Below, piece after piece: positions 1 through 64,000 of a stretch of 64,000 nucleotides of DNA. Position numbers and translations under genes: made by a program. The stretch is taken from positions 62,001 through 126,000 of IMG/VR virus record IMGVR_UViG_3300036766_002289; one strand, 5' to 3'. The notes beneath the pieces are model-generated. The model did no database searches. It was not told where the DNA came from and saw nothing but the letters and a program-made list of their open reading frames with translations. Positions within the stretch are counted from its first letter, which is position 1, and each line of letters begins with the position of its first letter.

Positions 1-37
1 TTTGTTTTGATTGTGAAAGTTGGGGAATTAATATAAC

Positions 38-106
38 GGGGGCAGTCTATGGGTAGCCGTTGGCCTTTGCAAGGCTGACTATGGGGATCGTAACCCCATG
101 CCTCCA
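38..106 (+). tRNA. tRNA-Ala(UGC), atypical (no clear D-stem, 7-bp anticodon stem, T-loop ATCGTAA)
   Basis: Acceptor GGGGGCA/TGCCTCC with G3:U70 and A73; anticodon loop TTTGCAA; T-stem TGGGG/CCCCA. Confidence 0.75.
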
Positions 107-110
107 CTAT

Positions 111-458
111 ATGCAGAAATATAAAGAAGACAGTCCTTTTGTAAAAGGGTGTAAGCCAGACGGATTTGCCACAAGCTGGGAGCCTAAGAAGTTCAAATAC
201 AAATGGCTAGAATTATGGCAAAAAAGTACTGATGGCTTTGTGGGGCTGGCAAAAATCAGTAAGAAAATGCCTTTGTATTGGAGAAGTCCAAAAAATTTGA
301 TTTATGGAGTCATAGTATTGCAGGCTGGTTTTCATAACGACCAAGAGTGGGTCAGAGTATTAAGGAAAACTGCTGATAGCGTCATAATTCCAAATCCTGA
401 ATATAATAAGAATGGCAACCCAACAAGAATAATCATCGACCTTAATCCAAAAAACTAA
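111..458 (+). CDS. hypothetical protein (start moved to the ATG downstream of tRNA-Ala)
   Basis: ORF 60..458; its 5' part overlaps the tRNA. Confidence 0.6.
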   Translation: MQKYKEDSPFVKGCKPDGFATSWEPKKFKYKWLELWQKSTDGFVGLAKISKKMPLYWRSPKNLIYGVIVLQAGFHNDQEWVRVLRKTADSVIIPNPEYNKNGNPTRIIIDLNPKN

Positions 459-472
459 TAAAAAGGTTTAAA

Positions 473-682
473 ATGTTTTCACACAATCCAAAATGGTTTA
501 GTGACAAGATGCGTGAGACTAAGGATTTACCCCATATTGAGGTGACAAAGAAAGAATTCATCAAATTGTTTGTTAAGAATGGTGGCGAAAAGAAGGACGC
601 AAGCTTCCAAGCTAATATATGCGAAGGATTAGGCAGTAGTGTTCAAATAGGCAATCAGATGGTAAGTATTAAGGGGGCTTAA
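473..682 (+). CDS. hypothetical protein
   Basis: ORF preceded by AAGG SD-like sequence. Confidence 0.65.
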   Translation: MFSHNPKWFSDKMRETKDLPHIEVTKKEFIKLFVKNGGEKKDASFQANICEGLGSSVQIGNQMVSIKGA

Positions 683-737
683 CTCATCGGCTAAATTTTT
701 TAATTAAGCTTTTGAGTCATCCATACTATATTATTGT

Positions 738-1220
738 ATGGATATAATTCAACTGGAAAACCTTGTAAATCAAGGATTAAGTCAATATAAAATTGCAGAT
801 ATTTTTGGTTGCTCGCAAAGTAAGATAAAATATTGGTGCATTAAACTTGGTATAAAGGCAAAACAAAAAATTAGGAAATGTGCTTTGTGCGGGGAAACGG
901 ATGCCATTAAAATTTATAGGCATAAAGATGGTAGGTTTAGGTATCGTTGCAAGAAGTGTGATAATAAAAAAACTATTGAGCGGTTTAGGGATTACAAAAA
1001 GAAGGCCGTAGAATATAAAGGTAGTAAGTGTTTGATTTGCGGTTATTCTAAGTGTTTAGCGTCTTTAGAATTTCATCATAGGAGTCCAGATGAAAAAGAC
1101 CCGCGTTGGACTAAAATGCGAAATTGGCCCCTTTATAAAATAAAAACTGAATTGGATAAATGTGATTTAGTCTGTAGTAATTGTCATAGGGAGATTCATT
1201 ATGGAAGAGGTGAAATATGA
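738..1220 (+). CDS. HNH homing endonuclease with N-terminal HTH
   Basis: N-terminal GLSQYKIADIFGCSQSKI helix-turn-helix; CxxC..LEFHH..CDLVCSNCHREIH. Confidence 0.85.
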   Translation: MDIIQLENLVNQGLSQYKIADIFGCSQSKIKYWCIKLGIKAKQKIRKCALCGETDAIKIYRHKDGRFRYRCKKCDNKKTIERFRDYKKKAVEYKGSKCLICGYSKCLASLEFHHRSPDEKDPRWTKMRNWPLYKIKTELDKCDLVCSNCHREIHYGRGEI

Positions 1221-1482
1221 ATTTTTTTGAAGTTTGTTTTAACAGCATGTCTGGCTTAAGAATCTTGATTGTAAAGAGCGTTATGCCTTGTCTCAGTTAA
1301 TGATTTGTAGGACAATTACTGGAGAACAAGTTCGTGAAAAACATCCCGAAGTAGATTTTACTAGAATACACAATGTAACTCCTTTTTTAAGTCTTATCCC
1401 ACCACCAGTGGATTTATGGTCGTTTAATGAAGATTGGTATGATGTTTTGGTCAAGGTTATGCTTTTAGAAGGTATTCGTTAA
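1217..1482 (+). pseudogene. small hypothetical gene apparently split by a 1-nt frameshift near 1240
   Basis: ATG at 1217 (MNFFEVCF) overlaps the HNH stop; the frame of ORF 1288..1482 is open back to 1243 (QHVWLKNLDCKERYAL). Confidence 0.4.
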
Positions 1483-1494
1483 TTGGAGATAATC

Positions 1495-2262
1495 ATGAAT
1501 AAAGAACGTAGGGGCTTTATGGCTTGGCTAGCTGGGTTTTTTGGTCTTGGCGCGGTTACGCAATTAGGTGCGCAACCAGTAAGTATGACCAACAATCATC
1601 CAGTATATGGGAAACAAGGTGAATGGATTCTTTACAAACAAGATGTGCCAAATAAAAAAGGCATTATTGTCTTTACAATGAATGTTGGTAATCTTCCCCC
1701 CTTAAAAGCAGAAGCCTACATTGAAAGGATCAAAGATCAGTTCCGTAAAAGTGGCAACCCACAAGATTGGCAAGACTGGCAGCATATTTTTATGCCAGTC
1801 CGCCATCAAGAAACTAAGGTTGAGATTTTTTCATTTGAAAAGTGTGATTACATAGAGCCTATGAAAGTTCTGGGGGCTGTCGTTCCTTTTGTAGCCCCAA
1901 GTAAAGAATCTGTAAAGGATTATGTCCTTTTGATGTTAGGTGCGCCAGTTGTTAAGGTTGAATTAGATGATACTCAACTTGAATTTGCATATAACAGTAC
2001 CAAAGAAGCTTTTGCACATGTGTCTGAGGCTAAGGGTAGCGTTTTGATGAAGTTTGAGGGTAGTCGCCCTTGGGCTGGTTTGGGCGATGAGATTTTCAAG
2101 CAAATGGTGTATGCTCGGGCCATGATTATGTTGGGTCATATTCGTGGTAAGTATATCTCACTTCCAGGTTCAGGCGGTAATATTGTGATGGATGGTGAAA
2201 CACTTAGAGAAGAAGGTAATACATTGCTAGCTGAGTGTATGGAGGAACTAAGTAATTTATGA
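1495..2262 (+). CDS. Tat-signal protein with T4 portal(gp20)-like segment and neck(gp13)-like domain
   Basis: RRGFMAWLAGFFG; VFTMNVGNLPPLKAEAYIERIK; VKDYVLLMLGAPVVKVELDDTQL and LGHIRGKY..LPGSGG..MDGETLREEG. Confidence 0.65.
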   Translation: MNKERRGFMAWLAGFFGLGAVTQLGAQPVSMTNNHPVYGKQGEWILYKQDVPNKKGIIVFTMNVGNLPPLKAEAYIERIKDQFRKSGNPQDWQDWQHIFMPVRHQETKVEIFSFEKCDYIEPMKVLGAVVPFVAPSKESVKDYVLLMLGAPVVKVELDDTQLEFAYNSTKEAFAHVSEAKGSVLMKFEGSRPWAGLGDEIFKQMVYARAMIMLGHIRGKYISLPGSGGNIVMDGETLREEGNTLLAECMEELSNL

Positions 2263-2450
2263 CAGGTGATGAATTAGACCGATTTGAAAATTTATTACTA
2301 TTCTGTTGTTCTCATGATAAGTTCAGAAGGGCACCAGTTGGGCAGGCTGTAGGGATGTTGCCTGAATCTGTAAAAGAATTCCTTAGAACAATTAAGTCTG
2401 ATGATTTAAAGAATATTAGGCCAGATTATATTAAGAAGAATTGGCTTTAA
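2259..2450 (+). CDS. hypothetical protein
   Basis: ORF coupled by ATGA overlap. Confidence 0.55.
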   Translation: MTGDELDRFENLLLFCCSHDKFRRAPVGQAVGMLPESVKEFLRTIKSDDLKNIRPDYIKKNWL

Positions 2451-2641
2451 GCCTTAATATCGGATTTTCTAACAGTCAGGACATATCTTTGGACAAAGAT
2501 ATTGTCAAGTTGAAATAAAAGATCAATTAGGTCGAAGTCAACGCCTACAATAGTGCCATACATGCCGTAGAATCGGTGATCTGTGCCAATATATTTTACC
2601 CTTTTGCCTATTCTGTAAGGATTTAACCAATAGTTTTTCAC
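2447..2641 (-). CDS. small hypothetical protein, MKNYW N-terminus, SH3/KOW-like
   Basis: IGKRVKYIG..YGMYGTIVG. Confidence 0.5.
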   Translation of the reverse strand: MKNYWLNPYRIGKRVKYIGTDHRFYGMYGTIVGVDFDLIDLLFQLDNIFVQRYVLTVRKSDIKA

Positions 2642-2657
2642 ATAGATATTTACTCAG

Positions 2658-3041
2658 ATGCTCTACTATCTGTTTTTCCTACATTTGATTGGCGATTTTG
2701 TTTTTCAAATCCGCTGGATGGCTAATAACAAAAGCCATAATCGGTGGGCACTTATGCTGCATTGTCTGGTATATTCAGCAACTTTAGGCGGTGGTTTGTA
2801 TTGGCTTAGACCTGAGTATGTTACACTGCCAGAGTTTGGTTTATTTATATTTTTTAATCTTTGTGCCCATTATTTAACTGATTCTATCACAAGCAAAATT
2901 ACTTCTTATTTTTATAGTAAAGAGCAATTTTATTTATTTTTTGTTACCGTAGGATTGGACCAATTCATACATACTGCGACGTTATTATTGAGTTGTCAGC
3001 TTATAATTGAGAAAATTGGTGGGCATAAATGGCTAACATAA
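2658..3041 (+). CDS. DUF3307-like membrane protein
   Basis: HLIGDFVFQ..H..H..D..GLDQFIH pattern. Confidence 0.8.
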   Translation: MLYYLFFLHLIGDFVFQIRWMANNKSHNRWALMLHCLVYSATLGGGLYWLRPEYVTLPEFGLFIFFNLCAHYLTDSITSKITSYFYSKEQFYLFFVTVGLDQFIHTATLLLSCQLIIEKIGGHKWLT

Positions 3042-3487
3042 GAAAATATAAGAAGTTAAGGACAGAAGGCTATACAATACTTGGTCTTTATAAGATTGGT
3101 AGAGAAAATGGCCTGGCTCCAGATGAAATTGTGATAATGTTGGATAAAGTTATGCCAGAGGAAGGGCATGATGATGTTGTTAAGTTTATGCGAAAAATGG
3201 AGTTTGGTGAAGAATATTGTATGACTTGTCAGAAATTTTTCATAGATAAGCCAGGAGAATGGTGTGATTTTCATTGCAAGGATTGCCAGAAAAGAATTGA
3301 CAAAATGTGGGAAAAGGTCTATGATGCATGTGAGGAATCTGGTGAAGAATTGTCCAGTGACGAGCAGGTTAGGTTTAGTATTTTAATTGGAATGGTTACG
3401 GCGATGGATAGCTTAGTTGTACAGGAGGCAGATGGGACACAAGAGAACCAAGGGAGTGAGACAAAAACTTCGTTCAAAACAGAGTGA
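3029..3487 (+). CDS. hypothetical Zn-finger protein
   Basis: CxxC..C..HCxxC. Confidence 0.6.
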   Translation: MANIRKYKKLRTEGYTILGLYKIGRENGLAPDEIVIMLDKVMPEEGHDDVVKFMRKMEFGEEYCMTCQKFFIDKPGEWCDFHCKDCQKRIDKMWEKVYDACEESGEELSSDEQVRFSILIGMVTAMDSLVVQEADGTQENQGSETKTSFKTE

Positions 3488-3644
3488 GAAAACAAAACAG
3501 TATGCGGTAGTGCCAGCTATTATTGTTAATAGTGAAATTCGTGGGGATGTGGAAATTTTAAGCAAACGTGGTGACGGTAGGTTTGAATGCAAAGTTGGGG
3601 AATCGAGTATCCAATACTTAAGTAAAAAAGAGATAGATAAACTT

Positions 3645-3723
3645 GTCGTCAGAAGCTAATTTCGCATGGCGCGGGGCTGGTCTGCAAAATCAGTGCTAAT
3701 AGGTTCGAATCCTACTGACGATT
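3645..3723 (+). tRNA. tRNA-Cys(GCA), atypical 8/4-like fold
   Basis: GTCGTCAG/CTGACGAT acceptor, U73; CTGGT-CTGCAAA-ATCAG anticodon arm; TAGG-TTCGAAT-CCTA T-arm. Confidence 0.7.
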
Positions 3724-3737
3724 CTAGAGGAAGTGAT

Positions 3738-3905
3738 ATGAAAGTTTTTGTATTAGACAATCATGATTCAAAGTTCATAATGCGTAGGGAAGAAGCCTTG
3801 GCCGCGATTGGATATGAATTGGATATACTTGAAGTTGGGGATACTTTTACTATTGAATGTAAGGTAATGACTGAAGAAGAAGTTGACGCCTTACCAGAGA
3901 TGTAA
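3738..3905 (+). CDS. small acidic hypothetical protein
   Basis: ATG after AGAGGAAG, downstream of the tRNA. Confidence 0.6.
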   Translation: MKVFVLDNHDSKFIMRREEALAAIGYELDILEVGDTFTIECKVMTEEEVDALPEM

Positions 3906-3906
3906 A

Positions 3907-4617
3907 ATGTCAGCAGTAGCAACTTGGATTAATCATGATGCCTTACGCAATGACATAGAAAGCCATACTGCGTTTGCATTAATTTCGGCATTGGATATAA
4001 TTAATTGGGAATGCCCAATTACTGTTATTCAACAAGACGCGCTGATTTATGCTATAAAAGAACTAATGCCGACGCATCATTGGTCGCGTATCAGCGAATA
4101 TCCGTGGGCATTAGTAAATGCAAGGATTACAGGCAAACAATCCGTTTTAGATGTTGGTGGGGCAGATTCGCCTTTTCAATATGCTTTAGTTATGCGGGCA
4201 GGGGCTGTTACCAACATTGACTTAGATGAAGATGGTAAGTTTGCCCTTGCCAAGAAATCAATCCTTGGCAAGGCTTTATCTGATAAGATTGTTTGGCTAA
4301 AGCAGGATGTGCTTACTTATAAGAAAACTTTTGATCGGGTGTTGTGTATATCGGTCCTTGAACATATGCGTGACCCTATTGGTGCCGTCAAGCACCTTTA
4401 TTCGCTTGTGAATCCTGGTGGTCGGTTATTGTTTTCGTTTGATGTTGCAGAAAAACCATGTAAGGATTTTCCTATTGGGATAGTTGAGGCTAAGAAAATA
4501 TTGAATATATTCTCTCTTAAAATGCCATCTATTTCGGAAGCTTATGTTCAGCCGTTCAAGATCGCTAAGAATTTAAGAGTTATGTGTGTTTATGCAGATA
4601 AAGGATTTGGAAAATAG
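3907..4617 (+). CDS. class I SAM-dependent methyltransferase
   Basis: VLDVGG..FDRVLCISVLEH..NPGGRL. Confidence 0.85.
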   Translation: MSAVATWINHDALRNDIESHTAFALISALDIINWECPITVIQQDALIYAIKELMPTHHWSRISEYPWALVNARITGKQSVLDVGGADSPFQYALVMRAGAVTNIDLDEDGKFALAKKSILGKALSDKIVWLKQDVLTYKKTFDRVLCISVLEHMRDPIGAVKHLYSLVNPGGRLLFSFDVAEKPCKDFPIGIVEAKKILNIFSLKMPSISEAYVQPFKIAKNLRVMCVYADKGFGK

Positions 4618-4630
4618 ATATATATTATAT

Positions 4631-4702
4631 GGTCCCGTAGTCTAATGGAGAGGCACTTGTTTCCTAAACAAGGTTATGCAGGTTCGATTCCTGTCGGGAC
4701 TA
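4631..4702 (+). tRNA. tRNA-Arg(CCU)
   Basis: Cloverleaf; CTTGT-TTCCTAA-ACAAG; GGTTCGATTCC. Confidence 0.93.
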
Positions 4703-4708
4703 CTTTAG

Positions 4709-4782
4709 GGGGTCACAATGGGCGGTAAAATCATAAACCGAAAGGCTTGATTTTATTAAAGGTTCAATTCCTTTTGACTCCA
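4709..4782 (+). ncRNA. tRNA-like RNA with Ala acceptor and no normal anticodon loop
   Basis: GGGGTCA/TGACTCC-A (G3:U70); TAAAATCA/TGATTTTA stem enclosing a 14-nt loop with CC-GAAA-GG; AAAGG-TTCAATT-CCTTT T-arm. Confidence 0.65.
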
Positions 4783-4784
4783 CT

Positions 4785-4970
4785 ATGACGTTAGATAATA
4801 TAGTAAAATCTTATGTGACAGCAGGATTGACAACAAAGGTATACGATGCTCCGAAAGATGCTGTTACCTTTGACAAAATGATTGTTATTTTCAGTACACC
4901 AGCCTGTAAATCCATTAAAATGGTAATGCTGCATAGCAGTAAAACTCAAGGCATCGTAGGTAAGTTTTAG
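4785..4970 (+). CDS. hypothetical protein
   Basis: ORF. Confidence 0.45.
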   Translation: MTLDNIVKSYVTAGLTTKVYDAPKDAVTFDKMIVIFSTPACKSIKMVMLHSSKTQGIVGKF

Positions 4971-5001
4971 ACTTTACGGAAGCAGAAAGTCATAGTATGA
5001 T

Positions 5002-5352
5002 ATGGTTGTTGATTTTGAGATTACGTTGAACAGATTTGGGTTTTATCGGCTCACAAACAAAGTTCAGATAGCGTTTGTTAGGATATCTTGGTGGGATATT
5101 CCAAATAAACACTCTGTTAGTTTTGAAATAAACTGGAAAAACATGACTAAGCAAGAGATGGAATTATCGCAAGCATTTACTGAGTTGGAATATAAAGTAA
5201 AAGCTTTAAAAATGGCTCATGATATTAGTGAAAGTTTAGGTTCGCAGAAGCATAGTTATTGGATTGCTTATATTGAGCCAGTGGAGAAACGTCTGGCTGA
5301 TTTTAAGACTAAATTTTACAAAATTATGCTAGAGATGGAAGAACCTGAATAA
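5002..5352 (+). CDS. hypothetical protein; C-terminal half (from ATG 5143) belongs to a small helical paralog family
   Basis: MTKQEMELSQAFTELE resembles 6272..6442. Confidence 0.55.
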   Translation: MVVDFEITLNRFGFYRLTNKVQIAFVRISWWDIPNKHSVSFEINWKNMTKQEMELSQAFTELEYKVKALKMAHDISESLGSQKHSYWIAYIEPVEKRLADFKTKFYKIMLEMEEPE

Positions 5353-5362
5353 ATATTAGTAT

Positions 5363-5436
5363 GGAACATGGCCTACCCAGGCTTACAGGGGAACGCTGCT
5401 CTGCGGGATAAGCAGATTTGAAACACCCGCATTGTT
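5363..5436 (+). ncRNA. candidate pseudoknotted structured RNA upstream of tRNA-Arg
   Basis: GC-rich gap; CTGCT/AGCAG and TGCGGG/CCCGCA interlocked stems; GGCCT/AGGCT hairpin. Confidence 0.4.
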
Positions 5437-5439
5437 ATT

Positions 5440-5511
5440 GGTCTCATGGTGAAATGGATATCATTCAATGCTTCTAACATTGAGTTTTAGGTTCGATTCC
5501 TAATGGGACTA
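5440..5511 (+). tRNA. tRNA-Arg(UCU)
   Basis: CAATG-CTTCTAA-CATTG; GGTTCGATTCC; GGTCTCA/TGGGACT. Confidence 0.92.
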
Positions 5512-5516
5512 CTCAT

Positions 5517-5588
5517 GCTCCTGTAGTCTAGTGGACAGGCAACCGCCTTCTAAGCGGTTCGACGCAGGTTCGATTCCTGCCAGGAGTG
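5517..5588 (+). tRNA. tRNA-Arg(UCU), second divergent isodecoder
   Basis: ACCGC-CTTCTAA-GCGGT; GCTCCTG/CAGGAGT. Confidence 0.93.
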
Positions 5589-5829
5589 CTTTTCTAGAGA
5601 CTACTTAAAATGTTATTTCAACTTGTTTGTTGGGTTACTGGCCATGACTGGCATTATTATTATACTTATTATGGCACTTATCGCCGTCGTTGTCAAGATT
5701 GTGGCTCAGACGAGAAACTTTAATGCGAATACCTTGGTTCGATGGTGGTGAAGAATCCAGAAGGGATGCACGCCTTTTGACAACAATGTTTCTTGTTGCT
5801 TTGTCTATGGCAATAGGTATAATGTTGCT

Positions 5830-6279
5830 ATGTCTGATCGAGTAATGTTCTTTGTTGGCCGAACGATTGGGGCTATTTACTTAACCGCTGGTTTATTTCA
5901 TGTATTTGGCGGTGAAGGCTGTGTAGACACATATTTTATTGGCATTCTCTTAATTGGGGTTCTAGTTTCTTTGGCTCTTGAGAGGGGCATAATCAAGTTC
6001 ATTAAGGACAAAATCATGGGTGTAGACTTCTTTCCTTGTGATTATTGTAGTGAAACAATCTGCGATTGTGGTGATTATATTCGGTGTGATTGTGGACGTG
6101 TGTGGTGCGATGAAAAATGTGCTAAAGAAGAAGGTTTTCGCACTAAGAGGAAGAAAAATACTTGTTCGTTTTGTAGAGTTGAAGCTGCCGAAGATTCTGA
6201 CCTTTTCGAGTTCCTTTTGAAGAAGTATAACCTTACAAGGGATGATGTTCTCAAAGAATATATCAAGAATCATGACTAA
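5830..6279 (+). CDS. hypothetical protein: N-terminal TM helices plus Cys-rich Zn-binding domain
   Basis: MGVDFFPCDYC..CDCG..C..CSFC. Confidence 0.6.
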   Translation: MSDRVMFFVGRTIGAIYLTAGLFHVFGGEGCVDTYFIGILLIGVLVSLALERGIIKFIKDKIMGVDFFPCDYCSETICDCGDYIRCDCGRVWCDEKCAKEEGFRTKRKKNTCSFCRVEAAEDSDLFEFLLKKYNLTRDDVLKEYIKNHD

Positions 6280-6442
6280 AAAAGAACTAGATTTAGTCCA
6301 GGCATTTACGGCGGTAGAAACTGCATGGGCTAGAATTGAATACTATAACGATCAAGAAAGTGTTATTAATGAAATTGATGATGCTTTAAAAGAGTTTAAA
6401 ACTTTGTTCTATGACCTTATTACGGAAGAGGAAACGGAATGA
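6272..6442 (+). CDS. small helical hypothetical protein (paralog family)
   Basis: MTKKELDLVQAFTAVE..FKTLFY. Confidence 0.6.
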   Translation: MTKKELDLVQAFTAVETAWARIEYYNDQESVINEIDDALKEFKTLFYDLITEEETE

Positions 6443-6612
6443 GTCCTGTTTACATTAGGTTATCGGATAAGAAATGGTTCCGTACTCTTGATATAAATAA
6501 CCGTGGCTTGGTTTATATTGACTTATCGGAAGATGGCGAAATCATAGGTGTAGAGGTTTTAAATAACAATTACAAGATTGAGATTGACGGTAAAACACAT
6601 GAACAAAATTGA
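6439..6612 (+). CDS. DUF2283-like small protein (not in the ORF track)
   Basis: Read manually: MSPVYIRLSDK..VYIDLSEDGEIIGVEVL. Confidence 0.65.
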   Translation: MSPVYIRLSDKKWFRTLDINNRGLVYIDLSEDGEIIGVEVLNNNYKIEIDGKTHEQN

Positions 6613-6772
6613 AGTAGAATTAATAGACGTGCTTCTAAAGCTTGAACAAGCAGTAACTGTGGTAATATCTAACTATGGGTCTGGCAACGCTTCGTCAATG
6701 AACTTAAGTAAAGAATTAAATAATTTTAAAGTGTGCTTATTTAAACTTTTAGCCAGTAATGCCGAGGATTGA
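6599..6772 (+). CDS. small helical hypothetical protein (paralog family)
   Basis: MNKIEVELIDVLLKLE..FKVCLFKLL. Confidence 0.55.
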   Translation: MNKIEVELIDVLLKLEQAVTVVISNYGSGNASSMNLSKELNNFKVCLFKLLASNAED

Positions 6773-7137
6773 ACATGCCTTACGATTCTAATGGTAATTG
6801 GTATGCTCCAACAGGTTCTCATAAAGCGGGGGGATATCCGCCAATGTCGGTTACACCAATTTCACCGCCTCCAGTTTTTAAACCTATAGGGGGAGTTAAT
6901 CCAAATTTTCCGCCTATAGTTTTTCCACCACCATCTCAACCTGTGTATAGTCTACCCCCATATCAACCTGGCATAGTATTTAATTCGACACCACCACCAT
7001 TAATAACTATTACATGTCCAACACTAGTCCCTTTTGATTTTTCATCGCCACTGAAATGCACTTGTGACATAATGGCGTTGATGCAACGGGGTTGTAAATG
7101 TGGGCAATTTGAAAGAGAACAAAAGTCTAAAAACTGA
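6769..7137 (+). CDS. proline-rich protein with C-terminal CTC..GCKCG motif
   Basis: Composition and motif. Confidence 0.6.
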   Translation: MNMPYDSNGNWYAPTGSHKAGGYPPMSVTPISPPPVFKPIGGVNPNFPPIVFPPPSQPVYSLPPYQPGIVFNSTPPPLITITCPTLVPFDFSSPLKCTCDIMALMQRGCKCGQFEREQKSKN

Positions 7138-7186
7138 GAAAGTTGCTTTACAAATTCAGGATTCGTGCTAGTATATATTGTTAGAT

Positions 7187-7258
7187 GGGCAGTGTCCTCG
7201 ACGGCTTGAGGGCTGGACTTATATTCCAGCACATGTGGTTCAACTCCATAACTGCCTA
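7187..7258 (+). tRNA. tRNA-Ile(UAU)
   Basis: GGGCAGT/ACTGCCT-A; CCTC/GAGG D-stem; CTGGA-CTTATAT-TCCAG; TGTGG-TTCAACT-CCATA. Confidence 0.85.
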
Positions 7259-7262
7259 CTTC

Positions 7263-7481
7263 ATGAAGAATTTTTGGGTGAATACAATAGATCGGGCTTT
7301 AAGGCGATTAGGATACATGCCCGATACAATTAACGGTCTTTTAGATAAAGAAAAAGAAGCCGTTATCATTGAACAATACCTCTATATTTTGCGAGAAGAT
7401 AATGAAGACTGTATGCCGCTTTCTTTGGAAGAGATGGCGGAATACGTCGTTGACTACTTTAGAAAAGGTGTTAAATGTTGA
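7263..7481 (+). CDS. hypothetical protein, MKNFW N-terminus
   Basis: ATG directly after the tRNA. Confidence 0.6.
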   Translation: MKNFWVNTIDRALRRLGYMPDTINGLLDKEKEAVIIEQYLYILREDNEDCMPLSLEEMAEYVVDYFRKGVKC

Positions 7482-7951
7482 CTCCGCGTGACCATTTGGA
7501 TAATTTGGTCCGTCACATTGATCTAGTTCGTGAAGCATGTCTTTTGTTAGGTCGTCGGTTAATGGATTCTGGCCGACTTGAATTTGGCAGATTACTTATC
7601 GCTGCTGGATTCCACCATGATGTTTCCAAATTCTTCGGCATTGAATGGAATTATCTTCATGCAGGACGCGACGTTCCCAAAGAACAACTCGATTTAGCAA
7701 TTAAACAACATACTCAAACCAACTCTCATCATCCCGAATATTGGGGTGGCGTAGAAAATATGCCAGAGATAGCAGTTGCAGAAATGGTCTGTGACTGGTA
7801 TGCTCGTAGTCAAGAGTTTGGCACTTGCCTGCGTGACTGGATTAAGCAAAATGCAATTGACAGATTCAAGATTGACCTAGAATCTGAGCAATACTTATGG
7901 ATTTATAAGTTTGTAGACCTTCTTTTAGAAGACCAATTTGTGAGGAATTAA
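7475..7951 (+). CDS. HD-superfamily / DUF5662-like protein
   Basis: H..HHDVSKF..HTQTNSHHPEYW..EMVCDW. Confidence 0.7.
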   Translation: MLTPRDHLDNLVRHIDLVREACLLLGRRLMDSGRLEFGRLLIAAGFHHDVSKFFGIEWNYLHAGRDVPKEQLDLAIKQHTQTNSHHPEYWGGVENMPEIAVAEMVCDWYARSQEFGTCLRDWIKQNAIDRFKIDLESEQYLWIYKFVDLLLEDQFVRN

Positions 7952-7953
7952 TT

Positions 7954-8289
7954 ATGGACAGACGAACTTGGTTCGCATCTTTGTTTGGCGGTGTTGCTGC
8001 TATCTTAGGTTATAAGACTGCACAGATTTCCAGTATGGGAGCAACAGAAGCCAGGCTTCTCAATGACCTGATCTCCAGTGGGGAGCAGGCAACAAAAAAA
8101 GTCAATGACCTTAGAGACTCAGGCTTAGTGTCTGACTACGACATTTTGACAAAATGGATGGGTTATTCAGCAAATGATGCCACGGAGATGGTGACTCGTC
8201 TTAAAATTCAGAAACTTGAAGAAATTAAGCTGCAAGTTTTGGCTCAAAACCCACAGCTATTGGGAATTGGTGTTCCTAAAAATGCATAA
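7954..8289 (+). CDS. Tat-signal protein with probable portal C-terminal-like segment
   Basis: MDRRTWFASLFGG; LVSDYDILTKWMGYS..KIQKLEEIKLQVLAQNPQLLG. Confidence 0.55.
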   Translation: MDRRTWFASLFGGVAAILGYKTAQISSMGATEARLLNDLISSGEQATKKVNDLRDSGLVSDYDILTKWMGYSANDATEMVTRLKIQKLEEIKLQVLAQNPQLLGIGVPKNA

Positions 8290-8674
8290 AATAGCTTGGA
8301 AATCACTTCGTAAAGATGGAGGCATGGGACGTGCCTCCATTAATCATTTTACGTCCGATGGGAAGAAGACTTTATGCAATAAGCCTATTCCTGTCACCGA
8401 ACTTTGTTTAGACTCCAAGCATGATTGTAAAAAATGTAGTGCAATAAAAACGCGGGCGGAAGATTATGTTAAAATAATGGCAGACAAGCCAGCTTATTTT
8501 AAGGAAGTGGTTGAATTGCTTGGTGGTCATTATGAGCCAGAAGGCGTTGCTTGGTGGGATAATCATGGCAATAAGAAAGATATGTATGTTGCCTATGGTC
8601 GTCTTGCTCCATTCATGGACAATAGTGACAATTTTAGAATGACTGATAATGCCTTATATTATGCAAAATCTTAA
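8282..8674 (+). CDS. hypothetical Zn-binding protein
   Basis: H..TLC..CKKC. Confidence 0.55.
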   Translation: MHKIAWKSLRKDGGMGRASINHFTSDGKKTLCNKPIPVTELCLDSKHDCKKCSAIKTRAEDYVKIMADKPAYFKEVVELLGGHYEPEGVAWWDNHGNKKDMYVAYGRLAPFMDNSDNFRMTDNALYYAKS

Positions 8675-9011
8675 AATAATCAGAAAAGCCATGCTGAAAG
8701 CAGCTAGGGCCGACACTTCATGTAGTCCAGAAGGATATGATAGGAAAAAGTCCCCTTTGCATCTGCATTGTGCTGCCGCCGCATGTATTGTTAAAGCCTT
8801 ATTTAATGGCGAAATAGTGACGGGAAGAGTGAAAGGCATTCAGCATTATTGGAATAGACTGCCAGATGGCGTCGAAGTAGATTTAACTTCTTGTCAGTTT
8901 GGTGGGGATGGATTTACGCCCTTCAAAAAGGGCAGGAAAGTTATAAGAAAAGGGTTGACGCCTTTAAGGTTTCTTTTATTTGCAGCTAGAGTTAGGAATG
9001 AATTGGTGTAA
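8649..9011 (+). CDS. YunG-like protein
   Basis: DTS..HCAAAA..FNGEI..HYWNRLPDGVEVDLTSCQF. Confidence 0.75.
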   Translation: MPYIMQNLKIIRKAMLKAARADTSCSPEGYDRKKSPLHLHCAAAACIVKALFNGEIVTGRVKGIQHYWNRLPDGVEVDLTSCQFGGDGFTPFKKGRKVIRKGLTPLRFLLFAARVRNELV

Positions 9012-9013
9012 TA

Positions 9014-9364
9014 ATGGAAAAAAGATATGTTGCAAGTTTGCAGGATGAAATCGACAGGGATTGTTACAAAGATTTTTTTGAATCTGACAAATTAGAAGAA
9101 ACGAAGCAACACGCTGACGAAAGAGCCGAAAAATACCAAAGATCGGCAGTTGTGTTTGACAGGCGTTTTGGCATAGTGTACAAGAAAGAGATTAAAAGAA
9201 CTGGTGATACGGAAGTTAAGGTCGTGAAACCAATAATCAGTAAGCGTTCTAAGGTAGTGACGAAGCCAGAACCTGTGTCAGAATCTACACCGCCGATTAA
9301 GCGTGGTAGAGGGCGTCCTCCTAAGTCAGAATTCAAACCTGCATCTAATGATGATTATTTTTAG
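9014..9364 (+). CDS. hypothetical protein with AT-hook and DDYF C-terminus
   Basis: KRGRGRPPK. Confidence 0.65.
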   Translation: MEKRYVASLQDEIDRDCYKDFFESDKLEETKQHADERAEKYQRSAVVFDRRFGIVYKKEIKRTGDTEVKVVKPIISKRSKVVTKPEPVSESTPPIKRGRGRPPKSEFKPASNDDYF

Positions 9365-9372
9365 GAGGATTT

Positions 9373-9789
9373 ATGTCTCTTGAAGAAGCATTGCAAACTA
9401 GATTGAAAAGCCTCCCTAACAAAAGGTACAAAAGCAATGAGATGTTTAATATAATTAGCGAATTTTTATTATCTCCATTGCTCCCTGATATTATTGAACT
9501 TAATAATATCCTGCATTGGGTCGTCCTGAACAAGGATGGCAATTCTTCATCTATCGACATAAGATATGAGAAAAAGAAAAGATCAGGATTGTTGAGTTCT
9601 CTTTTTTGGGTTTTTAATCGGTGGGGAACTGGCTTGAGGATTAAATACGAAAAAGACGGACAAATTTTTATTTGCTCGTATTATAGGCATAGCTTTTACT
9701 CTCTGGCTGAACAACTAAAAACTGCCTATTATGAAAAGTTGCATGATGCGTTTCATGCTGGGTTTGTTATCGTTGATAAAACCAGATAG
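9373..9789 (+). CDS. hypothetical protein
   Basis: ORF with AGGAGG SD. Confidence 0.65.
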   Translation: MSLEEALQTRLKSLPNKRYKSNEMFNIISEFLLSPLLPDIIELNNILHWVVLNKDGNSSSIDIRYEKKKRSGLLSSLFWVFNRWGTGLRIKYEKDGQIFICSYYRHSFYSLAEQLKTAYYEKLHDAFHAGFVIVDKTR

Positions 9790-9798
9790 GGGAAAATT

Positions 9799-10191
9799 AT
9801 GAACCAGGAACAAATCATCTCACAAGTTAAGACAGTCGTAACGGATTGCCTTAATGTTGATGAGGACGAAATCACTCTAGATTCTAGGCTTAGTGCCGAT
9901 TTGGGGGCAGAGTCCATCGACTTTTTGGATTTGACATTCAGACTTGAAAGACAATTCAATATAAGAATCCCACATGGCGACTTGTTCCCAACTGACCTTT
10001 TTAGGGATTTAGATAATTGTGTCGAAGGTGGTAAAGTTACACCTAAAGGAATTGACTTGCTGAAGAGTAAAATTCCTTTTGCTGATTTTTCTGAGTGGGA
10101 GAAAAACCCACAATATGCTACCGTTACGGATTCCTTTACCGTTGGGACTTTGGTAAAGTATATTGGGATGCAGCAAACCATTATCAGCTAG
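9799..10191 (+). CDS. acpP: acyl carrier protein with long insertion
   Basis: ADLGAESIDFLDLTFRLE phosphopantetheine motif; FTVGTLVKYI. Confidence 0.85.
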   Translation: MNQEQIISQVKTVVTDCLNVDEDEITLDSRLSADLGAESIDFLDLTFRLERQFNIRIPHGDLFPTDLFRDLDNCVEGGKVTPKGIDLLKSKIPFADFSEWEKNPQYATVTDSFTVGTLVKYIGMQQTIIS

Positions 10192-10327
10192 GAGTTGAAA
10201 TGTATTACTTGTTTACACAATGTCCCAATGGCGATTGGGAGTTGATTGTTGAATCAAAGGACTTTGCATACATCAACAGGGTGGAAAGAGAGTTGAATTA
10301 TCACGGCATTATTACTGGTATGGTGGG

Positions 10328-11104
10328 ATGGTAGAACCGAACCAAATATACTGCTGTGACTATCTTGAACTACTTAGGCAAATTCCAGATAACTCTGTAT
10401 CCTTAGTGTTGTCAGACCCGCCTTTTGGTATCAACTATAGCAATAACTATACCAAAAAAAAGCATGAAGTCCTACAAGGCGATGCTAGCAAGTTCTCTTA
10501 TCTAGAATTTGGCAAGGAAGCCTTCAGAATTCTTAAAGATGACACCGCAATCTTTGTTTTTACTGGCTGGAGCGAATATCCAGACCACTATAAACAATTA
10601 GAGTCTTGCGGATTCTCTATGAAGGAACCAATTATTTGCCAGAAGAGAGCTTCTGGCAAAACTGATTTATACGGTTCTTTTCAAACCAATTCCGATTGGA
10701 TTATTTTTGCTCATAAGGGCAGATTTAAGTTCAGGAAGACTACTTTAGTAAAGAATAAGAAGGCTGGTGTAATTCCTAATATTGGAAGGTCGCCCGTGCC
10801 AGAGTATAAAACGCGATTTCCCTCTTGTTGGTTTGGTGAAGAATATCCTTGGTCAAGTGAGAATTCTGCGTGGCAGAAGGTCAACGGGATTTATCACCCA
10901 ACTATAAAAGGGCAAATGTTCCTGATGTGGTTGATCCTTTTATCTACAGAACCTGGGGATTTAGTTGTTGATCCTTTTGTTGGGTCTGGGACAACTGCTG
11001 TGGCAGCAAAAATGGCTGCTAGGCAGTTTTTTGCTAGTGACGTATCACCAGAGTTTTGTGAGCAAGCAAGGAAGCGATTGACATTGTGTGATTTTGTAGT
11101 ATAG
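10328..11104 (+). CDS. N4-C/N6-A DNA methyltransferase (beta class)
   Basis: SDPPF..HPTIK..VVDPFVGSGTT. Confidence 0.92.
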   Translation: MVEPNQIYCCDYLELLRQIPDNSVSLVLSDPPFGINYSNNYTKKKHEVLQGDASKFSYLEFGKEAFRILKDDTAIFVFTGWSEYPDHYKQLESCGFSMKEPIICQKRASGKTDLYGSFQTNSDWIIFAHKGRFKFRKTTLVKNKKAGVIPNIGRSPVPEYKTRFPSCWFGEEYPWSSENSAWQKVNGIYHPTIKGQMFLMWLILLSTEPGDLVVDPFVGSGTTAVAAKMAARQFFASDVSPEFCEQARKRLTLCDFVV

Positions 11105-11105
11105 T
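11078..11105 (+). promoter_or_regulatory. sigma70-like promoter
   Basis: TTGACA-16 nt-TATAGT. Confidence 0.5.
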
Positions 11106-11117
11106 AAAGGTGTATGT

Positions 11118-11291
11118 ATGAAAATGGAGACCTGTATGCATGTCGCCGCCAGAATTTGGTGCGACAAGGAATTTGAGCATATCGTAATGGATACGGATGT
11201 CGCAATGAAGATTGCTAAGATATTGTTCTTTGTAGCCAATGCAGATGAGGCTAGTCGTGTATTATTGGCGGATACAACTAAGTCACAGTGA
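11118..11291 (+). CDS. small hypothetical protein (not in the ORF track)
   Basis: MKMETCMHVAARIWCDKEF..; AAGG SD-like sequence upstream. Confidence 0.5.
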   Translation: MKMETCMHVAARIWCDKEFEHIVMDTDVAMKIAKILFFVANADEASRVLLADTTKSQ

Positions 11292-11455
11292 AGTGTATTG
11301 GTCGTCGAGTATCAATTATGGTCTGTTCTCAGTACCGCGTGAAGCGGTTTTGGATGGGCATATGCTTAATGCATTTTTGACTTCTGTTGTGAAGATTGAT
11401 AAAATTTCAAAAGAACAATATAATGAATTTATGGTCGATTGATATATAAATTCAT

Positions 11456-11527
11456 GCTACTCTGGCAGAGAAGTGATGCACCGCTCTAGTAAGGCGGACA
11501 AGGTGGGCGCGATACCCACGGGTAGCT
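11456..11527 (+). tRNA. tRNA-Thr(AGU), atypical T-loop
   Basis: GCTACTC/GGGTAGC; CCGCT-CTAGTAA-GGCGG; GTGGG-CGCGATA-CCCAC. Confidence 0.8.
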
Positions 11528-11531
11528 CTGC

Positions 11532-11603
11532 GCCACTTTGGCAGAGCGGTTATGCACTGGTTTTGTAAACCAGACAATCTGGGTTCGACTCCCAGAGGTG
11601 GCT
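11532..11603 (+). tRNA. tRNA-Thr(UGU)
   Basis: CTGGT-TTTGTAA-ACCAG; GGTTCGACTCC. Confidence 0.93.
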
Positions 11604-11606
11604 CTT

Positions 11607-11843
11607 ATGAAATTTGATTTTAAAAATCGAAAGTATCATAGTCTAAAGATTACAGCCACCAATCCAAAAGATATTTGGTTAAGTGATGACGAAGGTAATC
11701 TAGTCCAAAAAGAAGATGTTTTAATGGATACTAGCTTAATTCCTGGCAATTACTTTGTTGAGTTTGGGCTTGGCAATAAGCAATACTCAATCAAGCTAGA
11801 TAAAAATTTAGAATTCAAACAATCAGATTTTGAAGGAAATTAA
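11607..11843 (+). CDS. hypothetical protein
   Basis: ATG after the tRNA (the track start overlaps the tRNA). Confidence 0.6.
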   Translation: MKFDFKNRKYHSLKITATNPKDIWLSDDEGNLVQKEDVLMDTSLIPGNYFVEFGLGNKQYSIKLDKNLEFKQSDFEGN

Positions 11844-12064
11844 TGGAAGATATAGATTCGACTGAAGTAATTGACAATGAATATTGGATAGTTAGTCTTG
11901 GGAATGTGGCCGAATTAATGGGTCGGGCGCAGTTAAGTATAGGTAAATCCATTGCAAGTCCCAACCATGTTCAAGGTGAATTGGCGTTAGCCTTTTTGAA
12001 AAAGGCTGTCAGAGAACTTGAAGAAACGCTTGATAAAAATTCAAGCGAACAATCGAAGGAGTGA
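11843..12064 (+). CDS. hypothetical protein
   Basis: Coupled ORF. Confidence 0.6.
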   Translation: MEDIDSTEVIDNEYWIVSLGNVAELMGRAQLSIGKSIASPNHVQGELALAFLKKAVRELEETLDKNSSEQSKE

Positions 12065-12067
12065 GTC

Positions 12068-12427
12068 ATGTCCACTGAATTGCGGGCTGCTATCATTACT
12101 CTTTTGGAGAATGGTGGTCAGGTAAACATGGACGCTGACCTTGCTTGTTACTCAACCCGTGACGGATACTACTTTGTTGAATATTTTCTTAATCCAGATA
12201 CTGTTGATACCATGAACCTTACTGCCCATGAAAAGAAACTTTTGGATAATGAAGAAGAGTTGATGGAGATATTTGATAAGCCAGAAGAAGCGGCAGACTT
12301 CTACATGAGGCTTACTAATGGCAGAATGATTCCTGTGCCAAGTTATTGCCGTGATAAGTCCCCAAAGAAGTCCATCAAGGAAAAAGTTGTTGAAGTAAAA
12401 GTTGCAGAAAAAGATGATTATTTCTAG
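12068..12427 (+). CDS. hypothetical protein, DDYF C-terminus
   Basis: ORF with GGAG SD. Confidence 0.65.
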   Translation: MSTELRAAIITLLENGGQVNMDADLACYSTRDGYYFVEYFLNPDTVDTMNLTAHEKKLLDNEEELMEIFDKPEEAADFYMRLTNGRMIPVPSYCRDKSPKKSIKEKVVEVKVAEKDDYF

Positions 12428-12440
12428 TATATAAGTGTAT

Positions 12441-12512
12441 GCGGCTGTAACTCAATGGCAGAGTGCTGGTTTTCCAAGCCAGATGTTGTGGGTTCAAGTC
12501 CCATCAGCCGCT
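12441..12512 (+). tRNA. tRNA-Gly(UCC)
   Basis: GCGGCTG/CAGCCGC-U; CTGGT-TTTCCAA-GCCAG. Confidence 0.94.
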
Positions 12513-12516
12513 CTGA

Positions 12517-12765
12517 ATGCGAAATCACTGGACAGATAAAAGTGCAATTAAGAGGTACATAGACCTTCTCGTTAAAGAGGTGGCCAGATTATGTACAGCG
12601 GATTACGATACCGTTAGAGAACTGCTTGAGCAAGAAATTGTTAAAAGGCCGTTTTCTCCAGAAGAAATAGATGAATTGGTTACTGCTAGTGACGACGATA
12701 TTCTTATAGAAGCTGGAAGAATATACAGTTATCTAACTAAGTCCCAACGTAAAGGGGTATGGTAA
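12517..12765 (+). CDS. hypothetical protein, MRNHW N-terminus
   Basis: ORF after the tRNA. Confidence 0.6.
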   Translation: MRNHWTDKSAIKRYIDLLVKEVARLCTADYDTVRELLEQEIVKRPFSPEEIDELVTASDDDILIEAGRIYSYLTKSQRKGVW

Positions 12766-12906
12766 TGCCAGAAGGTAAAAGTCTTCTTCAAATTGCTTAT
12801 ATCTGCATAAGTATAATTGCCATTCTATGTGCAATGATATTATCTTGTGTTCTGCAAGATAAAGATATTTTTATATCTACCTCCATCGTTGTCGCATTTA
12901 TTGGAT

Positions 12907-13395
12907 TTATGTCTTATATGGGCGATCTTTGGGATTGAGCTTATTCCATAATATCTTAACTGGCTTTTTGAAATAATGTCCGACAAATCCCCCTATTTGT
13001 TTCATGCCAAGTCTTTTTCTTATTGCATTTTCTAAATTTGTTGATTGACACTCGACCCTGGTGGTTGAGAAGAACCATATGAATGTCATTGATGGCACAG
13101 CAATATACCAAGGTGCGTAAATTGGCAATATAAAGAATGAGCCTAATACCCCAAGAATTACTAGTATATGTAATGTGACAAGTGTATAAAAGCTAAACCA
13201 TAGCCATAATGGTGCTGGCGGAATTGGTTTGTCAACGATTCTTCTTAAGCTTGAAAGGAATTTTTTGGTGATTTCATTATTACTCTTTTTACCGATTTCC
13301 TCATCAAGTTTGATGAGCAACTCGGTAAGTTTGTCTTCTGGCAGGTACGTTAATGCTAGTGCTACGATACGCGGAGAGTCATCGCTTGCTACCAT
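12907..13395 (-). CDS. membrane protein (DUF2784-like C-terminus)
   Basis: TM helices; C..TNLENAIRKRLG..GGFVGHY. Confidence 0.65.
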   Translation of the reverse strand: MVASDDSPRIVALALTYLPEDKLTELLIKLDEEIGKKSNNEITKKFLSSLRRIVDKPIPPAPLWLWFSFYTLVTLHILVILGVLGSFFILPIYAPWYIAVPSMTFIWFFSTTRVECQSTNLENAIRKRLGMKQIGGFVGHYFKKPVKILWNKLNPKDRPYKT

Positions 13396-13467
13396 CTTGG
13401 ACTCCTTTCAACCTATATAGTAATATGACCTCACGGTTTTGTGCAACAGGAAATTGAAAAAAATATT

Positions 13468-14244
13468 ATGAATAAGATTATCATTAAAAACGAGAAGCAA
13501 ATAAGAGGTATTCGTAAAAGTTGTCAAATCGCAGCAGCAACTTTAGAATATGCTAAAAAATCTATTGCTGTAGGAATGACTACAGAAGAATTGGACAGGG
13601 CTATAGAAAACTTCATTAGGTCTAAGGGGGCGACTTCAGCGACATTAGAGTATAAAGGTTTTCATAAAGGTCAGCCAAAATTTCCAAAGAGTTGCTGTAT
13701 TTCAGTAAATGAAGAAGTCTGTCATGCAATTCCAGATAGCTATATTATCAAAAACGGAGACATAGTTAGTATAGATGTAGCTGTTATCTTGAATGGTTAT
13801 TATGGTGATAATTGTACTACAGTTCCAGTTGGTAACATATCAGATGACGCCAGACATTTGATTGAGGTCGCTAAAAAATGCTTAGATTTAGGAATAAGAC
13901 AAGTTGCTCCTGGTCGCAAAACTGGTGTGATTGGTCAAGCAATTTATCAATATGCAATTTTACAGGGCTGTACAATAGTAGAGGAATTTTGTGGTCATGG
14001 TGTAGGAATGGCTTTTCATGAACAACCACAAATTCTTCATGTTGCAAAACAAGATGATGGTGATATAATGAAGCCTGGGATGATTTTCACCATAGAACCG
14101 ATGGTCAATTTGGGCGGTCCTGAAGTAATAATGGATAATGATGACCAATGGACCGTTAGAACCGTGGACCAAAGTTTGTCGGCTCAATTTGAGCATTCGG
14201 TTCTGGTAACGACTAATGGATATGAAATACTAACTTTACCATGA
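13468..14244 (+). CDS. map: methionine aminopeptidase type I
   Basis: CCISVNEEVCHAIP..SIDVAV..GDN..CGHGVG..FHE..TIEPMVN..SAQFEHS. Confidence 0.96.
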   Translation: MNKIIIKNEKQIRGIRKSCQIAAATLEYAKKSIAVGMTTEELDRAIENFIRSKGATSATLEYKGFHKGQPKFPKSCCISVNEEVCHAIPDSYIIKNGDIVSIDVAVILNGYYGDNCTTVPVGNISDDARHLIEVAKKCLDLGIRQVAPGRKTGVIGQAIYQYAILQGCTIVEEFCGHGVGMAFHEQPQILHVAKQDDGDIMKPGMIFTIEPMVNLGGPEVIMDNDDQWTVRTVDQSLSAQFEHSVLVTTNGYEILTLP

Positions 14245-14519
14245 TTTATTTTATACTAATGGCCAACTGTTTGTCGATGGGTCTGGGGCTTTATCTCGCA
14301 TTTGATGGACAATTTGTATTAAGCATCGTTTGTTTATTGATTTCATCAATAGGATTTCGTCATCTTTGCATGGAAATTGATAAGCAGGCCCGAAGGAAGA
14401 AAAAAGAGAAGAGAATAAAACCAAAACTTGAAAAGTCGAAACCTAAAAAGGTGGAGAAGGTCAAGGAACAGATGAGTGTGGAAGCTCAACTTAGACTTAA
14501 TAAGTTCTCCATTAACTAG
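14241..14519 (+). CDS. two-TM membrane protein with basic tail
   Basis: Hydrophobic N-terminal half, Lys-rich C-terminal half. Confidence 0.6.
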   Translation: MIYFILMANCLSMGLGLYLAFDGQFVLSIVCLLISSIGFRHLCMEIDKQARRKKKEKRIKPKLEKSKPKKVEKVKEQMSVEAQLRLNKFSIN

Positions 14520-14527
14520 GGGGCATT

Positions 14528-15286
14528 ATGTTAGAGATTATCGGCTCCGTCGCAACTGTTTTGCTTATCATTTTGATTGTTGTCTCTCTTAAAAAGAGTG
14601 GCAAAATCGTTTTCATGGGCAGGTCTGAGAAAATAGATTTTGAAAAAGACATTACTACCATTCCACCGATCCCCATATCTGCGGCCACTTGTAGCCATAG
14701 CTGGGATATAGTAGATGATAAATTGCTAGAAATGCCGCATGAGAAGAAGCATGTCCTGGTATTACAATGCCGTACTTGCGGAATGTTAGATAAGACTATG
14801 GCAGTGACTAGCACTGCGCCCAAACCGCTCCCACCCCCGCCGCTACCACCATGTAATCATAGTTGGGTTGCAGTAACTGATAATACGCTTGATGTAGCAC
14901 ACGAAAAGAAAATTGTTGTTATCTTAACCTGCAAGAATTGTGGGGCTATAGAGAAGACTGTTGAGACCACTAGCAAAGCACCCCCGCCACCACAAGTTCC
15001 ACTTCCAAAGGCTGAATGCCGCCATAAATGGGAAGTGGAAAAGAGAGTGTTGCTAGATTCTGCATACGAGCAAATGTTAGAGAGCATTAAGGTTAAGACA
15101 AGTTCTTATAGTAGTGCCAAAAAGGTTGACCCAAGTAAAGAATTAGATTTGGATTTAAATAAGGCACCAACTTGGATGTTTCAAAAGACTTATGTGTGTA
15201 TCAGGGTTTGCACGTTATGTGGCGAGATTGATAAGACAATAGCTTCGAATTTTGATAAAGAAGAAAACGAGGAGGAGATATCATGA
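14528..15286 (+). CDS. membrane-anchored protein with three CxH..CxxCG Zn-ribbon repeats and polyproline linkers
   Basis: CSHSW..CRTCG; CNHSW..CKNCG; CRHKW..CTLCG. Confidence 0.7.
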   Translation: MLEIIGSVATVLLIILIVVSLKKSGKIVFMGRSEKIDFEKDITTIPPIPISAATCSHSWDIVDDKLLEMPHEKKHVLVLQCRTCGMLDKTMAVTSTAPKPLPPPPLPPCNHSWVAVTDNTLDVAHEKKIVVILTCKNCGAIEKTVETTSKAPPPPQVPLPKAECRHKWEVEKRVLLDSAYEQMLESIKVKTSSYSSAKKVDPSKELDLDLNKAPTWMFQKTYVCIRVCTLCGEIDKTIASNFDKEENEEEIS

Positions 15287-15465
15287 GCGAATTTACTTGG
15301 CCTTGGGAATGGGATTGGAATTGGCCTTTTGCCGCTATTTGTGGCGTTGGTCTGTTTGTCCTTGGAATCGTTCTACATCTTGTCTGTTTTCCTGGTATTG
15401 CTGCCATTATTATCGGCGGTGTAGTTGGTGCTTTTGCAGGAACTTATGAGTGGTTTGAACTATGA
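15283..15465 (+). CDS. small membrane protein
   Basis: Two hydrophobic helices. Confidence 0.55.
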   Translation: MSEFTWPWEWDWNWPFAAICGVGLFVLGIVLHLVCFPGIAAIIIGGVVGAFAGTYEWFEL

Positions 15466-15767
15466 AATCTCCATCAGTTTGCCCATGTTGCGGGCTTACT
15501 TGTTTCCAGGGACGGTTTAAGATATGTAAGAAAGAACATTGGGATTATCCTGATGATGGTGCTGAAGTATGGTGCCAGTTTTGTAATACATGGTTTATGT
15601 GGAATGAAGAGAAACAGATTGCAAAAGTGATAGAGACCGCATTCCCGCGTGGCCATAGGGGTAATAAGGGTGAGATTGTCGGCAAGCCGATTAAAGTTTT
15701 AGCAACGGCTGAATGGGATATGGTGTCGCAACAAAGAACCGACCAAGAAGACCTTATCTGGGAGTAA
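15462..15767 (+). CDS. Zn-ribbon hypothetical protein
   Basis: CPCCG..CQFC. Confidence 0.6.
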   Translation: MKSPSVCPCCGLTCFQGRFKICKKEHWDYPDDGAEVWCQFCNTWFMWNEEKQIAKVIETAFPRGHRGNKGEIVGKPIKVLATAEWDMVSQQRTDQEDLIWE

Positions 15768-15770
15768 ACT

Positions 15771-16115
15771 ATGAGTACGTTCAGTAGAGATATGGGTGAG
15801 TGTGTTTTGTACACGTTACTTAATCTTTCAGATGATAAAAATAACAATGATGGTCTACCGACCGAAATGGCTGGTTGGGTGAAAGAAAAAATTGAAGCTT
15901 TTGTTGTAAGTCCATACTCAGACATGGAGTTATATGATTTTCTTGATAGCGTAGCGAGGATTCCAATTGAAAGATTTGGTGGTGGTTGCGTAGGAGATAT
16001 TAGTGGATTCATCCAGGCAGCGTGTGATGTTAAAAAATGTTATGACCGTCCCGAAGATGGTGATAAGAAGTTTCTTGATAAGGAAGAATGTAGGAAAAAA
16101 TTGGAGAAAAGATGA
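15771..16115 (+). CDS. hypothetical protein
   Basis: ORF with GGAG SD. Confidence 0.6.
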   Translation: MSTFSRDMGECVLYTLLNLSDDKNNNDGLPTEMAGWVKEKIEAFVVSPYSDMELYDFLDSVARIPIERFGGGCVGDISGFIQAACDVKKCYDRPEDGDKKFLDKEECRKKLEKR

Positions 16116-16540
16116 CAGGCATATTTGGATTTTTTGAAGAATACAGGTTCCTTTCTAACTTTTACCCAGCCAAAGTTGAGTTCGATGGTCTGGAGTACAG
16201 TTCCACCGAACACGCATACCAAGCCGCTAAAACGGATGACCCTGCTGAAAGACGTAGAATCAGGGAAACCCAGAAATTTGGCGAAGCTAAGAGATTAGGA
16301 AAAAAAGTCAAGATACGTCCTGATTGGGAAAAGGTTAAGTTCGAAGTAATGGAGGACTTAGTAAGACAGAAGTTTACTAAGCATAAAGAGTTAAAGGAAA
16401 AGCTCTTGGAAACAGGCGACCAATACTTAGAAGAGACAAACACTTGGGGCGATAAAATTTGGGGAGTCTGCAAAGGTGTAGGGCAGAATCATCTTGGGAA
16501 AATCCTAATGAAAATTAGGGGAGAATTAAGAAATGAGTGA
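16112..16540 (+). CDS. NADAR (YbiA-like) family protein
   Basis: FLSNFY..EHAYQAAK..AKRLGK..WGDKIWG..GQNHLGKILM. Confidence 0.93.
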   Translation: MTGIFGFFEEYRFLSNFYPAKVEFDGLEYSSTEHAYQAAKTDDPAERRRIRETQKFGEAKRLGKKVKIRPDWEKVKFEVMEDLVRQKFTKHKELKEKLLETGDQYLEETNTWGDKIWGVCKGVGQNHLGKILMKIRGELRNE

Positions 16541-16823
16541 TATTCAAACAGGGATTCGCTATACTATTCAACGACAGGGATTTAGTTATGATGAAGAAGA
16601 AAGGGAATGGACAACTTGTTATCATGAGGGTAACTTGATTGACACTCCAGACCGTGAATGGATTGCAGCTATGATGGAGTTTTTATCTAAAACAGAAAGA
16701 AAATCTTATCGTTTCCGTATATTGAAAATTGAGACGAGTGTTATAGGCATGGACACGATTAGGGAAGCAATTATTGCGGACCTTGTTAAGTCTGCATATG
16801 GGGATCAATCTAAGCCCCATTAA
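16533..16823 (+). CDS. hypothetical protein
   Basis: Coupled ORF. Confidence 0.55.
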   Translation: MSDIQTGIRYTIQRQGFSYDEEEREWTTCYHEGNLIDTPDREWIAAMMEFLSKTERKSYRFRILKIETSVIGMDTIREAIIADLVKSAYGDQSKPH

Positions 16824-17136
16824 GAAAATCTTTATACCTGTCTTTAAGCTCTTGATAGTTTTTCTTTTTTTGGGTGCCCTGTCGGAATAGGCAAAGAATA
16901 ATTGTACTAAAGAAATTGTAGGCTTTGCCTTTTTCTCTGTCATATCTTGGCAGTTTGTCGAAACAAATCATGACTGCTTCTTGGATATAGTCATCTCGGT
17001 CGGTGAGTATTTTCTTAATGTCTAAACCATTAACTATTCGCTCTGCGACCCAATAAAAAGCTTCGCAGAGCTTGTCTTCACTTATTTTATTATCTAAAAA
17101 ATCAGAAACTGCTTGTTCAAATTCTGAAGCATTCAT
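16810..17136 (-). CDS. miniature sigma-factor-like protein (region 2; T4 gp55-like)
   Basis: DDYIQEAVMICFDKLPRYDREKGKAYNFFSTII. Confidence 0.6.
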   Translation of the reverse strand: MNASEFEQAVSDFLDNKISEDKLCEAFYWVAERIVNGLDIKKILTDRDDYIQEAVMICFDKLPRYDREKGKAYNFFSTIILCLFRQGTQKKKNYQELKDRYKDFLNGA

Positions 17137-17139
17137 GAA

Positions 17140-17358
17140 TTAAGATAGTGCGATAATATCTTTAATTACTTTTTCTAGTAATTTTTCCTTTTTAGCTTCG
17201 TCTACATTGTATAGTAAACCATTGAGTTTAGTGACCCACTGTTCAAGTTGGTTGACGATTAATGCATCATCTTGACTTGTCGTCAAATCCACATTGTTAT
17301 TGGTGAGGGCGGCAATCTCCTCAGTCTTATTCTGTGTGAGCCATTCGTTAAATTTCAT
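17140..17358 (-). CDS. hypothetical protein with MKFNEWL capsid-targeting-like N-terminus
   Basis: N-terminal motif. Confidence 0.6.
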   Translation of the reverse strand: MKFNEWLTQNKTEEIAALTNNNVDLTTSQDDALIVNQLEQWVTKLNGLLYNVDEAKKEKLLEKVIKDIIALS

Positions 17359-17388
17359 ACTTTATTTATATTAACCATATATATTTTA

Positions 17389-17520
17389 ATGAAGAATTAT
17401 TGGCTAGATCGAAGAAAAGAGAAAAAAGAAAGTAAAAGCTGGAATGTAGCCGATTTTAATCGGATTCTTTTGAATAAAATGAGGCAAGCTCAATTGAACA
17501 AAATAAGAAAAAAACCTTAG
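17389..17520 (+). CDS. small basic protein, MKNYWLD N-terminus
   Basis: ATG after TATATA motif. Confidence 0.5.
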   Translation: MKNYWLDRRKEKKESKSWNVADFNRILLNKMRQAQLNKIRKKP

Positions 17521-17939
17521 ATGAATATAATTGCGGCTGCAATAGTATTAAAGTAAAGAGTGCCTTTTAGACCAATAGCCGTGTTGTTTTCATGCATATT
17601 TTCCTGAACATCTATATTATGATACATGATTTCTAGGAATATTTTCTTCTGCCAGAGTGGTTCTCTTGCTGTAGCCATTAGTTTTTGCAACATTCCGTTA
17701 ATATGTTCTTTGTTCTTAGCGACGGCAGAACCTTTAGCCTCAAGGTTCATTTGCAGTCCTTGCGTAGCTCTTTCTTCAGTAATTAAATCGAATTTTAAGT
17801 CATTAATGCCGAATCCATTGATTTTTGGGATTTGACTCAATGATTGGTTAATAACAATCTGAATTTCTCTCATGGCTTCTTTGCCTTCTGGAGAGATGTT
17901 TTCTACCAACCTATTCTCGATGTATTGCTGAAAGTCCAT
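17517..17939 (-). CDS. hypothetical protein with MDFQQYI capsid-targeting-like N-terminus
   Basis: N-terminal motif. Confidence 0.6.
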   Translation of the reverse strand: MDFQQYIENRLVENISPEGKEAMREIQIVINQSLSQIPKINGFGINDLKFDLITEERATQGLQMNLEAKGSAVAKNKEHINGMLQKLMATAREPLWQKKIFLEIMYHNIDVQENMHENNTAIGLKGTLYFNTIAAAIIFI

Positions 17940-17954
17940 ATTAGTTATATACTA

Positions 17955-17983
17955 TTGACGCAGTGCATTTTTTTTGCTACTAT
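17955..17983 (+). promoter_or_regulatory. sigma70 promoter of purC, probably leaderless
   Basis: TTGACG-17 nt-TACTAT, with the ATG at 17990 about 7 nt downstream. Confidence 0.65.
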
Positions 17984-17989
17984 TGGGGA

Positions 17990-18880
17990 ATGAGCAATAT
18001 CTATGAAACAAATGTACCTAATTTTGTTTGCAAACGGGGCAAGGTACGGGACACTTATGCCTATGGTGATACGATGTTAATCATCGTAACTACCGATAGA
18101 ATAAGTGCTTTTGATTGGGTATTTCCAAATACCACAATTCGAGATAAAGGAAAAATTCTTCAAGGTATATCATCTTATTGGGCTGATGCTTTGAATTTAA
18201 GGTATCATGAGATCAATACTGACTTGAACCATCTGCCAGAAGATTTTAGAAAACCAGAATTTGAAGGCAGGGCAATGTTGGTGGAAAAAGCGGATGTTAT
18301 CCCTTTTGAATGCGTGGTTCGTGGATACTTAGCTGGTTCAGCATGGAAAGAATACAAGCAAACAGGTGAAGTTTGCGGTATTAAGTTGCCAAGCGGTCTT
18401 AAAGAAAATCAACATCTTATAAAGCCACTTTTTACACCCGCTACTAAAGCAGAATCAGGGCACGATCAAAATGTAACTTTTGACTATATGGCAGGTAAGA
18501 TTGGTCTTGACTTAGCCGCCGAACTAGAATCTTTGAGTTTGGATATTTATTCAGAAGCATCCCAGATAGCCTGGAATCGTGGTATCATAATAGCCGATAC
18601 TAAGTTCGAATTTGGTGTATTGCCACATTCTAGCAATGTATTGATACTGATAGACGAAGTTTTAACACCCGATAGCTCTCGTTTCTGGCCATTAGAAGAT
18701 TATAAATTAGATGGGCCTATTAACTCATTCGATAAACAATTTGTGCGTGATTTCATAGAGCAATCAGGGTGGGATAAGAATAGTCCCCCACCAGCATTAC
18801 CAGAAGACGTTATAATGAAGACTAGGGACAAATACTTAGAAGCTTATGAAAAAATAACGGGGCACAGTTTATGCAAATAA
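17990..18880 (+). CDS. purC: SAICAR synthetase
   Basis: RGKVRDTY..TDRISAFD..ECVVRGYLAGS..FTPATKA..IADTKFEFG..DEVLTPDSSRFW..SFDKQFVRD. Confidence 0.97.
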   Translation: MSNIYETNVPNFVCKRGKVRDTYAYGDTMLIIVTTDRISAFDWVFPNTTIRDKGKILQGISSYWADALNLRYHEINTDLNHLPEDFRKPEFEGRAMLVEKADVIPFECVVRGYLAGSAWKEYKQTGEVCGIKLPSGLKENQHLIKPLFTPATKAESGHDQNVTFDYMAGKIGLDLAAELESLSLDIYSEASQIAWNRGIIIADTKFEFGVLPHSSNVLILIDEVLTPDSSRFWPLEDYKLDGPINSFDKQFVRDFIEQSGWDKNSPPPALPEDVIMKTRDKYLEAYEKITGHSLCK

Positions 18881-19119
18881 AAGAATTAGTCCAGAAAATG
18901 GAAATCACTGATATCCTCTGTGATATTTGTGATAAAAGTTGTTACCATGAAAATGGATATACCCCAGAATATGTGTGCATAGATCAGAGTTGGGGTTATT
19001 CTTCTAATAAAGATGGCACTAGAACACAATGCGATATTTGTGAAAGCTGTTTTGATAAAGTTAAAGACTTTATAGTGAATACTTTAAAAGGAAAGGTAAG
19101 AGAAGATGTTCATATGTAA
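18871..19119 (+). CDS. Zn-finger hypothetical protein
   Basis: CDIC..WGYSS.KDG..DICESC. Confidence 0.65.
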   Translation: MQIKELVQKMEITDILCDICDKSCYHENGYTPEYVCIDQSWGYSSNKDGTRTQCDICESCFDKVKDFIVNTLKGKVREDVHM

Positions 19120-19384
19120 TTTTTGTAAGAAATCGGTTCCATGTAGGACACCTTGTAAGAAAGTAGTTATTCAGACTGTGATGTATCATCATCCACATCG
19201 ACCAAAGGTGCATCGTAAATGGATATTGGACAAGCAAGGTAAGCCCAGACTTGATTGGTTAGATGATAAGGGCGGAATTGGTCCGCAAATCGCTGTTGAA
19301 GTCCCAGCATGTCCAACCTGTGGCTTGGAACAAGAACTTAAGAGAGAAAAAAGAGAAACTGAACAATTGAGGCTTATAGGATGA
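19106..19384 (+). CDS. Zn-finger hypothetical protein
   Basis: CNFC..CPTC. Confidence 0.6.
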   Translation: MFICNFCKKSVPCRTPCKKVVIQTVMYHHPHRPKVHRKWILDKQGKPRLDWLDDKGGIGPQIAVEVPACPTCGLEQELKREKRETEQLRLIG

Positions 19385-19523
19385 AAAGTGCTAGAGAAAT
19401 CGCTGAACATATAGCCTATGTGTTTAATGATTACACTGATTATGACGCAGAATCAGCAGAGGAGTTTGTTGTAGAAGTCACTTCCATTATAGAAGATTAT
19501 GTTAAAGACATAAAGGGTGAAAA

Positions 19524-19781
19524 ATGCAAAAAGAAGCAAAAGGAATAGAAGGTTTTCTTTTAATTTACCCAGATTTTTCGACTGCCGAACCCACTGGTGA
19601 AAAAAATAGGTTTGGCCAAGAAAGAGTTAAGTGCAAGGATACAATTGTAGTATTTCGTGTATACGAAAAACCTGGCACGGGCTTTAAAGATTATGATATT
19701 CGTCACCCTGATTTGAAGATTAAGTTGTTAGATGGGGTTTTATACGAAACTGAAGAAGGAAATTACATTGATTATGAGTGA
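19524..19781 (+). CDS. hypothetical protein
   Basis: ORF. Confidence 0.6.
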   Translation: MQKEAKGIEGFLLIYPDFSTAEPTGEKNRFGQERVKCKDTIVVFRVYEKPGTGFKDYDIRHPDLKIKLLDGVLYETEEGNYIDYE

Positions 19782-20109
19782 TAATCCTAATAAACTAAAA
19801 GCGATTCTTTTAGAGGCCGCCGACACCGAGACACAAAAGCAATTTGCTAAGATGCTTGCGGAGCAATGTGCAGTTGCCGACCGTGAAGCTAAGGATCATT
19901 ATGATTGGTTCTTCATTCCTTCCCCAACAGAATACGAACGTATGAAGAAGTATAATCAGGCTCCAGATTATGATAAATGCCCTAAATGCGGTAAAGGTCG
20001 TATTATTATAGAGAAACGAACTTGGCCTTTAGGAGATAGTCTTACTCTTAAGTGCAGATGGAGTGGTGGCGGTTGTGATTTCTCAGAACTAATTTCGGAT
20101 GATTTATAA
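19774..20109 (+). CDS. hypothetical protein with topoisomerase-type Zn ribbon
   Basis: CPKCGKG..C..CDF. Confidence 0.6.
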   Translation: MSDNPNKLKAILLEAADTETQKQFAKMLAEQCAVADREAKDHYDWFFIPSPTEYERMKKYNQAPDYDKCPKCGKGRIIIEKRTWPLGDSLTLKCRWSGGGCDFSELISDDL

Positions 20110-20540
20110 TGAAAAGTTGGCAGGAACAGTGTGCTGAAATCATTAGTTTCCTAGAAGACATTTTCAAAGAAACAAAATATCGTATTGTTTTCAGAAAATA
20201 TGAGACTGACCAAAAAGAAGATGAATGGTTATTCTTTGTTGAATCAATACGTGGCGATGGTGGACGCCATGATGGGACTGCGATTACATGGGTGAGTGTT
20301 GGTGGCAAAAACATAGAAGAATTGCCTGGTTTGTTGCTTCTGAAAGCACAACAACGTGTTAATGAATGGCAGCAAGAAGGTCTAAAAGAAGTGGAAAAGA
20401 AAGCTTTAGAATTAGAGAAAGCTAAGAATGAACTAGACAAAAGACTAAACACTAAGATGGATAGTCTTGCAAAGAGAGTGAACAATGGATGTAAAGCAAG
20501 TGATTGTGATTCGCCGCGACCTGAAAATGCGGAGGGGTAA
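20109..20540 (+). CDS. hypothetical protein
   Basis: Coupled ORF. Confidence 0.6.
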   Translation: MKSWQEQCAEIISFLEDIFKETKYRIVFRKYETDQKEDEWLFFVESIRGDGGRHDGTAITWVSVGGKNIEELPGLLLLKAQQRVNEWQQEGLKEVEKKALELEKAKNELDKRLNTKMDSLAKRVNNGCKASDCDSPRPENAEG

Positions 20541-20901
20541 GGAATGTAGCCAAGCTGCACATGCAGCTATGATATGGCTAACTAGTAGAATTAGAACCAA
20601 ACCAAATTGGATCATAAGATTCTTTCTATGGCTTTTTAGACGAACTGCCGCAATACGTTTATCTACGGAAGAACAAGAATGGATTGATGGGTCTTTTACT
20701 AAAATCACTTTACAAGTGGATAGTCAAGATGAGTTGCTGAGATATTACACTATGGCTAAGTCGAAAGGTTTAACAGTAAGTTTGGTTACAGATGCAGGTA
20801 AAACAGAATTTAATGGCGTACCTACTTTCACTGCGATAGCTATTGGACCCCATGAAGCTTCTAGGATAGATGAAGTAACAAGAAGTTTAAAACTTTATTA
20901 A
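20485..20901 (+). CDS. pth2: peptidyl-tRNA hydrolase, Pth2 type
   Basis: KQVIVIRRDLKMRRGK..QAAHA..TDAGKTEF..TAIAIGP..LKLY. Confidence 0.93.
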   Translation: MDVKQVIVIRRDLKMRRGKECSQAAHAAMIWLTSRIRTKPNWIIRFFLWLFRRTAAIRLSTEEQEWIDGSFTKITLQVDSQDELLRYYTMAKSKGLTVSLVTDAGKTEFNGVPTFTAIAIGPHEASRIDEVTRSLKLY

Positions 20902-21010
20902 GGACGAGAATGGACGAAATTATAGATACTGATGTTATAATCGCTATAATTGTAGGCATTGTTGTCGTGTTGTTTCTTCTGATTAGCATCATATTCGACT
21001 TATTTGACTA

Positions 21011-21220
21011 ATGGTTCCTGACGTAGACATAAAATATGATCCAAGATTCTCTTTAGAAGAGAATTGGGTGTGTTGTACTACTGCTATTCAGGAGGCACAG
21101 GAAAGAGGTGTGTTGGTAACACCTTTAACTGTGTTTAATGATGAAGGCAAAATCGTTGGTTGGTACTTACATGGTTGGGAGCCACCTCCCGTTTTTTACA
21201 CGTATCGACCACCCATGTAG
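21011..21220 (+). CDS. hypothetical protein
   Basis: ORF. Confidence 0.5.
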   Translation: MVPDVDIKYDPRFSLEENWVCCTTAIQEAQERGVLVTPLTVFNDEGKIVGWYLHGWEPPPVFYTYRPPM

Positions 21221-21304
21221 TGTAGCAGTCTTCTGTGCAAAAAGTCCTATCTACTTCTGGTATTAGTTTTGGCATTTTCATTTCTTTTTGACACCCAAAA
21301 CATA

Positions 21305-21550
21305 TTAACTTGGTGGTCTCGGACATATAAATCCTTTCACTTTCATAGTTTTGTGTTGTATTACAGGGAAGTTGTTAGGTGGCCCACAAGTCACTTGAGC
21401 GATAATTGCTGGTTGTGGGAATTCCATAGCTACCACTTCAAAACATGCTCTAGCAGTATTGGGTTTACTGCAATCACATGGATTAGGTACTACCTGCCGT
21501 TCATTTCCACCAATTGGTAGATGACCGATTGAGCCGCCGCCGATTTTCAT
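21305..21550 (-). CDS. hypothetical, possibly structural protein
   Basis: ORF; TAAATA upstream on the minus strand. Confidence 0.5.
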   Translation of the reverse strand: MKIGGGSIGHLPIGGNERQVVPNPCDCSKPNTARACFEVVAMEFPQPAIIAQVTCGPPNNFPVIQHKTMKVKGFICPRPPS

Positions 21551-21584
21551 CTGTTTTATTTATCCAGTATGCTTAAATAATGGT

Positions 21585-24500
21585 GTGCAAGAGGTATTAT
21601 ATGACCGCATCGAAGTAACTTCCACGACCACGGGGTTAGGTGCGTTTGTTCTGCTGGGCGCGACCCCTGGCAATAGGCCATTCTCCATAGTTCCAGATGG
21701 AGATTCTATACCTTATTGTATAACCAATAATATCGACTATGAAATGGGTCTTGGAACCGTCTCAGCAGGCGGCTCGATCCTTAGTAGAGACAAAGTTCTA
21801 TCTAGCACCGCTGGTGGCGCGTTCATTAATTGGCCAGCAGGAACAAAAGAAGTATTCCTAACAGCTACTTCAGACTTATTAACGCAAATAAATGTAGAAT
21901 CTACACTAATCACCAGAGAAATGATTTCTGGTGGTCGTGCTGTTAATGTCAATACATCAGGATTAGCACAAATTGCTATGGCTGGCGATCCTACAAGAAT
22001 GCCAGCCATTGGTGTAATGATAGACAACACCCTTTCTGGGCAACCAGCCAGAATTTATACCCGTTCACATCTATATTCAGATAAATTTAGTTATTCTGGC
22101 TATATTGGTTCTGAACTTTGGGTAGGAACTTCTGGTGATATAGTAACATCTGGTGGGATATCAGGCAATGTCCAGCAAATATTAGGCGTTGTAATCGCTC
22201 AATCTGGAATTTATTTGTCTCCTTCATTCCAAGTTCCTGGTACAACATTTAGTTTAACCTCTGGCATCATTACATCTGGGTTTATAGGCGATAATGCTGT
22301 CAATAGCGGCAACATTTCTAGTGGGCAAGTTGGCCAGTTTCACCTTGCTTCAGGTGCGGTTAATTCAGGGCATATTAGTAGCGGTGCAGTACAAGGTTTC
22401 TTTGGTAGCACAAGACACATAGCTTCAGGCACACTTGGCGTGTTTGATTTCGGCTCTGGCGCAGTAATAGCTGGTGCTGTTGGCTCAGGCGCAATTGTAT
22501 CAGGAAATATAGCGTCAGGTCAAGTTGGCCAATTCCATATATCCTCTGGTGCCGTAACAAGTGGTAGATTAGGCGTTACTGGAACCCCAGACGGTACTAA
22601 GTTCTTAAGAGACGACTTCACATGGGCCACTCCAACTGTTGTAAGCGGTGCAATTCAATCAGGCATGATTGCTTCAGGTGCAGTCCAAGGCTTTTTTGGA
22701 AGTACAAGGAATATTGCTTCAGGAACAGTAGGTGTATTTGATTTTGGTAGTGGTGCAGTTATAGCAGGAACAGTTGGCAGTGGTGCAATTGTAAGTGGAA
22801 ACATCGCTTCAGGTCAAGTCGGTCAATTCCATCTAGCGAGTGGTGCAGTTAATTCGGGTCACATAGGAAATAATGCTGTTGTAAGTGGTTCCATTGCATC
22901 TGGCCAGGTAAATACATATCACTTCGGTTCTGGAGCAACCGTTACAAGGGCACAATTTGTCGCTCCATTTGTAAGCGGTACCCCTTGGACCGTAACTACA
23001 GAAGAAACCATATCTGGTGTAAGAGCAGTTGCATTTAGCCAAAGTGGTAATCTAGTAATTGCTATGGCAGGTGTTTCTGGTCGTGGCCCTGCAATAGGCA
23101 TTGTAGTTGATAATGTTGCAAGTGGTACTCAAGCTAATGTTTATACTGTTGGGCCGCTACAATTTACTAGCGGCTTAGGTGATTATAGTGGTTATTTGGG
23201 TCAACCATTATACGTTGGACGTTCAGGACAAATTGTAACTGCGAGCGGTAGCTTCAATAGTGGTGGCTTCTTATCTGGTGATACGTTCCAGCAAATAGGT
23301 TATGCTTGGACTAGTGGTGGTGCCTTAATTGGCGTAAATGACCCTGTAATCAGCGGCGGCGTCCCATCATTAACTTCTGGCTTAGTACAATCTGGCAACA
23401 TAGCATCTGGTGCAGTCCAGGGATTCTTTGGCAGCACAAGAAACATAGCTTCTGGTACAGTCGGCGTCTTCGATTTTGGTTCAGGCGCAGTTATAGCTGG
23501 GACAGTTGGCTCAGGTGCAATTGTAAGCGGAAACATCGCAAGCGGTCAAATAGGTCAGTTTCACATTGCAAGTGGTGCAGTTAATTCAGGTCATATAGGT
23601 AACAACGCAGTTGTATCAGGCTCAATTGCTTCTGGGCAGATCGGACAATTCCACATTGCAAGTGGTGCAGTTAATTCTGGCCATATAGCATCAGGTGCCG
23701 TACAAGGTTTTTTTGGTTCAACAAGAAACATAGCAAGTGGTACTATAGGCGTTTTCGATTTCGGGTCTGGTGCTGTTATAGCAGGAACCGTTGGTAGTGG
23801 TGCAATTGTAAGTGGAAATATTGCTTCGGGTCAAGTCGGCCAGTTCCATATTTCTTCTGGTGCTGTAACAAGCGGCAGATTAGGAGTGACAGGAACACCA
23901 GACGGAACTAGATTCTTAAGAGACGATTTTGTTTGGGCTACTCCTACCGCAGCAGGTGTTACTAGCGGTGGCATTCAATCAGGTATGATTGCATCTGGCG
24001 CAGTCCAGGGCTTCTTTGGCTCAACAAGACACATAGCTTCGGGCACAGTAGGTGTATTTGATTTTGGTTCAGGCGCAGTTATAGCTGGGACCGTTGGCAG
24101 TGGCGCAATTGTAAGTGGTAACATAGCAAGTGGTCAAATAGGTCAATTCCATCTTGCAAGCGGGGCTGTTAATTCAGGGCATATTGGCAACAACGCAGTC
24201 GTAAGTGGCTCAGTTGCAAGTGGTCAGTTATCAACATATCATTTCGGTTCTGGTGCAACGGTCACTAGGGCACAGTTTGTTTCGCCGTTCGTTAGCGGTA
24301 CATCTTGGACAGCAATTACGGAAGAAACTATATCTGGTGTTCGTGCAGTTGCATTTAGTCAAAGCGGTAATTTAAGAATCGCAATGGCTAGCGTTTCGGG
24401 CAGAGGACCAGCCATTGGTGTAGTTATAGATAATGTTCTAAGCGGTTTACAGGCTAATGTTTATACTGTTGGTGCAGTCCAATTTACTAGTGGTTTAGGT

Positions 24501-27500
24501 GATTATAGTGGTTACATTGGTCAGCCATTATACGTAGGACGTTCAGGACAAGTTGTTACTGCGAGCGGTAGCTTCAACAGTGGCGGGTTCTTGTCTGGGG
24601 AAATGCTACAACAAATTGGTGTGGCATGGACAAGTGGTGGAGCATTAATTGGTGTGAATGACCCAATTGTTAGTGGTAGCGTTCCAGCATTAACTTCTGG
24701 TCTAGTCCAGTCTGGAAACATAGCATCTGGCGCAGTCCAAGGCTTTTTTGGAAGTACAAGAAATATAGCTTCAGGCACAGTCGGTGTATTTGATTTTGGT
24801 TCAGGCGCAGTTATAGCAGGAACCGTTGGTAGTGGTGCAATTGTAAGTGGTAATATAGCTTCAGGCCAAATTGGTCAATTCCACCTTGCATCTGGCTCAG
24901 TAACAAGTGGTGCAATTGCAAGTGGACAAGTAGGCCAGTTTGCTCATTCTTCTGGTGCAATTAATTCAGGACATGTATCTTCTGGTGCCGTTCAAGGTTT
25001 CTTTGGCTCAACAAGACACATAGCTTCAGGCACAATAGGCGTATTTGATTTCGGCTCAGGCGCAGTTATAGCAGGAACCGTTGGCAGTGGAGCAATTGTA
25101 AGTGGTAATATAGCTTCAGGTCAAGTTGGTAATTTTGCCATATCTTCTGGCGCAGTAACAAGTGGGCGATTAGGCGTCACAGGAACCCCAGATGGAACTA
25201 AGTTTTTAAGGGATGACTTTACTTGGTCCAGCCCAATTATAAGTGGCAGCATTCAATCAGGCATGATTGCTTCAGGTGCAGTGCAAGGCTTCTTTGGAAG
25301 TACGAGAAATATTGCTTCAGGCACTGTAGGCGTGTTTGATTTTGGTTCGGGTGCAGTTATAGCTGGGACCGTTGGCAGTGGCGCAATTGTAAGTGGAAAT
25401 ATTGCTTCAGGCCAAATTGGTCAATTCCACCTTGCAAGTGGTGCAGTTAATTCGGGTCATATAGGTAATAATGCAGTTGTAAGCGGTTCAGTTGCCAGTG
25501 GCCAACTTTCAATATATCATTTCGCATCAGGAGCAACAGTCACAAGGGCACAGTTCGTTGCTCCATTTGTAAGTGGTACATCTTGGACAGTAATTACAGA
25601 AGAAACCATATCTGGTGTAAGAGCAGTTGCATTTAGCCAAAGTGGCACACTTAGAGTTGCAATGGCCAGTATTTCTGGTCGATATCCAGCAATCGGTGTC
25701 GTTGTAGACAACGTTCTAAGTGGTTTACAGGCCAACGTTTACACTGTTGGCCCATTGCAGTTTACTAGTGGTTTAGGCGATTATAGTGGTTATTTGGGTC
25801 AACCACTATATGTTGGTCGTTCAGGACAAGTTGTAACCGCGAGCGGTAGTTTCAATAGCGGTGGATTATTGTCTGGCGATATGACCCAGCAAATAGGTTT
25901 TGCTTGGACAAGCGGTGGCGCACTCATAGAAGTAAATGCACCATTTGTAAGTGGTGGTGTCCCAGCATTAACAAGTGGCTTAGTCCAATCTGGTAACATA
26001 GCATCAGGTGCAGTACAAGGTTTCTTCGGCTCTACTAGGAATATTGCAAGTGGAACCGTAGGCGTCTTCGATTTTGGTTCAGGCGCAGTTATAGCAGGGA
26101 CCGTTGGCAGCGGTGCAATTGTAAGTGGAAACATCGCTTCAGGTCAGATAGGTCAATTCCACTTGGCTTCTGGTTCAGTAACAAGTGGTGCAATAGCAAG
26201 TGGACAAGTAGGCCAGTTTGCTCATTCAAGTGGCAGTGTAACGAGTGGTGCAATAGCTTCAGGTCAAGTTGGTCAATTTGCTCATTCTTCTGGCGCAATT
26301 AATAGTGGTCATGTTTCAAGTGGTGCGGTCCAGGGCTTCTTTGGCTCAACAAGACACATCGCTTCAGGCACAGTAGGCGTATTTGATTTTGGTAGTGGTG
26401 CAGTAATAGCAGGAACCGTTGGTAGCGGTGCAATTGTAAGCGGTAATATAGCAAGTGGTCAAGTAGGACAGTTCCACCTATCATCAGGCAGTGTAACTTC
26501 AGGTGCCATTTCAAGTGGTGTTGTAGGTCAGTTTGCACTTTCAAGTGGCTCAGTAACAAGCGGTGCGATTTCAAGTGGTCAAGTAAATACTTATCATTTC
26601 GGCAGTGGTGCAACTGTCACTAGGGCACAATTCGTCGCTCCATTTGTAAGTGGTACATCTTGGACAGTAATTACAGAAGAAATAATTTCAGGTGTAAGAG
26701 CAGTTGCATTAAGCCAAAGCGGTACTTTAAGGGTCGCTATGGCCAGTATTTCTGGTCGATACCCAGCAATCGGTGTGGTCGTAGACAACGTTCTAAGCGG
26801 TTTACAAGCTAATGTATACACTGTAGGACCGCTCCAGTTTACAAGCGGGTTGGGTGATTATAGTGGTTATTTGGGTCAACCATTATATGTTGGTCGTTCA
26901 GGACAAGTTGTTACTTCAAGCGGCAGCTTCAATAGTGGTGGATTGCTTTCTGGTGATATGACCCAGCAAATAGGTTACGCCTGGACTAGTGGCGGTGCCT
27001 TAATAGAGGTCAATGCACCATTTGTAAGTGGTAGTGTTCCGTCATTAACAAGTGGTTTAGTCCAGAGTGGCAATATTGCTAGTGGTGCCGTACAAGGCTT
27101 CTTCGGAAGTACGAGAAACATAGCTTCAGGCACAGTAGGTGTATTTGATTTTGGTTCTGGTGCAGTTATAGCAGGAACAGTTGGTTCAGGTGCAATTGTA
27201 AGCGGAAATATAGCTTCAGGCCAAATTGGTCAATTCCACCTTGCAAGTGGCAGTGTAACTTCAGGTGCAATAGCAAGTGGACAAGTAGGCCAGTTCGCCC
27301 TTTCAAGTGGTTCAGTAACGAGTGGTGCAATAGCTTCAGGTCAAGTAGGACAATTTGCTCATTCTTCTGGCGCAATTAATAGTGGTCATGTTTCAAGTGG
27401 CGCAGTCCAGGGCTTCTTTGGCTCGACAAGACATATAGCAAGTGGTACTGTAGGCGTGTTTGATTTTGGTTCAGGTGCAGTTATAGCAGGAACAGTTGGC

Positions 27501-29033
27501 AGTGGAGCAATTGTAAGCGGTAATATAGCTTCAGGCCAAGTAGGACAATTTCATCTATCATCAGGCAGTGTAACTTCAGGTGCTATATCTTCGGGTGTTG
27601 TAGGCCAATTTGCACTAAGTTCTGGCTCAGTAACGAGTGGTGCAATATCATCTGGTCAAGTAAACACTTACCATTTTGGTTCTGGAGCAACAGTAACTAG
27701 GGCACAATTTGTTGCTCCATTTGTGAGTGGAACATCTTGGACAATAATTACAGAAGAAACTATATCAGGCGTAAAAGCAGTAGCACTAAGCCAGAGTGGC
27801 ACACTTAGAGTTGCAATGGCCAGTATTTCTGGTCGATATCCAGCAATCGGTGTCGTTGTAGACAACGTTCTAAGTGGTTTACAAGCTAATGTATACACTG
27901 TTGGTCCGCTCCAGTTTACTAGCGGGTTAGGCGATTATAGTGGTTACATTGGTCAGCCATTGTATGTTGGTCGTTCAGGACAAGTTGTAACAAGCTCTGG
28001 CAGCTTCAACAGTGGTGGATTGTTGTCTGGCGATATGACCCAGCAAATAGGTTTTGCTTGGACAAGTGGCGGCGCACTCATAGAGGTTAATGCCCCATTT
28101 GTAAGCGGTGGAACTCCAACTTTAACATCAGGTATAGTCCAAAGTGGCAACATCGGTTCGGGTGCAGTCCAAGGCTTCTTTGGCAGTACACGTAACATAG
28201 CTTCAGGCACAGTCGGTGTATTTGACTTTGGTTCAGGTGCAGTTATAGCAGGAACAGTTGGTAGCGGTGCAATTGTAAGCGGAAACATTGCAAGTGGTCA
28301 GATTGGTCAATTCCACTTGGCTTCTGGTTCAGTAACTTCAGGTGCAATAGCAAGTGGACAAGTAGGCCAGTTTGCTCTAAGTTCAGGCTCTGTAACAAGT
28401 GGTGCAATTGCTTCTGGGCAGATAAGTCAGTTTAAGTTAGCATCAGGTGCGGTTAATAGTGGCCATATTGGTTCTGGTGCAGTCCAAGGCTTTTTTGGCT
28501 CAACAAGACACATCGCTTCAGGCACAGTGGGCGTATTTGATTTTGGTAGTGGTGCAGTAATAGCAGGAACAGTTGGGTCTGGTGCAATTGTAAGTGGAAA
28601 TGTCGCAAGTGGTCAAATAGCAGATTTCCATTTTGCATCTGGTGCAAAAATAAACGTGGCGGGTTGGATCACTGATACAGCATTGGTTGCAGGTACGCCA
28701 ATTTCTGGCAGCTGTGCAGTTTCTGTTGACGCAAGTGGCCACCTAATTCAAAGTAACCCAACACTATCTGGTCAGTTCCCAATTTATGGCATTGCAGACG
28801 GGGCACTTGTGTCTGGTTCTGCTGGTATTATAAGATTAATGGGACCATTTACATCTACAGAGTTTAACTTCTCTGGCAGTATCGGTAGAGTTTTGTATGT
28901 CGGTTTAAGTGGTCAAATAACCCCAACAATGCCTTCACTATCTGGTGTCTTTACACAGAAAGTTGGCATTGCAACTAGCCATTCTGGTATGTTGGTTAGA
29001 ATAGATAACCAATTCATACAAATTGGCTTATAA
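21585..29033 (+). CDS. giant Ser-Gly-rich repetitive fibre protein (2482 aa)
   Basis: Phage fibre-type N-terminus (DRIEVTSTTTGLG); 14 copies of SGAVQGFFGSTRxIASGTxGVFDFGSG; about 7 copies of a ~100-aa globular module; GTPDGTKFLRDDFTW motifs; TAAATA upstream. Confidence 0.85.
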   Translation: MQEVLYDRIEVTSTTTGLGAFVLLGATPGNRPFSIVPDGDSIPYCITNNIDYEMGLGTVSAGGSILSRDKVLSSTAGGAFINWPAGTKEVFLTATSDLLTQINVESTLITREMISGGRAVNVNTSGLAQIAMAGDPTRMPAIGVMIDNTLSGQPARIYTRSHLYSDKFSYSGYIGSELWVGTSGDIVTSGGISGNVQQILGVVIAQSGIYLSPSFQVPGTTFSLTSGIITSGFIGDNAVNSGNISSGQVGQFHLASGAVNSGHISSGAVQGFFGSTRHIASGTLGVFDFGSGAVIAGAVGSGAIVSGNIASGQVGQFHISSGAVTSGRLGVTGTPDGTKFLRDDFTWATPTVVSGAIQSGMIASGAVQGFFGSTRNIASGTVGVFDFGSGAVIAGTVGSGAIVSGNIASGQVGQFHLASGAVNSGHIGNNAVVSGSIASGQVNTYHFGSGATVTRAQFVAPFVSGTPWTVTTEETISGVRAVAFSQSGNLVIAMAGVSGRGPAIGIVVDNVASGTQANVYTVGPLQFTSGLGDYSGYLGQPLYVGRSGQIVTASGSFNSGGFLSGDTFQQIGYAWTSGGALIGVNDPVISGGVPSLTSGLVQSGNIASGAVQGFFGSTRNIASGTVGVFDFGSGAVIAGTVGSGAIVSGNIASGQIGQFHIASGAVNSGHIGNNAVVSGSIASGQIGQFHIASGAVNSGHIASGAVQGFFGSTRNIASGTIGVFDFGSGAVIAGTVGSGAIVSGNIASGQVGQFHISSGAVTSGRLGVTGTPDGTRFLRDDFVWATPTAAGVTSGGIQSGMIASGAVQGFFGSTRHIASGTVGVFDFGSGAVIAGTVGSGAIVSGNIASGQIGQFHLASGAVNSGHIGNNAVVSGSVASGQLSTYHFGSGATVTRAQFVSPFVSGTSWTAITEETISGVRAVAFSQSGNLRIAMASVSGRGPAIGVVIDNVLSGLQANVYTVGAVQFTSGLGDYSGYIGQPLYVGRSGQVVTASGSFNSGGFLSGEMLQQIGVAWTSGGALIGVNDPIVSGSVPALTSGLVQSGNIASGAVQGFFGSTRNIASGTVGVFDFGSGAVIAGTVGSGAIVSGNIASGQIGQFHLASGSVTSGAIASGQVGQFAHSSGAINSGHVSSGAVQGFFGSTRHIASGTIGVFDFGSGAVIAGTVGSGAIVSGNIASGQVGNFAISSGAVTSGRLGVTGTPDGTKFLRDDFTWSSPIISGSIQSGMIASGAVQGFFGSTRNIASGTVGVFDFGSGAVIAGTVGSGAIVSGNIASGQIGQFHLASGAVNSGHIGNNAVVSGSVASGQLSIYHFASGATVTRAQFVAPFVSGTSWTVITEETISGVRAVAFSQSGTLRVAMASISGRYPAIGVVVDNVLSGLQANVYTVGPLQFTSGLGDYSGYLGQPLYVGRSGQVVTASGSFNSGGLLSGDMTQQIGFAWTSGGALIEVNAPFVSGGVPALTSGLVQSGNIASGAVQGFFGSTRNIASGTVGVFDFGSGAVIAGTVGSGAIVSGNIASGQIGQFHLASGSVTSGAIASGQVGQFAHSSGSVTSGAIASGQVGQFAHSSGAINSGHVSSGAVQGFFGSTRHIASGTVGVFDFGSGAVIAGTVGSGAIVSGNIASGQVGQFHLSSGSVTSGAISSGVVGQFALSSGSVTSGAISSGQVNTYHFGSGATVTRAQFVAPFVSGTSWTVITEEIISGVRAVALSQSGTLRVAMASISGRYPAIGVVVDNVLSGLQANVYTVGPLQFTSGLGDYSGYLGQPLYVGRSGQVVTSSGSFNSGGLLSGDMTQQIGYAWTSGGALIEVNAPFVSGSVPSLTSGLVQSGNIASGAVQGFFGSTRNIASGTVGVFDFGSGAVIAGTVGSGAIVSGNIASGQIGQFHLASGSVTSGAIASGQVGQFALSSGSVTSGAIASGQVGQFAHSSGAINSGHVSSGAVQGFFGSTRHIASGTVGVFDFGSGAVIAGTVGSGAIVSGNIASGQVGQFHLSSGSVTSGAISSGVVGQFALSSGSVTSGAISSGQVNTYHFGSGATVTRAQFVAPFVSGTSWTIITEETISGVKAVALSQSGTLRVAMASISGRYPAIGVVVDNVLSGLQANVYTVGPLQFTSGLGDYSGYIGQPLYVGRSGQVVTSSGSFNSGGLLSGDMTQQIGFAWTSGGALIEVNAPFVSGGTPTLTSGIVQSGNIGSGAVQGFFGSTRNIASGTVGVFDFGSGAVIAGTVGSGAIVSGNIASGQIGQFHLASGSVTSGAIASGQVGQFALSSGSVTSGAIASGQISQFKLASGAVNSGHIGSGAVQGFFGSTRHIASGTVGVFDFGSGAVIAGTVGSGAIVSGNVASGQIADFHFASGAKINVAGWITDTALVAGTPISGSCAVSVDASGHLIQSNPTLSGQFPIYGIADGALVSGSAGIIRLMGPFTSTEFNFSGSIGRVLYVGLSGQITPTMPSLSGVFTQKVGIATSHSGMLVRIDNQFIQIGL
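22300..28640 (+). repeat. modular internal coding repeats of fibre 1 (synonymously diverged)
   Basis: Recurrent ggtgcagtccaaggcttctttgg..gatttt ggt units. Confidence 0.9.
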
Positions 29034-29091
29034 ATCTTATTAACTCCTTATTAACACAGTCTTTTTAATCTGGAATAAATCAGACGCATAT

Positions 29092-29099
29092 TATAAATA
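29092..29099 (+). promoter_or_regulatory. T4-like late promoter TATAAATA
   Basis: Exact motif 6 nt upstream of the fibre 2 start; TAAATA also at 21574, 5350 and upstream of 57866. Confidence 0.55.
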
Positions 29100-29105
29100 T
29101 GGTAT

Positions 29106-32100
29106 ATGGGAGTGCCCTTAGTATTCGACACCAGCACAGGTATAACCACAGCAAGACCATTTATAGCTAGTGATAATGTTTTTGCGTCGGGGGTTGTTGC
29201 GTCTGGTGTTATAGCGTCAGGTGCAGTCCAAGGCTTCTTTGGCACTACTAGAAACATAGCTTCAGGTACATTAGGCGTATTTGATTTCGGTTCTGGTGCA
29301 GTTATAGCTGGGGCTGTTGGCAGTGGCGCAATTGTAAGTGGAAATATAGCTTCAGGTCAGATCGGTCAATTCCATATCGCCTCTGGTGCAGTAACAAGTG
29401 GCAGACTAGGAGTTACGGGCACTCCAGACGGTACTAAATTCCTAAGAGACGACTTCACATGGTCCAGTCCAATTATAAGTGGCTCTATTCAATCAGGCAT
29501 GATAGCAAGTGGTGCTGTACAAGGTTTCTTCGGTTCTACTAGAAATATAGCAAGTGGAACCGTAGGCGTATTTGATTTTGGCAGTGGTGCAGTAATAGCA
29601 GGAACAGTCGGCAGTGGGGCAATTGTAAGTGGAAATGTTGCTTCAGGTCAGATTGGTCAAGCCCATTTGGCTTCTGGTATTATCGCTGTGTTTACCGATT
29701 CGGTTAGTGCTGCGAAGGGCAATGTTGCCGCTGGTCCTGGCGTGAATGCAATAAGTGGGTCGCGAAATACAGCATTTGGATATACGGTTCTCAATAATTC
29801 ACGAGGCAGCAGCGGTAATACTGGTTTTGGATTCCAATCCTTGTTTGCTTGCAGTAGCGGATGGTATAACACCGCTATCGGTGCGACTGCATTAGTCAAC
29901 TTTCAATGGGGTAGTGGTAATGTTGCTGTTGGGGCGGGGGCCATTGGGCCAATAGATGGAACATTTGGCATGTCAGGTGCCTCGAGTGCAATATCATTTA
30001 ATACAGCTATTGGTCAACAAGCTGGGACTCATATAAGTAGCGGGGCACTTAATAATGTTTTAGTTGGTGCGTTTGCAGCAGGTTCAGGCTTACAAGCTGG
30101 GCATGATAATACCGTTATTGGTACGTTGGCAAATGTTACAAACCCAGACGCTGCGTTTCGTGGAGTATTTGGTGCTGCGGCGGTTGATGCTGGCGTTGAC
30201 AATTCTGTTTTCATCGGCCGCTCTGGACGGGATACGGTTTATGTTTTTCGTCTTGCTAGCGGCACTGTAACATCTGGAATGCTAGGTGTTACAGGAACGC
30301 CAGACGGGACTAAGTTCCTGAGAGACGATTTTACTTGGGCGAGCCCAATTATAAGCGGTTCTATTCAATCAGGTATGATTGCAAGTGGTGCAGTACAAGG
30401 TTTCTTTGGTTCCACTAGACACATAGCTTCAGGCACAGTAGGAGTATTTGACTTTGGTAGTGGTGCAGTAATAGCGGGAACAGTAGGCAGTGGGGCAATT
30501 GTAAGTGGAAATGTTGCTTCAGGCCAAGTAGGACAGTTTGCTATATCTTCTGGTGCAGTAACAAGTGGACGATTAGGAGTAACAGGAACGCCAGATGGAA
30601 CTAAGTTCTTAAGAGACGATTTTACTTGGACCGCACCAACAGCAACGGTTGCTAGTGGTGGCATTCAATCAGGTATGATTGCAAGTGGTGCAGTACAAGG
30701 TTTCTTTGGTTCCACTAGACACATAGCTTCAGGCACAGTAGGCGTATTTGATTTTGGCAGTGGTGCAGTAATAGCAGGAACAGTCGGCAGTGGGGCAATT
30801 GTAAGTGGAAATATAGCTAGTGGTCAATTATCGACGTTCCATTTTGCTTCTGGTGCAAAAATAGATTCAGCCGAATGGCTTATTGACGATATTTTTGTTA
30901 CGAATGAAGTAATTTCTGGTGGTAAAGCAGTAGCGTTTAACCAGTCTGGGCAGTTAGTAATAGCAATGGCAGGTGTCTCGGGCAGAATGCCAGCAGTTGG
31001 TATATTGCCAACTAACGTTGCAAGTGGAAGTGCGGCAACAATATATCGTAATGGAAGATTATTCAATACTATATTTAACTTCTCTGGCTGGACAGGTAGT
31101 GAAGTATTTGTTGGCCAGTCTGGTGATGTAGTTGCATCTGGCAATCCAACTAATTCAGGGGCAGTACAGCAAATCTTGGGTGTGTCGATTGCTGGGTCTG
31201 GCATAATGATTCAGATTGGTGATCCTTTCTTAGACACTATTATTCAATCAGGCAGCATTGGTTCGGGTGCAGTCCAAGGTTTCTTTGGGTCCACACCAAA
31301 TATAGCAAGTGGAACCGTAGGTGTATTTGATTTTGGTAGTGGTGCAGTTATAGCAGGAACGATTGGTTCTGGCGCAGTTGTAAGTGGAAATATAGCAAGC
31401 GGCCAGGTTGGCAATTTTGCTATATCTTCTGGGGCAGTAACAAGTGGTCGATTAGGTGTTACAGGAACACCAGACGGTACTAAGTTCCTACGTGATGATT
31501 TTACTTGGGTTACACCTGCTGGCGGTAGCGTTACTAGTGGTGGCATTCAATCAGGTATGATTGCGAGCGGTGCAGTACAAGGTTTCTTCGGAAGCACAAG
31601 ACACATAGCTTCAGGCACAATTGGCGTATTCGATTTCGGCAGTGGTGCAGTAATAGCAGGAGCAGTTGGTTCTGGTGCAATTGTAAGTGGAAACGTAGCA
31701 AGCGGTCAGATATCTACGTTCCACTTTGCAAGTGGTGCAGGAATCGACTCGGCAGAATGGATTGCAACTAATAATTTTTCTACTGCTGAATTAATTTCTG
31801 GTGGTAAGGCAGTTGCATTTAACCAATCAGGTCAATTGGTCATTGCTATGGCAGGCGTCCCATCTAGAATGCCAGCCATAGGTATATTGCCGACCAATGA
31901 AGCAAGTGGTAACGTGGCATTAGTTTACCGTAATGGTAGACTATTCAATACAGTATTTAACTTCTCTGGTTGGACTGGTCAAAGTGTATTCGTAGGTCAA
32001 TCTGGTGATGTGGTCGCATCTGGGTCGCCAACAAATTCGGGTGCAGTGCAGCAAGCATTAGGTGAATCAATTTATGGGTCTGGTTTAATGATTCAGTTAG

Positions 32101-33392
32101 GTGATCCTTTCTTGGATGCAACAATTCTATCTGGCCAGATTGGCAGTGGTACGATTGGTGGAATACATATTGCTTCAGGGCAAATCGGGAACAATCAGTT
32201 TGCATCAGGAAATATGCCTAACCCTGGTTATCTTTATGGATTAGGCTTAACTTGGGTTAGTTCAGGTCAGATTATCGTTGGCAGTGGCGTGGCTATGGAT
32301 AGCACTGGCTATACTAACATTTGGCTCCCAACAAGAACTACCGTAATGATTTCAGGAACTAATGGTGGCCCTGCAAGTATGGATATTTCGCCTATAGGTA
32401 ACGTAAGTATCCTTACATCTGGGTCCATTGTCTCAGGCGCAACGAACATGTTTTTACTATGGCCTATGAAAACAGGAACAGGCTTAATTGCTTTCAGTGG
32501 AACGGCAGGAATTGTAGGCAGCGGCGGCGACTCACTTAATCAAATTGCAGTTGGCGACTTAGTTGGAACTTCAGGGCAGTCATTCTGGAGAGTAACAGCG
32601 GTCAATAGCGGCACATTTACAACTGCGATTTCAGGCGGTCTGACTTCAGGCTCCAAGTTGAACATAATTGAGAATGCATTCTTTAGTACAAGTGGTCAAA
32701 TTTCTTGTGTCGTGAACAATATTCTCAGTGGAATCAGCATGACGCTTGGCGGTGTGCCGAAAGCAAGCGGTAACACGGTGCCAGGCTTTATCGGTGGCGC
32801 GCCTAATAACGTCACAAGCGGGTTCCAATCATATTTGATGGCATGGGTAAGTCAGGGTTTAAGTGGAACTACGGCATTCTTGTCTACACAGAGAACCACT
32901 CCATTAGTGTCTGGCATTAACGGCTATCAGACTTATTTCCGTCGTGTTGGTAGTGTTATTTATAACGGTTTCTCTGGACAGATTGTGCCATTCGATCAGT
33001 GGGGCAATGCAGGTTATGGTAAATTTACACAGTTTGAAGTTCCAAACCATACTAATAACACTGTTATTTTCAGTGGTACTCTTAGTGGTTTGGCAGCGGT
33101 TTGGGCTGGACTTGATTGTTCAAAAGTTGCACCACCTACTGCGACGGCAATTAAATTTAATGCTATTAATACATCTCCAACAAGTGGTGGTGCTATTTAC
33201 TTCCGCAAGAGGGGTGCTGGCGAATCAACAGGCACAAGAAATATTAGGTCTATGGGTCTTCAGTCTGGTTTGATTACCTCCTACTTATTTGATTGTGCTT
33301 GTGACGGTGTGCAGAGCATTGAATATGCTTGGCCGATTTCAGGTCTTCAGTTGCAGCTTGACGTTGTTGGTTATTTCGAACCACAGTTCTAA
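29106..33392 (+). CDS. second Ser-Gly-rich fibre protein (1428 aa) with YadA-head-like segment and unique C-terminal domain
   Basis: 6 QGFFG repeats; 2 globular modules; NTAFG/NTGFG/NTAIG repeats. Confidence 0.85.
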   Translation: MGVPLVFDTSTGITTARPFIASDNVFASGVVASGVIASGAVQGFFGTTRNIASGTLGVFDFGSGAVIAGAVGSGAIVSGNIASGQIGQFHIASGAVTSGRLGVTGTPDGTKFLRDDFTWSSPIISGSIQSGMIASGAVQGFFGSTRNIASGTVGVFDFGSGAVIAGTVGSGAIVSGNVASGQIGQAHLASGIIAVFTDSVSAAKGNVAAGPGVNAISGSRNTAFGYTVLNNSRGSSGNTGFGFQSLFACSSGWYNTAIGATALVNFQWGSGNVAVGAGAIGPIDGTFGMSGASSAISFNTAIGQQAGTHISSGALNNVLVGAFAAGSGLQAGHDNTVIGTLANVTNPDAAFRGVFGAAAVDAGVDNSVFIGRSGRDTVYVFRLASGTVTSGMLGVTGTPDGTKFLRDDFTWASPIISGSIQSGMIASGAVQGFFGSTRHIASGTVGVFDFGSGAVIAGTVGSGAIVSGNVASGQVGQFAISSGAVTSGRLGVTGTPDGTKFLRDDFTWTAPTATVASGGIQSGMIASGAVQGFFGSTRHIASGTVGVFDFGSGAVIAGTVGSGAIVSGNIASGQLSTFHFASGAKIDSAEWLIDDIFVTNEVISGGKAVAFNQSGQLVIAMAGVSGRMPAVGILPTNVASGSAATIYRNGRLFNTIFNFSGWTGSEVFVGQSGDVVASGNPTNSGAVQQILGVSIAGSGIMIQIGDPFLDTIIQSGSIGSGAVQGFFGSTPNIASGTVGVFDFGSGAVIAGTIGSGAVVSGNIASGQVGNFAISSGAVTSGRLGVTGTPDGTKFLRDDFTWVTPAGGSVTSGGIQSGMIASGAVQGFFGSTRHIASGTIGVFDFGSGAVIAGAVGSGAIVSGNVASGQISTFHFASGAGIDSAEWIATNNFSTAELISGGKAVAFNQSGQLVIAMAGVPSRMPAIGILPTNEASGNVALVYRNGRLFNTVFNFSGWTGQSVFVGQSGDVVASGSPTNSGAVQQALGESIYGSGLMIQLGDPFLDATILSGQIGSGTIGGIHIASGQIGNNQFASGNMPNPGYLYGLGLTWVSSGQIIVGSGVAMDSTGYTNIWLPTRTTVMISGTNGGPASMDISPIGNVSILTSGSIVSGATNMFLLWPMKTGTGLIAFSGTAGIVGSGGDSLNQIAVGDLVGTSGQSFWRVTAVNSGTFTTAISGGLTSGSKLNIIENAFFSTSGQISCVVNNILSGISMTLGGVPKASGNTVPGFIGGAPNNVTSGFQSYLMAWVSQGLSGTTAFLSTQRTTPLVSGINGYQTYFRRVGSVIYNGFSGQIVPFDQWGNAGYGKFTQFEVPNHTNNTVIFSGTLSGLAAVWAGLDCSKVAPPTATAIKFNAINTSPTSGGAIYFRKRGAGESTGTRNIRSMGLQSGLITSYLFDCACDGVQSIEYAWPISGLQLQLDVVGYFEPQF

Positions 33393-33402
33393 TTAGGAGC
33401 AT

Positions 33403-34467
33403 ATGTTAAGACAAACAATTGCAGTAGCTCATAGCACTACACCTTTTGCTACCTTGTATCCTTGGGGTGGTACTTATTGGACCATAATAGCTAATCCTTC
33501 AACGTTACCTGCTAGTACTGGACAAGATATCAAATGGTCTCCAGATGGAGCTTATGTTGCAATAGGTCATAGCACCACTCCATTTGTAAGTGTATATCCT
33601 TGGACTGGTCAATTTGGGGCTAAATTTGCAGACCCATCAACTTTGCCTCCAGCCGCAGGGAATTGCGTTGCGTGGAGTCCTCGCGGTGATTTCATTGCAG
33701 TTAGTAGCAGTACTACTCCATTCATAAGTGTATATCCTTGGAGTAGTGCTGGATTTGGTGCAAAGGTTGCAGACCCTTCAACTTTACCTACTGGTACTGG
33801 TGTTTTCGGAATGGTTTGGTCTCCTGATGGCAATGCTATTGCACTCGCTGTAAATGATATTAGTAATTTCATCATTGTGTATTCTTGGAGTAGTGCTGGG
33901 TTTGGCTTTAGATATGCTAATTATGTTACCCCGTCAAACACTGGAACTGGAAATTCTGTTGCGTGGTCTCCAGATGGAACTGCAATTGGTGTTACCATTT
34001 TTAACACTCCAGGCATATATACGTGGCCTTGGAGCGGCATTACTGGTTTTGGTGCTAGAATTGCTGATCCTACAACTCTTCCTGGTGGTGCAGGAACTAA
34101 CGGATGCAGTGGTTTTGCATGGTCTCCAGATGGGGCTAATATTGCTATGACGGTCAATGATACTCCTTTTATAGCGGCGTATCCTTGGACTACAAAATTC
34201 GGGGCTAAATTTGCTGATCCATCTACTTTGCCTGTCAGTGGAAACCTTGTTAAACGTAATACTCTTGCATGGTCCCCAGATCAAAAATATGTTACGGGCA
34301 CAACGTCCACTACTCCTTTTATATTTGTTTATCCTTGGAGCAATAGTACTGGACTAGGTACTAAAATTGCTGATCCTTCAACTTTACCAGCAGGGGCTAC
34401 TGGAGGTTGTGCATGGCTTAATAAGCCAATATTACCTAATGCAAAGGTCGTATTTGGCACTGGTTAA
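33403..34467 (+). CDS. 7-bladed WD40-like beta-propeller, paralog 1
   Basis: YPW..FGAK.ADPSTLP..AWSPDG repeats. Confidence 0.85.
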   Translation: MLRQTIAVAHSTTPFATLYPWGGTYWTIIANPSTLPASTGQDIKWSPDGAYVAIGHSTTPFVSVYPWTGQFGAKFADPSTLPPAAGNCVAWSPRGDFIAVSSSTTPFISVYPWSSAGFGAKVADPSTLPTGTGVFGMVWSPDGNAIALAVNDISNFIIVYSWSSAGFGFRYANYVTPSNTGTGNSVAWSPDGTAIGVTIFNTPGIYTWPWSGITGFGARIADPTTLPGGAGTNGCSGFAWSPDGANIAMTVNDTPFIAAYPWTTKFGAKFADPSTLPVSGNLVKRNTLAWSPDQKYVTGTTSTTPFIFVYPWSNSTGLGTKIADPSTLPAGATGGCAWLNKPILPNAKVVFGTG

Positions 34468-34480
34468 GGATATATAAATT

Positions 34481-35411
34481 ATGCTAAAGTTGACATTGGC
34501 GGTTTCGTCAAACTTAACACCGTTTATACAAGCCTATCCTTTCAGTGGAAATTTTTGGCAAAAAGTACCTGATCCTTCAACTCTGCCTGGCGGTTCCCAA
34601 GGAACAGGCACCTGTTGGTCGCCGCGAGGCAGTTATGTTGTGGCACTAAGTAATGCATCTCCTTTTATCCAAGCCTATCCTTGGACTGGTCAATTTGGGG
34701 CTAAAGTTGCAGACCCTACAACTTTACCTCCTGGAGAATGTTTAGATGCAGCATGGCGACCAGATGGCAATTTTATTGCAACGGCTGGATTCACCGCACC
34801 ATGTATAACTGCGTATCCTTGGACTGGAACTGGATTTGGTGCTAAAGTTGCAGACCCAGCCATAGTTCCTTCTAGCACAGGTTGGAGTGTTGCATGGAGT
34901 CCAGATGGCAAGTTTATTGCTGTTGGTAGCGATGTTTCTCCTTTTTTACAAGTATATCCTTGGACTGGAGGTGGGTTTGGTGCTAAAGTTGCAGACCCTT
35001 CAGTAATATCTGTTGGACAATGTTGGGGGGTAAAATGGTCTCCAGCTGGAGATTATATTGCTGTTGGTTGCTCTAATACGCCTTTTATACAAGCTTATTC
35101 TTGGAGCAATAGGTCATAACACTTCGCCTTTCATGAGCGTATATCCTTGGAGTGCTGGATTTGGAGCTAAAGTTGCTGATCCTTCAACTTTACCTGCTGG
35201 CAATGGCTGGCGTATTGCTTGGACACCGCAAGGTGATTATATTGTTTTAGGGCATGATACTACACCATTTGTTAGTGTCTATCCTTGGACTGCTGGGTTT
35301 GGGGCTAAGCTTGCTGATCCTAGCACATTACCTGGAGATAGTGGTTTTGGTGTGGCTTGGCTCCCTCCACCAACATCATATGTTGCCAAGGCATTATTCG
35401 GTTCAGGTTAA
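34481..35411 (+). pseudogene. beta-propeller paralog 2, frameshifted by a deletion at ~35106-35110
   Basis: ORFs 34481..35119 and 35058..35411 join at GCAAT microhomology. Confidence 0.7.
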
Positions 35412-35422
35412 TATATAATAAT

Positions 35423-36469
35423 ATGCTTCAAACTTCAGTTGCAATCGGCTCGGATACGACCTCGCCTTTTTTGTTTGCTTATCCTATAAATGGACAATTT
35501 TATACTAAATACGCAGACCCATCAACGATTCCAACTGGTACTGGTTCTAATGGTGTTGCGTGGAGTCCTGATGGTTCTTATTTTGCTATCGTACATAATG
35601 CATCACCGTTTGTAAGTGTATATCCTTGGACAGGGCAATTTGGTGCTAAAGTTGCTGATCCATCTACTTTGCCCCCCAATACGACAGATACTGTTTTTTG
35701 GTCGCCTGACATGAAATATATTGCTGTTACTTTTCAAGTGACGCCTTTTATATATGTATATCCTTGGAGTAGTGCTGGGTTTGGGGCTAGATTTGCTAAC
35801 CCATCAACGCTTCCTGCTGGTATTGGTTATTGTTCTGCATGGTCTCCTGATGGGCAGTTTCTTGCTGTTAGTCAGCTTACTTCTCCATTTATAGGTGTAT
35901 ATCCTTGGAGTAGTGCTGGATTTGGGCCTAGATTTGCTAACCCATCAACGCTTCCTGCTGGGGCATGTCGTTGGGTTACATGGTCCCCAGATGGAGCATT
36001 TATTGGAATGGGTGTTACAAACACGCCATTTGTAGCAGTGTATCCTTGGACTACTCAAGGATTTGGTGCTAAAATTGCGAACCCTACAACTTTGCCTCCT
36101 GCTTCATCTGGTTGTACAGGCATGTCATGGAGTCCAGATGGAAACTATGTTGGTTTGGTTGGTGATTCTAGTCCTTTCATAAGAGTTTATAACTGGACTA
36201 GTGCTGGATTTGGAACTCCTGTCGCTGATCCTAGTACTTTGCCCAATAGTGTTGCTCGCGGAATTGCATGGTCTCCTGATGGAACCTATGTTGGTGCTTC
36301 TGTCGCAGTGAATCCTGAGATAGTCGTATACCCTTGGAGTGCTGGATTCGGGGCCAAGCTTCCTGATCCTGCAACTGTGCCTGCTGGGACTTCTTTAACA
36401 ATTACATTTACTGGTTCTCAGGCTAAGCCGAAAGCAAGAAAACCATTTAACTCAATTGACTATATATAA
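35423..36469 (+). CDS. beta-propeller paralog 3
   Basis: Same repeat; MLQTSVAIG start. Confidence 0.85.
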   Translation: MLQTSVAIGSDTTSPFLFAYPINGQFYTKYADPSTIPTGTGSNGVAWSPDGSYFAIVHNASPFVSVYPWTGQFGAKVADPSTLPPNTTDTVFWSPDMKYIAVTFQVTPFIYVYPWSSAGFGARFANPSTLPAGIGYCSAWSPDGQFLAVSQLTSPFIGVYPWSSAGFGPRFANPSTLPAGACRWVTWSPDGAFIGMGVTNTPFVAVYPWTTQGFGAKIANPTTLPPASSGCTGMSWSPDGNYVGLVGDSSPFIRVYNWTSAGFGTPVADPSTLPNSVARGIAWSPDGTYVGASVAVNPEIVVYPWSAGFGAKLPDPATVPAGTSLTITFTGSQAKPKARKPFNSIDYI

Positions 36470-36471
36470 TC

Positions 36472-37500
36472 ATGCTTAAACAAGTCCTTGCAGTGGCTCA
36501 TTTTTCAACTCCTTTTGTAAGTGTATACCCCTGGAGTAATAATTTTTGGGGGAAAGTTGCCGATCCTTCGACTTTGCCACCTAATCTTGGCCACGGTGTT
36601 GCATTTAGTCCAGATGGTGCTTTTATTGCTGTGGCACATAGTACAACTCCTTTTGTAAGTGTATATCCTTGGACTGGACAATTTGGTGCTAAAGTTGCAG
36701 ACCCCACAACACTTCCTACTGGTTCTGCCAATAAGGTTGCTTGGAATCCTGCTGGCAATTATATTGCCGTTGCACATGGAACTTCCCCTAGTATAAGTGT
36801 TTATCCTTGGACGACGGCAGGATTTGGTGCTAAAGTTGCGGACCCTTCAACTTTGCCAAATGGTGATTGTTTTGGTCTCGCTTGGTCGCCTAAAGGTGAT
36901 TACATTGCCGTAGGGTTCAATAATAACTCTCCTTTTATAAGTGTGTATCCTTGGAGCAATGGATTTGGTGCTAAGTTTGCTAATCCTTCTGCACCGCTTG
37001 GTGGGACTGGAGAAGGTGTCGCATTTTCCCCAGATGGTAATTATATAGCTGTGGCTCAAGATAGCAGTCCTTATATAAATGCATATCCTTGGAGTAGTGC
37101 AGGATTTGGAAGTATAGTTACCGCACCCACCACTCTTCCTGGTTTACAAGCCTTCGCTGTAAGCTGGTCTCCAGATGGGGCTTATATAGGGGTAGGACAC
37201 GGTAATTCTCCGTTCGTAAGTGTTTACCCTTGGAGTGCTGGGTTTGGTGCCAGACTTGCTAATCCTAGTACATTGCCGCCTAATCAGGTTACAAATTTAG
37301 CATGGTCTCCAGATGGAGCTTATGTTGCTCTGGCACATGCAACTAATCCTGATGTAAGTGTATATCCTTGGAGTGCTGGATTTGGGTCTAAGCTAGCTGA
37401 CCCTTCTACTTTGCCAGTTGGAGGTGGTAATAGCGTTGCTTGGTTTAATCCAAATGTTATAAATCACCCAAAATCTTTATTTGGCACTAATATATTTTAG
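36472..37500 (+). CDS. beta-propeller paralog 4
   Basis: Same repeat. Confidence 0.85.
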   Translation: MLKQVLAVAHFSTPFVSVYPWSNNFWGKVADPSTLPPNLGHGVAFSPDGAFIAVAHSTTPFVSVYPWTGQFGAKVADPTTLPTGSANKVAWNPAGNYIAVAHGTSPSISVYPWTTAGFGAKVADPSTLPNGDCFGLAWSPKGDYIAVGFNNNSPFISVYPWSNGFGAKFANPSAPLGGTGEGVAFSPDGNYIAVAQDSSPYINAYPWSSAGFGSIVTAPTTLPGLQAFAVSWSPDGAYIGVGHGNSPFVSVYPWSAGFGARLANPSTLPPNQVTNLAWSPDGAYVALAHATNPDVSVYPWSAGFGSKLADPSTLPVGGGNSVAWFNPNVINHPKSLFGTNIF

Positions 37501-37506
37501 AGGAAT

Positions 37507-39842
37507 ATGTTAAAATTATCACTTGCAGTAGCACATACCACGACACCCTTTATAAGTGTATACCCTTGGAATGGCGGATTCTGGACGAAGAATGCTAATC
37601 CTAGTACATTACCTGCGGGTGATTGTGTCAATACTGCATGGTCTCCTAATGGTGCTTATGTAGCAGTCACAACTGGCACTTCTCCTTATATAGCTGTCTA
37701 TCCTTGGACAGGGCAGTTTGGTGCTAAATTTGCTGATCCACAGGTTTTACCTGCTGTTCCTGGTGATGTACAATGGTCTCCTAAAGGAGATTTTATTGCT
37801 GTAACTCACACTGTCGCTAATTACATACATGTTTATCCTTGGAACAGTTCTGGTTTTGGTGCGCCAGTAGCGGACCCAGCAACGCCACCTACTGCAAATA
37901 CCATAGGTGTTGCATGGCGTCCCCAAGGTGATTATATTGCTGTTGCCTATGGTGCATCACCTTGGTTAAATGTTTATTCTTGGAATAGTGCTAGTGGATT
38001 TGGTGCCAAAGTTGCTGATCCTAGTACATTGCCAACTGGTATTGGGAATTGTGTTACGTGGTCTCCTTTGGGAGATTATGTTGCCATAGGACATGCCACT
38101 TCCCCTAATATAAGTGTATATCCTTTTTCAAATGGTACATTAGGTGCTAAAATAGCTGACCCTAGTACATTACCTGGGAATACTTGTGTAGGGATACAAT
38201 GGTCTCCACTTGGTAATTTTATTGGTGTTGCTGTCATTGTTTCTCCTTTCGTAGTTGTATATCCTTGGAGTGCTGGATTTGGTGCCAAAGTAGCTGATCC
38301 TAGTACATTACCAGCCAGTACTGGCAGGGGATTATCGTGGTCTCCTGCACAAGATTACCTTGCAGTCGCTCATGATAGTACGCCATTTATAAGTGTATAT
38401 CCGTGGACTGGCACTTTTGGTTCTAAGTTGGCCAACCCTGGAGTATTGCCAGCTAGTGATGGTAAGGACGTTGCGTGGCTTAATGTTCCACAAGTATCCA
38501 AAACAAAGACTTTATTTAATCCGTTTAATCCTAAATCCATATCTGGTTTGGTTTCTTGGCATGATGCTAGTGTTCAGTCATCCCTTTGGCAGAATAGTAC
38601 CAGAACTACGCCTGTAACATCTAATAACGATCCAATTGGTGGCTGGGATGATTTAAGTGGTAATGGATATCACATTATTCAGTCTACGAATGGCAGTAGG
38701 CCACTTTACAAAACTAGTATGCTTAATAACTTGCCAGTGATCCGTGCGGACGGTGTTGACGATTACTTAACTAATGCATCATACACTAATGGCACTACTT
38801 GGTCTATTTTTGTGGTTTGTAGAAGGCTTACCAATAATGTTAATTGTAGATTTCTATGTATTTCTCTAAATGCATCCCCAGGTGGTTCCACTAGTATTAA
38901 TTTATTCAACGACACTACTGGAGTTTTTGGTTATTATGGTGATAACGTGGCTGGTGCCCCTGTATTTTCTCCAGGCAATGATACAATATTTTCTCTTGCA
39001 GAACTTTTATTAACTGGTGGTGGCACGGGAAACGCATATTACAATGGTAATTTGGCAGGCACTTGGACGATGCCAACTCTGTTTTGTCAGCTGCGAATAG
39101 AATCAAAGTAGAAAACTATTTAATGAAAAAATGGAGTCCATTTACATTTACTCCAAATCTAATTCCTGGTTTGTCAGCGTGGTATGATTCAACAAAATTA
39201 ACTTCATTATGGCAAAATAGTACTAGAACAACATCTGTGAAAGTAGATGGTGATTTAGTTGGTGCTTGGGATGATTTGAGTGGGAACGGCAATCATGTTA
39301 TACAATCTGTTAATATAAATAGACCGACATATAAAACTGCTATACAAAATGGCAATCCAATTGTTCGTTTTACTTTTGCAAACGGGACGTTCTTGGCCAA
39401 GACATATGGCACTCTTTTAAGTCAACCAAGTACAATTTTTTGGGCTGGATCATTTGGAAGTCATATAAACACTTTCATTTATGATGGTGTGGATGCAACT
39501 AATAGAAATGTTTTGTGTCATGGACCAAGTGGTAGTGCTGTAAATTTTGGAGCTTTTGCTGGTGTGTCCTTGGAAGCTGCACACGCCATACCAATTGCGG
39601 CAGGGGTATGGTCTGTCGTATTTAATGGTGGTTCAAGTCAGATATGGCAGGATGGAGCTTCATTTACTTCTGGTAATGCGGGGGCGGCAGCAATGGGTGG
39701 TCTAACGATGGGAGCCGCATATACTGGTGGGGCCAATGCTGATGAAGATACTTTTGAATTGATTATATACAACAGGTTGTTAACCACGGATGAGCGACAG
39801 CAGGTGGAAAGGTATCTAAAACTTAAATGGGGAACTCCATAA
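37507..39842 (+). CDS. beta-propeller paralog 5 fused to two LamG/ConA-like lectin domains; frameshift or deletion at ~39074-39078
   Basis: GLVSWHDAS..WDDLSGNG and GLSAWYDS..WDDLSGNG..IIYNRLLT..VERYL; split across ORFs 37507..39111 and 39063..39842. Confidence 0.7.
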
Positions 39843-39881
39843 AATTTAAATAATTTTTTTTAGAACTTACTATATCAATTT

Positions 39882-40535
39882 ATGCCAGCATCATGGGAAA
39901 TAGCTAATCAACAAAGAGTGCTTGTAGTGATCTTAACAAGAGAAACAACCAGCACAGCCTGGGCATCTGGATTTCGTAATCTTCGCATACCAGGAACACA
40001 CGTATTCCTTACGGGAATGCCATTCGATCATGCCAGAAACGTAGGGTGCCAAAAGCTCCTTGAATTTGGCTGGGAATGGTTATTCTTCTTGGATGACGAT
40101 GTGATTGCACCGTCAGACGCTATTGAAAAATTGGTGAGTCGTAACTTACCAATTATTAGTGGTTTATATTACAGAAGAAGTCCACCAATTGCTCCAGTAA
40201 TGCTGAGAGAAAATAAAGAAGGTAGAACCTGGGTAACTGAATTTAAAGTACCAGATTTAATGCCTGTCGATTATGTTGGGGCTGGTTGTTTACTCATACA
40301 TAGAGACGTTATAAGGTCATTGCCCCCATTAAGTTCAAAATGTCATTGGTTTGAGTGGCGTGTAGACCGAGTTGATCTTCCAGCAAATCAACGTATGTCA
40401 GAGGACTTTGCTTTTTGTCAACATGCTAGAAGTCATGGTTATAAGATAATAATGGACACAAGCGTACAGTGTCGTCACGCGGGACTTGGTGAAAGTAGAA
40501 TCGGTGGTCAATTTATTCCTTTGGAGTTGGTATGA
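39882..40535 (+). CDS. GT-A (GT2-like) glycosyltransferase
   Basis: DHARN..LFFLDDD..GAGCLLIHR..SEDFAFC..H. Confidence 0.88.
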   Translation: MPASWEIANQQRVLVVILTRETTSTAWASGFRNLRIPGTHVFLTGMPFDHARNVGCQKLLEFGWEWLFFLDDDVIAPSDAIEKLVSRNLPIISGLYYRRSPPIAPVMLRENKEGRTWVTEFKVPDLMPVDYVGAGCLLIHRDVIRSLPPLSSKCHWFEWRVDRVDLPANQRMSEDFAFCQHARSHGYKIIMDTSVQCRHAGLGESRIGGQFIPLELV

Positions 40536-41557
40536 AAATATGTGTAATTTCTACAACTGTTCTTGTTTGTCCACCTCCTGGATATGCAGGACTTGAACAA
40601 CTTGCATGGTTACAAGCAAAAGGTCTAGCCGCCAAAGGCCATAAGGTGACATTAATTGCGCCAAAAGGCTCAACGGCACCACCTAATGTAGAAATGCATG
40701 AAACAACATTAGGAGAAGAAGAAAAACAAGCTTATAGTGGCTATTGGCAAAAGTTGTCTGGATTTAATTGTATCATTGATAACTCCTGGCAGAAATGGAG
40801 TTATATGTTAAAGATGGAAGGCAAACTAAAAGCACCTATTTTAGGCGTAGTACATGCTCCGATCAATACTATGTATAGTGCAGCACCGCCCAACATAGAG
40901 TCTCCTTGTTTTGTTGCTATAAGTAAAGATCAGGCAAAGCATATTAAGGAACATTTGAAGTGCGATTCGAGAGTTGCCTATAATGGTGTTGATGTTGATT
41001 TTTATAAGCCAGATGGGACAGCCAGGAATAATAGATACTTGTTTTTAGCCAGAATGAGCAGTATAAAAGGTCCAGATATTGCTATAAATTCAGCTAAAAA
41101 ATGTAGAGTAGCACTAGATTTAGTAGGGGACGATACAATAACTGGAGAACCAGATTTTTGTAACTTTTTAAGACAACAATGTGCGTTAACTCCTGGTTTA
41201 AGATATATTGGACCACAAAGTAGAGATGACTGTGTTATGTGGTTTAACATGAATAAGGCATTACTACATCCTAATAAGATATTTAGAGAACCATTTGGGC
41301 TTGCTCCTGTAGAAGCTCAGTTGTGTGGAATGCCTGTAATAGCTTGGGATAACGGGGCAATGAGAGAAACAATCAAGAATAAGGAAACTGGATTTTTGGT
41401 TAAATCCGAAGAAGAGTTTGATGAATTAATTAGAACCAACGCGGTTAAATCAATTAATGCAAAAAGATGCCGCGAATGGGCAAGTCAGTTCTCGTATGAG
41501 AATATGATTGATAAGTATGATGAACTTTGTAAAGAAGCAATTGAGGAAGGATGGTAA
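40532..41557 (+). CDS. GT4 glycosyltransferase
   Basis: PPPGYAGLE..YNGVD..KGPD..EPFGLAPVEAQLCG. Confidence 0.92.
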   Translation: MKICVISTTVLVCPPPGYAGLEQLAWLQAKGLAAKGHKVTLIAPKGSTAPPNVEMHETTLGEEEKQAYSGYWQKLSGFNCIIDNSWQKWSYMLKMEGKLKAPILGVVHAPINTMYSAAPPNIESPCFVAISKDQAKHIKEHLKCDSRVAYNGVDVDFYKPDGTARNNRYLFLARMSSIKGPDIAINSAKKCRVALDLVGDDTITGEPDFCNFLRQQCALTPGLRYIGPQSRDDCVMWFNMNKALLHPNKIFREPFGLAPVEAQLCGMPVIAWDNGAMRETIKNKETGFLVKSEEEFDELIRTNAVKSINAKRCREWASQFSYENMIDKYDELCKEAIEEGW

Positions 41558-41560
41558 ATT

Positions 41561-41992
41561 ATGACAAAGACTAAGGCTAAGAAGTCACCAAAAGCTACTA
41601 AGGTTGCCAAGGTGAAGAAGGTTGTATATGCATTCGACGTGGATGATACCTTGGAGGTATCAAAGGGTCCAATCAAGATGCAACAATTGATGGATTTAAG
41701 AGTTGATGGACATATTGTCGGATTATGTGGCAATGTTATTCCTGTATTATCTGTGGATGGATGGGAACACCTTATTTCCTTCTTTAACGTAGGTATGCCT
41801 AAAGATGCTTATCTCAATGAAGTAAAGAGATTCGTCAGGGCCGATGACTATGTGTTTGTAGGAAATGTTGGCCCAATTGATAGTGCCTATTTGAAGGTAC
41901 CACAAACTGGTGCCTCCGATGACATGGGCGCTGCAATGCGTTCAAGTTGGAGATTTATCACTGAAGCAGATTTCGCCAATGGAACTCGATAA
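41561..41992 (+). CDS. HAD-like phosphatase
   Basis: AFDVDDTL..FVGN..DD. Confidence 0.7.
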   Translation: MTKTKAKKSPKATKVAKVKKVVYAFDVDDTLEVSKGPIKMQQLMDLRVDGHIVGLCGNVIPVLSVDGWEHLISFFNVGMPKDAYLNEVKRFVRADDYVFVGNVGPIDSAYLKVPQTGASDDMGAAMRSSWRFITEADFANGTR

Positions 41993-41994
41993 TT

Positions 41995-43017
41995 ATGAAA
42001 AAGTTATTGTATGTGACCTCAGATAAAATTGGGGAAGAAACTGGTGCAGGTGCGGTTACACAAAACGAGTTGGATAGTCTAAAAAAACTCGGTGCGACTG
42101 ATGTTTTAAACCCTGCACCCCAACAAGACCCCTTTGAAAGCGATGAGATTGCTTTAAATCAGTGTGAAGGTGCGTATAAATTAGCGCACTTTTACGCTGG
42201 AACTTATTCCAAACTTATCAGCTTTCTAAAGAGTAAAGGTACCAAAATTACCTATACTGCCGCTGCACATGATGTAAAAGTAAGCAAAGAAGATCATGAG
42301 AAATTTGGACAGATTTTTGATTATCCACACTTAACCGATCCAGATTTATGGAAGAGATATTTGGAAGGATACAAGAGTGCAGATGTAATCATTTGTCCGT
42401 CTACGCACAGCAAAGAAGTCATGGAAAGCTATGGATGCAAGAAGGTTAAGGTGATACCACATGGATGTTACGTGTCACCTGCTTTTGAGCCTATTCCTAA
42501 AGTGTTTAGGGTTGGATACTTAGGTGCGGTTGGATTTGATAAAGGTCTTGTTTATCTTTTACAAGCTTGGGCTAAGTTGAATTATAATAACACTTATCTT
42601 ACATTGGCGGGCAGACATACTCCAAGTATCATGCATTTAGTTCGTCAATATGGTGGTGGCTCAATTTATCTTGCAGGATGGTTGAAGTCGGCTTCAAATT
42701 TATACAATTCGTGTTCAGTGTATGTCCAACCAAGTGTTTCAGAAGGTTTTGGGTGTGAGGTAATTGAGGCAATGGCTCATGGACGCCCTGTTATTTGCTC
42801 AGATGGAGCAGGTGCGGTAGATTGTGTGACCCACGAAAAAGATGGTATCATTGTGCCTAAAAGGAATGTCAAGGCGATTGCTGATGCTATTGACTTCTAT
42901 AAAAAGAATCCTGATACGCTTTATGAACATGGTAAAAATGCCAGAGAGAAGGCTAAGCAATATTCTTGGGATTTAATAAGAGAAAAATATTATAAATTGT
43001 GGAAGGATATGGTATGA
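41995..43017 (+). CDS. GT4 glycosyltransferase
   Basis: KGLVYLL..PSVSEGFGCEVIEAMAHGRPVI. Confidence 0.92.
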   Translation: MKKLLYVTSDKIGEETGAGAVTQNELDSLKKLGATDVLNPAPQQDPFESDEIALNQCEGAYKLAHFYAGTYSKLISFLKSKGTKITYTAAAHDVKVSKEDHEKFGQIFDYPHLTDPDLWKRYLEGYKSADVIICPSTHSKEVMESYGCKKVKVIPHGCYVSPAFEPIPKVFRVGYLGAVGFDKGLVYLLQAWAKLNYNNTYLTLAGRHTPSIMHLVRQYGGGSIYLAGWLKSASNLYNSCSVYVQPSVSEGFGCEVIEAMAHGRPVICSDGAGAVDCVTHEKDGIIVPKRNVKAIADAIDFYKKNPDTLYEHGKNAREKAKQYSWDLIREKYYKLWKDMV

Positions 43018-43646
43018 GCTACGATAAAGTAAAATACCAAGCTGAGTACAGAGAGAAAAACAAAGAAAGACTTAACAACTACGACAAAATTCGTAATTCA
43101 ACTGATGAACGTAAGTTGAAGAAAAGTCTAAATCATAAAAAATACTATGCTCTAAACAGAGAAAAAGTAATCGAGCGAACTAGAGAGTACAAAAAAACAC
43201 ATCCTGAATTAAAAATTTTTATTGGGGCTTGGAGAAAAGAATTAAATCAAATTTGGGGTGTTGGCCAAAAAGTAGCATCCCAAGAAGTTGGGTTTAAAGC
43301 TGAAGCAATTATTGCTGCACTGCTTCCGAGCGAAGGTTATCAAGATGTTTATTATGTTGCAGACGACAAGCATTATGCCAATTTTCCAATTGATGTTTTT
43401 GCCAAGAAAGATGGTTTTATACACGCATTCCAAGTAACAACATATCCAAAACGAAAAATTACTTCTAGATTAAGAGATTTAGTCTCATATATGGGTTGGA
43501 TTTTGCATATTACTTTTGTAAGACCTAATTTAAGAGACTATTATGATATAGTAGTCTCATCTGATAGAAAAAACGTCGCTGTGCCAATTGATATTGTAAT
43601 GAAAGAAGGGAGATTGATTCCAAATGAGTTACAACTTACCATTTAG
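43014..43646 (+). CDS. putative free-standing endonuclease (PD-(D/E)XK-like) with basic helical N-terminus
   Basis: YREKNKERL repeats; E..PIDVFAKK..AFQV. Confidence 0.5.
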   Translation: MSYDKVKYQAEYREKNKERLNNYDKIRNSTDERKLKKSLNHKKYYALNREKVIERTREYKKTHPELKIFIGAWRKELNQIWGVGQKVASQEVGFKAEAIIAALLPSEGYQDVYYVADDKHYANFPIDVFAKKDGFIHAFQVTTYPKRKITSRLRDLVSYMGWILHITFVRPNLRDYYDIVVSSDRKNVAVPIDIVMKEGRLIPNELQLTI

Positions 43647-45249
43647 TGAAGGTCAAAAAATAATTGAGTTGGGCGGGGGTCAATTCCCTCGTTTTCGGCC
43701 CAATGTGGACATACGCAAAGAAGATACAGTCGATCTTGTTGCTGACTTCGATGACCCACTTCCGCTGAACCCAAATGAATGGCATGGTGTATTTTGCAGT
43801 TACGTTTTAGAGCATATTTCTTATCGTAAAATTAAACAATTTATCACAGAAGTCCACAGAATCCTTAAGCCAGGCGGCATTGCCGTATTTATTACTGCAA
43901 ACACAGAAGCTCAGATGGAATGGGTTCTGGGACAAAAAGATTGGGACGACCGAGCCTCTTCAATTCTTTATGGCGACCAAGACTATAAAGACAATACACA
44001 CAAGAACACACTTTCACCGAAATATGTTTTTAAACTGCTTCAGGAATTAGGATATAAAGATATCTTTGTCATGCCTTGGGGTGAATTAGGCACCGACATG
44101 ATAATTGAAGCTAAAAAAGAAGTTACAGAAAGAAAAAACTTATTCGATAAGCATTATTTCAATGGTGGTAAAAAAGTCGGCGGTTATGCCAGAGAAGGTT
44201 ATTGGGACTACCCCGTCCATAATGTGACTTTTGATAAAGTAATGGAGCTAAAGCCTAAATCTGTACTGGAAATTGGCTCATCGAGAGGGTATATCCTCAA
44301 GAGAATTCAGGACACAGGTATCCCTGTTCTTGGTTTAGAAATATCTAAGCACTGTTATCTTACTAGAGCAATTAAAGAAATAGTTGAATGGGATTTGTGT
44401 AAGTTTCCGTGGCCAGTCAAAGACAAGGCATTCGACCTAGCTATAAGCTGTGCAGTATTAGAACATATACCAGAGGAACATCTGCCAAGCTTGATTAAGG
44501 AATTAAGTAGAGTAAGCAAGCGTGGTCTTCATGGTGTCGATTTTGGCGAACATGATGATGGTTTTGATAAGACTCATTGTACACTTAAAAAGAGAACTTG
44601 GTGGGAAGAAAAAATGCCTGCCAAACAAGAAGTTATTAATAAGGAAGAATTAGAACAGGGTTCATTATTGAGACATATTCCTGCTGGGGACGATAAGTTG
44701 AAGCTTAATATTGGTTCATTTATAAATCAATTCCACTATGGTTGGTTGAACATGGATATTATTGACCTTAATCAATTTGCAAGGCAAAATTACTATAAGT
44801 TCTTCGCAAGAGATGTTAGAGAAGGACTACCATTTGCAAATAAGTCTGTTGACCTAATGTATTCAAGTCATTTCATCGAACACTTAACATACGCTGAAGC
44901 CAAGGCATTTATTAATGAGTGCAAGAGAGTGATGAAGGAAAATGGGACTGTAAGATTGCTCATTCCAGACCTTGAATTATTGTTTAATAAGTACAAGAGC
45001 AATGAATTAGGCATGTTTGATGAAATCAACGATGATTCGGCATCTTTCAGTACTCAGGCGAGCAAATTGTGGACATTGTTGTTCTCAGGGCATAAGGCCG
45101 CGTTTGATTTCAATACAATCAAAGAAATGGGCACTGAGGCTGGATTTAAAGTAGAGAAAAAGTCATTTAGAGAAGGTCATCCACAAATTATTAAAGAAAC
45201 AATTGATATGCTTCCAGACTTAAGCTTGTTTGTGGAACTCTCTCAGTGA
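43624..45249 (+). CDS. triple-domain SAM-dependent methyltransferase
   Basis: IELGGG..VLEH; LEIGSSRG..VLEH; LNIGS..HFIEH. Confidence 0.85.
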   Translation: MSYNLPFSEGQKIIELGGGQFPRFRPNVDIRKEDTVDLVADFDDPLPLNPNEWHGVFCSYVLEHISYRKIKQFITEVHRILKPGGIAVFITANTEAQMEWVLGQKDWDDRASSILYGDQDYKDNTHKNTLSPKYVFKLLQELGYKDIFVMPWGELGTDMIIEAKKEVTERKNLFDKHYFNGGKKVGGYAREGYWDYPVHNVTFDKVMELKPKSVLEIGSSRGYILKRIQDTGIPVLGLEISKHCYLTRAIKEIVEWDLCKFPWPVKDKAFDLAISCAVLEHIPEEHLPSLIKELSRVSKRGLHGVDFGEHDDGFDKTHCTLKKRTWWEEKMPAKQEVINKEELEQGSLLRHIPAGDDKLKLNIGSFINQFHYGWLNMDIIDLNQFARQNYYKFFARDVREGLPFANKSVDLMYSSHFIEHLTYAEAKAFINECKRVMKENGTVRLLIPDLELLFNKYKSNELGMFDEINDDSASFSTQASKLWTLLFSGHKAAFDFNTIKEMGTEAGFKVEKKSFREGHPQIIKETIDMLPDLSLFVELSQ

Positions 45250-46308
45250 GTTTTTTGCTAGGCTCCAATCACCATTTAGACGCATAATACGTGTTTTGGG
45301 GTACCAATAGGTCGTTTCATCGTCAATTCCCCAACGCCAATCGTGTTGTTTGCCCAATAATAGAATAGTTGGTATCCCCATCGCCCCAGCAATATGTGCA
45401 ACTGCCGTATCTACTGATACTACTACATCCATTTCGCTAATTAGATTGGCGGTTTCTTGAAGTGTTGAGAAATTGTATGATACGATATCATCTTTAACAT
45501 CTTTTGTAAGATTGTATAATACTCTATCTTCGTTCTTTAATTCCAATAAGTGCTTAACATCACATGAACGATGTTTATTATTTTTGTATGTTGGGTTCCC
45601 TTTCCAGCATACGCCAATTTTCAGTTTGTCAGTTTGTTGGGGAAATTTTCTAATTTTAAGACCTGGGCTGTTGATTTCTCTGGAGAAAATATAAGGTTTG
45701 TTTGGAATTTTGTCCTTAGTAATCTTGAATTTATAAGGCAAACTTCCAATAGACACAGCACAATCAAAGTCAAAAGAAGGAATCGGTGGTTGTTTACCTC
45801 TTGTAACGATGATATCGCAGTATTGCTCAGTGAATAAGCCATTCATTTCTTCGGCACATTCGACTATGATCTTTTTGAAGAACTTCTTAAGCATAGGTAG
45901 GAATCGCATATATTGCACCATGTCGCCTATGCCTTGTTCATTGTAAACATAGATAGTATTGCCTTTCTTTTTACCATCCCAATGGTTCCTGAAGCGGTCA
46001 TGATACATGGAGAATGTATCATTTACTTTGAAACGACATTCGAATTCTCTGAAGAAGTTTGGTAGGTCGTGTTTAATGCCGTAGCAGGTTGCTAGGTTAT
46101 AATGGGCTAATGGAAAATCTAATTTCTTGTAATGAGAGATTGCTTCGTCTATTTTGCGTAAATTGTAGCAACAAATACCAAGATAGAAATCTACTCTTTG
46201 TGTGGTTTTCTCTGACGGACAATCTTTCAGAAGACCATATACGGATTGGTAGTCTTCTTCGTTAATTAAAATTTCGCATTGATTGCAGGTTTCAAACCAA
46301 CTACTCAT
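45220..46308 (-). CDS. TPR + GT9-like glycosyltransferase
   Basis: TPR helices; EQGIGDMVQYMRF; IGVCWKGNP; VVSVDTAVAHIAGAMG..WRW. Confidence 0.88.
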   Translation of the reverse strand: MSSWFETCNQCEILINEEDYQSVYGLLKDCPSEKTTQRVDFYLGICCYNLRKIDEAISHYKKLDFPLAHYNLATCYGIKHDLPNFFREFECRFKVNDTFSMYHDRFRNHWDGKKKGNTIYVYNEQGIGDMVQYMRFLPMLKKFFKKIIVECAEEMNGLFTEQYCDIIVTRGKQPPIPSFDFDCAVSIGSLPYKFKITKDKIPNKPYIFSREINSPGLKIRKFPQQTDKLKIGVCWKGNPTYKNNKHRSCDVKHLLELKNEDRVLYNLTKDVKDDIVSYNFSTLQETANLISEMDVVVSVDTAVAHIAGAMGIPTILLLGKQHDWRWGIDDETTYWYPKTRIMRLNGDWSLAKNSLREFHKQA

Positions 46309-46330
46309 TGAATCACCTATATATACTAGT

Positions 46331-47347
46331 ATGTTAAAGTTAACAATTGTTGTCGGGCATAGTACTACGCCATACATAAGCGTGTACCCCTGGAGTAATA
46401 ATTTTTGGACTAAGATTGCTGATCCATCGACTTTGCCTGGGGTTCAGTCTACAGTGACAGTATTGTCTCCAGATGGGAATTATGTTGCCGTAGGGTCTAA
46501 TGGTTCACCTTTTCTACAAGTCTATCCCTGGACAGGACAATTTGGTAATAAAGTTGCTAATCCTAGTATTGCGGCTACAGGTGGAGTTGGTGTTGCTTGG
46601 TCTCCAAATGGTGATTATATTGCAACGGCCTCCCTCTCTTCACCATATATTAACATATATCCTTGGAGCAATGGTGCTTTCGGAGCTAGGTTGCCCGACC
46701 CTTCACCATTACCTCCTTTAACTTCTAGGAATATATCATGGTCTTCAGATGGCAATTATATTGCACTTACCAGTGACACTTCGCCCAGAGTGGTTGTCTA
46801 TCCATTTAATAATGGTGTTTTAGGTAGTAAGTTTGCCGACGCATCTACAATTCCTCCAGGGGCAGGAGGGGGTGTGGCATTCTCCCCCAAAGGGGACTAT
46901 CTTGCGGTAGGTTTTGGAACTTCTTCCCCATTTATATATGTATACCCTTGGAGCAGTGCTGGATTTGGTACTAGAGTTGCTGATCCTAGTACGGTACCTA
47001 CGAATCAGATAAAGGGAATAGCTTGGTCCCTAGACGGAACGTATTTAGCATGTGCATCGGCGGCAACACCTTTTATATTAGTATATCCTTGGAGTGCTGG
47101 ATTTGGAGCAAAACTTGCTGATCCTAGTACTTTACCTACTGGAGCGGGACAAGCCGTAGCATTTAGTCCAGATGGAGCATATATTGCTGTAGCTCATACC
47201 ACTACGCCTTTTGTAAGCGTCTATCCTTGGAATGCGGGATTTGGTGCTAAACTTGCTGATCCTAGTACTTTACCTACTGGCAATGGTGATGGCGTGGCAT
47301 GGCTAAATCCACCAAACTTGAAGCATTTGGCTAGGTGTTTAACTTAA
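46331..47347 (+). CDS. beta-propeller paralog 6 (displaced from the array)
   Basis: MLKLTIVVGHSTTP; same repeat. Confidence 0.85.
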   Translation: MLKLTIVVGHSTTPYISVYPWSNNFWTKIADPSTLPGVQSTVTVLSPDGNYVAVGSNGSPFLQVYPWTGQFGNKVANPSIAATGGVGVAWSPNGDYIATASLSSPYINIYPWSNGAFGARLPDPSPLPPLTSRNISWSSDGNYIALTSDTSPRVVVYPFNNGVLGSKFADASTIPPGAGGGVAFSPKGDYLAVGFGTSSPFIYVYPWSSAGFGTRVADPSTVPTNQIKGIAWSLDGTYLACASAATPFILVYPWSAGFGAKLADPSTLPTGAGQAVAFSPDGAYIAVAHTTTPFVSVYPWNAGFGAKLADPSTLPTGNGDGVAWLNPPNLKHLARCLT

Positions 47348-47352
47348 ATTAA

Positions 47353-47428
47353 TGGGCCTGCTTGGATTTGAACCAAGGACCAAGGTTTTATGAGAACCCT
47401 GCTCTAGGCCAGACTGAGCTACAGGCCC
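47353..47428 (-). tRNA. tRNA with CAU anticodon, probably Ile2
   Basis: GGGCCTG/CAGGCCC-A acceptor; GGGTT-CTCATAA-AACCT; no initiator features. Confidence 0.9.
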
Positions 47429-47757
47429 TAATCTTTATTAAACCAGGCAATATCACCTATAGAGACTTTTTCAAACTCATTCCACTCACGGTTTATTTTT
47501 TCTAAAATCTGTTCATTAGTTAAATCAAATGGCTTGAAGCCGCCATCACCTAAGAGTGTTCCAGCTTGAACACCAGATTCTAACAAATCTTTAATTACAA
47601 CCATTAGTTCCCATCTTAGATCGGTTCCATTATAAGTATTCTTTGGGCAAGTAGCATCGAAAGCATCAAGAACTATTTCTATTTCTTTTATAATTTCCCA
47701 AAGTCCAACATAATCATCCTTAAGTTGGGCTAGTATTGTTTCTTTGATGTTCAACAT
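47428..47757 (-). CDS. hypothetical protein
   Basis: DDYVGLWEI..SIGDIAWF. Confidence 0.6.
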   Translation of the reverse strand: MLNIKETILAQLKDDYVGLWEIIKEIEIVLDAFDATCPKNTYNGTDLRWELMVVIKDLLESGVQAGTLLGDGGFKPFDLTNEQILEKINREWNEFEKVSIGDIAWFNKD

Positions 47758-47942
47758 ATGTATTTCGTAATGATATCTCTTATCCTAATAAACTCTAGGT
47801 TTGGAAGACTTTTGGCATCTTTTTTGTGAATGCGTCGGCAGAATGCATTAATAGATTCTTCAATCTCGGAAGTCATTTCCTGATAATCTTGAATTATGCT
47901 AATTAATTCTTTTTTTGTATACAGATGTAGTTCTTTGCCCAT
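47751..47942 (-). CDS. hypothetical protein
   Basis: Coupled ORF. Confidence 0.55.
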   Translation of the reverse strand: MGKELHLYTKKELISIIQDYQEMTSEIEESINAFCRRIHKKDAKSLPNLEFIRIRDIITKYIC

Positions 47943-48724
47943 TATGCGGCTTTCTTATATTCCTTGAAGATTTCCAATAAACTTCTATTATCTTGTGCTA
48001 TTTCAATCTCGGCTGGGTGATACCCAACACCATGTTTAACAGCAAAAGACTTGAACTGTTGTTCGTTATTAAGTACCATCAAATAACGCATGATTAGGCT
48101 ATCGGTGGGAGGGAAGTTGCCTTGTAAGACAACACAGTATCGGTCTATCATAACGCCACGGTCATAAACCTTTGTAAAATCATAGCCAGGGAAAATCTGA
48201 TAGACTAAGCCACTCTTTGCCATAACCGAGATGAACCCTTTACGTAAAAAGGCTTTATATTTTTCTTCACCCAATACGCGATGTAGTGTCTCTCTTGCTC
48301 TAATTTCGCGTAGGTCTTTGGTGAAGCCCAATGGCTTGGCATGAGTGTAGATTCTTGGAGCGACCCGCATACGTAGAGTTTCTTTGAGACGTTCGGCGGG
48401 TGTGGCGAGTTTGATAAAACTGCCAGCGGTATCATACCACAAATGATAAGTTGGATTTGTGGTGTTACTGTATTGTGGATACAGTCTAAGTGCGGTAGAT
48501 GTGCCAGCATATGCAGCATATCCTGCTGTGGTGTAAGAAGTGCCGTCTTGATAGCGGATATTTACATTGATAAGTCCACCAATAGGTAATGCAGTGGTAT
48601 CGCACGTAATTTCTGTGTAATGCGTGCTTGGAATTACGGTGCAATTTCCTGTCAAATCATAGGTTTGAGTATAGTTATAATTTGTCCAGGAACTATAAAC
48701 TGATGCTGTCGTATTTGTATACAT
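47942..48724 (-). CDS. hypothetical protein with Thr/Tyr-rich N-terminus and conserved-looking C-terminal domain
   Basis: RARETL..GFISV..SGLVYQI..YCVV..PPTDSLI. Confidence 0.7.
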   Translation of the reverse strand: MYTNTTASVYSSWTNYNYTQTYDLTGNCTVIPSTHYTEITCDTTALPIGGLINVNIRYQDGTSYTTAGYAAYAGTSTALRLYPQYSNTTNPTYHLWYDTAGSFIKLATPAERLKETLRMRVAPRIYTHAKPLGFTKDLREIRARETLHRVLGEEKYKAFLRKGFISVMAKSGLVYQIFPGYDFTKVYDRGVMIDRYCVVLQGNFPPTDSLIMRYLMVLNNEQQFKSFAVKHGVGYHPAEIEIAQDNRSLLEIFKEYKKAA

Positions 48725-48725
48725 T

Positions 48726-49811
48726 TCAACTGGCGTCCTTTAATTTTTCTTTTGATTGCCTTACCATGACGGCTTCTTCTTTTGTTTTGTAATAGCCAAG
48801 ATGCTTTTTGCCCATATGTGCTGACCATTTTTTCTTGTCTTTGTTCCAAGAAACGCCTACCACCCCAGACCTATTGCGAAAGTTTTTGATTTTCCATCTT
48901 TTTCTTAAAACGTTGTAAATGTAAAGTTTAGGATAATTTATTTCTTTGGCTATTTCATCTAAATTTAATCCATTATCAAAAAGGGCCATTATGAGTTGCT
49001 TAGTTTCTTCTGAAGAGACATTGAATTTATATTCTGGGTATTTTTCTAAACTAATCTTATATTCCATGCATGGATGCGGGATATAGGGTTTTATCAAGTC
49101 GATAAAACCTAAATATGAACTAGTGCCTATGTATATTTTTGGAAAGTTCGCATGGCAATTTGTTATGCCAAGCGTTTTAATTTTTGAAATTAGGAATTCT
49201 ATTTCTTTAGCAGTAAAGCAGTTAACACATAATTCTGCGCTTCTTTTTGCTGACATATTGCACCCGTCATCCATGAACCATATCGCTAAAGAAAATGGTG
49301 TTAATAATAAATCTTGTGGCACTATCTTAATTTTTTTATTATCTTTTAAGACGTAATTATTATTTTGATCTCGCTTATACCATTTATATTCCAACTCCGT
49401 GAACGTCGGATGACAAATTGTTCGTAATGTAAAATTATCTGTGCCATTAATTATTAACTCACAAGGCGTTTTTTTGGTTTGAAAGAACTTCTTACTAAAT
49501 GGCAGCAATTCTTGAAACTTCCAATAACAATATTCTTTCTGGGGTGTGCCGTGCCCTTCTTGGAATTGTGAATTATAGGTTTTTCTTCTGGGAGTGGTAA
49601 GACACCCATCCCCTAAAAGGGAGCCTACAATAATTTCTTGTTGTCTTTCTGTAAGTTGAATCGCAAATTTGATATCGGTTTTTGTGGGAAGCCCATATCT
49701 TAATACTAAGTTATAAACTGAGCTATGAGAAATTTTGAAAAATTCAATGATTTCAGATACTGAATGATATTCATAGTAGTTTACAAAATCTTCTTTATTG
49801 ATATTTAACAT
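48726..49811 (-). CDS. LAGLIDADG homing endonuclease with C-terminal AP2 domain
   Basis: IIVGSLLGDG; LAIWFMDDG; SGVVGVSWNKDKKKWSA..HLGYY. Confidence 0.9.
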   Translation of the reverse strand: MLNINKEDFVNYYEYHSVSEIIEFFKISHSSVYNLVLRYGLPTKTDIKFAIQLTERQQEIIVGSLLGDGCLTTPRRKTYNSQFQEGHGTPQKEYCYWKFQELLPFSKKFFQTKKTPCELIINGTDNFTLRTICHPTFTELEYKWYKRDQNNNYVLKDNKKIKIVPQDLLLTPFSLAIWFMDDGCNMSAKRSAELCVNCFTAKEIEFLISKIKTLGITNCHANFPKIYIGTSSYLGFIDLIKPYIPHPCMEYKISLEKYPEYKFNVSSEETKQLIMALFDNGLNLDEIAKEINYPKLYIYNVLRKRWKIKNFRNRSGVVGVSWNKDKKKWSAHMGKKHLGYYKTKEEAVMVRQSKEKLKDAS

Positions 49812-49820
49812 TTCTTGATA

Positions 49821-50177
49821 TCATCCGCCTGCGACCTGTGAAATGGGCAAAAAAATAATTTCACCACATTCACTATCAAACTCATCCATGACTTCAGAAG
49901 TAGCTCGGCCATTAGTGCCAACCCAATAAGGCACTAGACCTTTGGCAACGCATTCATCAAACATTGCCTTTGCGTCTTCAATCTGGTTTATGTCCCGACT
50001 ATCCCAGACAACACGCTTATCCCCATCCTTGGCAGTAAGAATCCGAAAGATATGTTGGCCTTTCTTAGGGGTCTCGCCATCTTTCAATATTCTTAGAGTA
50101 TCGGGGATTCCAATTTTTTCAATAACATTGGAATTTTTGACAACAGGGGCGTCAACATATTCTTGAAAAGTGTTCAT
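49821..50177 (-). CDS. hypothetical protein ending in di-glycine (VAGG)
   Basis: GDKRVVWD..AKAMF..G..FDSECGEIIFLP..AGG. Confidence 0.7.
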   Translation of the reverse strand: MNTFQEYVDAPVVKNSNVIEKIGIPDTLRILKDGETPKKGQHIFRILTAKDGDKRVVWDSRDINQIEDAKAMFDECVAKGLVPYWVGTNGRATSEVMDEFDSECGEIIFLPISQVAGG

Positions 50178-50701
50178 TATTTCACCTTTAAGACTTCACT
50201 ACATCCGACACAATTATCGTCTAATTCATTAACTAGAGCATTTACTTTTTCCACTAAGTCGTTTGCTTTCTTACTGAGGTCTTTATCGTAGTCAATAGCG
50301 TCTATGCACGCATCACAAAGAACATCATCCAAGGCGCTTTGTAAGTCTTGTTGACCACCTAATTGCTTAGCGTTGACAATCTTACCTTTGTAGGTTGCGG
50401 CGAACAAATCTTCAAGATAAACGCTACCACTACTGAGTAGGTCGTCCACTTTGTATTGTGGTTTTAAGGTTATATGAAGTTCCACTTCAAACTTGACTGT
50501 GGTGGATTTGGGAAGGGATTTATATTCTTCTTGGACCTGTTTGATTCTCTCTTTGAGTTTCAAAGCAGTAGCTGATTTAAGAAATTTCTTTCTAGCCTCA
50601 GTGTCTTCAGCTTCGTTTTTGGCAGTTATAGCTCCAAAAACTTCTTCACTGAGAGCAAGTAAATCTTCTTTGCTTAGTTCTTTAACATTTAAATCGTACA
50701 T
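50177..50701 (-). CDS. hypothetical protein
   Basis: Coupled ORF with AGGTG SD. Confidence 0.65.
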   Translation of the reverse strand: MYDLNVKELSKEDLLALSEEVFGAITAKNEAEDTEARKKFLKSATALKLKERIKQVQEEYKSLPKSTTVKFEVELHITLKPQYKVDDLLSSGSVYLEDLFAATYKGKIVNAKQLGGQQDLQSALDDVLCDACIDAIDYDKDLSKKANDLVEKVNALVNELDDNCVGCSEVLKVK

Positions 50702-50709
50702 AATTCACC

Positions 50710-51066
50710 TTATTCTCTTCCTGCAATTTCAATCCAACGTTCACGGAAGTAGTTATCTCTGATTAAATCCTCCGAGGATTTAATGACTACTCCATCTCTT
50801 GTGCCATATTTGGCGATTCCGAGTTTCTTAGTAATTGGTTCTTTACTACAAGCTGACTTAGGTGGGCAAATTTCTTCAACTGGAGTTCCATTGGCGTAAC
50901 GTCCATCGTCTTGAATCACACCGTCTTTGATAAATCGTTGGTGTTGATGTTTGCACATTGGACACTCAACGAATACAGTGCGGTTCCAGTCCATGCTTAG
51001 TCGAAATCTGATATAGGTGGAGCAATTACCACACCACCATTCCTGAAATACTTTATCGTCGTACAT
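50710..51066 (-). CDS. Zn-ribbon hypothetical protein
   Basis: CGNC..CPMCKHQH. Confidence 0.65.
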   Translation of the reverse strand: MYDDKVFQEWWCGNCSTYIRFRLSMDWNRTVFVECPMCKHQHQRFIKDGVIQDDGRYANGTPVEEICPPKSACSKEPITKKLGIAKYGTRDGVVIKSSEDLIRDNYFRERWIEIAGRE

Positions 51067-51458
51067 TATTTTCTCTTGGAGAATGTGTTTAATTTAGAAT
51101 AATCATCACTTACAGTAATTTTATCTATAGAGATAACCACATCTAATCGTCCGTTGATGGGGAATGGTTGTTCAGGGGGTCTAAATGAAACCGCCGTGGG
51201 GAGTGGTTCTTCATCAACCAGGGTTTCAACTGTAATTGCGGTATTATTGGATGTATCTACATAATTCCAGAATCCAGGCTCAGCCCTGATCCTGTCCCAA
51301 GCTTTCCACCAAGCTCCCATTGGGACAGCACATTTTAGGTTATTTACATCGTCATGGAAATGAACTTCACCGTTATTTTCGTGAATACGAAAACTACTTA
51401 ATTTAGCTTCGCCACTTTTACCTTTTTGCTCCACAATCGTTTCTTTTTCTCCACCCAT
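51066..51458 (-). CDS. hypothetical protein
   Basis: ORF with AGGAG SD. Confidence 0.65.
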   Translation of the reverse strand: MGGEKETIVEQKGKSGEAKLSSFRIHENNGEVHFHDDVNNLKCAVPMGAWWKAWDRIRAEPGFWNYVDTSNNTAITVETLVDEEPLPTAVSFRPPEQPFPINGRLDVVISIDKITVSDDYSKLNTFSKRK

Positions 51459-51482
51459 GACAGTCTCCTAAATTACGGTATT

Positions 51483-51510
51483 ATTGTATCAGCAATTCAT
51501 GCTTTGTCAA
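51483..51510 (-). promoter_or_regulatory. sigma70-like promoter for the leftward operon
   Basis: TTGACA-16 nt-TACAAT on the minus strand. Confidence 0.6.
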
Positions 51511-52183
51511 GAGTATTTTGTTTGTGGGGGCAGATACCATTTACTCTTTTTCCCCAATTGCAATTCATACATAATACCTGCACTACGTTAGGATAACCAT
51601 TTCTTTTAAGCCATAAATACAAAGATTTACCATGCCCGCCACTAGTATGATATTTACCATATCTACTAGTGCTTATTTCTCTTCTATGTTTGGCACCATC
51701 ATTATGAATATGGTCTAAAGTTAAAAAGTCTTTTATTGTTTCTTTGCAACAATTACATTCATAGCCGCCATATTGCAAATAAGCTTCATCTTTCAGTTTG
51801 ATATGATATTGAAAAGATTGTTTGATACAATCATCACATCTTTTTTTATCATCTGCTTTTGGATTACCACATCTATAACATAATCCCAACGCAATAAATT
51901 GCTCTGCTCTGATTTTATGCGAAAGCCTGTCATTTTCTTTACGATTTTCGTACTCTAATTTTTGTCGATCCCTTCTAGATTGACGACAAGTTTCACATTC
52001 TCTGGCATTTACTAGTGGTTGTTCACCGCAAAGAGAACACAATCCATTTTTTATTCGTTCTCTTTCTCTTTTGTTATTTTTATATGTTTTGTTTTGTCGA
52101 TCTTTCCTTTTTTGCCTACAGCTTTCACATTCACTAGAATTTACCAATGGTAGTTTATGACATTTTTTACATAATCTTTCCAA
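51497..52183 (-). CDS. HNH-type homing endonuclease with repeated Zn fingers
   Basis: CxxC repeats; LTLDHIHNDG..QVLCMNCNWGK. Confidence 0.8.
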   Translation of the reverse strand: MERLCKKCHKLPLVNSSECESCRQKRKDRQNKTYKNNKRERERIKNGLCSLCGEQPLVNARECETCRQSRRDRQKLEYENRKENDRLSHKIRAEQFIALGLCYRCGNPKADDKKRCDDCIKQSFQYHIKLKDEAYLQYGGYECNCCKETIKDFLTLDHIHNDGAKHRREISTSRYGKYHTSGGHGKSLYLWLKRNGYPNVVQVLCMNCNWGKRVNGICPHKQNTLDKA

Positions 52184-52200
52184 ATTTCCTCCAAAACATA

Positions 52201-52451
52201 TATAACTTAGTTCACGTAGCCACCCTTTTGTGTTAGGTCTACATTTATCTCGTCTTTATGACGGGCAGTCTATTACGACACGCCTGCACCAACCCGACCA
52301 TCATAGCGTTGTTCATCCACATAGGTCTGTTTGGCTTGCACGTATTTTGGTATAACGATACTTGCAATTTCTTGCGTTCTCTTCCAAAATAAAACAAATG
52401 TGGGGTGAGCTTCCTCTGGTTTTAGCAGCGTAGACCCAGAACCAAATTATA
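52201..52451 (-). ncRNA. rnpB: RNase P RNA, compact and phage-encoded
   Basis: P1 TATAATTTGGTTC/GAACTAAGTTATA; P2 GGTCTAC/GTAGACC; CR-I GAGGA; P4 AGC(U)CACCC/GGGTGGCT; GTGCAAG; P15/16 with GGGT; CR-IV AGATAAATG; CR-V ACAAAA. Confidence 0.82.
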
Positions 52452-52493
52452 TATGCTTAGAGAAAACAAAATTTCAAAATTTTCTCTAATAAA

Positions 52494-52841
52494 CTACGAC
52501 TCTTTTATAACATCCATGTCCGATTTGTCAAGAAGAATCAGTTGAAATCTCAAATTTCCTTCTACGATATGGGGGTCGAGAATTAAACGAAAATCAAGCC
52601 TTGTTCTGGCTTCCATTAAACACTCAAAGAGTTTTTTATAATCTGTGATTGTCATACACTCAGCACCTTGGAAACCCCATTCATCGTATTTTTCTTTTGT
52701 AGAAAAGAGTGGGATTAAAAGCCCATCTGCACATTCGATGACGATCATTTTCTTCGTATCGGGATGTACGGGATACACAGCCCCGTTCAATTCCGATTTT
52801 TCAAATTTGTCTTCTAGTCTTTTCATGATGGTTGGTGCCAT
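52494..52841 (-). CDS. hypothetical protein (SseB-like IPLFST motif)
   Basis: ORF. Confidence 0.55.
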   Translation of the reverse strand: MAPTIMKRLEDKFEKSELNGAVYPVHPDTKKMIVIECADGLLIPLFSTKEKYDEWGFQGAECMTITDYKKLFECLMEARTRLDFRLILDPHIVEGNLRFQLILLDKSDMDVIKES

Positions 52842-53143
52842 ACCTCTGGATTAACCCTTCGGGCTACCCTAAGTGCTATTATTTGTTGTGCCCTATGAAT
52901 TGCGTCCATATATTCATTTTTGTCTGCGTCCGAAGTTTTGTCTAAAGACATAAAAATACTCCAGGCTTCAGCAAGTTTTTTAAGAATATCTTCTTCAGAT
53001 GGTGTTAATCTTACCCCTAATAAGAAATCAATCTTAATTGTATGATCTGGGAGCGTAAAATTTACCATTGGCGGGGGTGGCGGTAAATAACCAGGCCATC
53101 CTGGATTTATACAACAACCTAAACATATTCCCATCTCTGTCAT
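52823..53143 (-). CDS. hypothetical protein
   Basis: LTPSEE..LAEAW..F..AIHRAQ.IIALRVARR. Confidence 0.6.
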   Translation of the reverse strand: MTEMGICLGCCINPGWPGYLPPPPPMVNFTLPDHTIKIDFLLGVRLTPSEEDILKKLAEAWSIFMSLDKTSDADKNEYMDAIHRAQQIIALRVARRVNPEVWHQPS

Positions 53144-53150
53144 AAAACTC

Positions 53151-53402
53151 CTAACCTCTTGGTACTGATACTGTTACGACGTTTTCTACACCACACCACG
53201 AGCATTCAATCGTGAATTTTCGTTCTCTGGTAAATTTCTTGCAAGCAAATTTATTTTTACCTAAGCATAGCCAGCAATTAAAGTATAATGGTCTATAGCC
53301 TGGCGGTGCGTCGTTTTTAACATCTTTTTTCGCTTCTAAAACTTGTTTCCTATTGAATATACTTGCTAGAAAGTCGGAAACAGCTTTATAAATTGATTGC
53401 AT
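53151..53402 (-). CDS. Zn-ribbon hypothetical protein
   Basis: CWLC..CSWCG. Confidence 0.6.
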   Translation of the reverse strand: MQSIYKAVSDFLASIFNRKQVLEAKKDVKNDAPPGYRPLYFNCWLCLGKNKFACKKFTRERKFTIECSWCGVENVVTVSVPRG

Positions 53403-53406
53403 CCAC

Positions 53407-53649
53407 TTATTTATTAGTTCTCCTGGTAAACTTTTTGTGTTTTATAGGAACTTTGTGTTTTAAATGTTGATATTTTTCACCGCAAAGGTCGCATGAAAAC
53501 GCCAATATGGTTTGATTTTGCCAGTTTTCTTTAACAAACTGAGCATGGATTAAACCGCCGCAATTACATTTCATTGGGTAGTTTCTGTAGCATTCGGAGC
53601 ATCTTTGATCCCCGCTTGTGTGTTGTGCATTATTAACTAAAAAGGCCAT
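53407..53649 (-). CDS. Zn-binding hypothetical protein
   Basis: CSEC..CNCGG..CDLCG. Confidence 0.6.
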   Translation of the reverse strand: MAFLVNNAQHTSGDQRCSECYRNYPMKCNCGGLIHAQFVKENWQNQTILAFSCDLCGEKYQHLKHKVPIKHKKFTRRTNK

Positions 53650-53726
53650 GTTTTGACTCCACTAGATTTTACTGCTGGAAAGAACTACCTATGGATAAAT
53701 AATATACTAATTAATCAGGAAAAGCA

Positions 53727-54347
53727 ATGGGAAGTTTCAGAGAATTTTTGCAGAATAACATAGATGAATCACAAATAGACTCCGTTTACAACAAAGCCCA
53801 TATTGCCGTTGAACTTGCAAGAGCGTATGACAGAATGGCAGATAAAAGAGACCTGTTGAACAACATATCTGTTATCGCCAATTTAGCTTCAGGCGCTTAC
53901 GGAGTCTATAATTCAGGGGAGAACCGTAAGGTTATACCACCCCAATTACAACAATCTCTGATTTATTATGGAAAAGTAACACCCCAAAACCTTCATAATA
54001 TACCAAGAGCAACAATTAAACAATATTATCCACAAATTAAAGATGACCAAATTAAAAACACAGACACCATACATGTTAATATAAGAAGAATATTAAATGA
54101 ATTACCTAAAGACGAAGATAGGATTATGGAAATAGCCTCGACCATACTCCACGAATCTTGCCACGAATGGGAGCGGGAAAATTACGGGACCACTTCGGAA
54201 GCTGGTCCGTTAAAGACTGAAGCGGCATTCAAGGGCTGGATGCAGGGTGCAGGCAAACAGGTTTTGCAGGGATTGATGGCCCAAAACAAGAATTTATTCC
54301 CAGCATCGTCGAACACACCTTTGAACACCATTCAACAAAATCTTTAA
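53727..54347 (+). CDS. zincin-like (HExxH) metalloprotease with capsid-targeting-like N-terminus
   Basis: MGSFREFLQ..; TILHESCHEWE..E. Confidence 0.7.
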   Translation: MGSFREFLQNNIDESQIDSVYNKAHIAVELARAYDRMADKRDLLNNISVIANLASGAYGVYNSGENRKVIPPQLQQSLIYYGKVTPQNLHNIPRATIKQYYPQIKDDQIKNTDTIHVNIRRILNELPKDEDRIMEIASTILHESCHEWERENYGTTSEAGPLKTEAAFKGWMQGAGKQVLQGLMAQNKNLFPASSNTPLNTIQQNL

Positions 54348-54903
54348 CACTACGGTTCATTTTCATCTCATTTATTATACAGCAACAAAAAACTACATTA
54401 TTGACAGTATAGCCTTTTGCATTATCAATTCTATCTAAAGAAATTGTATTGATTTTATTTTTTTCTAAAGTTAGTATCTCTCCAGTATAATGGCATACCA
54501 TCGGTATAGTTTGCAAATCCTCTATAGTTAAATCCCAATCTATATTTCTTTTTTTAGCGTTATATTTCCACGCAACAAATCTTCCTTTAAATGTAGCCTG
54601 GCGTATTTTATTCTGAGCATTACGACGATCCTTATTTTCGATATAATAATTTCTCCTACGCTCTTTAACCTTATCTTTGTTGTTTTTCATATAAGTTTTA
54701 TTAAGCAGTAATAATCTCTTTTTATTTTTTTGATAGTAATTACTACGTTCGGACTTTAGCTTGTCGTTGCGATTCAATTTATATTTTTTGTTTCTTAATT
54801 TTTTACATATTTTGCATAAAGCTCCTTTTTTGCTGGACACTCTATTGTCGGTTGCGAATTCATCTAGTAATTTAGGCAAACCACAAATTTTACATTTTTT
54901 CAT
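54229..54903 (-). CDS. HNH-like homing endonuclease
   Basis: CKIC..; CHYTG..SLDRIDNAKGYTVNNVVFCC..NEMK. Confidence 0.82.
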   Translation of the reverse strand: MKKCKICGLPKLLDEFATDNRVSSKKGALCKICKKLRNKKYKLNRNDKLKSERSNYYQKNKKRLLLLNKTYMKNNKDKVKERRRNYYIENKDRRNAQNKIRQATFKGRFVAWKYNAKKRNIDWDLTIEDLQTIPMVCHYTGEILTLEKNKINTISLDRIDNAKGYTVNNVVFCCCIINEMKMNRSVKDFVEWCSKVCSTMLGINSCFGPSIPAKPVCLHPASSP

Positions 54904-54992
54904 GTAATTATATTAGTAAAGTTTCTGTTAAAATTCATCATGGGGCTAACAAATTGTTAGTAAAAATTCCCAAAGTTATACTATATCATAGT

Positions 54993-56837
54993 ATGACTTT
55001 GGGATGTGAACAATTTGCAAATGATGCAGTAACCACGTTATCGGTTGCTGTTACACTAACAGATACGACTATTACAGTCACATCTGCTTCGGGATTCCCT
55101 ACTTATCCATTTCGGATTATGATTGATAACGAAATTATGATGGTTACGCTTGTTGTAGGACTAGTTTTTACTGTAACAAGAGGTATTGAAGAAACAACTA
55201 TAGAGACTCACGACATTAATACCACAGTAGGTCAAGTCCTAACTAATGGTGGCCTTTGTGCGTTTAGTGAGTGTAGATTTGCCACTGGCACAAGAGCAAA
55301 TCTACCAAGCCCCGAACTTGAAGGTAGACTTTATTTAACTCAATCTCCAGGTTGGTATCTCTTCAGGGAAAATGGCGCAGCGTGGCGTGCCTGGGGACCA
55401 ATTTTCCAACTATCTGAAGGATTAGACCCACAAAATAGCATTTGGAGTTGGATTAATGAAGACGACGGCGTGAATCCAAATCCTGGTTTGACAAATTTGT
55501 TTGGAGATTTAGTTTTCTCCGTTGCCCCTAATGTCGGTGCTGGCGAAAATGTAAGGCTATTCACAGAGAACGTTAATGCATCAACTCCTTATCCCCTTGA
55601 AAGTTCTGAACCATACGACATTTGCAGCGGACCTGATGGCAATTTGTGGGTCACTGATCTTGAAGGATTTGTGTGGAAAGTCACAACTGGCGGTGTAGCA
55701 ACAGCTTATGCCTTATCAGGGGCAGAACCATATGGGATTGCAAGTGGCCCTGATGGCAATTTGTGGGTAGCCGATCTTAATGGTTTTGTCTGGAAGGTTA
55801 CGACAGGTGGGGTAGGAACAGCTTATCCTTTAGTAGGGGCTACACCATACGATATTTGTACTAATCCAGATGGTAATTTATGGGTTACAGATACAAATGG
55901 CAAGGTATGGAAGGTAACAACAGGTGGTGCAGGAACGTCTTATACATTAACAGCTTCAGAACCGCAAGGCATTTGTACTGGTTTTGATAATAATTTATGG
56001 GTAGCCGATCTTAATGGATTTGTCTGGAAGGTTACGACAGGTGGAGTAGGAACATCCTATGCTTTAACTAATTCTTCTCCTGAAGACATTTGTAGTGGTT
56101 CGGATAATAACCTATGGGTTACAGACATGAATGGTTTTGTCTGGAAGGTCACGACAGGTGGTGCAACAACATCTTATACATTATCGGGGGCAGAACCATA
56201 TGATATTGCTAGTGGTGCAGATAGTAATTTATGGGCAACGGACCTTAATGGCTTTTTATGGAAAATAACGACAGGTGGCACTCCTACGAAATACAACACA
56301 ATTGCTGGTTCAGAACCATATGGTATCTGCAATGGGCCTGACAGTAACTTATGGATTGCGGATGCTGTAGGATTTGTGTGGAAAGCAACAAATACACAAG
56401 CCTTCGTGCCTTATACTGTAACTGTTGCGTTTACTCCGTTTTTATCACCTGTAGATCAGACATATTGTGGCGTAGTTTTCAGAGATAGTGCTACCGATAA
56501 ATTTGTATTCTATAAGATAATGTATGACACAACGAGTATTACTAAAAGGGATTTGGTAATATCCTTGGACAAATACACTAATTCAACCAGCTTGAGTGCT
56601 AATTATAAAACTTTGAGTGCTGGCACGTTGGTTTCACCAATGGTGTGGTTTAAGATAAATGATGATGGGGCTAATTTGAATTGGTATTTTTCTAATGACG
56701 GGTTTAATTTTATGTTATTTGACAGTCATACAAGAACGGATTTCCTGGCTAATCCTGATGAAGTAGGCATTGCTTTCGGAACTAATAATGCAACGGGTGG
56801 TGCTGGAATGAATTTACACTCTTGGCTAAAGGTATAA
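54993..56837 (+). CDS. structural protein: phage beta-domain plus ConA-like domain with inserted Vgb-type propeller
   Basis: FANDAVTTL..TVTRG; about 7 PYDICSGPDGNLWVTD repeats. Confidence 0.8.
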   Translation: MTLGCEQFANDAVTTLSVAVTLTDTTITVTSASGFPTYPFRIMIDNEIMMVTLVVGLVFTVTRGIEETTIETHDINTTVGQVLTNGGLCAFSECRFATGTRANLPSPELEGRLYLTQSPGWYLFRENGAAWRAWGPIFQLSEGLDPQNSIWSWINEDDGVNPNPGLTNLFGDLVFSVAPNVGAGENVRLFTENVNASTPYPLESSEPYDICSGPDGNLWVTDLEGFVWKVTTGGVATAYALSGAEPYGIASGPDGNLWVADLNGFVWKVTTGGVGTAYPLVGATPYDICTNPDGNLWVTDTNGKVWKVTTGGAGTSYTLTASEPQGICTGFDNNLWVADLNGFVWKVTTGGVGTSYALTNSSPEDICSGSDNNLWVTDMNGFVWKVTTGGATTSYTLSGAEPYDIASGADSNLWATDLNGFLWKITTGGTPTKYNTIAGSEPYGICNGPDSNLWIADAVGFVWKATNTQAFVPYTVTVAFTPFLSPVDQTYCGVVFRDSATDKFVFYKIMYDTTSITKRDLVISLDKYTNSTSLSANYKTLSAGTLVSPMVWFKINDDGANLNWYFSNDGFNFMLFDSHTRTDFLANPDEVGIAFGTNNATGGAGMNLHSWLKV

Positions 56838-56838
56838 A

Positions 56839-57846
56839 ATGGCGTTTACTGAATATTTTGCTAATAATGCTGTGACTACTCTTGCCGCACCTGTGGCGGC
56901 TATAGATTTGACGATAACAGTCGTTGCATCATTTAGTCCATTTCCAGCTAGTTTCCCTTATAGAATAAGGATTGGCGTTGAATATATGTTGGTTACGAAT
57001 GCCGTAGGGCTGCTTTGGACGGTAACAAGGGGCGAAGAAGGTTCGACGCCAGCAGCATATGACACAGGTGATGAAGTTGCTAACGTGTTCACAGTTGAGA
57101 GTCTAATAAATTCCGCATATATGTATTGCCGTGCAGGAACAAGAGCGGCATTGCCTGTTACTGACCCATCTTTAGAAGGTAGATTTTATTTCCAAGATGA
57201 TCCAGGTATTTACATCAAGAGAGATGATGGAACGGGTTGGACTTCTTATGGGACATTATTCGAGTTATTTGAACCAAATGAAACGGGATTTAGTTGGGTA
57301 AATCAACAAACTGCTACGACGACAACTACTCAAGGCGGGGTTGTTTTAAGTAGTGCCGCACCTGCTGGTGCAGGTGATAATATCAACATTAGAGTTAAAA
57401 CATCCCCAGGAACGCCTTATACAGTTAAAGCAGCATTTATACCTTTATTGTATCCAGTGAATCAAACTAGTGTAGGGTTTATTTTTAGAGAAAGCGGCAC
57501 AAGCAAGATCATATTCTTCAGATTAATGTTTGATAATACAACGACGACCAAGACAGACTTGGTATTATCTGTAGATAAGTATACTAATCCTACAACTCTG
57601 TCTGCAAATTATAAGGTTGCCAGTGCTAATATATTCAAATCTCCGTTAATTTGGTTTAGTGTTACTGATAATGGTACTGACTTAATCTTTAGTTACTCAA
57701 ATAACGACATTGATTACACTAGTTTCTTTACTTCTGCTAGAAATAACTTCTTTACAACTGGCCCAAATCAGGTGGGGTATGCCATAAATAGTAACACAAC
57801 CAGTGGTAATGCAATCATGACGCTATTATCATGGAAAGAATCTTAA
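56839..57846 (+). CDS. structural protein, paralog of 54993..56837 without the propeller
   Basis: FANNAVTTL..; PVNQTSVGFIFRES..LSVDKYTNPT. Confidence 0.8.
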   Translation: MAFTEYFANNAVTTLAAPVAAIDLTITVVASFSPFPASFPYRIRIGVEYMLVTNAVGLLWTVTRGEEGSTPAAYDTGDEVANVFTVESLINSAYMYCRAGTRAALPVTDPSLEGRFYFQDDPGIYIKRDDGTGWTSYGTLFELFEPNETGFSWVNQQTATTTTTQGGVVLSSAAPAGAGDNINIRVKTSPGTPYTVKAAFIPLLYPVNQTSVGFIFRESGTSKIIFFRLMFDNTTTTKTDLVLSVDKYTNPTTLSANYKVASANIFKSPLIWFSVTDNGTDLIFSYSNNDIDYTSFFTSARNNFFTTGPNQVGYAINSNTTSGNAIMTLLSWKES

Positions 57847-57865
57847 AAATTAAGGTAAATATATT

Positions 57866-59173
57866 ATGGCTCTATGTCCAAGTTCCGCCGATCCTGTTGT
57901 TACCGCCAATGACGTATTGGACTTATATACATCTATAACGTTAGATGGTGATTATACCGTTGCTGGATGTGGCACTAGGAATAACGGCACTGGCACCATC
58001 AATGTCAAGGATATACCGCCTGGCACCACTATTGACAGTGCCTATTTTATATACAATACGTATGTGTCCAATAATATAGATACCCCAACTGTTTTGCTCA
58101 ATGGCAGTGATGCTTCTGGAGTTTTGTATGGCATATGTGGGTCTACTTGCTGGGTTAATCCAGGGCCAGAATTAACCACTTATTTAAGAAATAGAGTTTA
58201 CATTGAAGATGTTGGTCCTTCTGGTTTAGATTTGATTAATGGTAATGGTAAATATACTGTAAGTGACTTGCCAACTGACCCATCCATGCGTATTGGTACA
58301 GATGGGGATAGGGTACCTGGCTGTTCGTGTAGTCAAGGGGCGGTATTGGTTATTGTTTGGAAGTGGAACGATGATGCTGGTCCACTTCCTGGAACACCTG
58401 AAAGGGAAAGAAAGGTGCAAATACATGTTGGAGCAAAACTAATTGCTACACCAACAGGAATTTGGGGCGGTTCTACCGATTACGCATACAATTTTGATCC
58501 TGGTAATTATAAAGGAAACTCAAAGATAGTGTTGGCAGCAGGGGATACGCAAAATTCTATTATTGGTGATAGTATTGAACTTAATGGAGTGCGACTTGCG
58601 CCACCTAATAACGCATTTATAAAAACTGGTAAGAGTATATCGGTTAGAAACCTCAGTGCCGTCAATTTGTATAGTGGAGCTAGTAATAATCTTGCTTATG
58701 TCAAGACAACTAACGATTGTATTTGTTGGTTTTTATTTGTAATTTCTGGGGACCAAACTTCGCCTGCTTCAAGATTTCAACCTGTGAGTTGTGCTGCGCA
58801 ATTATTAGACGACTCTATAACTGCTGGCGATCTTACTCTTAATATTCATTCAAATCTAAATGAAGTCCCCCCTTGGACGGCCGATGGGGATATTCCTAAT
58901 TGCTATGCAGTAGTGGGGGGTGGTTTCCCACCACCACCTTTTTACGTAAGTATTGATAAAGAGATAATAGAAGTTACTGGCAAAGGTGGAGCTAATCCAC
59001 AAGACCAAACGACTTGGACGATTGTTAGAGCACAAGGCGGAACAACAGCTGCTTCTCATGCAATTAAGTCGTGTGTAAGAATGGCAATGCCGATACAGTC
59101 TAAGCAGGCAATGCAAGCAGCACTGAATCAAAGAAGACAGGCTTCGCAAAGACCGCAGCCTGGACAAGTTTAA
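57866..59173 (+). CDS. Cys-rich putative structural protein (DUF3344-like beta-domain plus C-terminal phage domain)
   Basis: AGCGTR..AYFIYN..TCW..NRVY..QGAVLV..AGDTQ..DCICWFLF. Confidence 0.65.
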   Translation: MALCPSSADPVVTANDVLDLYTSITLDGDYTVAGCGTRNNGTGTINVKDIPPGTTIDSAYFIYNTYVSNNIDTPTVLLNGSDASGVLYGICGSTCWVNPGPELTTYLRNRVYIEDVGPSGLDLINGNGKYTVSDLPTDPSMRIGTDGDRVPGCSCSQGAVLVIVWKWNDDAGPLPGTPERERKVQIHVGAKLIATPTGIWGGSTDYAYNFDPGNYKGNSKIVLAAGDTQNSIIGDSIELNGVRLAPPNNAFIKTGKSISVRNLSAVNLYSGASNNLAYVKTTNDCICWFLFVISGDQTSPASRFQPVSCAAQLLDDSITAGDLTLNIHSNLNEVPPWTADGDIPNCYAVVGGGFPPPPFYVSIDKEIIEVTGKGGANPQDQTTWTIVRAQGGTTAASHAIKSCVRMAMPIQSKQAMQAALNQRRQASQRPQPGQV

Positions 59174-59186
59174 TAAGGGATGATAA

Positions 59187-59870
59187 ATGAGTAGTATAAT
59201 AAGTGGAAGAATATTTACAGATGCATTTCCTGGTTGGTCCTGGTCGAGAGACGATGGTTCAGCGTGGACAAAATGGGGTCATTTTAATGAACTTAATGAG
59301 CCAGATCAAAGTTTATTCGCTTGGGTAAATCAGAGTTCTGCAACTTTTTCAACAACTTATGGCCCAACGGTTCTTAAAACACCTGCGCCAGGTGGGGCAG
59401 GAGAAAATGTAAACCTTCGTGTGCTAACTGCTGTTGCAACACCATATAGTCTAATTGCAGGGTTTTTACCGCAAATTGACCCCACAAACCAGACTAGTTG
59501 TGGGGTTGTTTTTAGAGAAAGTTCTACTGGAAAGTTTATATTTTTTAGATTGATGTTTGACACAACTTCGTCCATTACTAAGAGCGATATTGTGTTTTCA
59601 GTGGACAAATATACAAATCCAACTACTTTTAGTAGTAATTATGCTGTTGAAAGTGCTGGATTTTTGAAAGGGTCCATAATTTGGTTAAAAATGACTGATG
59701 ACGGAATTAATTTAACTTGGTCATATTCTAACGATGGGCAGAATTACATAGATATTACAAGTCAAAGTAGAACTAATTTTCTTGCTTCTGGTCCAAATCA
59801 GGTGGGGTTTGCCATAAATAGTAATACGACTAGCGGAGCGGCTGGGATGACTTTGCTATCTTGGGATTAA
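59187..59870 (+). CDS. ConA-like domain protein, third paralog
   Basis: PTNQTSCGVVFRES..SVDKYTNPT..GPNQVGFAINSN. Confidence 0.78.
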   Translation: MSSIISGRIFTDAFPGWSWSRDDGSAWTKWGHFNELNEPDQSLFAWVNQSSATFSTTYGPTVLKTPAPGGAGENVNLRVLTAVATPYSLIAGFLPQIDPTNQTSCGVVFRESSTGKFIFFRLMFDTTSSITKSDIVFSVDKYTNPTTFSSNYAVESAGFLKGSIIWLKMTDDGINLTWSYSNDGQNYIDITSQSRTNFLASGPNQVGFAINSNTTSGAAGMTLLSWD

Positions 59871-59877
59871 GGAGATA

Positions 59878-61938
59878 ATGGCAGCGATATTAGATTTAAG
59901 TGGGACTCCAGGCTGTCCTAATTGCAAGCCTGGAACTTTTCAACAAGGCTTGTTAGACGATACGCCTTGTTGCACCCCATCAGGCACACCACCAGATATT
60001 GCTCTTTATAACAATTTATTTCCATTTTTCGATACAACTGGCGACCTTAATTTCTACTTAGCAGGTGTTGGCACAAGAGATACGGATACTAACACTAATG
60101 TTGTCAATATTATTGTGCCAGACTTTACAGGATTTTCACCAGCAGGTGTAGCCGTAGTAGACGCTTATTTGTATTGGAATATACTTGCAGCAGATGCTGT
60201 TACAGCAGATACAGTCATCTTTGACGGCAATGGTCCATTTACTGGTTTACTTGTTGGTTGGTGTAATGATACTTGTTGGTTAGCACAGAATGATGGTTCA
60301 AATAGCGACGGCGCAACCCCTCCCCAATGTATATTCAACAGAGTTTATCGTTATAATGTATCTGCTTTTGTACCTATTACTGGCGGAACTTTTAGAGTAG
60401 AACTCCCTGGAATAAGTACTTTGTTCCCTTCAATAGCCACAAACGGTTCTGATACCCCTGCTTATCCTGGCTGTAATGGAAGTCAAGGTTTCGCATTGTT
60501 AGTTACCTATACTGATGGTGTGACAAGAAGAATTATAGCTTATGACGGCGCGGCTTTAGTTACAAATCCTGGTCACGGTTTCGGTGGATATGGTACTTAT
60601 TCAGTGACGATTGATCCAGGTAATTTCAATAAGAATGCTGTTATTGCAAACGCAGCTGGTGATACGCAAACTGAGTATTCTGATAGTTTGAAATGGAATG
60701 GATCGCCATTCCCAGGCAACGGATTTGGTAGTTATTTTAATCCTAATGCTGGCAATCTGTTATTTACTGGTGCAGGTGCTGGAGCGGACCAAAAAGAACC
60801 TGTAACCGCAGTTAGTGGCTATCCTACCATAAAAAACTGTCCTAATACGGCAACGATTGATATTACTGCGGGAGTTGAATGCTTAGATTGGTTCTTATTT
60901 GTATATGCAGCAGAAGATGATGTATGTTGTGTGCAGGACACTAATCCTGTTGCACCTTACGACCAAATGAGCCTGTACCAGAACATAGTCGCAAATGCTG
61001 ATTTCGTTCTTGAAGGTGTGGGCACAAGAAACATTGATATGGCTGGAGTAGGCACGACTATTAATATCAACGTGCCAGGAACTACTGTAATAAAGGCTTG
61101 GGTATATTGGAACGTATTTGCAGACAACACTAATTTAGCTACTTTTAATAAGATAAACTTTAAGGGTGCTGGAGATGTTGTTGGAACCTTTATTGGTTGG
61201 GGAGATAACACATGTTGGAGCGTTTGTGATCCAGGAGATGGTAGTAATACTGTTTGTGATACTGTTGGCGGGTATAATGAAATTAACAAGATTAAAAACA
61301 GAGTGTATAGACTTGATGTAACAGCACAAGTTACGACTGGCATGAATCCTTATACAGTTAAATTACCTGGGGCAATTTTGGACCCTGGCATTTGTACTGC
61401 TTGTCCAGATGGAACAACTCATTATCCTGGTTGTGCAGGTACGCAAGGCGTAGCTTTGTTTGTGATATATGATGACCCGATTGAAAGAAACATTCTTCTA
61501 TATGATGGTTGTGCGGTCGTAATTCCAGACGATTTCCCGCCTTTTACCCTTCAGACTCCAGGTCCAATTGTGCCAAGTTATTCAATTGGTTTCGATACAA
61601 TATATTATTTAAATGCCAAGATAGCTCTTGCAGTGGGAGACTCGCAAAACAATCCAGCTGTTGATAAACTTATTTTCAATCATGTTGACTTGCAGACGAT
61701 TCCAAATCATTTCACACCTGACAGCGGAGCGTTATTGTCTGCAAATACTATTGATCCTGTAAAAGCCTTCCCTGGCCCATGTTGTGGTAAATTTGGCAAT
61801 ACTGTAACGGTTTCTACAACGAGTGACTGTCTTAGTTGGTTCTTGTTTGCATACAGTGCAGAGAAATGTACGCCAAATTTGGCAACGAATTGCTCTATAG
61901 CTACGGTGCAAAATAATAATCAGCACTTCAGAAGTTAA
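59878..61938 (+). CDS. Cys-rich protein with two tandem copies of the 57866 domain
   Basis: GVGTR..AYLYWN..TCW..NRVYR..YPGC..QG occurs twice. Confidence 0.7.
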   Translation: MAAILDLSGTPGCPNCKPGTFQQGLLDDTPCCTPSGTPPDIALYNNLFPFFDTTGDLNFYLAGVGTRDTDTNTNVVNIIVPDFTGFSPAGVAVVDAYLYWNILAADAVTADTVIFDGNGPFTGLLVGWCNDTCWLAQNDGSNSDGATPPQCIFNRVYRYNVSAFVPITGGTFRVELPGISTLFPSIATNGSDTPAYPGCNGSQGFALLVTYTDGVTRRIIAYDGAALVTNPGHGFGGYGTYSVTIDPGNFNKNAVIANAAGDTQTEYSDSLKWNGSPFPGNGFGSYFNPNAGNLLFTGAGAGADQKEPVTAVSGYPTIKNCPNTATIDITAGVECLDWFLFVYAAEDDVCCVQDTNPVAPYDQMSLYQNIVANADFVLEGVGTRNIDMAGVGTTININVPGTTVIKAWVYWNVFADNTNLATFNKINFKGAGDVVGTFIGWGDNTCWSVCDPGDGSNTVCDTVGGYNEINKIKNRVYRLDVTAQVTTGMNPYTVKLPGAILDPGICTACPDGTTHYPGCAGTQGVALFVIYDDPIERNILLYDGCAVVIPDDFPPFTLQTPGPIVPSYSIGFDTIYYLNAKIALAVGDSQNNPAVDKLIFNHVDLQTIPNHFTPDSGALLSANTIDPVKAFPGPCCGKFGNTVTVSTTSDCLSWFLFAYSAEKCTPNLATNCSIATVQNNNQHFRS

Positions 61939-62633
61939 TTGTGTTTCAGGGATTCTTCGGTAATGCCAATTAATATGTTTTGTAGAGGTGGTTTCATATA
62001 GCGTGACATTGAAAACCCTTCAGCAATAACTAATTGACTACTTGCACAACCCATAAATACTTTTGATTTTGCAATCCAGGCGGTAGTTTCCAAGAAGTCT
62101 AATCCAGTTTTATCAATGCCTATATCCCCAACATAATCGCCTTTAGCCCCAATTTGTACTATGTTAACTTTACTTGGGCCATTATCTAAATCCTTAATTA
62201 AAGGAGTCCAGAAATCTTCACCTCTTGGGGCAACAATGATATATTCTTTATCTAATGTAGCCATATCTTCATATTCATAATATACCTTTTGATTCATTGG
62301 TATATCTAAACTTTTACATATATGATCGGGAATATACATTTGTGGCACTTCGCGTATCCCTGCTTGATAGACCGCTTCATATTCGTTTTCATTTGGAACT
62401 GGTAAGTACCAGGGTTGGATGCCTAATCCCATATGATCCATTACATAGTCTTCGTTAATAAGAAATTGGTCAATACAGGATTGATATTCCATGAGTCTTT
62501 TTAGGGGGCGACAATATTCGCTGGTCCAGAAGTCCGCAACTGCATTATGTTTTTTGCATAGCCAGCGTACAGCTGTTAGGCAATACAAAACGTCTCCCAT
62601 TTTTCCTGGCATTGCTACTGCTATCTTGTTCAT
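61935..62633 (-). CDS. GT9 (heptosyltransferase-like) glycosyltransferase
   Basis: PGKMGDVL..IVQIG..LDFLETTAWIAKSKVFMG..SS. Confidence 0.75.
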   Translation of the reverse strand: MNKIAVAMPGKMGDVLYCLTAVRWLCKKHNAVADFWTSEYCRPLKRLMEYQSCIDQFLINEDYVMDHMGLGIQPWYLPVPNENEYEAVYQAGIREVPQMYIPDHICKSLDIPMNQKVYYEYEDMATLDKEYIIVAPRGEDFWTPLIKDLDNGPSKVNIVQIGAKGDYVGDIGIDKTGLDFLETTAWIAKSKVFMGCASSQLVIAEGFSMSRYMKPPLQNILIGITEESLKHN

Positions 62634-62654
62634 GCAGTTATTATAGAATAATGA

Positions 62655-63287
62655 CTAAATTTTTAAGATAAAAGAATCTTGATTATACACAACCCGCTCT
62701 ATTGCTGCCCATTTAGGATTATTTTCATAGATAGTTTTGATTTCTTCAGTGGTGAAGTGGGCAAGTGGGTCTTTATTATAATTATTTAATGATGTTTTTG
62801 TTTTAGTAAATTTAATAATTTGTTCATCAATAGAATAAAATTTGTTTACTAAATTTAAAAAATCGGATTGAATGTTTTCGCACCTTAACCAATAATCAAT
62901 ATTGAAGTTAGCTACATAATAGTCGATCATCCAATCTCCTAAAGTAGAAAGAGTTTCTGGTTGATTCTGGACTGAATAAGGTGGTGGTAAATATAATTTG
63001 TAGTTTTTATCAAAATAAGCTGCCTTATCTGGGACCGTTGAAATACCACCAGTGAATAAATGATGATAAATAAAACTTAAAATAAAATTTGGTAGTCTTC
63101 TAATATTAAGAATAAGTTTTTTATCTTTAATTAGGTCTATTCTTTCCGAAAATGGAGCATGTTTGTTATTATCATCAGGGTCAGCAAATATAATTTTATC
63201 AGGAATGGAATTTATAAAAAATGCACTGGTTGCATCACCAGCAGTTTTGGGCATATGTCCCCATGAAAAATCATCTGTAACAATCAT
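62655..63287 (-). CDS. sulfotransferase-like protein
   Basis: HMPKTAG (5'-PSB-like); IRRLP..LS; R.E.IQSDF. Confidence 0.65.
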   Translation of the reverse strand: MIVTDDFSWGHMPKTAGDATSAFFINSIPDKIIFADPDDNNKHAPFSERIDLIKDKKLILNIRRLPNFILSFIYHHLFTGGISTVPDKAAYFDKNYKLYLPPPYSVQNQPETLSTLGDWMIDYYVANFNIDYWLRCENIQSDFLNLVNKFYSIDEQIIKFTKTKTSLNNYNKDPLAHFTTEEIKTIYENNPKWAAIERVVYNQDSFILKI

Positions 63288-63295
63288 TGTATATA

Positions 63296-63420
63296 TCTAT
63301 CTATAGCTGCGTTAGCTATATAATCAATCTATTTCTGGTCATGCTCAAGATTTTATATAACCATAACTCACTTTTTCCCTGGCATTGCTACTGCTATCTT
63401 GTTCATGTAAATATTATAGA
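63296..63420 (-). pseudogene. chimeric remnant: GT9 N-terminus duplicate plus inverted FkbM fragment
   Basis: 30-nt exact repeat of 62605-62634; 17-nt exact inverted repeat of 63950-63966. Confidence 0.6.
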
Positions 63421-63439
63421 AAGTTGAATACATATTTTT

Positions 63440-64000
63440 ATGGAATATGTAACAGAAGGTGCCCCTGAGTATGCAATGACCTTATTTCCCCCAGGTTTTA
63501 AAGGTGTATGCGTCGATGTAGGTGCCTATGACTCTAAATGGATTAATAATACATGGATTTTTGAGAAAGCTGGCTGGGAGACGTATTGTATTGAACCTAA
63601 TCCCAAATGTATTCCAACCCTTAAAAAAGAAAGAAAAAATGTATTAGAATATGCTTGTGGTGCTGCCAATCAAGACGATGTTGATTTCTTTGTTTATACA
63701 GTTGAAACTGTAGGAGAAGCTGCTGGCAGTGGTTTAATTGACCACTGTGCTGGGCCTCAAGGCGAATATCACAAAACAATCTTCACTAGAAAAGAAAAAG
63801 TTAAAGTTAGAACTCTGGATTGGCTGATGGAAAATGAAATCAAGCAAGACCACGTTGACTATGTTTCTATTGACGTAGAAAGAAACGAAATGAATGTCTT
63901 AAGGGGGTTTGACCTTGCTAGATGGAAGGTTAATGTAGTTCTTATTGAGAATCTTGAGCATGACCAAGAACAGCGTGATTATATGGTTGAAGCTGGCTAT
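63440..64000 (+). CDS. FkbM-family methyltransferase (runs off the window)
   Basis: Read manually: VDVGAYD..NNTWIFE..GW..IEPNP..VSIDVERNEMNVLRG. Confidence 0.85.
   Translation, partial: MEYVTEGAPEYAMTLFPPGFKGVCVDVGAYDSKWINNTWIFEKAGWETYCIEPNPKCIPTLKKERKNVLEYACGAANQDDVDFFVYTVETVGEAAGSGLIDHCAGPQGEYHKTIFTRKEKVKVRTLDWLMENEIKQDHVDYVSIDVERNEMNVLRGFDLARWKVNVVLIENLEHDQEQRDYMVEAGY

What the first reader, a model, noticed from the sequence alone, without database searches (positions are those of the whole stretch)
4709..4782. Anticodon-less, alanine-accepting tRNA-like RNA
Seen: Ala identity elements (G3:U70, A73) and a canonical T-arm. The D region is a 10-nt stemless loop, and an 8-bp stem ends in a 14-nt loop holding a CC-GAAA-GG hairpin instead of an anticodon loop. 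It sits 6 nt after tRNA-Arg. The architecture resembles the tRNA-like domain of tmRNA without its mRNA domain and parallels the odd tRNA-Ala at 38-106 (both contain AUGGG in the D-loop and end CCACTA). Inference: a non-decoding Ala carrier for ribosome rescue/tailing, a decoy for host defence enzymes, or a non-ribosomal Ala donor.
Basis: partly seen in the sequence, partly recalled or inferred. Interest (0 to 1): 0.68.

Follow-up and report, generated by a model that had tools for sequence, protein, structure and literature searches.

The report
Anticodon-less alanine mini-tmRNA of megaphages
This is a real, conserved 74-base phage gene for a tRNA-shaped RNA with alanine charging marks and no anticodon: a stripped-down relative of the ribosome-rescue RNA tmRNA, of a kind known from one mycobacteriophage.

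Summary
Window 4709-4782 (+) folds as described. It has a 7-bp acceptor stem with G3:U70 and A73, an 8-nt stemless D-loop and a 10-bp helix. That helix ends in UAAA / CC-GAAA-GG / CU instead of an anticodon loop, and a canonical T arm follows.

It is a gene, not decay. Six homologs turned up in related ~590-600 kb phages. Across the seven, 98.8% of base-pair cells are paired and 14 of 24 pairs show compensatory changes. G3:U70 and A73 are invariant.

It belongs with the "TLD-only" (tag-less) mini-tmRNAs known from mycobacteriophage DS6A. Models built from either group find the other.

The window subtype differs. It lacks the UUCGAC...GGAC junction that contacts SmpB. Its clade also carries canonical full-length tmRNA genes, and the one complete genome has no detectable SmpB.

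Most likely it is cut out with the neighbouring tRNA-Arg, CCA-tailed and alanylated, and acts in or against ribosome rescue. Whether it uses SmpB is open. Verdict: a new variant of a known kind.

The parts
4631..4702 (+). tRNA-Arg(CCU), upstream neighbour and probably on the same transcript
   Evidence: ARAGORN; Rfam tRNA 57.5 bits. The same neighbour lies upstream in L021, L147, L148 and LR756511.1.
4703..4708 (+). 6-nt spacer (CUUUAG) between the tRNA-Arg discriminator and G1 of the element. The presumed RNase P site is at 4708/4709.
   Evidence: Sequence. The spacer is only 50% conserved against L021. Cleavage is inferred, not shown.
4709..4715 (+). Acceptor stem, 5' strand GGGGUCA (G3 at 4711)
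   Evidence: Pairs with 4775-4781. G1:C72, G2:C71, G3:U70 and G4:C69 are invariant in 7 of 7 homologs. Pairs 5 and 6 change on both sides.
4716..4723 (+). Stemless D-loop analogue CAAUGGGC. Its GG (4720-4721) is the likely partner of the T-loop.
   Evidence: Unpaired in the minimum-free-energy fold. CAAUGG is conserved in 6 of 7 homologs; LR756511.1 has CA-CGG.
4724..4733 (+). Helix P2, 5' strand GGUAAAAUCA. It takes the place of the anticodon stem, or of tmRNA helix 2.
   Evidence: 10 bp with 4748-4757. 8 of the 10 pairs show changes on both sides among 7 homologs, and 98.6% of cells are paired.
4734..4747 (+). Cap of P2: A-rich internal loop UAAA, 2-bp hairpin CC/GG with a GAAA tetraloop, then CU. 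There is no anticodon loop.
   Evidence: UAA(A/G) is present in 7 of 7 homologs. One homolog changes the first hairpin pair from C:G to G:C. 42 of 74 other phage TLD-only RNAs fold to the same stem / A-rich loop / short hairpin.
4748..4757 (+). Helix P2, 3' strand UGAUUUUAUU. It abuts the T stem with no nucleotide between.
4758..4774 (+). T arm AAAGG-UUCAAUU-CCUUU
   Evidence: GGTTCAATTCC motif at 4761-4771. 3 of the 5 stem pairs change on both sides, and 100% of cells are paired.
4775..4782 (+). Acceptor stem, 3' strand UGACUCC (U70 at 4778) plus discriminator A73 (4782)
   Evidence: The next bases are CUA, so CCA is not encoded and would have to be added after transcription. 24 of 71 related phage RNAs encode CCA and 11 have CUA.
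4785..4970 (+). Conserved 61-aa ORF of unknown function. Its ATG starts 2 nt after A73. It was used as the handle to find homologous loci.
   Evidence: 64% amino-acid identity to the L021 copy. Nucleotide differences fall 14/14/37 by codon position. No Pfam hit. In L149 two tRNA genes separate it from the element, so the adjacency is not obligatory.

Best explanation
Window 4709-4782 is a functional gene for a 74-nt non-decoding RNA with alanine identity. It is a tag-less 'tRNA-like-domain-only' derivative of tmRNA (a mini-tmRNA), of the kind first noted in mycobacteriophage DS6A. Here it occurs as a divergent subtype, so far seen only in a clade of ~590-600 kb phages.

Proposed working, step by step:
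1. It is transcribed together with tRNA-Arg(CCU) (inferred).
2. RNase P cuts at its 5' end, the 3' end is trimmed, and CCA is added because the gene reads CUA (inferred).
3. AlaRS charges it with alanine through G3:U70 and A73. This follows from the established rule that AlaRS needs only the acceptor helix. It is not tested here.
4. It has no anticodon, so it cannot read codons. Like the tRNA-like domain of tmRNA, it could enter only ribosomes with an empty A site.
5. It has no resume codon or tag ORF. It would therefore either compete with tmRNA and dampen tagging, or accept the stalled peptide without marking it for proteolysis. An artificial TLD-only RNA was reported to inhibit tmRNA (PMC4131195, citing Mao 2009; PMC11915505 attributes the result to the DS6A form). 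Tag-less mitochondrial tmRNAs are thought to still help with incomplete mRNAs (PMC11915505).

How sure each part is (confidence in parentheses):
- Shown: it is a conserved structured RNA gene with Ala identity marks (~0.9).
- Supported: it is kin to DS6A-type TLD-only RNAs (~0.7).
- Inferred only: it acts on trans-translation (~0.4).
- Open: whether it uses SmpB.
For: - Structure and identity marks.
- Conservation: homologs in L021 (IMG/VR), in L147-L150 (found through the neighbouring protein, not through any RNA pattern), and in GenBank LR756511.1.
- Covariation over the seven: 98.8% of cells paired, 14 of 24 pairs with changes on both sides, score 0.536 against 0.189 in shuffles (0 of 500), slid controls at most 0.121.
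- Selection: the element is 86.7% identical to the L021 copy, against 64.5% for the adjacent ORF.
- Family link, forward: model R1 was built from 45 other phage TLD-only RNAs, with the window and L021 left out. It scores the window element 45.5 bits (E 5e-9). The window's true tRNAs score at most 19.7, and tRNA-Ala genes that share the search pattern score 28.5-33.
- Family link, to the precedent: R1 scores the published DS6A element 66.6 bits.
- Family link, reverse: model R2, built from the window type, hits DS6A at 39.5 bits and core members at 27-44 bits. The tRNA-Ala of a related phage scores 21.5.
- A shared idiosyncratic cap on P2: an A-rich internal loop plus a short GC hairpin.
- Some core members pass Rfam tmRNA RF00023 end to end with the middle deleted (51.4 bits against a gathering score of 47).
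- Literature: DS6A 'TLD only' and inhibition of tmRNA by a similar TLD-only molecule (PMC4131195; PMC11915505 says the DS6A form).
Against: - The window subtype lacks the UUCGAC...GGAC junction of tmRNA and of the DS6A-type family. That junction includes the equivalents of U17 and A334, which form the SmpB Trp122 pocket (PMC8363625). In their place are two G:U pairs, and nothing lies between P2 and the T stem.
- Rfam tmRNA does not reach its gathering score. The best hit in that clan is tRNA at 23.5 bits.
- Relatives of this phage also carry canonical full-length tmRNA genes: LR756511.1, tag ANPEFAMAA; L164, L165 and L171, tags ending in YALAA; L166. A pure anti-tmRNA decoy would then be odd.
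- LR756511.1 has no detectable SmpB. The same query finds SmpB in other huge phages.
- Part of the R1 score comes from features that my collecting pattern fixed (GGGG, AUGG, the T-loop, UCCA).
- There are no expression, processing or charging data.
Confidence: 0.55

Rival explanations
1. It is an SmpB-independent alanine carrier with a job outside canonical trans-translation. It is charged by AlaRS but has lost the SmpB-contact nucleotides. It would then serve as an Ala donor for a non-ribosomal transferase, or as a sponge or decoy for enzymes that act on tRNA acceptor ends. A third possibility is a rescue route that uses another adaptor.
For: - All 7 window-type copies lack the UUCGA/GAC signature. 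Full-length tmRNAs of the same phage clade keep it.
- The D-loop is reduced to little more than the GG needed for the elbow.
- No SmpB in LR756511.1.
Against: - No aminoacyl-tRNA-dependent transferase or any other partner gene recurs next to the element or next to the wider family.
- Architecture and reciprocal model hits tie it to RNAs that do keep the SmpB signature.
- Host SmpB could still bind in a different way.
Confidence: 0.2
2. It descends from a phage tRNA-Ala rather than from tmRNA. The D arm collapsed and a structured insert replaced the anticodon loop. The likeness to TLD-only RNAs would then be convergence on 'acceptor + T arm + G3:U70'.
For: - Phage tRNA-Ala genes with shrunken D arms and the same AUGGG motif exist: window 38-106, L002, L054 and others.
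- Rfam tRNA is the best-scoring family of its clan, at 23.5 bits.
- The tmRNA junction motif is absent.
Against: - The element shares the specific P2 cap (UAAA(G), a CC...GG hairpin, then 1-2 nt) with DS6A-type RNAs. tRNA-Ala does not have it.
- R1 and R2 score it 12-25 bits above tRNA-Ala genes.
- Its acceptor and T arm are no closer to the phage's own tRNA-Ala.
- In LR756511.1 the D-loop start CACGG matches that phage's own tmRNA D-loop ACACGG.
Confidence: 0.15
3. It is a cis-acting processing or translation signal. A tRNA-like fold would be kept only so that RNase P and 3' processing define the 5' end of the mRNA for the 61-aa ORF, which starts 2 nt after A73.
For: The ATG lies 2 nt after the discriminator in the window, L021, L147, L148 and L150.
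Against: - In L149 the element is separated from that ORF by two tRNA genes.
- In LR756511.1 it lies 175 nt downstream of tRNA-Arg(CCU), in a different local arrangement.
- A true tRNA already sits just upstream.
- Invariant G3:U70 and A73 and the conserved P2 cap are not needed for punctuation.
Confidence: 0.05
4. It is a decaying tRNA or tmRNA pseudogene with no function.
For: - Standard tRNA and tmRNA finders do not call it.
- CCA is not encoded.
Against: - Seven copies in diverged phages, with 14 pairs compensated and 2 unpaired cells out of 168.
- It is conserved better than the adjacent coding sequence.
Confidence: 0.03

Closest known systems
Mycobacteriophage DS6A 'TLD-only' tmRNA (tmRNA Website Phage__Mycobacterium.9; Hudson, Lau & Williams 2014, PMC4131195; Mao et al. 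2009)
   Same: - Phage-borne, ~75-80 nt, acceptor stem with G3:U70 and A73.
- Stemless D-loop and a T arm.
- One helix in place of the anticodon arm, capped by an A-rich internal loop and a short GC hairpin.
- No tag ORF.
- I located it at JN698994 28478-28557, unannotated, at 66.6 bits with R1. The window-type model R2 hits it at 39.5 bits.
   Different: - DS6A and the ~70 metagenomic relatives keep the tmRNA junction UCGAC...G(G/C)AC and a 12-nt D-loop.
- The window type has an 8-nt D-loop, two G:U pairs at the junction, and no nucleotide before the T stem.
- The window type sits in a tRNA cluster of a ~590 kb phage whose clade also has full-length tmRNA.
Bacterial tmRNA (SsrA), tRNA-like domain, Rfam RF00023
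   Same: - Alanine identity (G3:U70, A73).
- D-loop without a stem, with a GG.
- T arm with UUCRAUU.
- A helix leaving where the anticodon arm would be.
   Different: - No pseudoknots, resume codon or tag ORF.
- The SmpB-contact nucleotides are missing (the equivalents of U17 and A334, and the UUCGAC/GGAC motif; PMC8363625).
- Below the Rfam gathering score.
- CCA is not encoded.
CDS-less organellar tmRNAs (jakobid and oomycete mitochondria, Rfam RF02544; ~65-bp Mallomonadaceae plastid forms; PMC11915505)
   Same: A tmRNA reduced to little more than the tRNA-like domain. It is thought still to work with SmpB on incomplete mRNAs, without tagging.
   Different: - Cellular (organelle) genes that co-occur with a nucleus-encoded SmpB, not phage genes.
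- Sequence relationship to the window element was not tested here. The tool hides lower-scoring families of the same Rfam clan.
Canonical tRNA-Ala(UGC), including the phage's own copy at window 38-106
   Same: Acceptor stem GGGG..., G3:U70, A73, the ending ...CUCCACUA, and AUGGG in the D region.
   Different: tRNA-Ala has a 7-nt anticodon loop with UGC. The element has none. R1 and R2 score tRNA-Ala genes 12-25 bits lower.

Membership tests
tmRNA tRNA-like domain (RF00023) | Acceptor stem with G3:U70 and discriminator A73 (alanine identity) | tested here: met
   Invariant in 7 of 7 homologs. Five of these were found without any RNA pattern that requires it.
tmRNA tRNA-like domain (RF00023) | T arm with a 5-bp stem and a UUCRAnU loop; D-loop without a stem, carrying GG | tested here: met
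tmRNA tRNA-like domain (RF00023) | Conserved junction UUCGAC...GGAC, including the SmpB contacts (E. coli A15, U17, C18, G19, A334; PMC8363625) | tested here: not met
   The window has ...AUGGGC then GG, paired to UU. There is no GAC on either side and no nucleotide before the T stem. The clade's own full-length tmRNAs keep the motif.
tmRNA tRNA-like domain (RF00023) | Reaches the Rfam gathering score (47 bits) | tested here: not met
   No RF00023 hit is listed. The best hit in the clan is tRNA at 23.5 bits. By contrast L004 scores 51.4 bits.
tmRNA tRNA-like domain (RF00023) | mRNA-like domain with a resume codon and tag ORF | tested here: not met
   Only 14 nt cap helix P2. ARAGORN finds no tmRNA in the window.
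tmRNA tRNA-like domain (RF00023) | Alanylation by AlaRS; binding of SmpB and EF-Tu | not testable with these tools
   Needs biochemistry.
Phage TLD-only mini-tmRNA (DS6A type) | 62-83 nt in the order acceptor, stemless D-loop, single helix P2, T arm; no anticodon loop and no ORF | tested here: met
   Family covariation: 94.6% of cells paired, score 0.693 against 0.152 in shuffles.
Phage TLD-only mini-tmRNA (DS6A type) | P2 capped by an A-rich 5' internal loop and a short GC hairpin | tested here: met
   The window has UAAA / CC-GAAA-GG / CU. 42 of 74 family members fold the same way, and 31 of those 42 have AA in the loop. DS6A has ...GAAAA-CCGC-ACGC-GG....
Phage TLD-only mini-tmRNA (DS6A type) | Recognised by a covariance model of the family built without it, and the reverse | tested here: met
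   R1 scores it 45.5 bits, E 5e-9. R2 hits DS6A at 39.5 bits and core members at 27-44 bits. Two caveats: the score is below the core range of 62-88 bits, and part of it comes from bases fixed by the collecting pattern.
Phage TLD-only mini-tmRNA (DS6A type) | Keeps the tmRNA junction motif (UCGAC...GGAC) | tested here: not met
   This is why I call it a variant rather than a plain member.
Canonical tRNA-Ala | 7-nt anticodon loop with an Ala anticodon; a D stem; Rfam tRNA at or above 29 bits | tested here: not met
   No anticodon loop and no D stem. Rfam tRNA scores 23.5 bits. No ARAGORN call.

The most novel reading that the evidence does not exclude
The ~600-kb phages that already carry a canonical tmRNA also keep a second, SmpB-signature-less, alanine-charged non-decoding RNA. 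This RNA would work by a mechanism not yet described. One possibility is a minimal 'add one Ala and stop' rescue RNA: all 7 copies have UAA at the start of the P2 cap. Others are an SmpB-independent entry into stalled ribosomes, or an Ala donor outside the ribosome. More broadly, tag-less mini-tmRNAs would be a widespread phage tool for steering host ribosome rescue that ARAGORN, the standard tmRNA caller, misses.
Probability: 0.15. Interest if true: 0.85.

Novelty: new variant of a known kind. Interest (0 to 1): 0.6.

Why it matters
tmRNA-SmpB is the main ribosome-rescue system of bacteria, and how phages deal with it is poorly understood. The open literature I could search names one phage TLD-only RNA (DS6A) and reports that such a molecule inhibits tmRNA.

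Three results here extend that picture:
- They are nearly absent from 185,579 cellular genomes: 12 hits, all on MAG contigs.
- ARAGORN, which huge-phage surveys used to assign tmRNAs (PMC7162821), calls none of them.

The window adds a distinct subtype in some of the largest known phages. It sits beside a full phage tmRNA and lacks the SmpB-contact motif.

If it is charged and active, it is a natural experiment on the minimum needed for tRNA-like entry into ribosomes without decoding. It would also show how phages tune tagging against rescue. And it is a practical warning for annotating phage tRNA clusters.

Tried and rejected
- my first viral pattern had a wrong gap length and found nothing. 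One scan was wasted.
- window-type-specific patterns and the downstream ORF gave only the window's own contig and L021 in IMG/VR.
- the single metagenome scan gave only unrelated tRNA-like hits.
- blastn of the element against GenBank phages found no match. LR756511.1 was found only through a nearby tRNA hit plus the covariance model.
- a neighbour-gene survey of 74 TLD-only loci found no recurrent partner. The top clusters were a 451-aa protein with a weak metallophosphatase hit in 9 loci, RusA, portal, terminase and NlpC/P60. I concluded these RNAs are stand-alone cargo.
- SmpB search: tblastn with E. coli SmpB against the window and every locus held at that point (about 1.1 Mb) gave nothing below E = 1, and nothing in LR756511.1. 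Pfam scans of 40 window ORFs found no SmpB, AlaRS or CCA-adding enzyme. Only 64 kb of a ~590-kb genome is visible, so absence from the window itself means little.
- A hidden tag ORF starting at GCC after UAAA: reading frames in family members are inconsistent. Some run to the 3' end without a stop, so I rejected this (inspection sequences).
- Stop codon in the P2 cap as a universal feature: present in about two thirds (my hand count: 30 of 45) of the core alignment. It is therefore not defining, although it is 7 of 7 in the window type.
- attP or integration remnant: rejected. The element holds both acceptor strands and there is no integrase nearby. ORF 5002-5349 has only a sub-threshold Flp_N hit.
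- ARAGORN's tmRNA call in L064, which overlaps a TLD-only element, has an atypical tag and is probably false.
- Promoter and terminator scans near the element were no better than shuffles.
- Mao et al. 2009, Jacob et al. 2004 and Hafez et al. 2013 are not held in the library. Their content is cited only through PMC4131195 and PMC11915505.
Full report
**1. What is in the sequence**

The window is part of IMG/VR contig IMGVR_UViG_3300036766_002289 (390 kb). The same genome appears elsewhere as a 590,099-bp contig. No close cultured relative exists.

Positions 4709-4782 on the + strand read, in order:
- acceptor 5' strand GGGGUCA
- 8 unpaired nt, CAAUGGGC
- a 10-bp helix, GGUAAAAUCA with UGAUUUUAUU
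- the cap on that helix: UAAA, the hairpin CC-GAAA-GG, then CU
- T arm AAAGG-UUCAAUU-CCUUU, directly abutting the helix
- acceptor 3' strand UGACUCC, then A73

This gives G1:C72, G2:C71, G3:U70 and G4:C69.

The minimum-free-energy fold is exactly this structure: -20.2 kcal/mol, z = -2.84.

The element starts 6 nt after the discriminator of tRNA-Arg(CCU) (4631-4702). It ends 2 nt before the ATG of a 61-aa ORF.

ARAGORN and Rfam at gathering thresholds do not report it. With permissive filters, Rfam tRNA aligns only the acceptor and T arm, at 23.5 bits against a gathering score of 29.

**2. It is a conserved RNA gene**

A pattern scan of viral contigs found one close homolog, L021 7788-7862, on a 373-kb contig. 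It has the same synteny: small ORF, tRNA-Arg(CCU), element, 61-aa ORF.

Between the window and L021 there are 10 differences.
- Six of them form three compensated pairs.
- One is A:U to G:U.
- None breaks a pair.
- Identity is 86.7% for the element. It is 64.5% for the ORF, whose differences are biased to the third codon position at 14/14/37.

Further RNA patterns found nothing more in viral or metagenome contigs. I therefore searched with the downstream protein.
- Six proteins came back.
- Their contigs L147-L150 each carry the element.
- These four were found with no RNA criterion at all.

A seventh copy lies in GenBank LR756511.1, an unannotated 595,163-bp uncultured phage, at L151 5050-5124. 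Its P2 helix has an entirely different sequence but pairs throughout, apart from an A/G mismatch at the base of the helix.

On the seven-sequence alignment:

| Measure | Value |
|---|---|
| Pair cells that are paired | 98.8% |
| Pairs with changes on both sides | 14 of 24 |
| of which in P2 | 8 of 10 |
| of which in the T stem | 3 of 5 |
| of which in the acceptor | 2 of 7 |
| of which in the cap hairpin | 1 of 2 |
| Covariation score | 0.536 |
| Same score in shuffles | 0.189 (0 of 500 reach the observed value) |
| Same score with partners slid 1-3 columns | at most 0.121 |

G3:U70, A73, the D-loop GG and the UAA at the start of the cap are invariant.

The alignment was fitted to the model, which favours pairing. 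The six-sequence MAFFT alignment gives the same picture: 99.3% paired and 12 pairs with changes on both sides.

In L149 two tRNA genes lie between the element and the ORF. The element is therefore not merely a leader of that ORF.

**3. What family it belongs to**

After removing true tRNAs, 71 distinct sequences of 62-83 nt remained. ARAGORN calls none of them.

They share one design:
- an acceptor stem with G3:U70
- a 12-nt D-loop, nnAUGGnUUCGA
- a 6-8-bp helix
- an A-rich internal loop
- a 3-4-bp GC hairpin
- the return strand of the helix
- GAC
- the T arm

This is the tRNA-like domain of tmRNA with helix 2 cut short. L004 aligns to Rfam tmRNA RF00023 from end to end with 304 model positions deleted. 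It scores 51.4 bits, above the gathering score of 47.

The family covaries strongly: 94.6% of cells paired, score 0.693 against 0.152 in shuffles.

The literature has one phage precedent. Hudson, Lau and Williams list 'Mycobacterium phage DS6A (TLD only)'. They note that a similar molecule strongly inhibits tmRNA, perhaps by titrating SmpB (PMC4131195). The 2025 tmRNA database paper repeats this and adds ~65-bp CDS-less plastid forms and tag-less mitochondrial tmRNAs (PMC11915505).

I built model R1 from 45 family members, leaving out the window and L021. It finds the DS6A element at JN698994 28478-28557, an unannotated gap between gp33 and gp34, at 66.6 bits. The metagenomic family is therefore the DS6A kind.

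R1 scores:

| Target | Bits |
|---|---|
| Window element | 45.5 (E 5e-9) |
| L021 | 51.1 |
| Core family | 62-88 |
| tRNA-Ala genes that share every pattern-fixed base | 28.5-33 |
| The window's true tRNAs | at most 19.7 |

Model R2, built from six window-type sequences, gives the reciprocal result:

| Target | Bits |
|---|---|
| LR756511.1 copy (not in training) | 61.6 |
| DS6A | 39.5 |
| Core family members | 27-44 |
| tRNA-Ala of LR756511.1 | 21.5 |

Beyond the acceptor and T arm, both groups share the odd cap on P2. The window has UAAA / CC-GAAA-GG / CU and LR756511.1 has UAAAG / CC-GAAAA-GG / AA. Typical core members have UAAAG / CCA-CAAG-UGG / AA.

I conclude that the window element is a divergent subtype of the DS6A-type TLD-only RNAs. 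An origin from a D-arm-reduced phage tRNA-Ala is not fully excluded.

**4. Where it departs from the family**

In E. coli, SmpB Trp122 sits in a pocket made by A15, U17 and A334. G19 stacks on SmpB, and G19C abolishes binding (PMC8363625). These nucleotides lie in the UUCGAC...GGAC junction that tmRNA and the core TLD-only family conserve.

The window type has only 8 D-loop nucleotides. It has two G:U pairs where the GA/AG junction should be, and nothing between P2 and the T stem. In L148 the second G:U is A:U. In LR756511.1 the first is an A/G mismatch.

So a defining feature of the tmRNA tRNA-like domain was tested and not met.

**5. Genomic setting of the clade**

I fetched LR756511.1 whole.
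- It is a relative of the window's phage: 35 of 74 window ORFs of at least 100 aa have tblastn hits in it, at 23-84% identity.
- It encodes 63 tRNAs.
- It encodes one canonical full-length tmRNA of 353 nt, with tag ANPEFAMAA and the TLD motifs ...ACACGGCUUCGA... and ...GAC-UUGGG-UUCAAUU-CCCAA....

Relatives found through the gene next to that tmRNA also carry full-length tmRNAs.
- L164, L165 and L171 have tags ending in YALAA.
- L166 comes from the same sample as L021.

E. coli SmpB used as a tblastn query finds SmpB in Lak phages and in the 634-735-kb uncultured phages. It finds nothing in LR756511.1, in the window, or in any TLD-only locus held.

No protein family recurs next to TLD-only RNAs.

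A stricter version of the pattern found only 12 hits in 185,579 species-representative genomes, all on MAG contigs. The family is essentially virus-borne.

**6. Mechanism**

Shown: a conserved, structured, tRNA-shaped RNA gene with intact alanine identity marks and no anticodon, related to TLD-only mini-tmRNAs.

What follows from established knowledge:
- AlaRS recognises G3:U70 in the acceptor helix regardless of the anticodon.
- RNase P and the CCA-adding enzyme act on such substrates.
- EF-Tu binds the acceptor and T arm.

So the RNA is very likely processed, CCA-tailed (the gene reads CUA, as in 11 other family members) and alanylated.

Inferred: it cannot decode, so its only ribosomal entry would be the empty A site of a stalled ribosome, as for tmRNA. 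Without a resume codon it would do one of two things.
- It could compete with tmRNA. The TLD-only inhibition result supports this.
- It could accept the peptide without adding a degradation tag. The tag-less organellar tmRNAs are the analogy.

The subtype has lost the SmpB signature and coexists with a phage tmRNA. I therefore give the trans-translation role only about 0.4, and keep an SmpB-independent role as the main rival.

**7. Verdict**

- It is a new variant of a known kind.
- Interest is moderate to high for specialists in tmRNA and phage translation. The prevalence of ARAGORN-invisible mini-tmRNAs in phages appears not to have been surveyed in the literature I could search. The megaphage subtype also raises a mechanistic question that can be tested directly.

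Noticed in passing
window 38-106 (+): tRNA-Ala(UGC) missed by ARAGORN and Rfam. It has a 7-bp anticodon stem with loop UUUGCAA, a shrunken D arm and an unusual T-loop, AUCGUAA. It is the ortholog of L021 2844-2917, which has a normal D arm but the same odd T-loop.
   Followed up: partly
window 3646-3722 (+): A tRNA-Cys(GCA)-like element: acceptor UCGUCAG/CUGACGA, loop CUGCAAA, T arm with GGUUCGAAUCC, and an over-long D region. It overlaps the stop codon of ORF 3417-3659. ARAGORN does not call it, and Rfam gives only a weak tRNA-Sec hit (22.4 bits). L021 has a tRNA-Cys that ARAGORN does call, at 6623-6707.
   Followed up: partly
24 of them encode CCA, and 22 lie within 500 nt of a tRNA. ARAGORN calls none. 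In 185,579 GTDB species genomes a stricter pattern hit only 12 MAG contigs. The DS6A copy is unannotated in GenBank.
   Followed up: yes
LR756511.1 341280-341632 (-); L164 5597-5953; L165 5035-5391; L171 4057-4411; L166 5465-5820: The same megaphage clade carries canonical full-length tmRNA genes, with tags ANPEFAMAA, ATPYEYALAA, ATQNEYALAA and ATHNEYALAA. No SmpB is detectable in the complete LR756511.1 genome. The L166 copy is seen only by Rfam (103.8 bits). Its T-loop is AGCGAAG and its D-loop has no GG.
   Followed up: partly
L009 10167-10234 (-): An Ala-identity acceptor (G3:U70, A73) and mini D-loop, combined with a normal-looking 7-nt loop CUUAUAA (anticodon UAU). This may be an alanine-accepting tRNA that reads AUA.
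   Followed up: no
L021 7705-7785: The tRNA-Arg(CCU) of the sister phage has an 8-nt insertion in the variable region relative to window 4631-4702.
   Followed up: no
L064 5905-6228 (-): ARAGORN calls a 324-nt tmRNA with an atypical tag (AWDYNPMWVQCSA). Its 3' part is a TLD-only element. The call is probably false.
   Followed up: no
window 9799-10188, 13441-14241, 17963-18877, 33403-39108, 48726-49808: Other cargo of the phage: an acyl-carrier-protein-like gene, a methionine aminopeptidase (M24), a SAICAR synthetase, four tandem WD40/beta-propeller proteins, and a LAGLIDADG homing endonuclease.
   Followed up: no
L102 7467-8819 (-) and 8 other TLD-only loci: A ~451-aa protein with a weak metallophosphoesterase hit (E 5e-4, below the Pfam cut-off) lies on the same strand as the TLD-only RNA, usually close upstream, in 9 loci. 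It may only reflect related phages.
   Followed up: no

What the first reader, a model, noticed from the sequence alone, without database searches (positions are those of the whole stretch)
21585..46308. Proteoglycan-like system: Ser-Gly-saturated fibres next to a glycan-building enzyme cluster
Seen: in both fibre proteins the dipeptide SG recurs every few residues. This holds in the repeats and also in unrelated unique domains (ILTSGSIVSGATN, VNSGTFTTAISGGLTSG, IFSGTLSGL, PISGLQL), while the first ~115 residues of fibre 1 contain none. Both TCN and AGY Ser codons are used, pointing to protein-level selection. Downstream lie GT2, two GT4, a HAD phosphatase, a triple methyltransferase and a TPR-GT9. 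Known: Ser-Gly is the O-glycan attachment motif of eukaryotic proteoglycans, and some actinobacteriophages glycosylate their virions with their own GTs. Inference: SG is a sequon for phage-encoded O-glycosylation that builds a dense methylated (possibly sulfated) glycan coat on the fibres.
Basis: partly seen in the sequence, partly recalled or inferred. Interest (0 to 1): 0.85.

Follow-up and report, generated by a model that had tools for sequence, protein, structure and literature searches.

The report
Ser-Gly phage fibres with glycosyltransferase cassette
Two giant fibre proteins of an uncultivated huge phage are built from a five-residue repeat with a Ser-Gly turn, and across about twenty phage lineages such fibres are the only conserved neighbour of a four-enzyme sugar-adding and methylating gene cassette, so the fibres are probably glycosylated, though this is not shown.

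Summary
Fibre 1 (21585-29033) has 258 SG against 68 expected. Fibre 2 (29106-33392) has 110 against 30. GS is not enriched. SG is also enriched in the knob and C-terminal domains. The first 114 residues have none. TCN and AGY codons are used about equally.

SG is first of all structural. Spacings peak at 5, 10 and 15 residues, giving a pentapeptide hydrophobic-x-S-G-x. It is a trait of a large fibre family: 148 of 150 homologue clusters have SG O/E above 2. Some members sit in small phages with no glycosyltransferase nearby.

The link to the enzymes is nevertheless supported. Orthologues of the small GT-A gene (39882-40535) travel with GT4, GT4 and a multi-methyltransferase. In 33 of 34 informative loci (19 of 20 lineages) an SG fibre lies just upstream. 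Among 222 gene families in 16 lineages, only the fibres and these four enzymes are conserved.

So: a conserved fibre-plus-glycosylation module, probably fibre glycosylation. Whether the SG serine is the acceptor is untested. The proteoglycan analogy, the sulfation and the claim that glycosylation drove SG enrichment are not supported. The WD40-like array, HAD-like gene and TPR-GT9 are lineage-specific extras.

The parts
21585..29033 (+). Fibre 1, 2482 aa. It has an N-terminal anchor (residues 1-114, no SG), then rods of the pentapeptide repeat (hydrophobic-x-S-G-x) alternating with seven knob domains (ISG[VGS][RKC]AV motif at residues 114, 476, 916, 1342, 1701, 2060, 2373).
   Evidence: PHROG tail-fibre and virion-protein families. 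The N-terminus is 35% identical to that of a 651-aa fibre in L004 whose C-terminal sequence looks, by my reading and untested, like an intramolecular-chaperone domain.
26640..27017 (+). One example knob domain of fibre 1 (residues about 1686-1811), a beta-rich globular domain.
   Evidence: AlphaFold2 pLDDT about 85-90 for this part. Foldseek matches to phage capsid decoration and cement proteins and the phi29 head-fibre base: 8saj E 1e-4, 8hdt_G, 8qsy, 6qyy, lambda gpD/SHP.
29106..33392 (+). Fibre 2, 1428 aa. Same rod modules, two knobs (residues 603 and 897), and a unique C-terminal domain (1040-1428) that is also SG-enriched.
33403..39111 (+). Array of five WD40/PD40-like beta-propeller paralogues (33403-34467, 34481-35119, 35357-36469, 36472-37500, 37507-39111). 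A lineage-specific accessory, not part of the conserved core.
   Evidence: Pfam. Paralogues flank the cassette in the close relatives L009 and L008. No WD40-like family is among those found in more than a few of the 16 lineages.
39063..39842 (+). LamG/ConA-like virion protein, lineage-specific.
   Evidence: PHROG 10356 'virion structural protein', E 9e-17. Homologue next to Laminin_G_3 genes in L003/L014.
39882..40535 (+). Small GT-A-fold glycosyltransferase (217 aa, invariant DDD at 71-73). First gene of the conserved cassette and a candidate priming enzyme.
   Evidence: AF2 pLDDT 92. Best PDB matches are STIV A197 (E 1.4e-11), LH3 and COLGALT1 collagen glycosyltransferases, Mimivirus R699 and Mnn9.
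40532..41557 (+). GT4 glycosyltransferase a (cassette core).
   Evidence: Pfam PF00534 at 67.5 bits and PF13439. Orthologues in 16 of 16 lineages.
41561..41992 (+). HAD-like small protein (DVDDT motif). Accessory, function unverified.
   Evidence: Motif only. No Pfam or NCBIfam hit. Orthologues detected in L009 and L058, and a 148-aa gene at the same position in the L002 contig.
41995..43017 (+). GT4 glycosyltransferase b (cassette core).
   Evidence: Pfam PF13692 at 97 bits and PF00534 at 97 bits. Found in 15 of 16 lineages.
42999..43646 (+). YraN-like nuclease gene inserted between GT4b and the methyltransferase. Not part of the system.
   Evidence: Weak NCBIfam YraN hit. Absent at this position in the close relative L009.
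43624..45249 (+). Methyltransferase with three class-I SAM domains (cassette core).
   Evidence: Pfam Methyltransf_11/25, three stretches. Found in 15 of 16 lineages.
45220..46377 (-). TPR + GT9-like glycosyltransferase. The likely start is at 46308, giving 362 aa. Accessory, found near the cassette in 4 of 16 lineages.
   Evidence: Pfam PF01075 at 33 bits and TPR. Homologues are bacterial TPR-GT9 proteins of 400-650 aa..
46283..47347 (+). Sixth WD40-like paralogue, closing the cluster.
   Evidence: 71% identical to the paralogue flanking the cassette in L009.

Best explanation
The window is part of a huge uncultivated phage (IMG/VR contig of 390 kb; one of its proteins also sits on a 590-kb contig). 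The two proteins are long virion fibres, probably trimeric.

They are made of rods built from a pentapeptide repeat, hydrophobic-x-Ser-Gly-x. Ser-Gly most likely forms the tight turn and the Ile/Val every fifth residue forms the core. The rods alternate with globular knobs that resemble trimeric capsid-decoration proteins. SG saturation is therefore a structural trait of this fibre family. That much is shown.

Next to such fibres, in about twenty lineages, lies a conserved cassette of four soluble enzymes: a small GT-A glycosyltransferase, two GT4 glycosyltransferases and a multi-domain SAM methyltransferase.

Inferred mechanism: during late infection the GT-A, or one of the GT4 enzymes, puts a first sugar from a host nucleotide-sugar on the fibre protein in the cytoplasm. 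The other transferases extend it, and the methyltransferase O-methylates the glycan. The result would be a glycan-decorated fibre.

The exposed serine of the SG turns is the most obvious acceptor, since 64-71% of all fibre serines are in SG. This is a guess. In this phage a HAD-like protein, a TPR-GT9 transferase and WD40-like and LamG proteins are lineage-specific additions.
For: SG counts and 5/10/15 spacing, with a hydrophobic residue at S+3 in 214 of 258 and 80 of 110 cases.

A family-wide trait: 203 clusters at E<1e-30, and 148 of 150 have SG O/E above 2.

Distant homologues of the repeat use other small residues in place of SG: AVTxxKIAxGAV in S-TIP37 and Pkon1.

The rod is not foldable as a monomer, while the knob is confident and decoration-protein-like.

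Cassette order GT-A, GT4a, GT4b, methyltransferase is conserved. An SG fibre lies upstream in 33 of 34 loci and 19 of 20 lineages, at 0.15-8.8 kb. It stays adjacent in seven loci (two lineages) where the fibre gene lies on the opposite strand. None of 35 loci with only distant GT-A homologues has an SG fibre.

Of 222 gene families in 16 lineages, only the fibres and the four enzymes are in 15 or more; the next best family is in 6.

The same arrangement appears in Logan/JGI contigs L002, L017 and L018.

The GT-A model is closest to STIV A197 and to collagen and Mimivirus glycosyltransferases that act on proteins. No enzyme has a membrane segment, and there is no flippase or polymerase.

Precedent: mycobacteriophage virion glycosylation, as summarised in PMC12619734.
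Against: There is no direct evidence of any glycan.

SG-saturated fibres (O/E 3.1-4.1) occur on four contigs that lack the cassette orthologue. One is a temperate phage of about 44 kb with no GT hit in the roughly 25 kb seen. A Terrisporobacter phage with an SG-containing fibre repeat has no annotated GT.

At SG columns Ser is replaced by G, N, T, A and D about equally, as for a turn residue, and TG is depleted.

All cassette-bearing contigs may belong to one broad phage clade, so part of the association is shared ancestry.

The structural similarity of the GT-A to protein-modifying enzymes is at the general fold level (TM 0.6-0.74, 10-16% identity).

I could not compute whether the serines are exposed.
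Confidence: 0.55

Rival explanations
1. SG is purely structural and the enzymes do something else. On this view the cassette sits beside the fibre genes because both lie in the late or host-interaction region. It might modify another virion protein (for example the beta-propeller or LamG proteins), a host cytoplasmic target, or a small molecule.
For: SG fibres exist without the cassette. The substitution pattern at Ser is that of a turn residue. GT4b overlaps the Pfam family 'GT4 in conflict systems'. Jumbo-phage GT clusters have been read as host-envelope polysaccharide modifiers (PMC7824862).
Against: The flanks are otherwise not conserved; only the fibres and the four enzymes are. Adjacency survives inversion and variable spacers. 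WD40 and LamG genes are absent from most lineages. No membrane, lipid-carrier or export component is present.
Confidence: 0.27
2. On this view SG is a sequon selected for dense O-glycosylation. The fibres would be proteoglycan- or mucin-like bottle-brushes in which most SG serines carry a methylated, possibly sulfated, glycan.
For: The module is conserved. Ser is kept through switches between the TCN and AGY codon families. SG is also enriched in non-repeat domains. Distant repeat relatives without GTs use A, D, N or T instead of S. A sulfotransferase lies next to a TPR-GT9 homologue in relative L008.
Against: SG has strict 5-residue periodicity with a hydrophobic register. SG saturation is equal on cassette-less contigs. 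There is no S-to-T tolerance. Acidic flanks are absent: D+E is 3-4%. No GT14-type enzyme and no sulfotransferase were found among the window proteins I scanned.
Confidence: 0.15
3. The cassette glycosylates and methylates phage DNA (base hypermodification) to evade restriction. On this view the fibre adjacency is coincidental.
For: Phage GTs often modify DNA (PMC12619734).
Against: No hydroxymethylase or thymidylate-synthase-like gene lies in or next to the cassette in the window. The specific association with fibre genes has no explanation under this view.
Confidence: 0.03

Closest known systems
Virion glycosylation of mycobacteriophages (Freeman et al. 2023, as summarised in PMC12619734)
   Same: Phage-encoded glycosyltransferases are proposed to act on the phage's own virion proteins, giving a glycan coat on the particle.
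   Different: There the glycans are on the C-termini of the capsid and tail-tube subunits and were shown by mass spectrometry. Here the proposed substrate is a repeat fibre and the enzymes are a GT-A/GT4/GT4/multi-methyltransferase cassette. Nothing is shown experimentally, and no cultured phage carries the cassette.
Bacterial repeat adhesins with dedicated O-glycosyltransferases (SRRP-GtfA/B, Sdr-SdgA/B, AIDA-I-Aah, TibA-TibC); my own knowledge
   Same: A long repetitive serine-rich surface fibre is encoded next to soluble GT-B enzymes that modify it in the cytoplasm.
   Different: GT4a and GT4b score far below the SdgA, SdgB and GtfA models (15-43 bits against cut-offs of 575-800). The TPR-GT9 scores 13 bits against 200 for Aah/TibC.
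Glycosyltransferases acting on viral and collagen-type structural proteins (STIV A197; human LH3 and COLGALT1; Mimivirus R699)
   Same: These are the best structural matches of the small GT-A, with a DxD motif. According to the PDB entry titles returned, LH3 and COLGALT1 take part in O-linked glycosylation of collagen hydroxylysine.
   Different: Identity is only 10-16%. The acceptor there is hydroxylysine. The substrate of A197 is unproven (my knowledge).
Eukaryotic proteoglycan Ser-Gly xylosylation
   Same: Only the dipeptide.
   Different: Acidic flanks, disordered context and a GT14-type xylosyltransferase are all lacking.
Decapeptide tail-fibre repeat of cyanopodoviruses, roseophages and others (AVTxxKIAxGAV)
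   Same: Homologous by tblastn, with the same 5/10-residue periodicity and position in fibres.
   Different: Those repeats use A, D, N, T and K where this clade has S-G. The genomes I listed have no annotated GT.
FlmG / OGT-type TPR-glycosyltransferases
   Same: The TPR-GT9 protein has the same layout: an N-terminal TPR region, which in FlmG binds the protein substrate, and a C-terminal GT-B domain (PMC7591256).
   Different: Homology to FlmG was not tested. The TPR part here is short (a few repeats). The gene is not part of the conserved core (4 of 16 lineages).

Membership tests
Proteoglycan-type Ser-Gly xylosylation site | Acidic residues flanking Ser-Gly | tested here: not met
   D+E is 3.1% and 4.1% of the fibres. 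Only 49 of 258 and 18 of 110 SG have any D or E within 4 residues. The flanks are A, I, V, G.
Proteoglycan-type Ser-Gly xylosylation site | A GT14-type protein xylosyltransferase | tested here: not met
   Pfam scans of all cluster proteins give GT4, GT9 and weak GT2/GT21/Anp1 hits only.
Proteoglycan-type Ser-Gly xylosylation site | Sulfotransferase for glycan sulfation | tested here: not met
   None among the window proteins scanned. One is present in relative L008.
Phage virion glycosylation (actinobacteriophage type) | Phage-encoded GTs beside virion structural genes | tested here: met
Phage virion glycosylation (actinobacteriophage type) | Glycan found on virion protein by mass spectrometry | not testable with these tools
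   No isolate exists, and there is no orthologue in 50,697 phage records.
Pentapeptide-repeat proteins (Pfam PF00805, A[D/N]LXX) | Match to the family profile | tested here: not met
   No Pfam hit on either fibre. Only the 5-residue period is shared.
Phage tail-fibre repeat family (PHROG 892 / 13518) | Profile match | tested here: met
   Fibre 1 matches phrog_13518 at E 2e-54 and phrog_892 at E 4e-33. Fibre 2 matches none, but it shares modules with fibre 1.
gpD/SHP-like trimeric capsid decoration fold (knob domain) | Fold similarity of a confident model | tested here: inconclusive
   Knob pLDDT is about 88. Foldseek gives E 1e-4 to 1e-3, probability 1.0 and target-normalised TM 0.41-0.59. Trimer state was not tested.
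GT-A fold glycosyltransferase | Rossmann-like GT-A fold with a DxD motif | tested here: met
   pLDDT 92. STIV A197 at E 1.4e-11 and TM 0.66/0.74. D71 and D73 are invariant and D72 is nearly invariant (at least 90%). Pfam GT2 is below threshold at 12.8 bits, so CAZy family membership is not established.
GT4 glycosyltransferases | Pfam Glycos_transf_1 above the gathering score | tested here: met
   67.5 and 96.7 bits against a cut-off of 26.4.
Serine-repeat adhesin O-GTs (SdgA/SdgB, GtfA) | NCBIfam model cut-off reached | tested here: not met
   15-43 bits against cut-offs of 575-800.
GT9 (heptosyltransferase-like) with TPR | Pfam PF01075 and TPR | tested here: met
   33.1 bits against a cut-off of 22, but only profile positions 173-218 matched. 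The TPR hits (PF12895 24.7 bits, PF00515 23.3, PF07719 19.5) fall below their Pfam cut-offs of about 27-28, so the TPR part is sub-threshold. All LPS heptosyltransferase equivalog models are far below cut-off.
HAD phosphatase | Motif I DxDxT plus a family profile match | tested here: inconclusive
   DVDDT is present. No Pfam or NCBIfam match.
Class I SAM methyltransferase, three domains | Three separate Methyltransf_11/25 matches | tested here: met

The most novel reading that the evidence does not exclude
A widespread clade of uncultivated phages, some huge, would make glycoprotein fibres. On this reading most of the hundreds of Ser-Gly turns on each fibre carry a short methylated O-glycan added by a dedicated phage cassette. 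This would give a mucin- or proteoglycan-like bottle-brush on the virion, a kind of dense, repeat-templated protein glycosylation not described for bacterial viruses.
Probability: 0.2. Interest if true: 0.85.

Novelty: new variant of a known kind. Interest (0 to 1): 0.62.

Why it matters
Virion glycosylation by phage-encoded enzymes has so far been shown only for actinobacteriophages, on capsid and tail-tube termini.

Here the comparison across genomes points to a different system that seems widespread. The module comprises repeat fibres plus a fixed set of four enzymes. It occurs in about twenty lineages of environmental phages, including one of 390-590 kb.

If the fibres are glycosylated, this would change how host recognition, particle stickiness and resistance to proteases or immune and defence factors are viewed for these phages.

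It would also offer a compact, soluble, four-gene system for decorating a repetitive protein scaffold. The claim is directly testable by co-expression.

If the fibres turn out not to be glycosylated, the SG fibres remain a large, uncharacterised structural family, with 203 clusters at E<1e-30.

Tried and rejected
- Megablast of the window against 50,697 phage records gave no match.
- Sequence search of rod and C-terminal parts against the PDB found nothing meaningful. The same was true for TPR-GT9.
- AlphaFold2 of a rod+knob unit as a monomer left the rod unstructured (pLDDT below 55), so serine exposure could not be judged. Model coordinates are not readable by scripts.
- Searching viral contigs with the whole-unit alignment A2 failed because no conserved stretch was available. 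I replaced it with the knob alignment A4.
- The TPR-GT9 gene looked like a good candidate for a protein-binding priming enzyme, by analogy with FlmG. It is near the cassette in only 4 of 16 lineages, so I demoted it to an accessory.
- The WD40-like paralogues were considered as alternative substrates. I rejected them as a general explanation because most lineages lack them.
- DNA-level repeat or microsatellite origin of SG is rejected by the codon mix and the 72% nucleotide identity between copies.
- Simple composition bias is rejected by shuffles and by GS not being enriched.
- One look-up failed through my own off-by-one error and was repeated correctly. One look-up of an overlapping ORF found nothing.
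- The primary mycobacteriophage glycosylation paper is not held in the library.
Full report
**Where the window comes from**

The fibre and glycosyltransferase genes are 100% identical to IMG/VR contig IMGVR_UViG_3300036766_002289, which is 390,039 bp. The TPR-GT9 protein is also recorded on a 590-kb contig. No deposited phage resembles the window at the DNA level. PHROG hits make it a large phage. They include tail-fibre families, a DNA methyltransferase, a purC-like gene and homing endonucleases.

**The observation**

- Fibre 1 (21585-29033, 2482 aa) has 258 SG where composition predicts 68.
- Fibre 2 (29106-33392, 1428 aa) has 110 where composition predicts 30.
- The reverse dipeptide GS is at expectation. 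The other genes of the region have 0-4 SG each.
- Other structural proteins further along the window are not enriched.

Within single non-repeat domains SG is still 3- to 5-fold enriched. For example, the fibre-2 C-terminal domain has 23 against 6.8, and no shuffle out of 5000 reached that. Residues 1-114 of fibre 1 have none. That stretch is homologous to the N-terminus of an ordinary fibre in locus L004, so it is probably the virion-attachment domain.

Serine codons in SG are split evenly between TCN and AGY, as in the rest of the window.

Twenty copies of a 74-residue module are 84% identical in protein but only 72% in DNA. Every invariant serine column contains both codon families. So the repeats are old, under strong protein-level selection, and not a DNA-level artefact.

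**What SG is**

Distances between successive SG peak sharply at 5, 10 and 15 residues. An Ile, Val, Leu, Phe or Met lies three residues after the serine in 214 of 258 and 80 of 110 cases. The unit is thus a pentapeptide, hydrophobic-x-S-G-x. That is the signature of a regular beta-structured fibre with Ser-Gly in the turn.

Fibre 1 consists of such rods interrupted by seven knob domains, and fibre 2 has two.

AlphaFold2 on a rod-plus-knob unit, with a 33-sequence alignment, leaves the rod unstructured as a monomer. That is expected if it folds only as an oligomer. The knob folds confidently. The knob resembles trimeric capsid decoration and cement proteins and the base of the phi29 head fibre.

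An exhaustive HMMER search finds 203 clusters at E<1e-30. Of the best 150, 148 have SG at more than twice expectation (median 3.6), while TG is depleted.

More distant relatives of the repeat have the same 5/10-residue frame but use A, D, N, T and K in place of S-G. These are found in the cyanopodovirus S-TIP37 and in Paracoccus phage Pkon1. A Terrisporobacter phage is intermediate. None of these genomes has an annotated glycosyltransferase.

At 34 S-G columns of the alignment, serine (86%) is replaced about equally by G, N, T, A and D. That is the pattern of a small turn residue, not of a hydroxyl acceptor.

**The enzymes**

Pfam confirms two GT4 enzymes, a protein with three SAM-methyltransferase domains, and a TPR plus GT9-like protein on the opposite strand.

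It has a conserved DDD motif, with D71 and D73 invariant and D72 nearly so. It models at pLDDT 92 as a GT-A fold. Its best PDB matches are the STIV viral glycosyltransferase A197, the collagen glycosyltransferases LH3 and COLGALT1, Mimivirus R699 and yeast Mnn9.

The 'HAD phosphatase' rests on a DVDDT motif alone.

- five WD40-like beta-propeller paralogues (33403-39111) and a LamG-like virion protein between the fibres and the enzymes;
- a sixth paralogue after the enzymes;
- a YraN-like nuclease gene inserted between GT4b and the methyltransferase, which is absent from a close relative.

No enzyme has a membrane segment. No sulfotransferase or sugar-nucleotide gene was found among the proteins I scanned in the window.

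**Are fibres and enzymes linked?**

This was the decisive question, and the answer surprised me.

Walking from fibre homologues gave the following:
- A contig with fibres 48% identical has two SG fibres followed, after a few genes, by GT-A, GT4, a 148-aa gene, GT4 and a methyltransferase.
- A 39%-identical lineage has the four enzymes 0.9 kb after its fibres.
- Another starts the GT-A 66 bp after the fibre.
- The L003/L014 contig has the GT-A orthologue 2.2 kb after its five-fibre array.

Searching viral contigs with an alignment of the GT-A gave 79 loci. Forty-four carry an orthologue (42% identity or more), nearly always followed in the same order by GT4a, GT4b and the methyltransferase. Of 34 such loci with at least 3 kb of upstream DNA, 33 have an SG-periodic fibre gene upstream at 0.15-8.8 kb, and never downstream. 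In seven loci belonging to two lineages (the L034 group and L056) the fibre genes are on the opposite strand yet still adjacent.

Grouped at 85% GT-A identity, these are 22 lineages. Twenty are informative and 19 are positive. None of 35 loci with only distant GT-A homologues has an SG fibre.

An all-against-all comparison covered 364 ORFs in 16 representative lineages. Of 222 gene families, only five occur in 15 or more lineages: the SG fibres, GT-A, GT4a, GT4b and the methyltransferase. The next family is in six, and TPR-GT9 is in four. So this is not general synteny. It is a five-family module in otherwise unconserved surroundings.

**The link is one-sided**

Searching from the knob domain found ten loci. 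Six have the cassette downstream. Four are on contigs of 24-43 kb that lack it, and those contigs did not appear in the GT-A scan either.

Their neighbours have no GT domains. One is a temperate phage of about 44 kb with portal, capsid, tape-measure and integrase genes and no GT hit in the roughly 25 kb for which I obtained gene tables. SG enrichment there is as high as elsewhere (3.1-4.1).

So the cassette seems to need the fibres, but the fibres do not need the cassette.

**Conclusion**

- SG saturation is best explained as the turn motif of a structural repeat.
- The enzymes are best explained as an accessory system that decorates these fibres.
- The closest parallels are phage-encoded virion glycosylation in mycobacteriophages (PMC12619734) and the adhesin or flagellin glycosylation islands of bacteria. 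FlmG, for example, is a TPR-GT enzyme that binds its protein substrate through its TPR domain (PMC7591256).
- The SG serine is the obvious candidate acceptor because 64-71% of fibre serines are in SG. Nothing tested here shows it.
- The proteoglycan analogy fails on flanking residues, enzyme family and context. Sulfation has no support in the window, though a relative has a sulfotransferase beside a TPR-GT9 homologue.
- No cultured phage carries the GT-A or methyltransferase orthologue, so the test has to be heterologous co-expression.

**Limits**

- Many loci are fragments.
- All cassette-bearing contigs may belong to one broad clade.
- Fibre detection used thresholds I chose: at least 15 SG, O/E of 2 or more, and at least 5 spacings of 5, 10 or 15.
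- Orthology was judged by tblastn identity.
- The trimeric rod structure is inferred, not modelled.

Noticed in passing
window 33403-39111 and 46283-47347: Six paralogous WD40/PD40-like beta-propeller genes bracket the enzyme cluster. The same bracketing is seen in relatives L009 and L008. ORFs 34481-35119, 35058-35411 and 35357-36469 overlap in a way that suggests a frameshifted or split copy.
   Followed up: partly
window 42999-43646: A YraN-like (PD-(D/E)xK-type) nuclease gene sits between GT4b and the methyltransferase. It is missing at that spot in the 86-92% identical relative L009, so it looks like a recent mobile insertion.
   Followed up: partly
window 48726-49811 (-): A protein combining a LAGLIDADG homing-endonuclease region with a C-terminal HNH-like region (PHROG 11023 and 99).
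   Followed up: no
window 54954-56837 and 56839-59870: Another probable receptor-binding protein: a tail-fibre-like N-terminus fused to an NHL/Vgb-lyase-type beta-propeller. It is followed by paralogues of PHROG 19068. None is SG-enriched.
   Followed up: partly
window 21585-33392: Twenty copies of a 74-aa module are 84% identical in protein but 72% in DNA. This suggests long-standing purifying selection together with synonymous divergence, perhaps selection against recombination between repeats.
   Followed up: partly
L014 20391-22181 (contig 3300028569 Ga0247843_1000055) and L025: In this lineage a 2OG-Fe(II) oxygenase, a thioredoxin and a second, distant GT-A homologue (389 aa, opposite strand) lie between the fibre array and the cassette. 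The oxygenase-plus-GT pairing recalls collagen lysyl hydroxylase/glycosyltransferase systems.
   Followed up: no
contig 3300047160 (L002/L057), downstream of the methyltransferase: A 1045-aa B12-binding radical-SAM protein with an intein follows the cassette (gene table).
   Followed up: no
L008 7505-8323 (-): A sulfotransferase gene lies directly beside a TPR-GT9 homologue. A second TPR-GT9-like gene, a Methyltransf_21 gene and three WD40-like paralogues are also there.
   Followed up: no
window 17963-18880 and 10328-11104: A purC-like (SAICAR synthase) auxiliary metabolic gene and a DNA methyltransferase lie upstream of the fibres.
   Followed up: no
window 22001-38000: G+C is 0.44-0.45 across the fibres and WD40-like genes against 0.37-0.40 elsewhere. 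I attribute this, without testing it, to their Gly/Ala/Ser-rich composition rather than to foreign origin.
   Followed up: partly

What the first reader, a model, noticed from the sequence alone, without database searches (positions are those of the whole stretch)
33403..47347. Six-member beta-propeller repertoire with constant scaffold and variable loops
Seen: six paralogs built from a ~44-aa blade (YPWxxGFGAKxADPSTLP-[variable]-AWSPDGxYIAV-[variable]-PFV). Variation is concentrated in the two bracketed loops (ASTGQD, GGAGTNGCSG, VSGNLVKRNT, PGECLD). Blade-specific marks (blade 1 F/Y-W/Y, blade 2 WTGQFG) are kept in all copies, indicating whole-gene duplication. Most end in a short K-x-(L/V)-F tail (KVVFGTG, KALFGSG, KSLFGTN, KTLFNP), and one carries two LamG-like domains. 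Inference: interchangeable receptor- or glycan-binding heads docked on the SG fibres, which would broaden host range.
Basis: partly seen in the sequence, partly recalled or inferred. Interest (0 to 1): 0.7.

Follow-up and report, generated by a model that had tools for sequence, protein, structure and literature searches.

The report
Tandem WD40 propeller genes beside phage fibres
A very large phage from sediment carries six diverged copies (five intact, one broken) of a seven-bladed WD40-type propeller gene next to its giant fibre genes; their variable loops and their relatives point to host-binding tips of tail fibres, but binding and attachment to the virion are not shown.

Summary
There are six paralogues, at 33403-39111 and 46331-47347. 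Each has seven blades of about 46 aa. An AF2 model of copy 4 has pLDDT 94.9. The repeats are true WD40 repeats (phmmer to PDB 2YMU, E 2.6e-18).

Variation and all indels sit in two loops per blade, the end of the D-A loop and the B-C turn. Identity there is 22%, against 61% in the scaffold. By WD40 topology both loops lie on the top face. Blade-specific marks hold, and the five intact copies form one clade of old duplicates.

- Copy 2 is broken by a deletion with a frameshift at about 35105.
- The propeller-LamG-LamG gene is interrupted at about 39055, so the second LamG lies in another frame.

The family is large (1,527 clusters at E<=1e-30). The propeller is usually the C-terminal domain of fibre-like proteins. 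One relative shares the N-terminal domain of the neighbouring 2,482-aa fibre. A free-standing copy lies between tail fibre genes in a prophage.

Docking on the fibres, ligand binding and selection on the loops are untested; dS is saturated and the complex prediction gave no answer. I class it as a new variant of a known kind, the multi-adhesin phage.

The parts
33403..34467 (+). c1: intact seven-bladed WD40-type propeller, 354 aa. It has the longest D-A loop insertions (blades 5 and 6) and the tail KVVFGTG.
34481..35119 (+). c2, 5' part: blades 1-4 and the start of blade 5, then a stop. The gene is broken by a deletion of about 30 codons with a frameshift at a GCAAT microhomology near 35105.
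   Evidence: reproduced by an independent assembly
35058..35411 (+). c2, 3' remnant in another frame: the end of blade 5, blade 6, the blade-7 strands and the tail KALFGSG.
35423..36469 (+). c3: intact propeller, 348 aa from the ATG (the mechanical ORF starts at TTG 35357). Its tail is divergent.
   Evidence: the JGI gene call is also 348 aa
36472..37500 (+). c4: intact propeller, 342 aa. This is the copy that was modelled (pLDDT 94.9; tail residues 326-342 are disordered).
37507..38517 (+). c5, propeller domain (about aa 1-337 of the 534-aa ORF 37507-39111).
38533..39111 (+). c5, first LamG-like domain, cut short by a frame break near 39045-39065. Its last helix is encoded in the -1 frame.
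39063..39842 (+). ORF in the -1 frame that holds the end of LamG1 and a complete second LamG/ConA-like jelly-roll domain. A possible independent start is the ATG at 39123.
   Evidence: Atlas model pTM 0.93; TM 0.86 by the query to a cluster in which 24% of members carry Laminin_G_3
46331..47347 (+). c6: intact propeller, 338 aa from the ATG (the mechanical ORF starts at TTG 46283). It has no K-x-L-F tail and is separated from the array by the glycosyltransferase/methyltransferase island.
21585..29033 (+). Context, fibA: 2,482-aa Ser/Gly-rich fibre with 14 VQGFFG modules. Its N-terminal ~95 aa is the domain found joined to propellers in P0135 and P0094.
29106..33392 (+). Context, fibB: 1,428-aa Ser/Gly-rich fibre with 6 VQGFFG modules and a unique C-terminal ~430 aa. 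It ends 10 nt before c1.
39882..46377 (.). Context: an island with two GT4 glycosyltransferases, a multi-domain methyltransferase, a GT9/TPR protein on the minus strand and unknown genes. It lies between c5/LamG and c6 and has lower GC.

Best explanation
The six genes are a lineage-specific family of free-standing seven-bladed WD40-type beta-propellers, five intact and one decayed. They arose by old whole-gene duplications inside this very large phage.

Each blade keeps a nearly invariant scaffold. This covers strands A-C, the A-B turn SPDG, the C-D turn after YPW, and the GFGAK-ADPSTLP segment. Two segments vary freely: the last 6-8 residues of the D-A loop and the 4-5-residue B-C turn.

By canonical WD40 topology both variable segments lie on the top face around the central channel. 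That is the usual ligand-binding surface of WD40 domains. The 14 loops differ from blade to blade and from copy to copy. Each paralogue therefore shows one asymmetric, unique top surface on a common chassis.

I infer that they are virion-surface binding modules of the tail-fibre apparatus, each recognising a different structure on the host surface. They would be made together with the two giant Ser/Gly-rich fibres encoded just upstream. One copy is extended by ConA/LamG-like lectin-fold domains.

Shown here: the fold, the repeat register, where the variation lies, the history of duplication, the two gene lesions, and the fibre context of relatives. Inferred only: virion location, ligand binding, attachment (possibly through the short disordered C-terminal tail), and any effect on host range.
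For: Fold and family:
- AF2 model with pLDDT 94.9 and pTM 0.91, seven blades.
- Best Foldseek matches are WD40 propellers.
- phmmer to the canonical WD40 structure 2YMU gives E 2.6e-18. The alignment puts the variable segments on the GH loop and the DDK turn.
- Pfam WD40 scores exceed the gathering cut-off for five of the six copies; c5 scores 21.1 against 27.

Variation:
- Per-column entropy and all indels fall in the two loops.
- Identity is 22% in the loops against 61% in the scaffold. pN is 0.56 against 0.26.
- The same profile appears across 1,917 blades of 239 homologues.

History:
- Blades of the same index are more alike than other pairs.
- The five intact copies form one clade (SH-aLRT 93) with long branches.
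- DNA identity between copies is only 60-85%, with no conversion tracts.
- Scaffold dN/dS is about 0.3, so the copies are maintained.

Fibre context:
- fibA matches tail-fibre PHROGs, and c1 starts 10 nt after fibB.
- In relatives the propeller follows Mtd_N, fn3, TIG or Collar domains.
- The N-terminal domain of fibA is joined to a C-terminal propeller in P0135 and P0094.
- A tail assembly chaperone gene follows in two phages.
- In POR1 a collagen-like gene overlaps a free-standing propeller gene.
- A prophage has the order TMP, Dit, tail protein, J, propeller, two small ORFs, tail-fibre N-terminal fragment, tail fibre.
- Fusions to discoidin and chitin-binding modules occur.
- The LamG domains match a PHROG of virion structural proteins.
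Against: - There is no direct evidence that any of these proteins is in a virion or binds anything.
- The copies in this window lack the N-terminal anchor domains that their relatives have, and no attachment mechanism is shown.
- The complex prediction of c1 with the fibB C-terminal domain gave no answer.
- A conserved scaffold with variable top-face loops is what any WD40 family shows.
- Loop dN/dS is about 0.7 with saturated dS, which fits relaxed constraint as well as diversifying selection.
- Two lesions in the array (c2 and c5/LamG) suggest that part of it is dispensable.
- In some small phages the gene lies beside head genes, for example after the portal in L018 and before the protease and capsid genes in L003. 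A head-fibre or decoration role is therefore not excluded.
- No solved phage receptor-binding protein appears among the 50 best PDB matches listed.
Confidence: 0.55

Rival explanations
1. The propellers are virion decoration or fibre-decoration proteins without ligand specificity. They could sit on head fibres, capsid or fibre surfaces. The loops would differ only because they are structurally unconstrained, so the copies are redundant structural variants.
For: - Loop dN/dS is about 0.7, not above 1, and dS is saturated.
- The same variable columns are seen family-wide, as in any WD40 family.
- In L003 and L018 the gene lies among head genes, next to proteins with head-decoration-like PHROG hits.
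- One copy has decayed.
Against: - Five copies have been kept intact over long divergence, with scaffold dN/dS about 0.3.
- In relatives the propeller takes the distal C-terminal position that receptor-binding domains hold, for example after Mtd_N.
- In a prophage it lies in the J/side-fibre host-specificity region.
- Lectin-fold partners occur: LamG, discoidin and chitin-binding modules.
Confidence: 0.17
2. The propellers are not virion components. They would be WD40 scaffold proteins acting inside the infected cell, for example in fibre folding or assembly, or with the neighbouring glycosyltransferase/methyltransferase island to modify the Ser/Gly/Thr-rich fibres.
For: - WD40 domains are classic protein-protein scaffolds.
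- Genes just downstream of fibre genes are often assembly chaperones (established knowledge for T4 gp38/gp57 and lambda or Mu Tfa).
- The array borders an island of glycosyltransferases and methyltransferases.
- The copies have no signal peptide and no anchor domain.
Against: - In most relatives the propeller is covalently part of fibre-like proteins, up to 5,692 aa long.
- Where a dedicated tail assembly chaperone is present, it is a separate gene downstream.
- Five diverged chaperones for two fibres would be unusual.
- In the loci of relatives examined (L001, L003, L018-L022, L024, L025), no glycosyltransferase was annotated or detected near the propeller genes.
Confidence: 0.13
3. The propellers are multivalent propeller lectins, like the PLL, AAL, RSL or tachylectin types. 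The conserved repeated motif (Trp, Phe, Lys, Asp of YPW...GFGAK-ADP) would form up to seven equivalent sugar pockets, with the variable loops only modulating binding.
For: - The most conserved residues recur in every blade and include aromatic and acidic side chains.
- Fusions to carbohydrate-binding modules occur in relatives.
- A LamG lectin fold is attached to c5.
Against: - By topology the conserved segments lie mostly on the bottom face and rim and look structural.
- No propeller lectin is among the 50 best PDB matches listed.
- This reading is a sub-case of the main explanation, with a different binding site, rather than a true alternative.
Confidence: 0.1
4. The copies are silent cassettes that recombine onto a fibre gene to switch specificity, or products of active loop hypermutation by a DGR-like system.
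For: The copies are arranged in tandem and share repeated 40-60-nt conserved stretches that could support recombination.
Against: - Each copy has its own ATG at the first strand and its own upstream motif.
- No fibre gene in the genome carries a propeller.
- DNA identity is only 60-85%, with no recent exchange tracts.
- The apparent joints in the assembly are cross-matches between paralogues.
- No reverse transcriptase is found in the genome.
Confidence: 0.03

Closest known systems
Canonical WD40 repeat propellers (Pfam PF00400; e.g. PDB 2YMU from Nostoc, 5YZV from Thermomonospora)
   Same: Both have seven four-stranded blades with Velcro closure. The repeat register is the same (..V-A-F/W-S-P-D-G..I-A..), with sequence homology at E 2.6e-18. 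The variable D-A and B-C loops form the top face.
   Different: YPW replaces the WD dipeptide, and a Pro-rich ADPSTLP segment replaces the GH loop. Strand D is reduced to one or two residues in the model. The setting is a phage fibre locus rather than cellular signalling.
PHROG 19311 and uncultured-phage 'WD40/YVTN repeat' proteins; Pseudomonas phage POR1 Orf76, Salicola phage CGphi29 SLPG_00037, Xanthomonas jumbo phage XacN1 ORF384, MW202701 'WD40 repeat protein'
   Same: They belong to the same sequence and structure family (PHROG E down to 1e-27; BFVD TM 0.82-0.86). They lie in or beside fibre or tail genes.
   Different: None has been characterised, and the PHROG function is 'unknown'. Most phages carry one or two copies, often fused to anchors or inside giant proteins. 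Here there are six free-standing tandem copies.
Five-bladed propeller 'platform' of staphylococcal phage receptor-binding proteins (phi11 Gp45, 80alpha, P68; PMC4901313, PMC7048315, PMC6795507)
   Same: A beta-propeller serves as the distal, sugar-recognising domain of a phage receptor-binding protein. This is the nearest functional precedent; I take the details from the papers' titles and abstracts and from general knowledge.
   Different: Those propellers have five blades and are not WD40 repeats. They are part of a trimeric receptor-binding protein with stem and tower domains. They do not appear among the 50 best PDB matches listed.
T2/S16-type gp38 adhesin on the tip of the long tail fibre (S16 gp37-gp38 tip; listed in PMC6851490)
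   Same: A separate small adhesin gene lies just downstream of the fibre gene. It has a conserved scaffold with hypervariable loops that set host range (established knowledge).
   Different: The fold is unrelated (polyglycine-II sandwich against WD40 propeller). There is a single copy, and its attachment to the fibre tip has been demonstrated, which is not the case here.
Multi-RBP jumbo phages (RaK2-like phages, PhiK64-1) and Bordetella phage BPP-1 Mtd
   Same: Large phages that carry many receptor-binding proteins on branched fibres are known. The N-terminal domain of Mtd precedes the propeller in several relatives, so there the propeller takes the place of a known variable receptor-binding domain.
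   Different: Those systems use beta-helix depolymerases or a C-type-lectin fold diversified by a DGR. This genome has no reverse transcriptase, and the binding module would be a WD40 propeller.

Membership tests
WD40 / beta-propeller superfamily | Closed propeller of about seven four-stranded antiparallel blades | tested here: met
   The AF2 model has pLDDT 94.9 and 21 strands in seven groups. Strand D is reduced to a one- or two-residue bridge. Best Foldseek PDB matches are WD40 propellers, TM 0.6-0.84.
WD40 / beta-propeller superfamily | Sequence match to the WD40 repeat profile or to a solved WD40 protein | tested here: met
   PF00400 scores 36.6-47.6 bits against a cut-off of 27 for five of six copies; c5 scores 21.1. 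phmmer to 2YMU gives E 2.6e-18 with the repeats in register.
WD40 / beta-propeller superfamily | GH and WD dipeptide signatures | tested here: not met
   The positions hold (T)LP and (Y)PW instead. The signatures are not obligatory for the family.
Phage tail-fibre distal (receptor-binding) domain | Encoded in the tail-fibre or host-specificity module | tested here: met
   The array lies directly downstream of two fibre genes. A prophage has the order J, propeller, two small ORFs, tail-fibre N-terminal fragment, tail fibre. In POR1 the gene follows a collagen-like gene. Exceptions lie beside head genes.
Phage tail-fibre distal (receptor-binding) domain | C-terminal to a fibre anchor or shaft in the same polypeptide | tested here: inconclusive
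   Met in relatives: 104 of 239 have only an N-terminal extension, and Mtd_N, fn3, TIG and the fibA N-terminal domain occur there. Not met by the window's own copies, which are free-standing.
Phage tail-fibre distal (receptor-binding) domain | Present in virions and binds a host surface receptor | not testable with these tools
   The phage is uncultured, from a sediment metagenome. The XacN1 paper gives no virion data for ORF384.
Fibre-docked adhesin (gp38-like logic): docking of the free-standing propeller on fibA or fibB | A physical complex with the fibre | tested here: inconclusive
   The complex prediction of c1 with fibB residues 1000-1428 scored 0.00. The tool's verdict was 'no answer'.
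DGR-diversified variable protein | A reverse transcriptase (and template repeat) in the genome | tested here: not met
   PF00078 finds nothing in the 390-kb record, while the control genomes respond.
Podovirus nozzle protein propeller (T7 gp12 / P22 gp10) | Structural match to the nozzle propeller with its platform and fibre-dock domains | tested here: not met
   No nozzle protein is among the 50 best PDB matches listed. The proteins consist of the propeller alone. The idea came from PMC13730344.
LamG / ConA-like lectin-glucanase fold (for 38533-39842) | Jelly-roll fold or a Laminin_G_3 profile match | tested here: inconclusive
   There is no Pfam hit at E<=0.1. The Atlas model (pTM 0.93) matches a viral cluster in which 24% of members carry Laminin_G_3, with TM 0.86 by the query (0.40 by the longer hit), and the nearest neighbours by features include Laminin_G_3 clusters. 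The fold is supported by predicted structure only.

The most novel reading that the evidence does not exclude
These propellers would represent a large, unrecognised class of phage receptor-binding module: a WD40 chassis with an antibody-like variable top face, at least 1,500 clusters at 50% identity, in proteins of 330 to 5,692 aa. In this very large phage the module would have become a set of free-standing adhesins. They would plug into the giant Ser/Gly-rich fibres through a short conserved C-terminal peptide, giving one virion several specificities.
Probability: 0.25. Interest if true: 0.7.

Novelty: new variant of a known kind. Interest (0 to 1): 0.5.

Why it matters
If the inference holds, WD40-type propellers are a widespread phage host-recognition module that has not been characterised. 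PHROG 19311 is listed as 'unknown function', and I found no paper on it in the searched library.

A compact single-domain scaffold with 14 variable loops on one face would help host prediction from metagenomes. It would also be a natural binder scaffold.

The array shows how a very large phage could gather several specificities by duplicating and losing genes, rather than by a DGR or by cassette switching. Cultured relatives such as Pseudomonas phage POR1 and Salicola phage CGphi29 make the idea testable in ordinary laboratory strains.

Tried and rejected
- DGR-driven loop diversification: no reverse transcriptase in the genome.
- Recent blade or gene recombination: DNA identity between copies is 60-85% with no long identical tracts. 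The three 'joints' from read-laying are cross-matches of the c6 region on paralogous blades.
- Assembler artefact as the cause of the c2 and c5 breaks: Logan contigs of the source run span both sites with no differences. This is the same sample at about 12x depth, and contigs hide minor variants, so a sequencing or consensus error is not fully excluded.
- Programmed -1 frameshift at the c5/LamG junction: there is no canonical slippery heptamer at 39040-39065. Not excluded.
- Site-wise dN/dS: not meaningful, because pS is about 0.6 between paralogues and the nearest outside relatives are about 50% identical.
- Docking test: no answer.
- Identity of the fibB C-terminal domain: only two homologues and weak Atlas leads, so I did not model it.
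- Tail assembly chaperone PF16778 in this genome: none found, but the control genomes were silent too, so this is uninformative.
- Sigma-70 promoters and terminators inside the array: not above the shuffled expectation.
- Near-DNA search of GenBank phages: no match.
- Literature: no paper links this WD40 family to phage fibres. The XacN1 paper and its supplement give no virion data for the propeller-bearing ORF384.
The assignment to one face rests on WD40 topology, DSSP and the 2YMU alignment.

Full report
**Setting**

The window is positions 62,001-126,000 of a 390,039-bp IMG/VR virus record with a CheckV completeness of 98%. That record is the right-hand ~390 kb of a 590,099-bp JGI contig from a sediment metagenome.

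Two giant Ser/Gly-rich proteins are encoded just upstream of the finding. The first, here called fibA (21585-29033, 2,482 aa), matches tail-fibre and virion-structural PHROGs. The second, fibB (29106-33392, 1,428 aa), has no family match. fibA carries 14 and fibB 6 copies of a ~100-aa 'VQGFFG' module.

**Check of the observation**

A search of the genome with copy 4 finds six related genes and no others. They are:
- c1, 33403-34467
- c2, 34481-35119 plus 35058-35411
- c3, 35423-36469
- c4, 36472-37500
- c5, 37507-39111
- c6, 46331-47347

Each is built of seven units of 45-52 aa. The N-terminal ~20 residues supply the last two strands of blade 7.

An AF2 model of c4, made with 62 aligned homologues, is a seven-bladed propeller. 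Its pLDDT is 94.9 and pTM 0.91. Only the last ~17 residues are disordered.

The repeats are true WD40 repeats:
- Pfam WD40 is above its gathering score for five of the six copies; c5 scores 21.1 against 27.
- phmmer to the solved WD40 protein 2YMU gives E 2.6e-18 with the repeats in register.
- The best Foldseek PDB matches are WD40 propellers.

**Where the variation lies**

I aligned 41 blades and computed per-column entropy. It is high only in the last 6-8 residues before strand A (the end of the D-A loop) and in the 4-5-residue B-C turn. A few single outward-facing positions also vary. Every insertion or deletion lies in those two loops.

Among the five intact copies, mean pairwise identity is 22% in each loop class and 61% in the scaffold.

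The 2YMU alignment puts the first variable segment on the GH loop and the second on the DDK turn. By established WD40 topology both loops form the top face. The conserved SPDG and YPW-S-x-GFG turns form the bottom face. I could not verify this on coordinates, because they are not exposed to the scripting box.

The loops differ between blades of one protein as well as between copies. The top surface is therefore asymmetric and unique to each paralogue.

The same entropy profile appears across 1,917 blades of 239 homologues. 'Constant scaffold, variable loops' is thus a property of the family, and of WD40 proteins generally. It is not special to this array.

**History of the copies**

- Blade 1 (F-W/Y) and blade 2 (TGQFG) marks are present in every copy.
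- Blades of the same index are more alike (51.5%) than blades of one protein (46.9%) or unrelated pairs (46.4%). None of 2000 label shuffles reaches this value.
- The five intact copies form one clade among 62 family members (SH-aLRT 93), with long terminal branches of 0.43-0.72.
- DNA identity between copies is 60-85%, with no long identical tracts.

Scaffold dN/dS is about 0.3, so the copies are maintained. Loop dN/dS is about 0.7, but pS is about 0.6 and saturated. Diversifying selection can be neither shown nor excluded. No reverse transcriptase is present, so a DGR is not involved.

In c2 the reading frame ends at 35119 after blade 4. The DNA shows W-S-N joined directly to A-I-G-H-N through a shared GCAAT. 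About 30 codons of blade 5 are missing and the frame shifts. The remaining blades and the KALFGSG tail are read in another frame.

In c5 the propeller is followed by a LamG-like domain. The C-terminal helix of that domain, and a complete second LamG-like domain, lie in the -1 frame (39063-39842). The break is near 39045-39065.

The two LamG-like domains share 56% identity over their first 72 residues. For the second domain:
- The Atlas model has pTM 0.93.
- It matches a viral cluster, 24% of whose members carry Laminin_G_3, at TM 0.86 by the query.
- Pfam itself finds nothing.

Logan contigs of the source run span both breaks without a difference. This is the same sample at about 12x depth, so sequencing error is unlikely but not excluded.

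As the sequence stands, the array is five intact propellers, one pseudogene and one interrupted propeller-LamG-LamG gene.

**The C-terminal tail**

c1, c2, c4 and c5 carry K-x-(L/V)-F about ten residues after the last strand. c3 has a degenerate form and c6 has none.

In c5 this segment is simply the linker into the LamG domain. In the shorter copies the tail may therefore be a remnant of that linker rather than a docking peptide.

Free-standing homologues elsewhere mostly end right after the last strand and instead have a short N-terminal extension. The tail is disordered in the model.

**What the relatives say**

The family is large. It has 16,742 clusters at E<=1e-3 and 1,527 at E<=1e-30, in proteins of 330 to 5,692 aa. 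No member in this set has a characterised function.

Of the 239 fetched homologues:
- 104 have only an N-terminal extension.
- 77 are free-standing.
- 33 have both N- and C-terminal extensions.
- 25 have only a C-terminal extension.

Where the N-terminal parts could be identified, they are Mtd_N, fn3 and TIG, with a phage tail Collar domain on record for one further protein.

The non-propeller parts of the homologues were searched against this genome. Two proteins, P0135 (1,032 aa) and P0094 (482 aa), have a first ~95 residues homologous to the N-terminus of fibA (43-45% identity, E about 1e-10) and a propeller at the C-terminus. The middle of P0135 matches tail-fibre PHROGs.

The gene for P0135, and the double-propeller gene of podovirus MW202701, are each followed by a short ORF and a tail assembly chaperone gene.

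Other contexts:
- In Pseudomonas phage POR1 a collagen-like gene overlaps a free-standing propeller gene.
- In Salicola phage CGphi29 the propeller protein follows a 1,418-aa protein and a 299-aa protein.
- A prophage of Candidatus Magnetaquiglobus has this order: tape measure, distal tail protein, tail protein, central tail fibre J, free-standing propeller (41% identity), two small ORFs, a 127-aa ORF like a tail-fibre N-terminus, tail fibre.
- Fusions to discoidin and chitin-binding modules occur.

There are counter-examples. In L018 the gene follows the portal gene. In L003 it lies between Ig-like fibre/decoration genes and the head protease.

**Interpretation**

The best-supported reading is that these are binding modules of virion fibres, with the variable top face as the binding surface.

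Several points remain inference:
- Whether the free-standing copies of this phage are in the virion.
- How they attach.
- What they bind.
- Whether they widen host range.

The one direct test I could run was a predicted complex of c1 with the fibB C-terminal domain. It returned 'no answer'.

The nearest functional precedents are these:
- The five-bladed propeller platform of staphylococcal phage receptor-binding proteins (PMC4901313).
- The gp38-type adhesin encoded downstream of the T2/S16 long tail fibre.
- Jumbo phages with many receptor-binding proteins.

The fold differs from the first two precedents, and none of the three uses tandem free-standing copies. I therefore rate the finding a new variant of a known kind, of moderate interest.

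Noticed in passing
window 34468-34480, 35410-35422, 36459-36471, 46318-46330, 39869-39881; genome-wide: A TATATA motif lies 4-10 nt upstream of the ATG of c2, c3, c4, c6 and the gene at 39882. Genome-wide, 26 of 484 long ORFs have it within 25 nt of the start, against about 3 expected, mostly at -15 to -8. It may be a phage-specific promoter or a leaderless-start signal. The class of the other genes was not determined.
   Followed up: partly
whole record / JGI contig Ga0373622_0000005: The 390-kb 'provirus' record is about positions 200,021-590,059 of a 590,099-bp metagenome contig and reaches its right end. Either the left 200 kb is host DNA, or the phage genome is much larger than 390 kb.
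   Followed up: partly
window 39882-46377: An island of two GT4 glycosyltransferases, a methyltransferase with three methyltransferase-like stretches, a GT9/TPR protein on the minus strand and unknown ORFs splits c6 from the array. Its GC is lower (37-40% against 44-45%). It could glycosylate the Ser/Thr/Gly-rich fibres.
   Followed up: no
window 47353-47428 (-), 4631-12513 (+): A tRNA-Met gene lies 6 nt after the c6 stop on the opposite strand. Six more tRNA genes (Arg x3, Ile, Thr, Gly) lie at 4.6-12.5 kb.
   Followed up: no
window 48726-49811 (-): An ORF combines LAGLIDADG and HNH homing-endonuclease matches, just beyond c6.
   Followed up: no
window 54954-59870 (+): This looks like a second small paralogous set. 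Three ORFs (627, 335 and 227 aa) share a PHROG 19068 domain. The first also has a tail-fibre-like N-terminus.
   Followed up: no
D-A loops of c1-c5 (e.g. 36861-36880, 34715-34735): Thirteen of the 16 cysteines in the aligned blades sit in the variable D-A loop, often in adjacent blades (c3 blades 3-5, c5 blades 4-5). Family-wide the same columns hold only a few per cent Cys. Possible disulfides or metal sites near the channel mouth.
   Followed up: partly
window 21585-33392: fibA and fibB are mosaics of a ~100-aa VQGFFG...FLRDDFTW module (14 and 6 copies) interleaved with a repeated ~120-aa globular insert. The fibB C-terminal ~430 aa has only two detectable homologues.
   Followed up: partly
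window 34172-39195 (fragments): A second sediment metagenome from a different study (run X2) holds 151-nt contigs identical to this region at about 2x depth. The same phage therefore occurs in another sample.
   Followed up: no
window 35771-35961: Blades 3 and 4 of c3 share a nearly identical ~50-nt stretch. The independent assembly breaks there.
   Followed up: no
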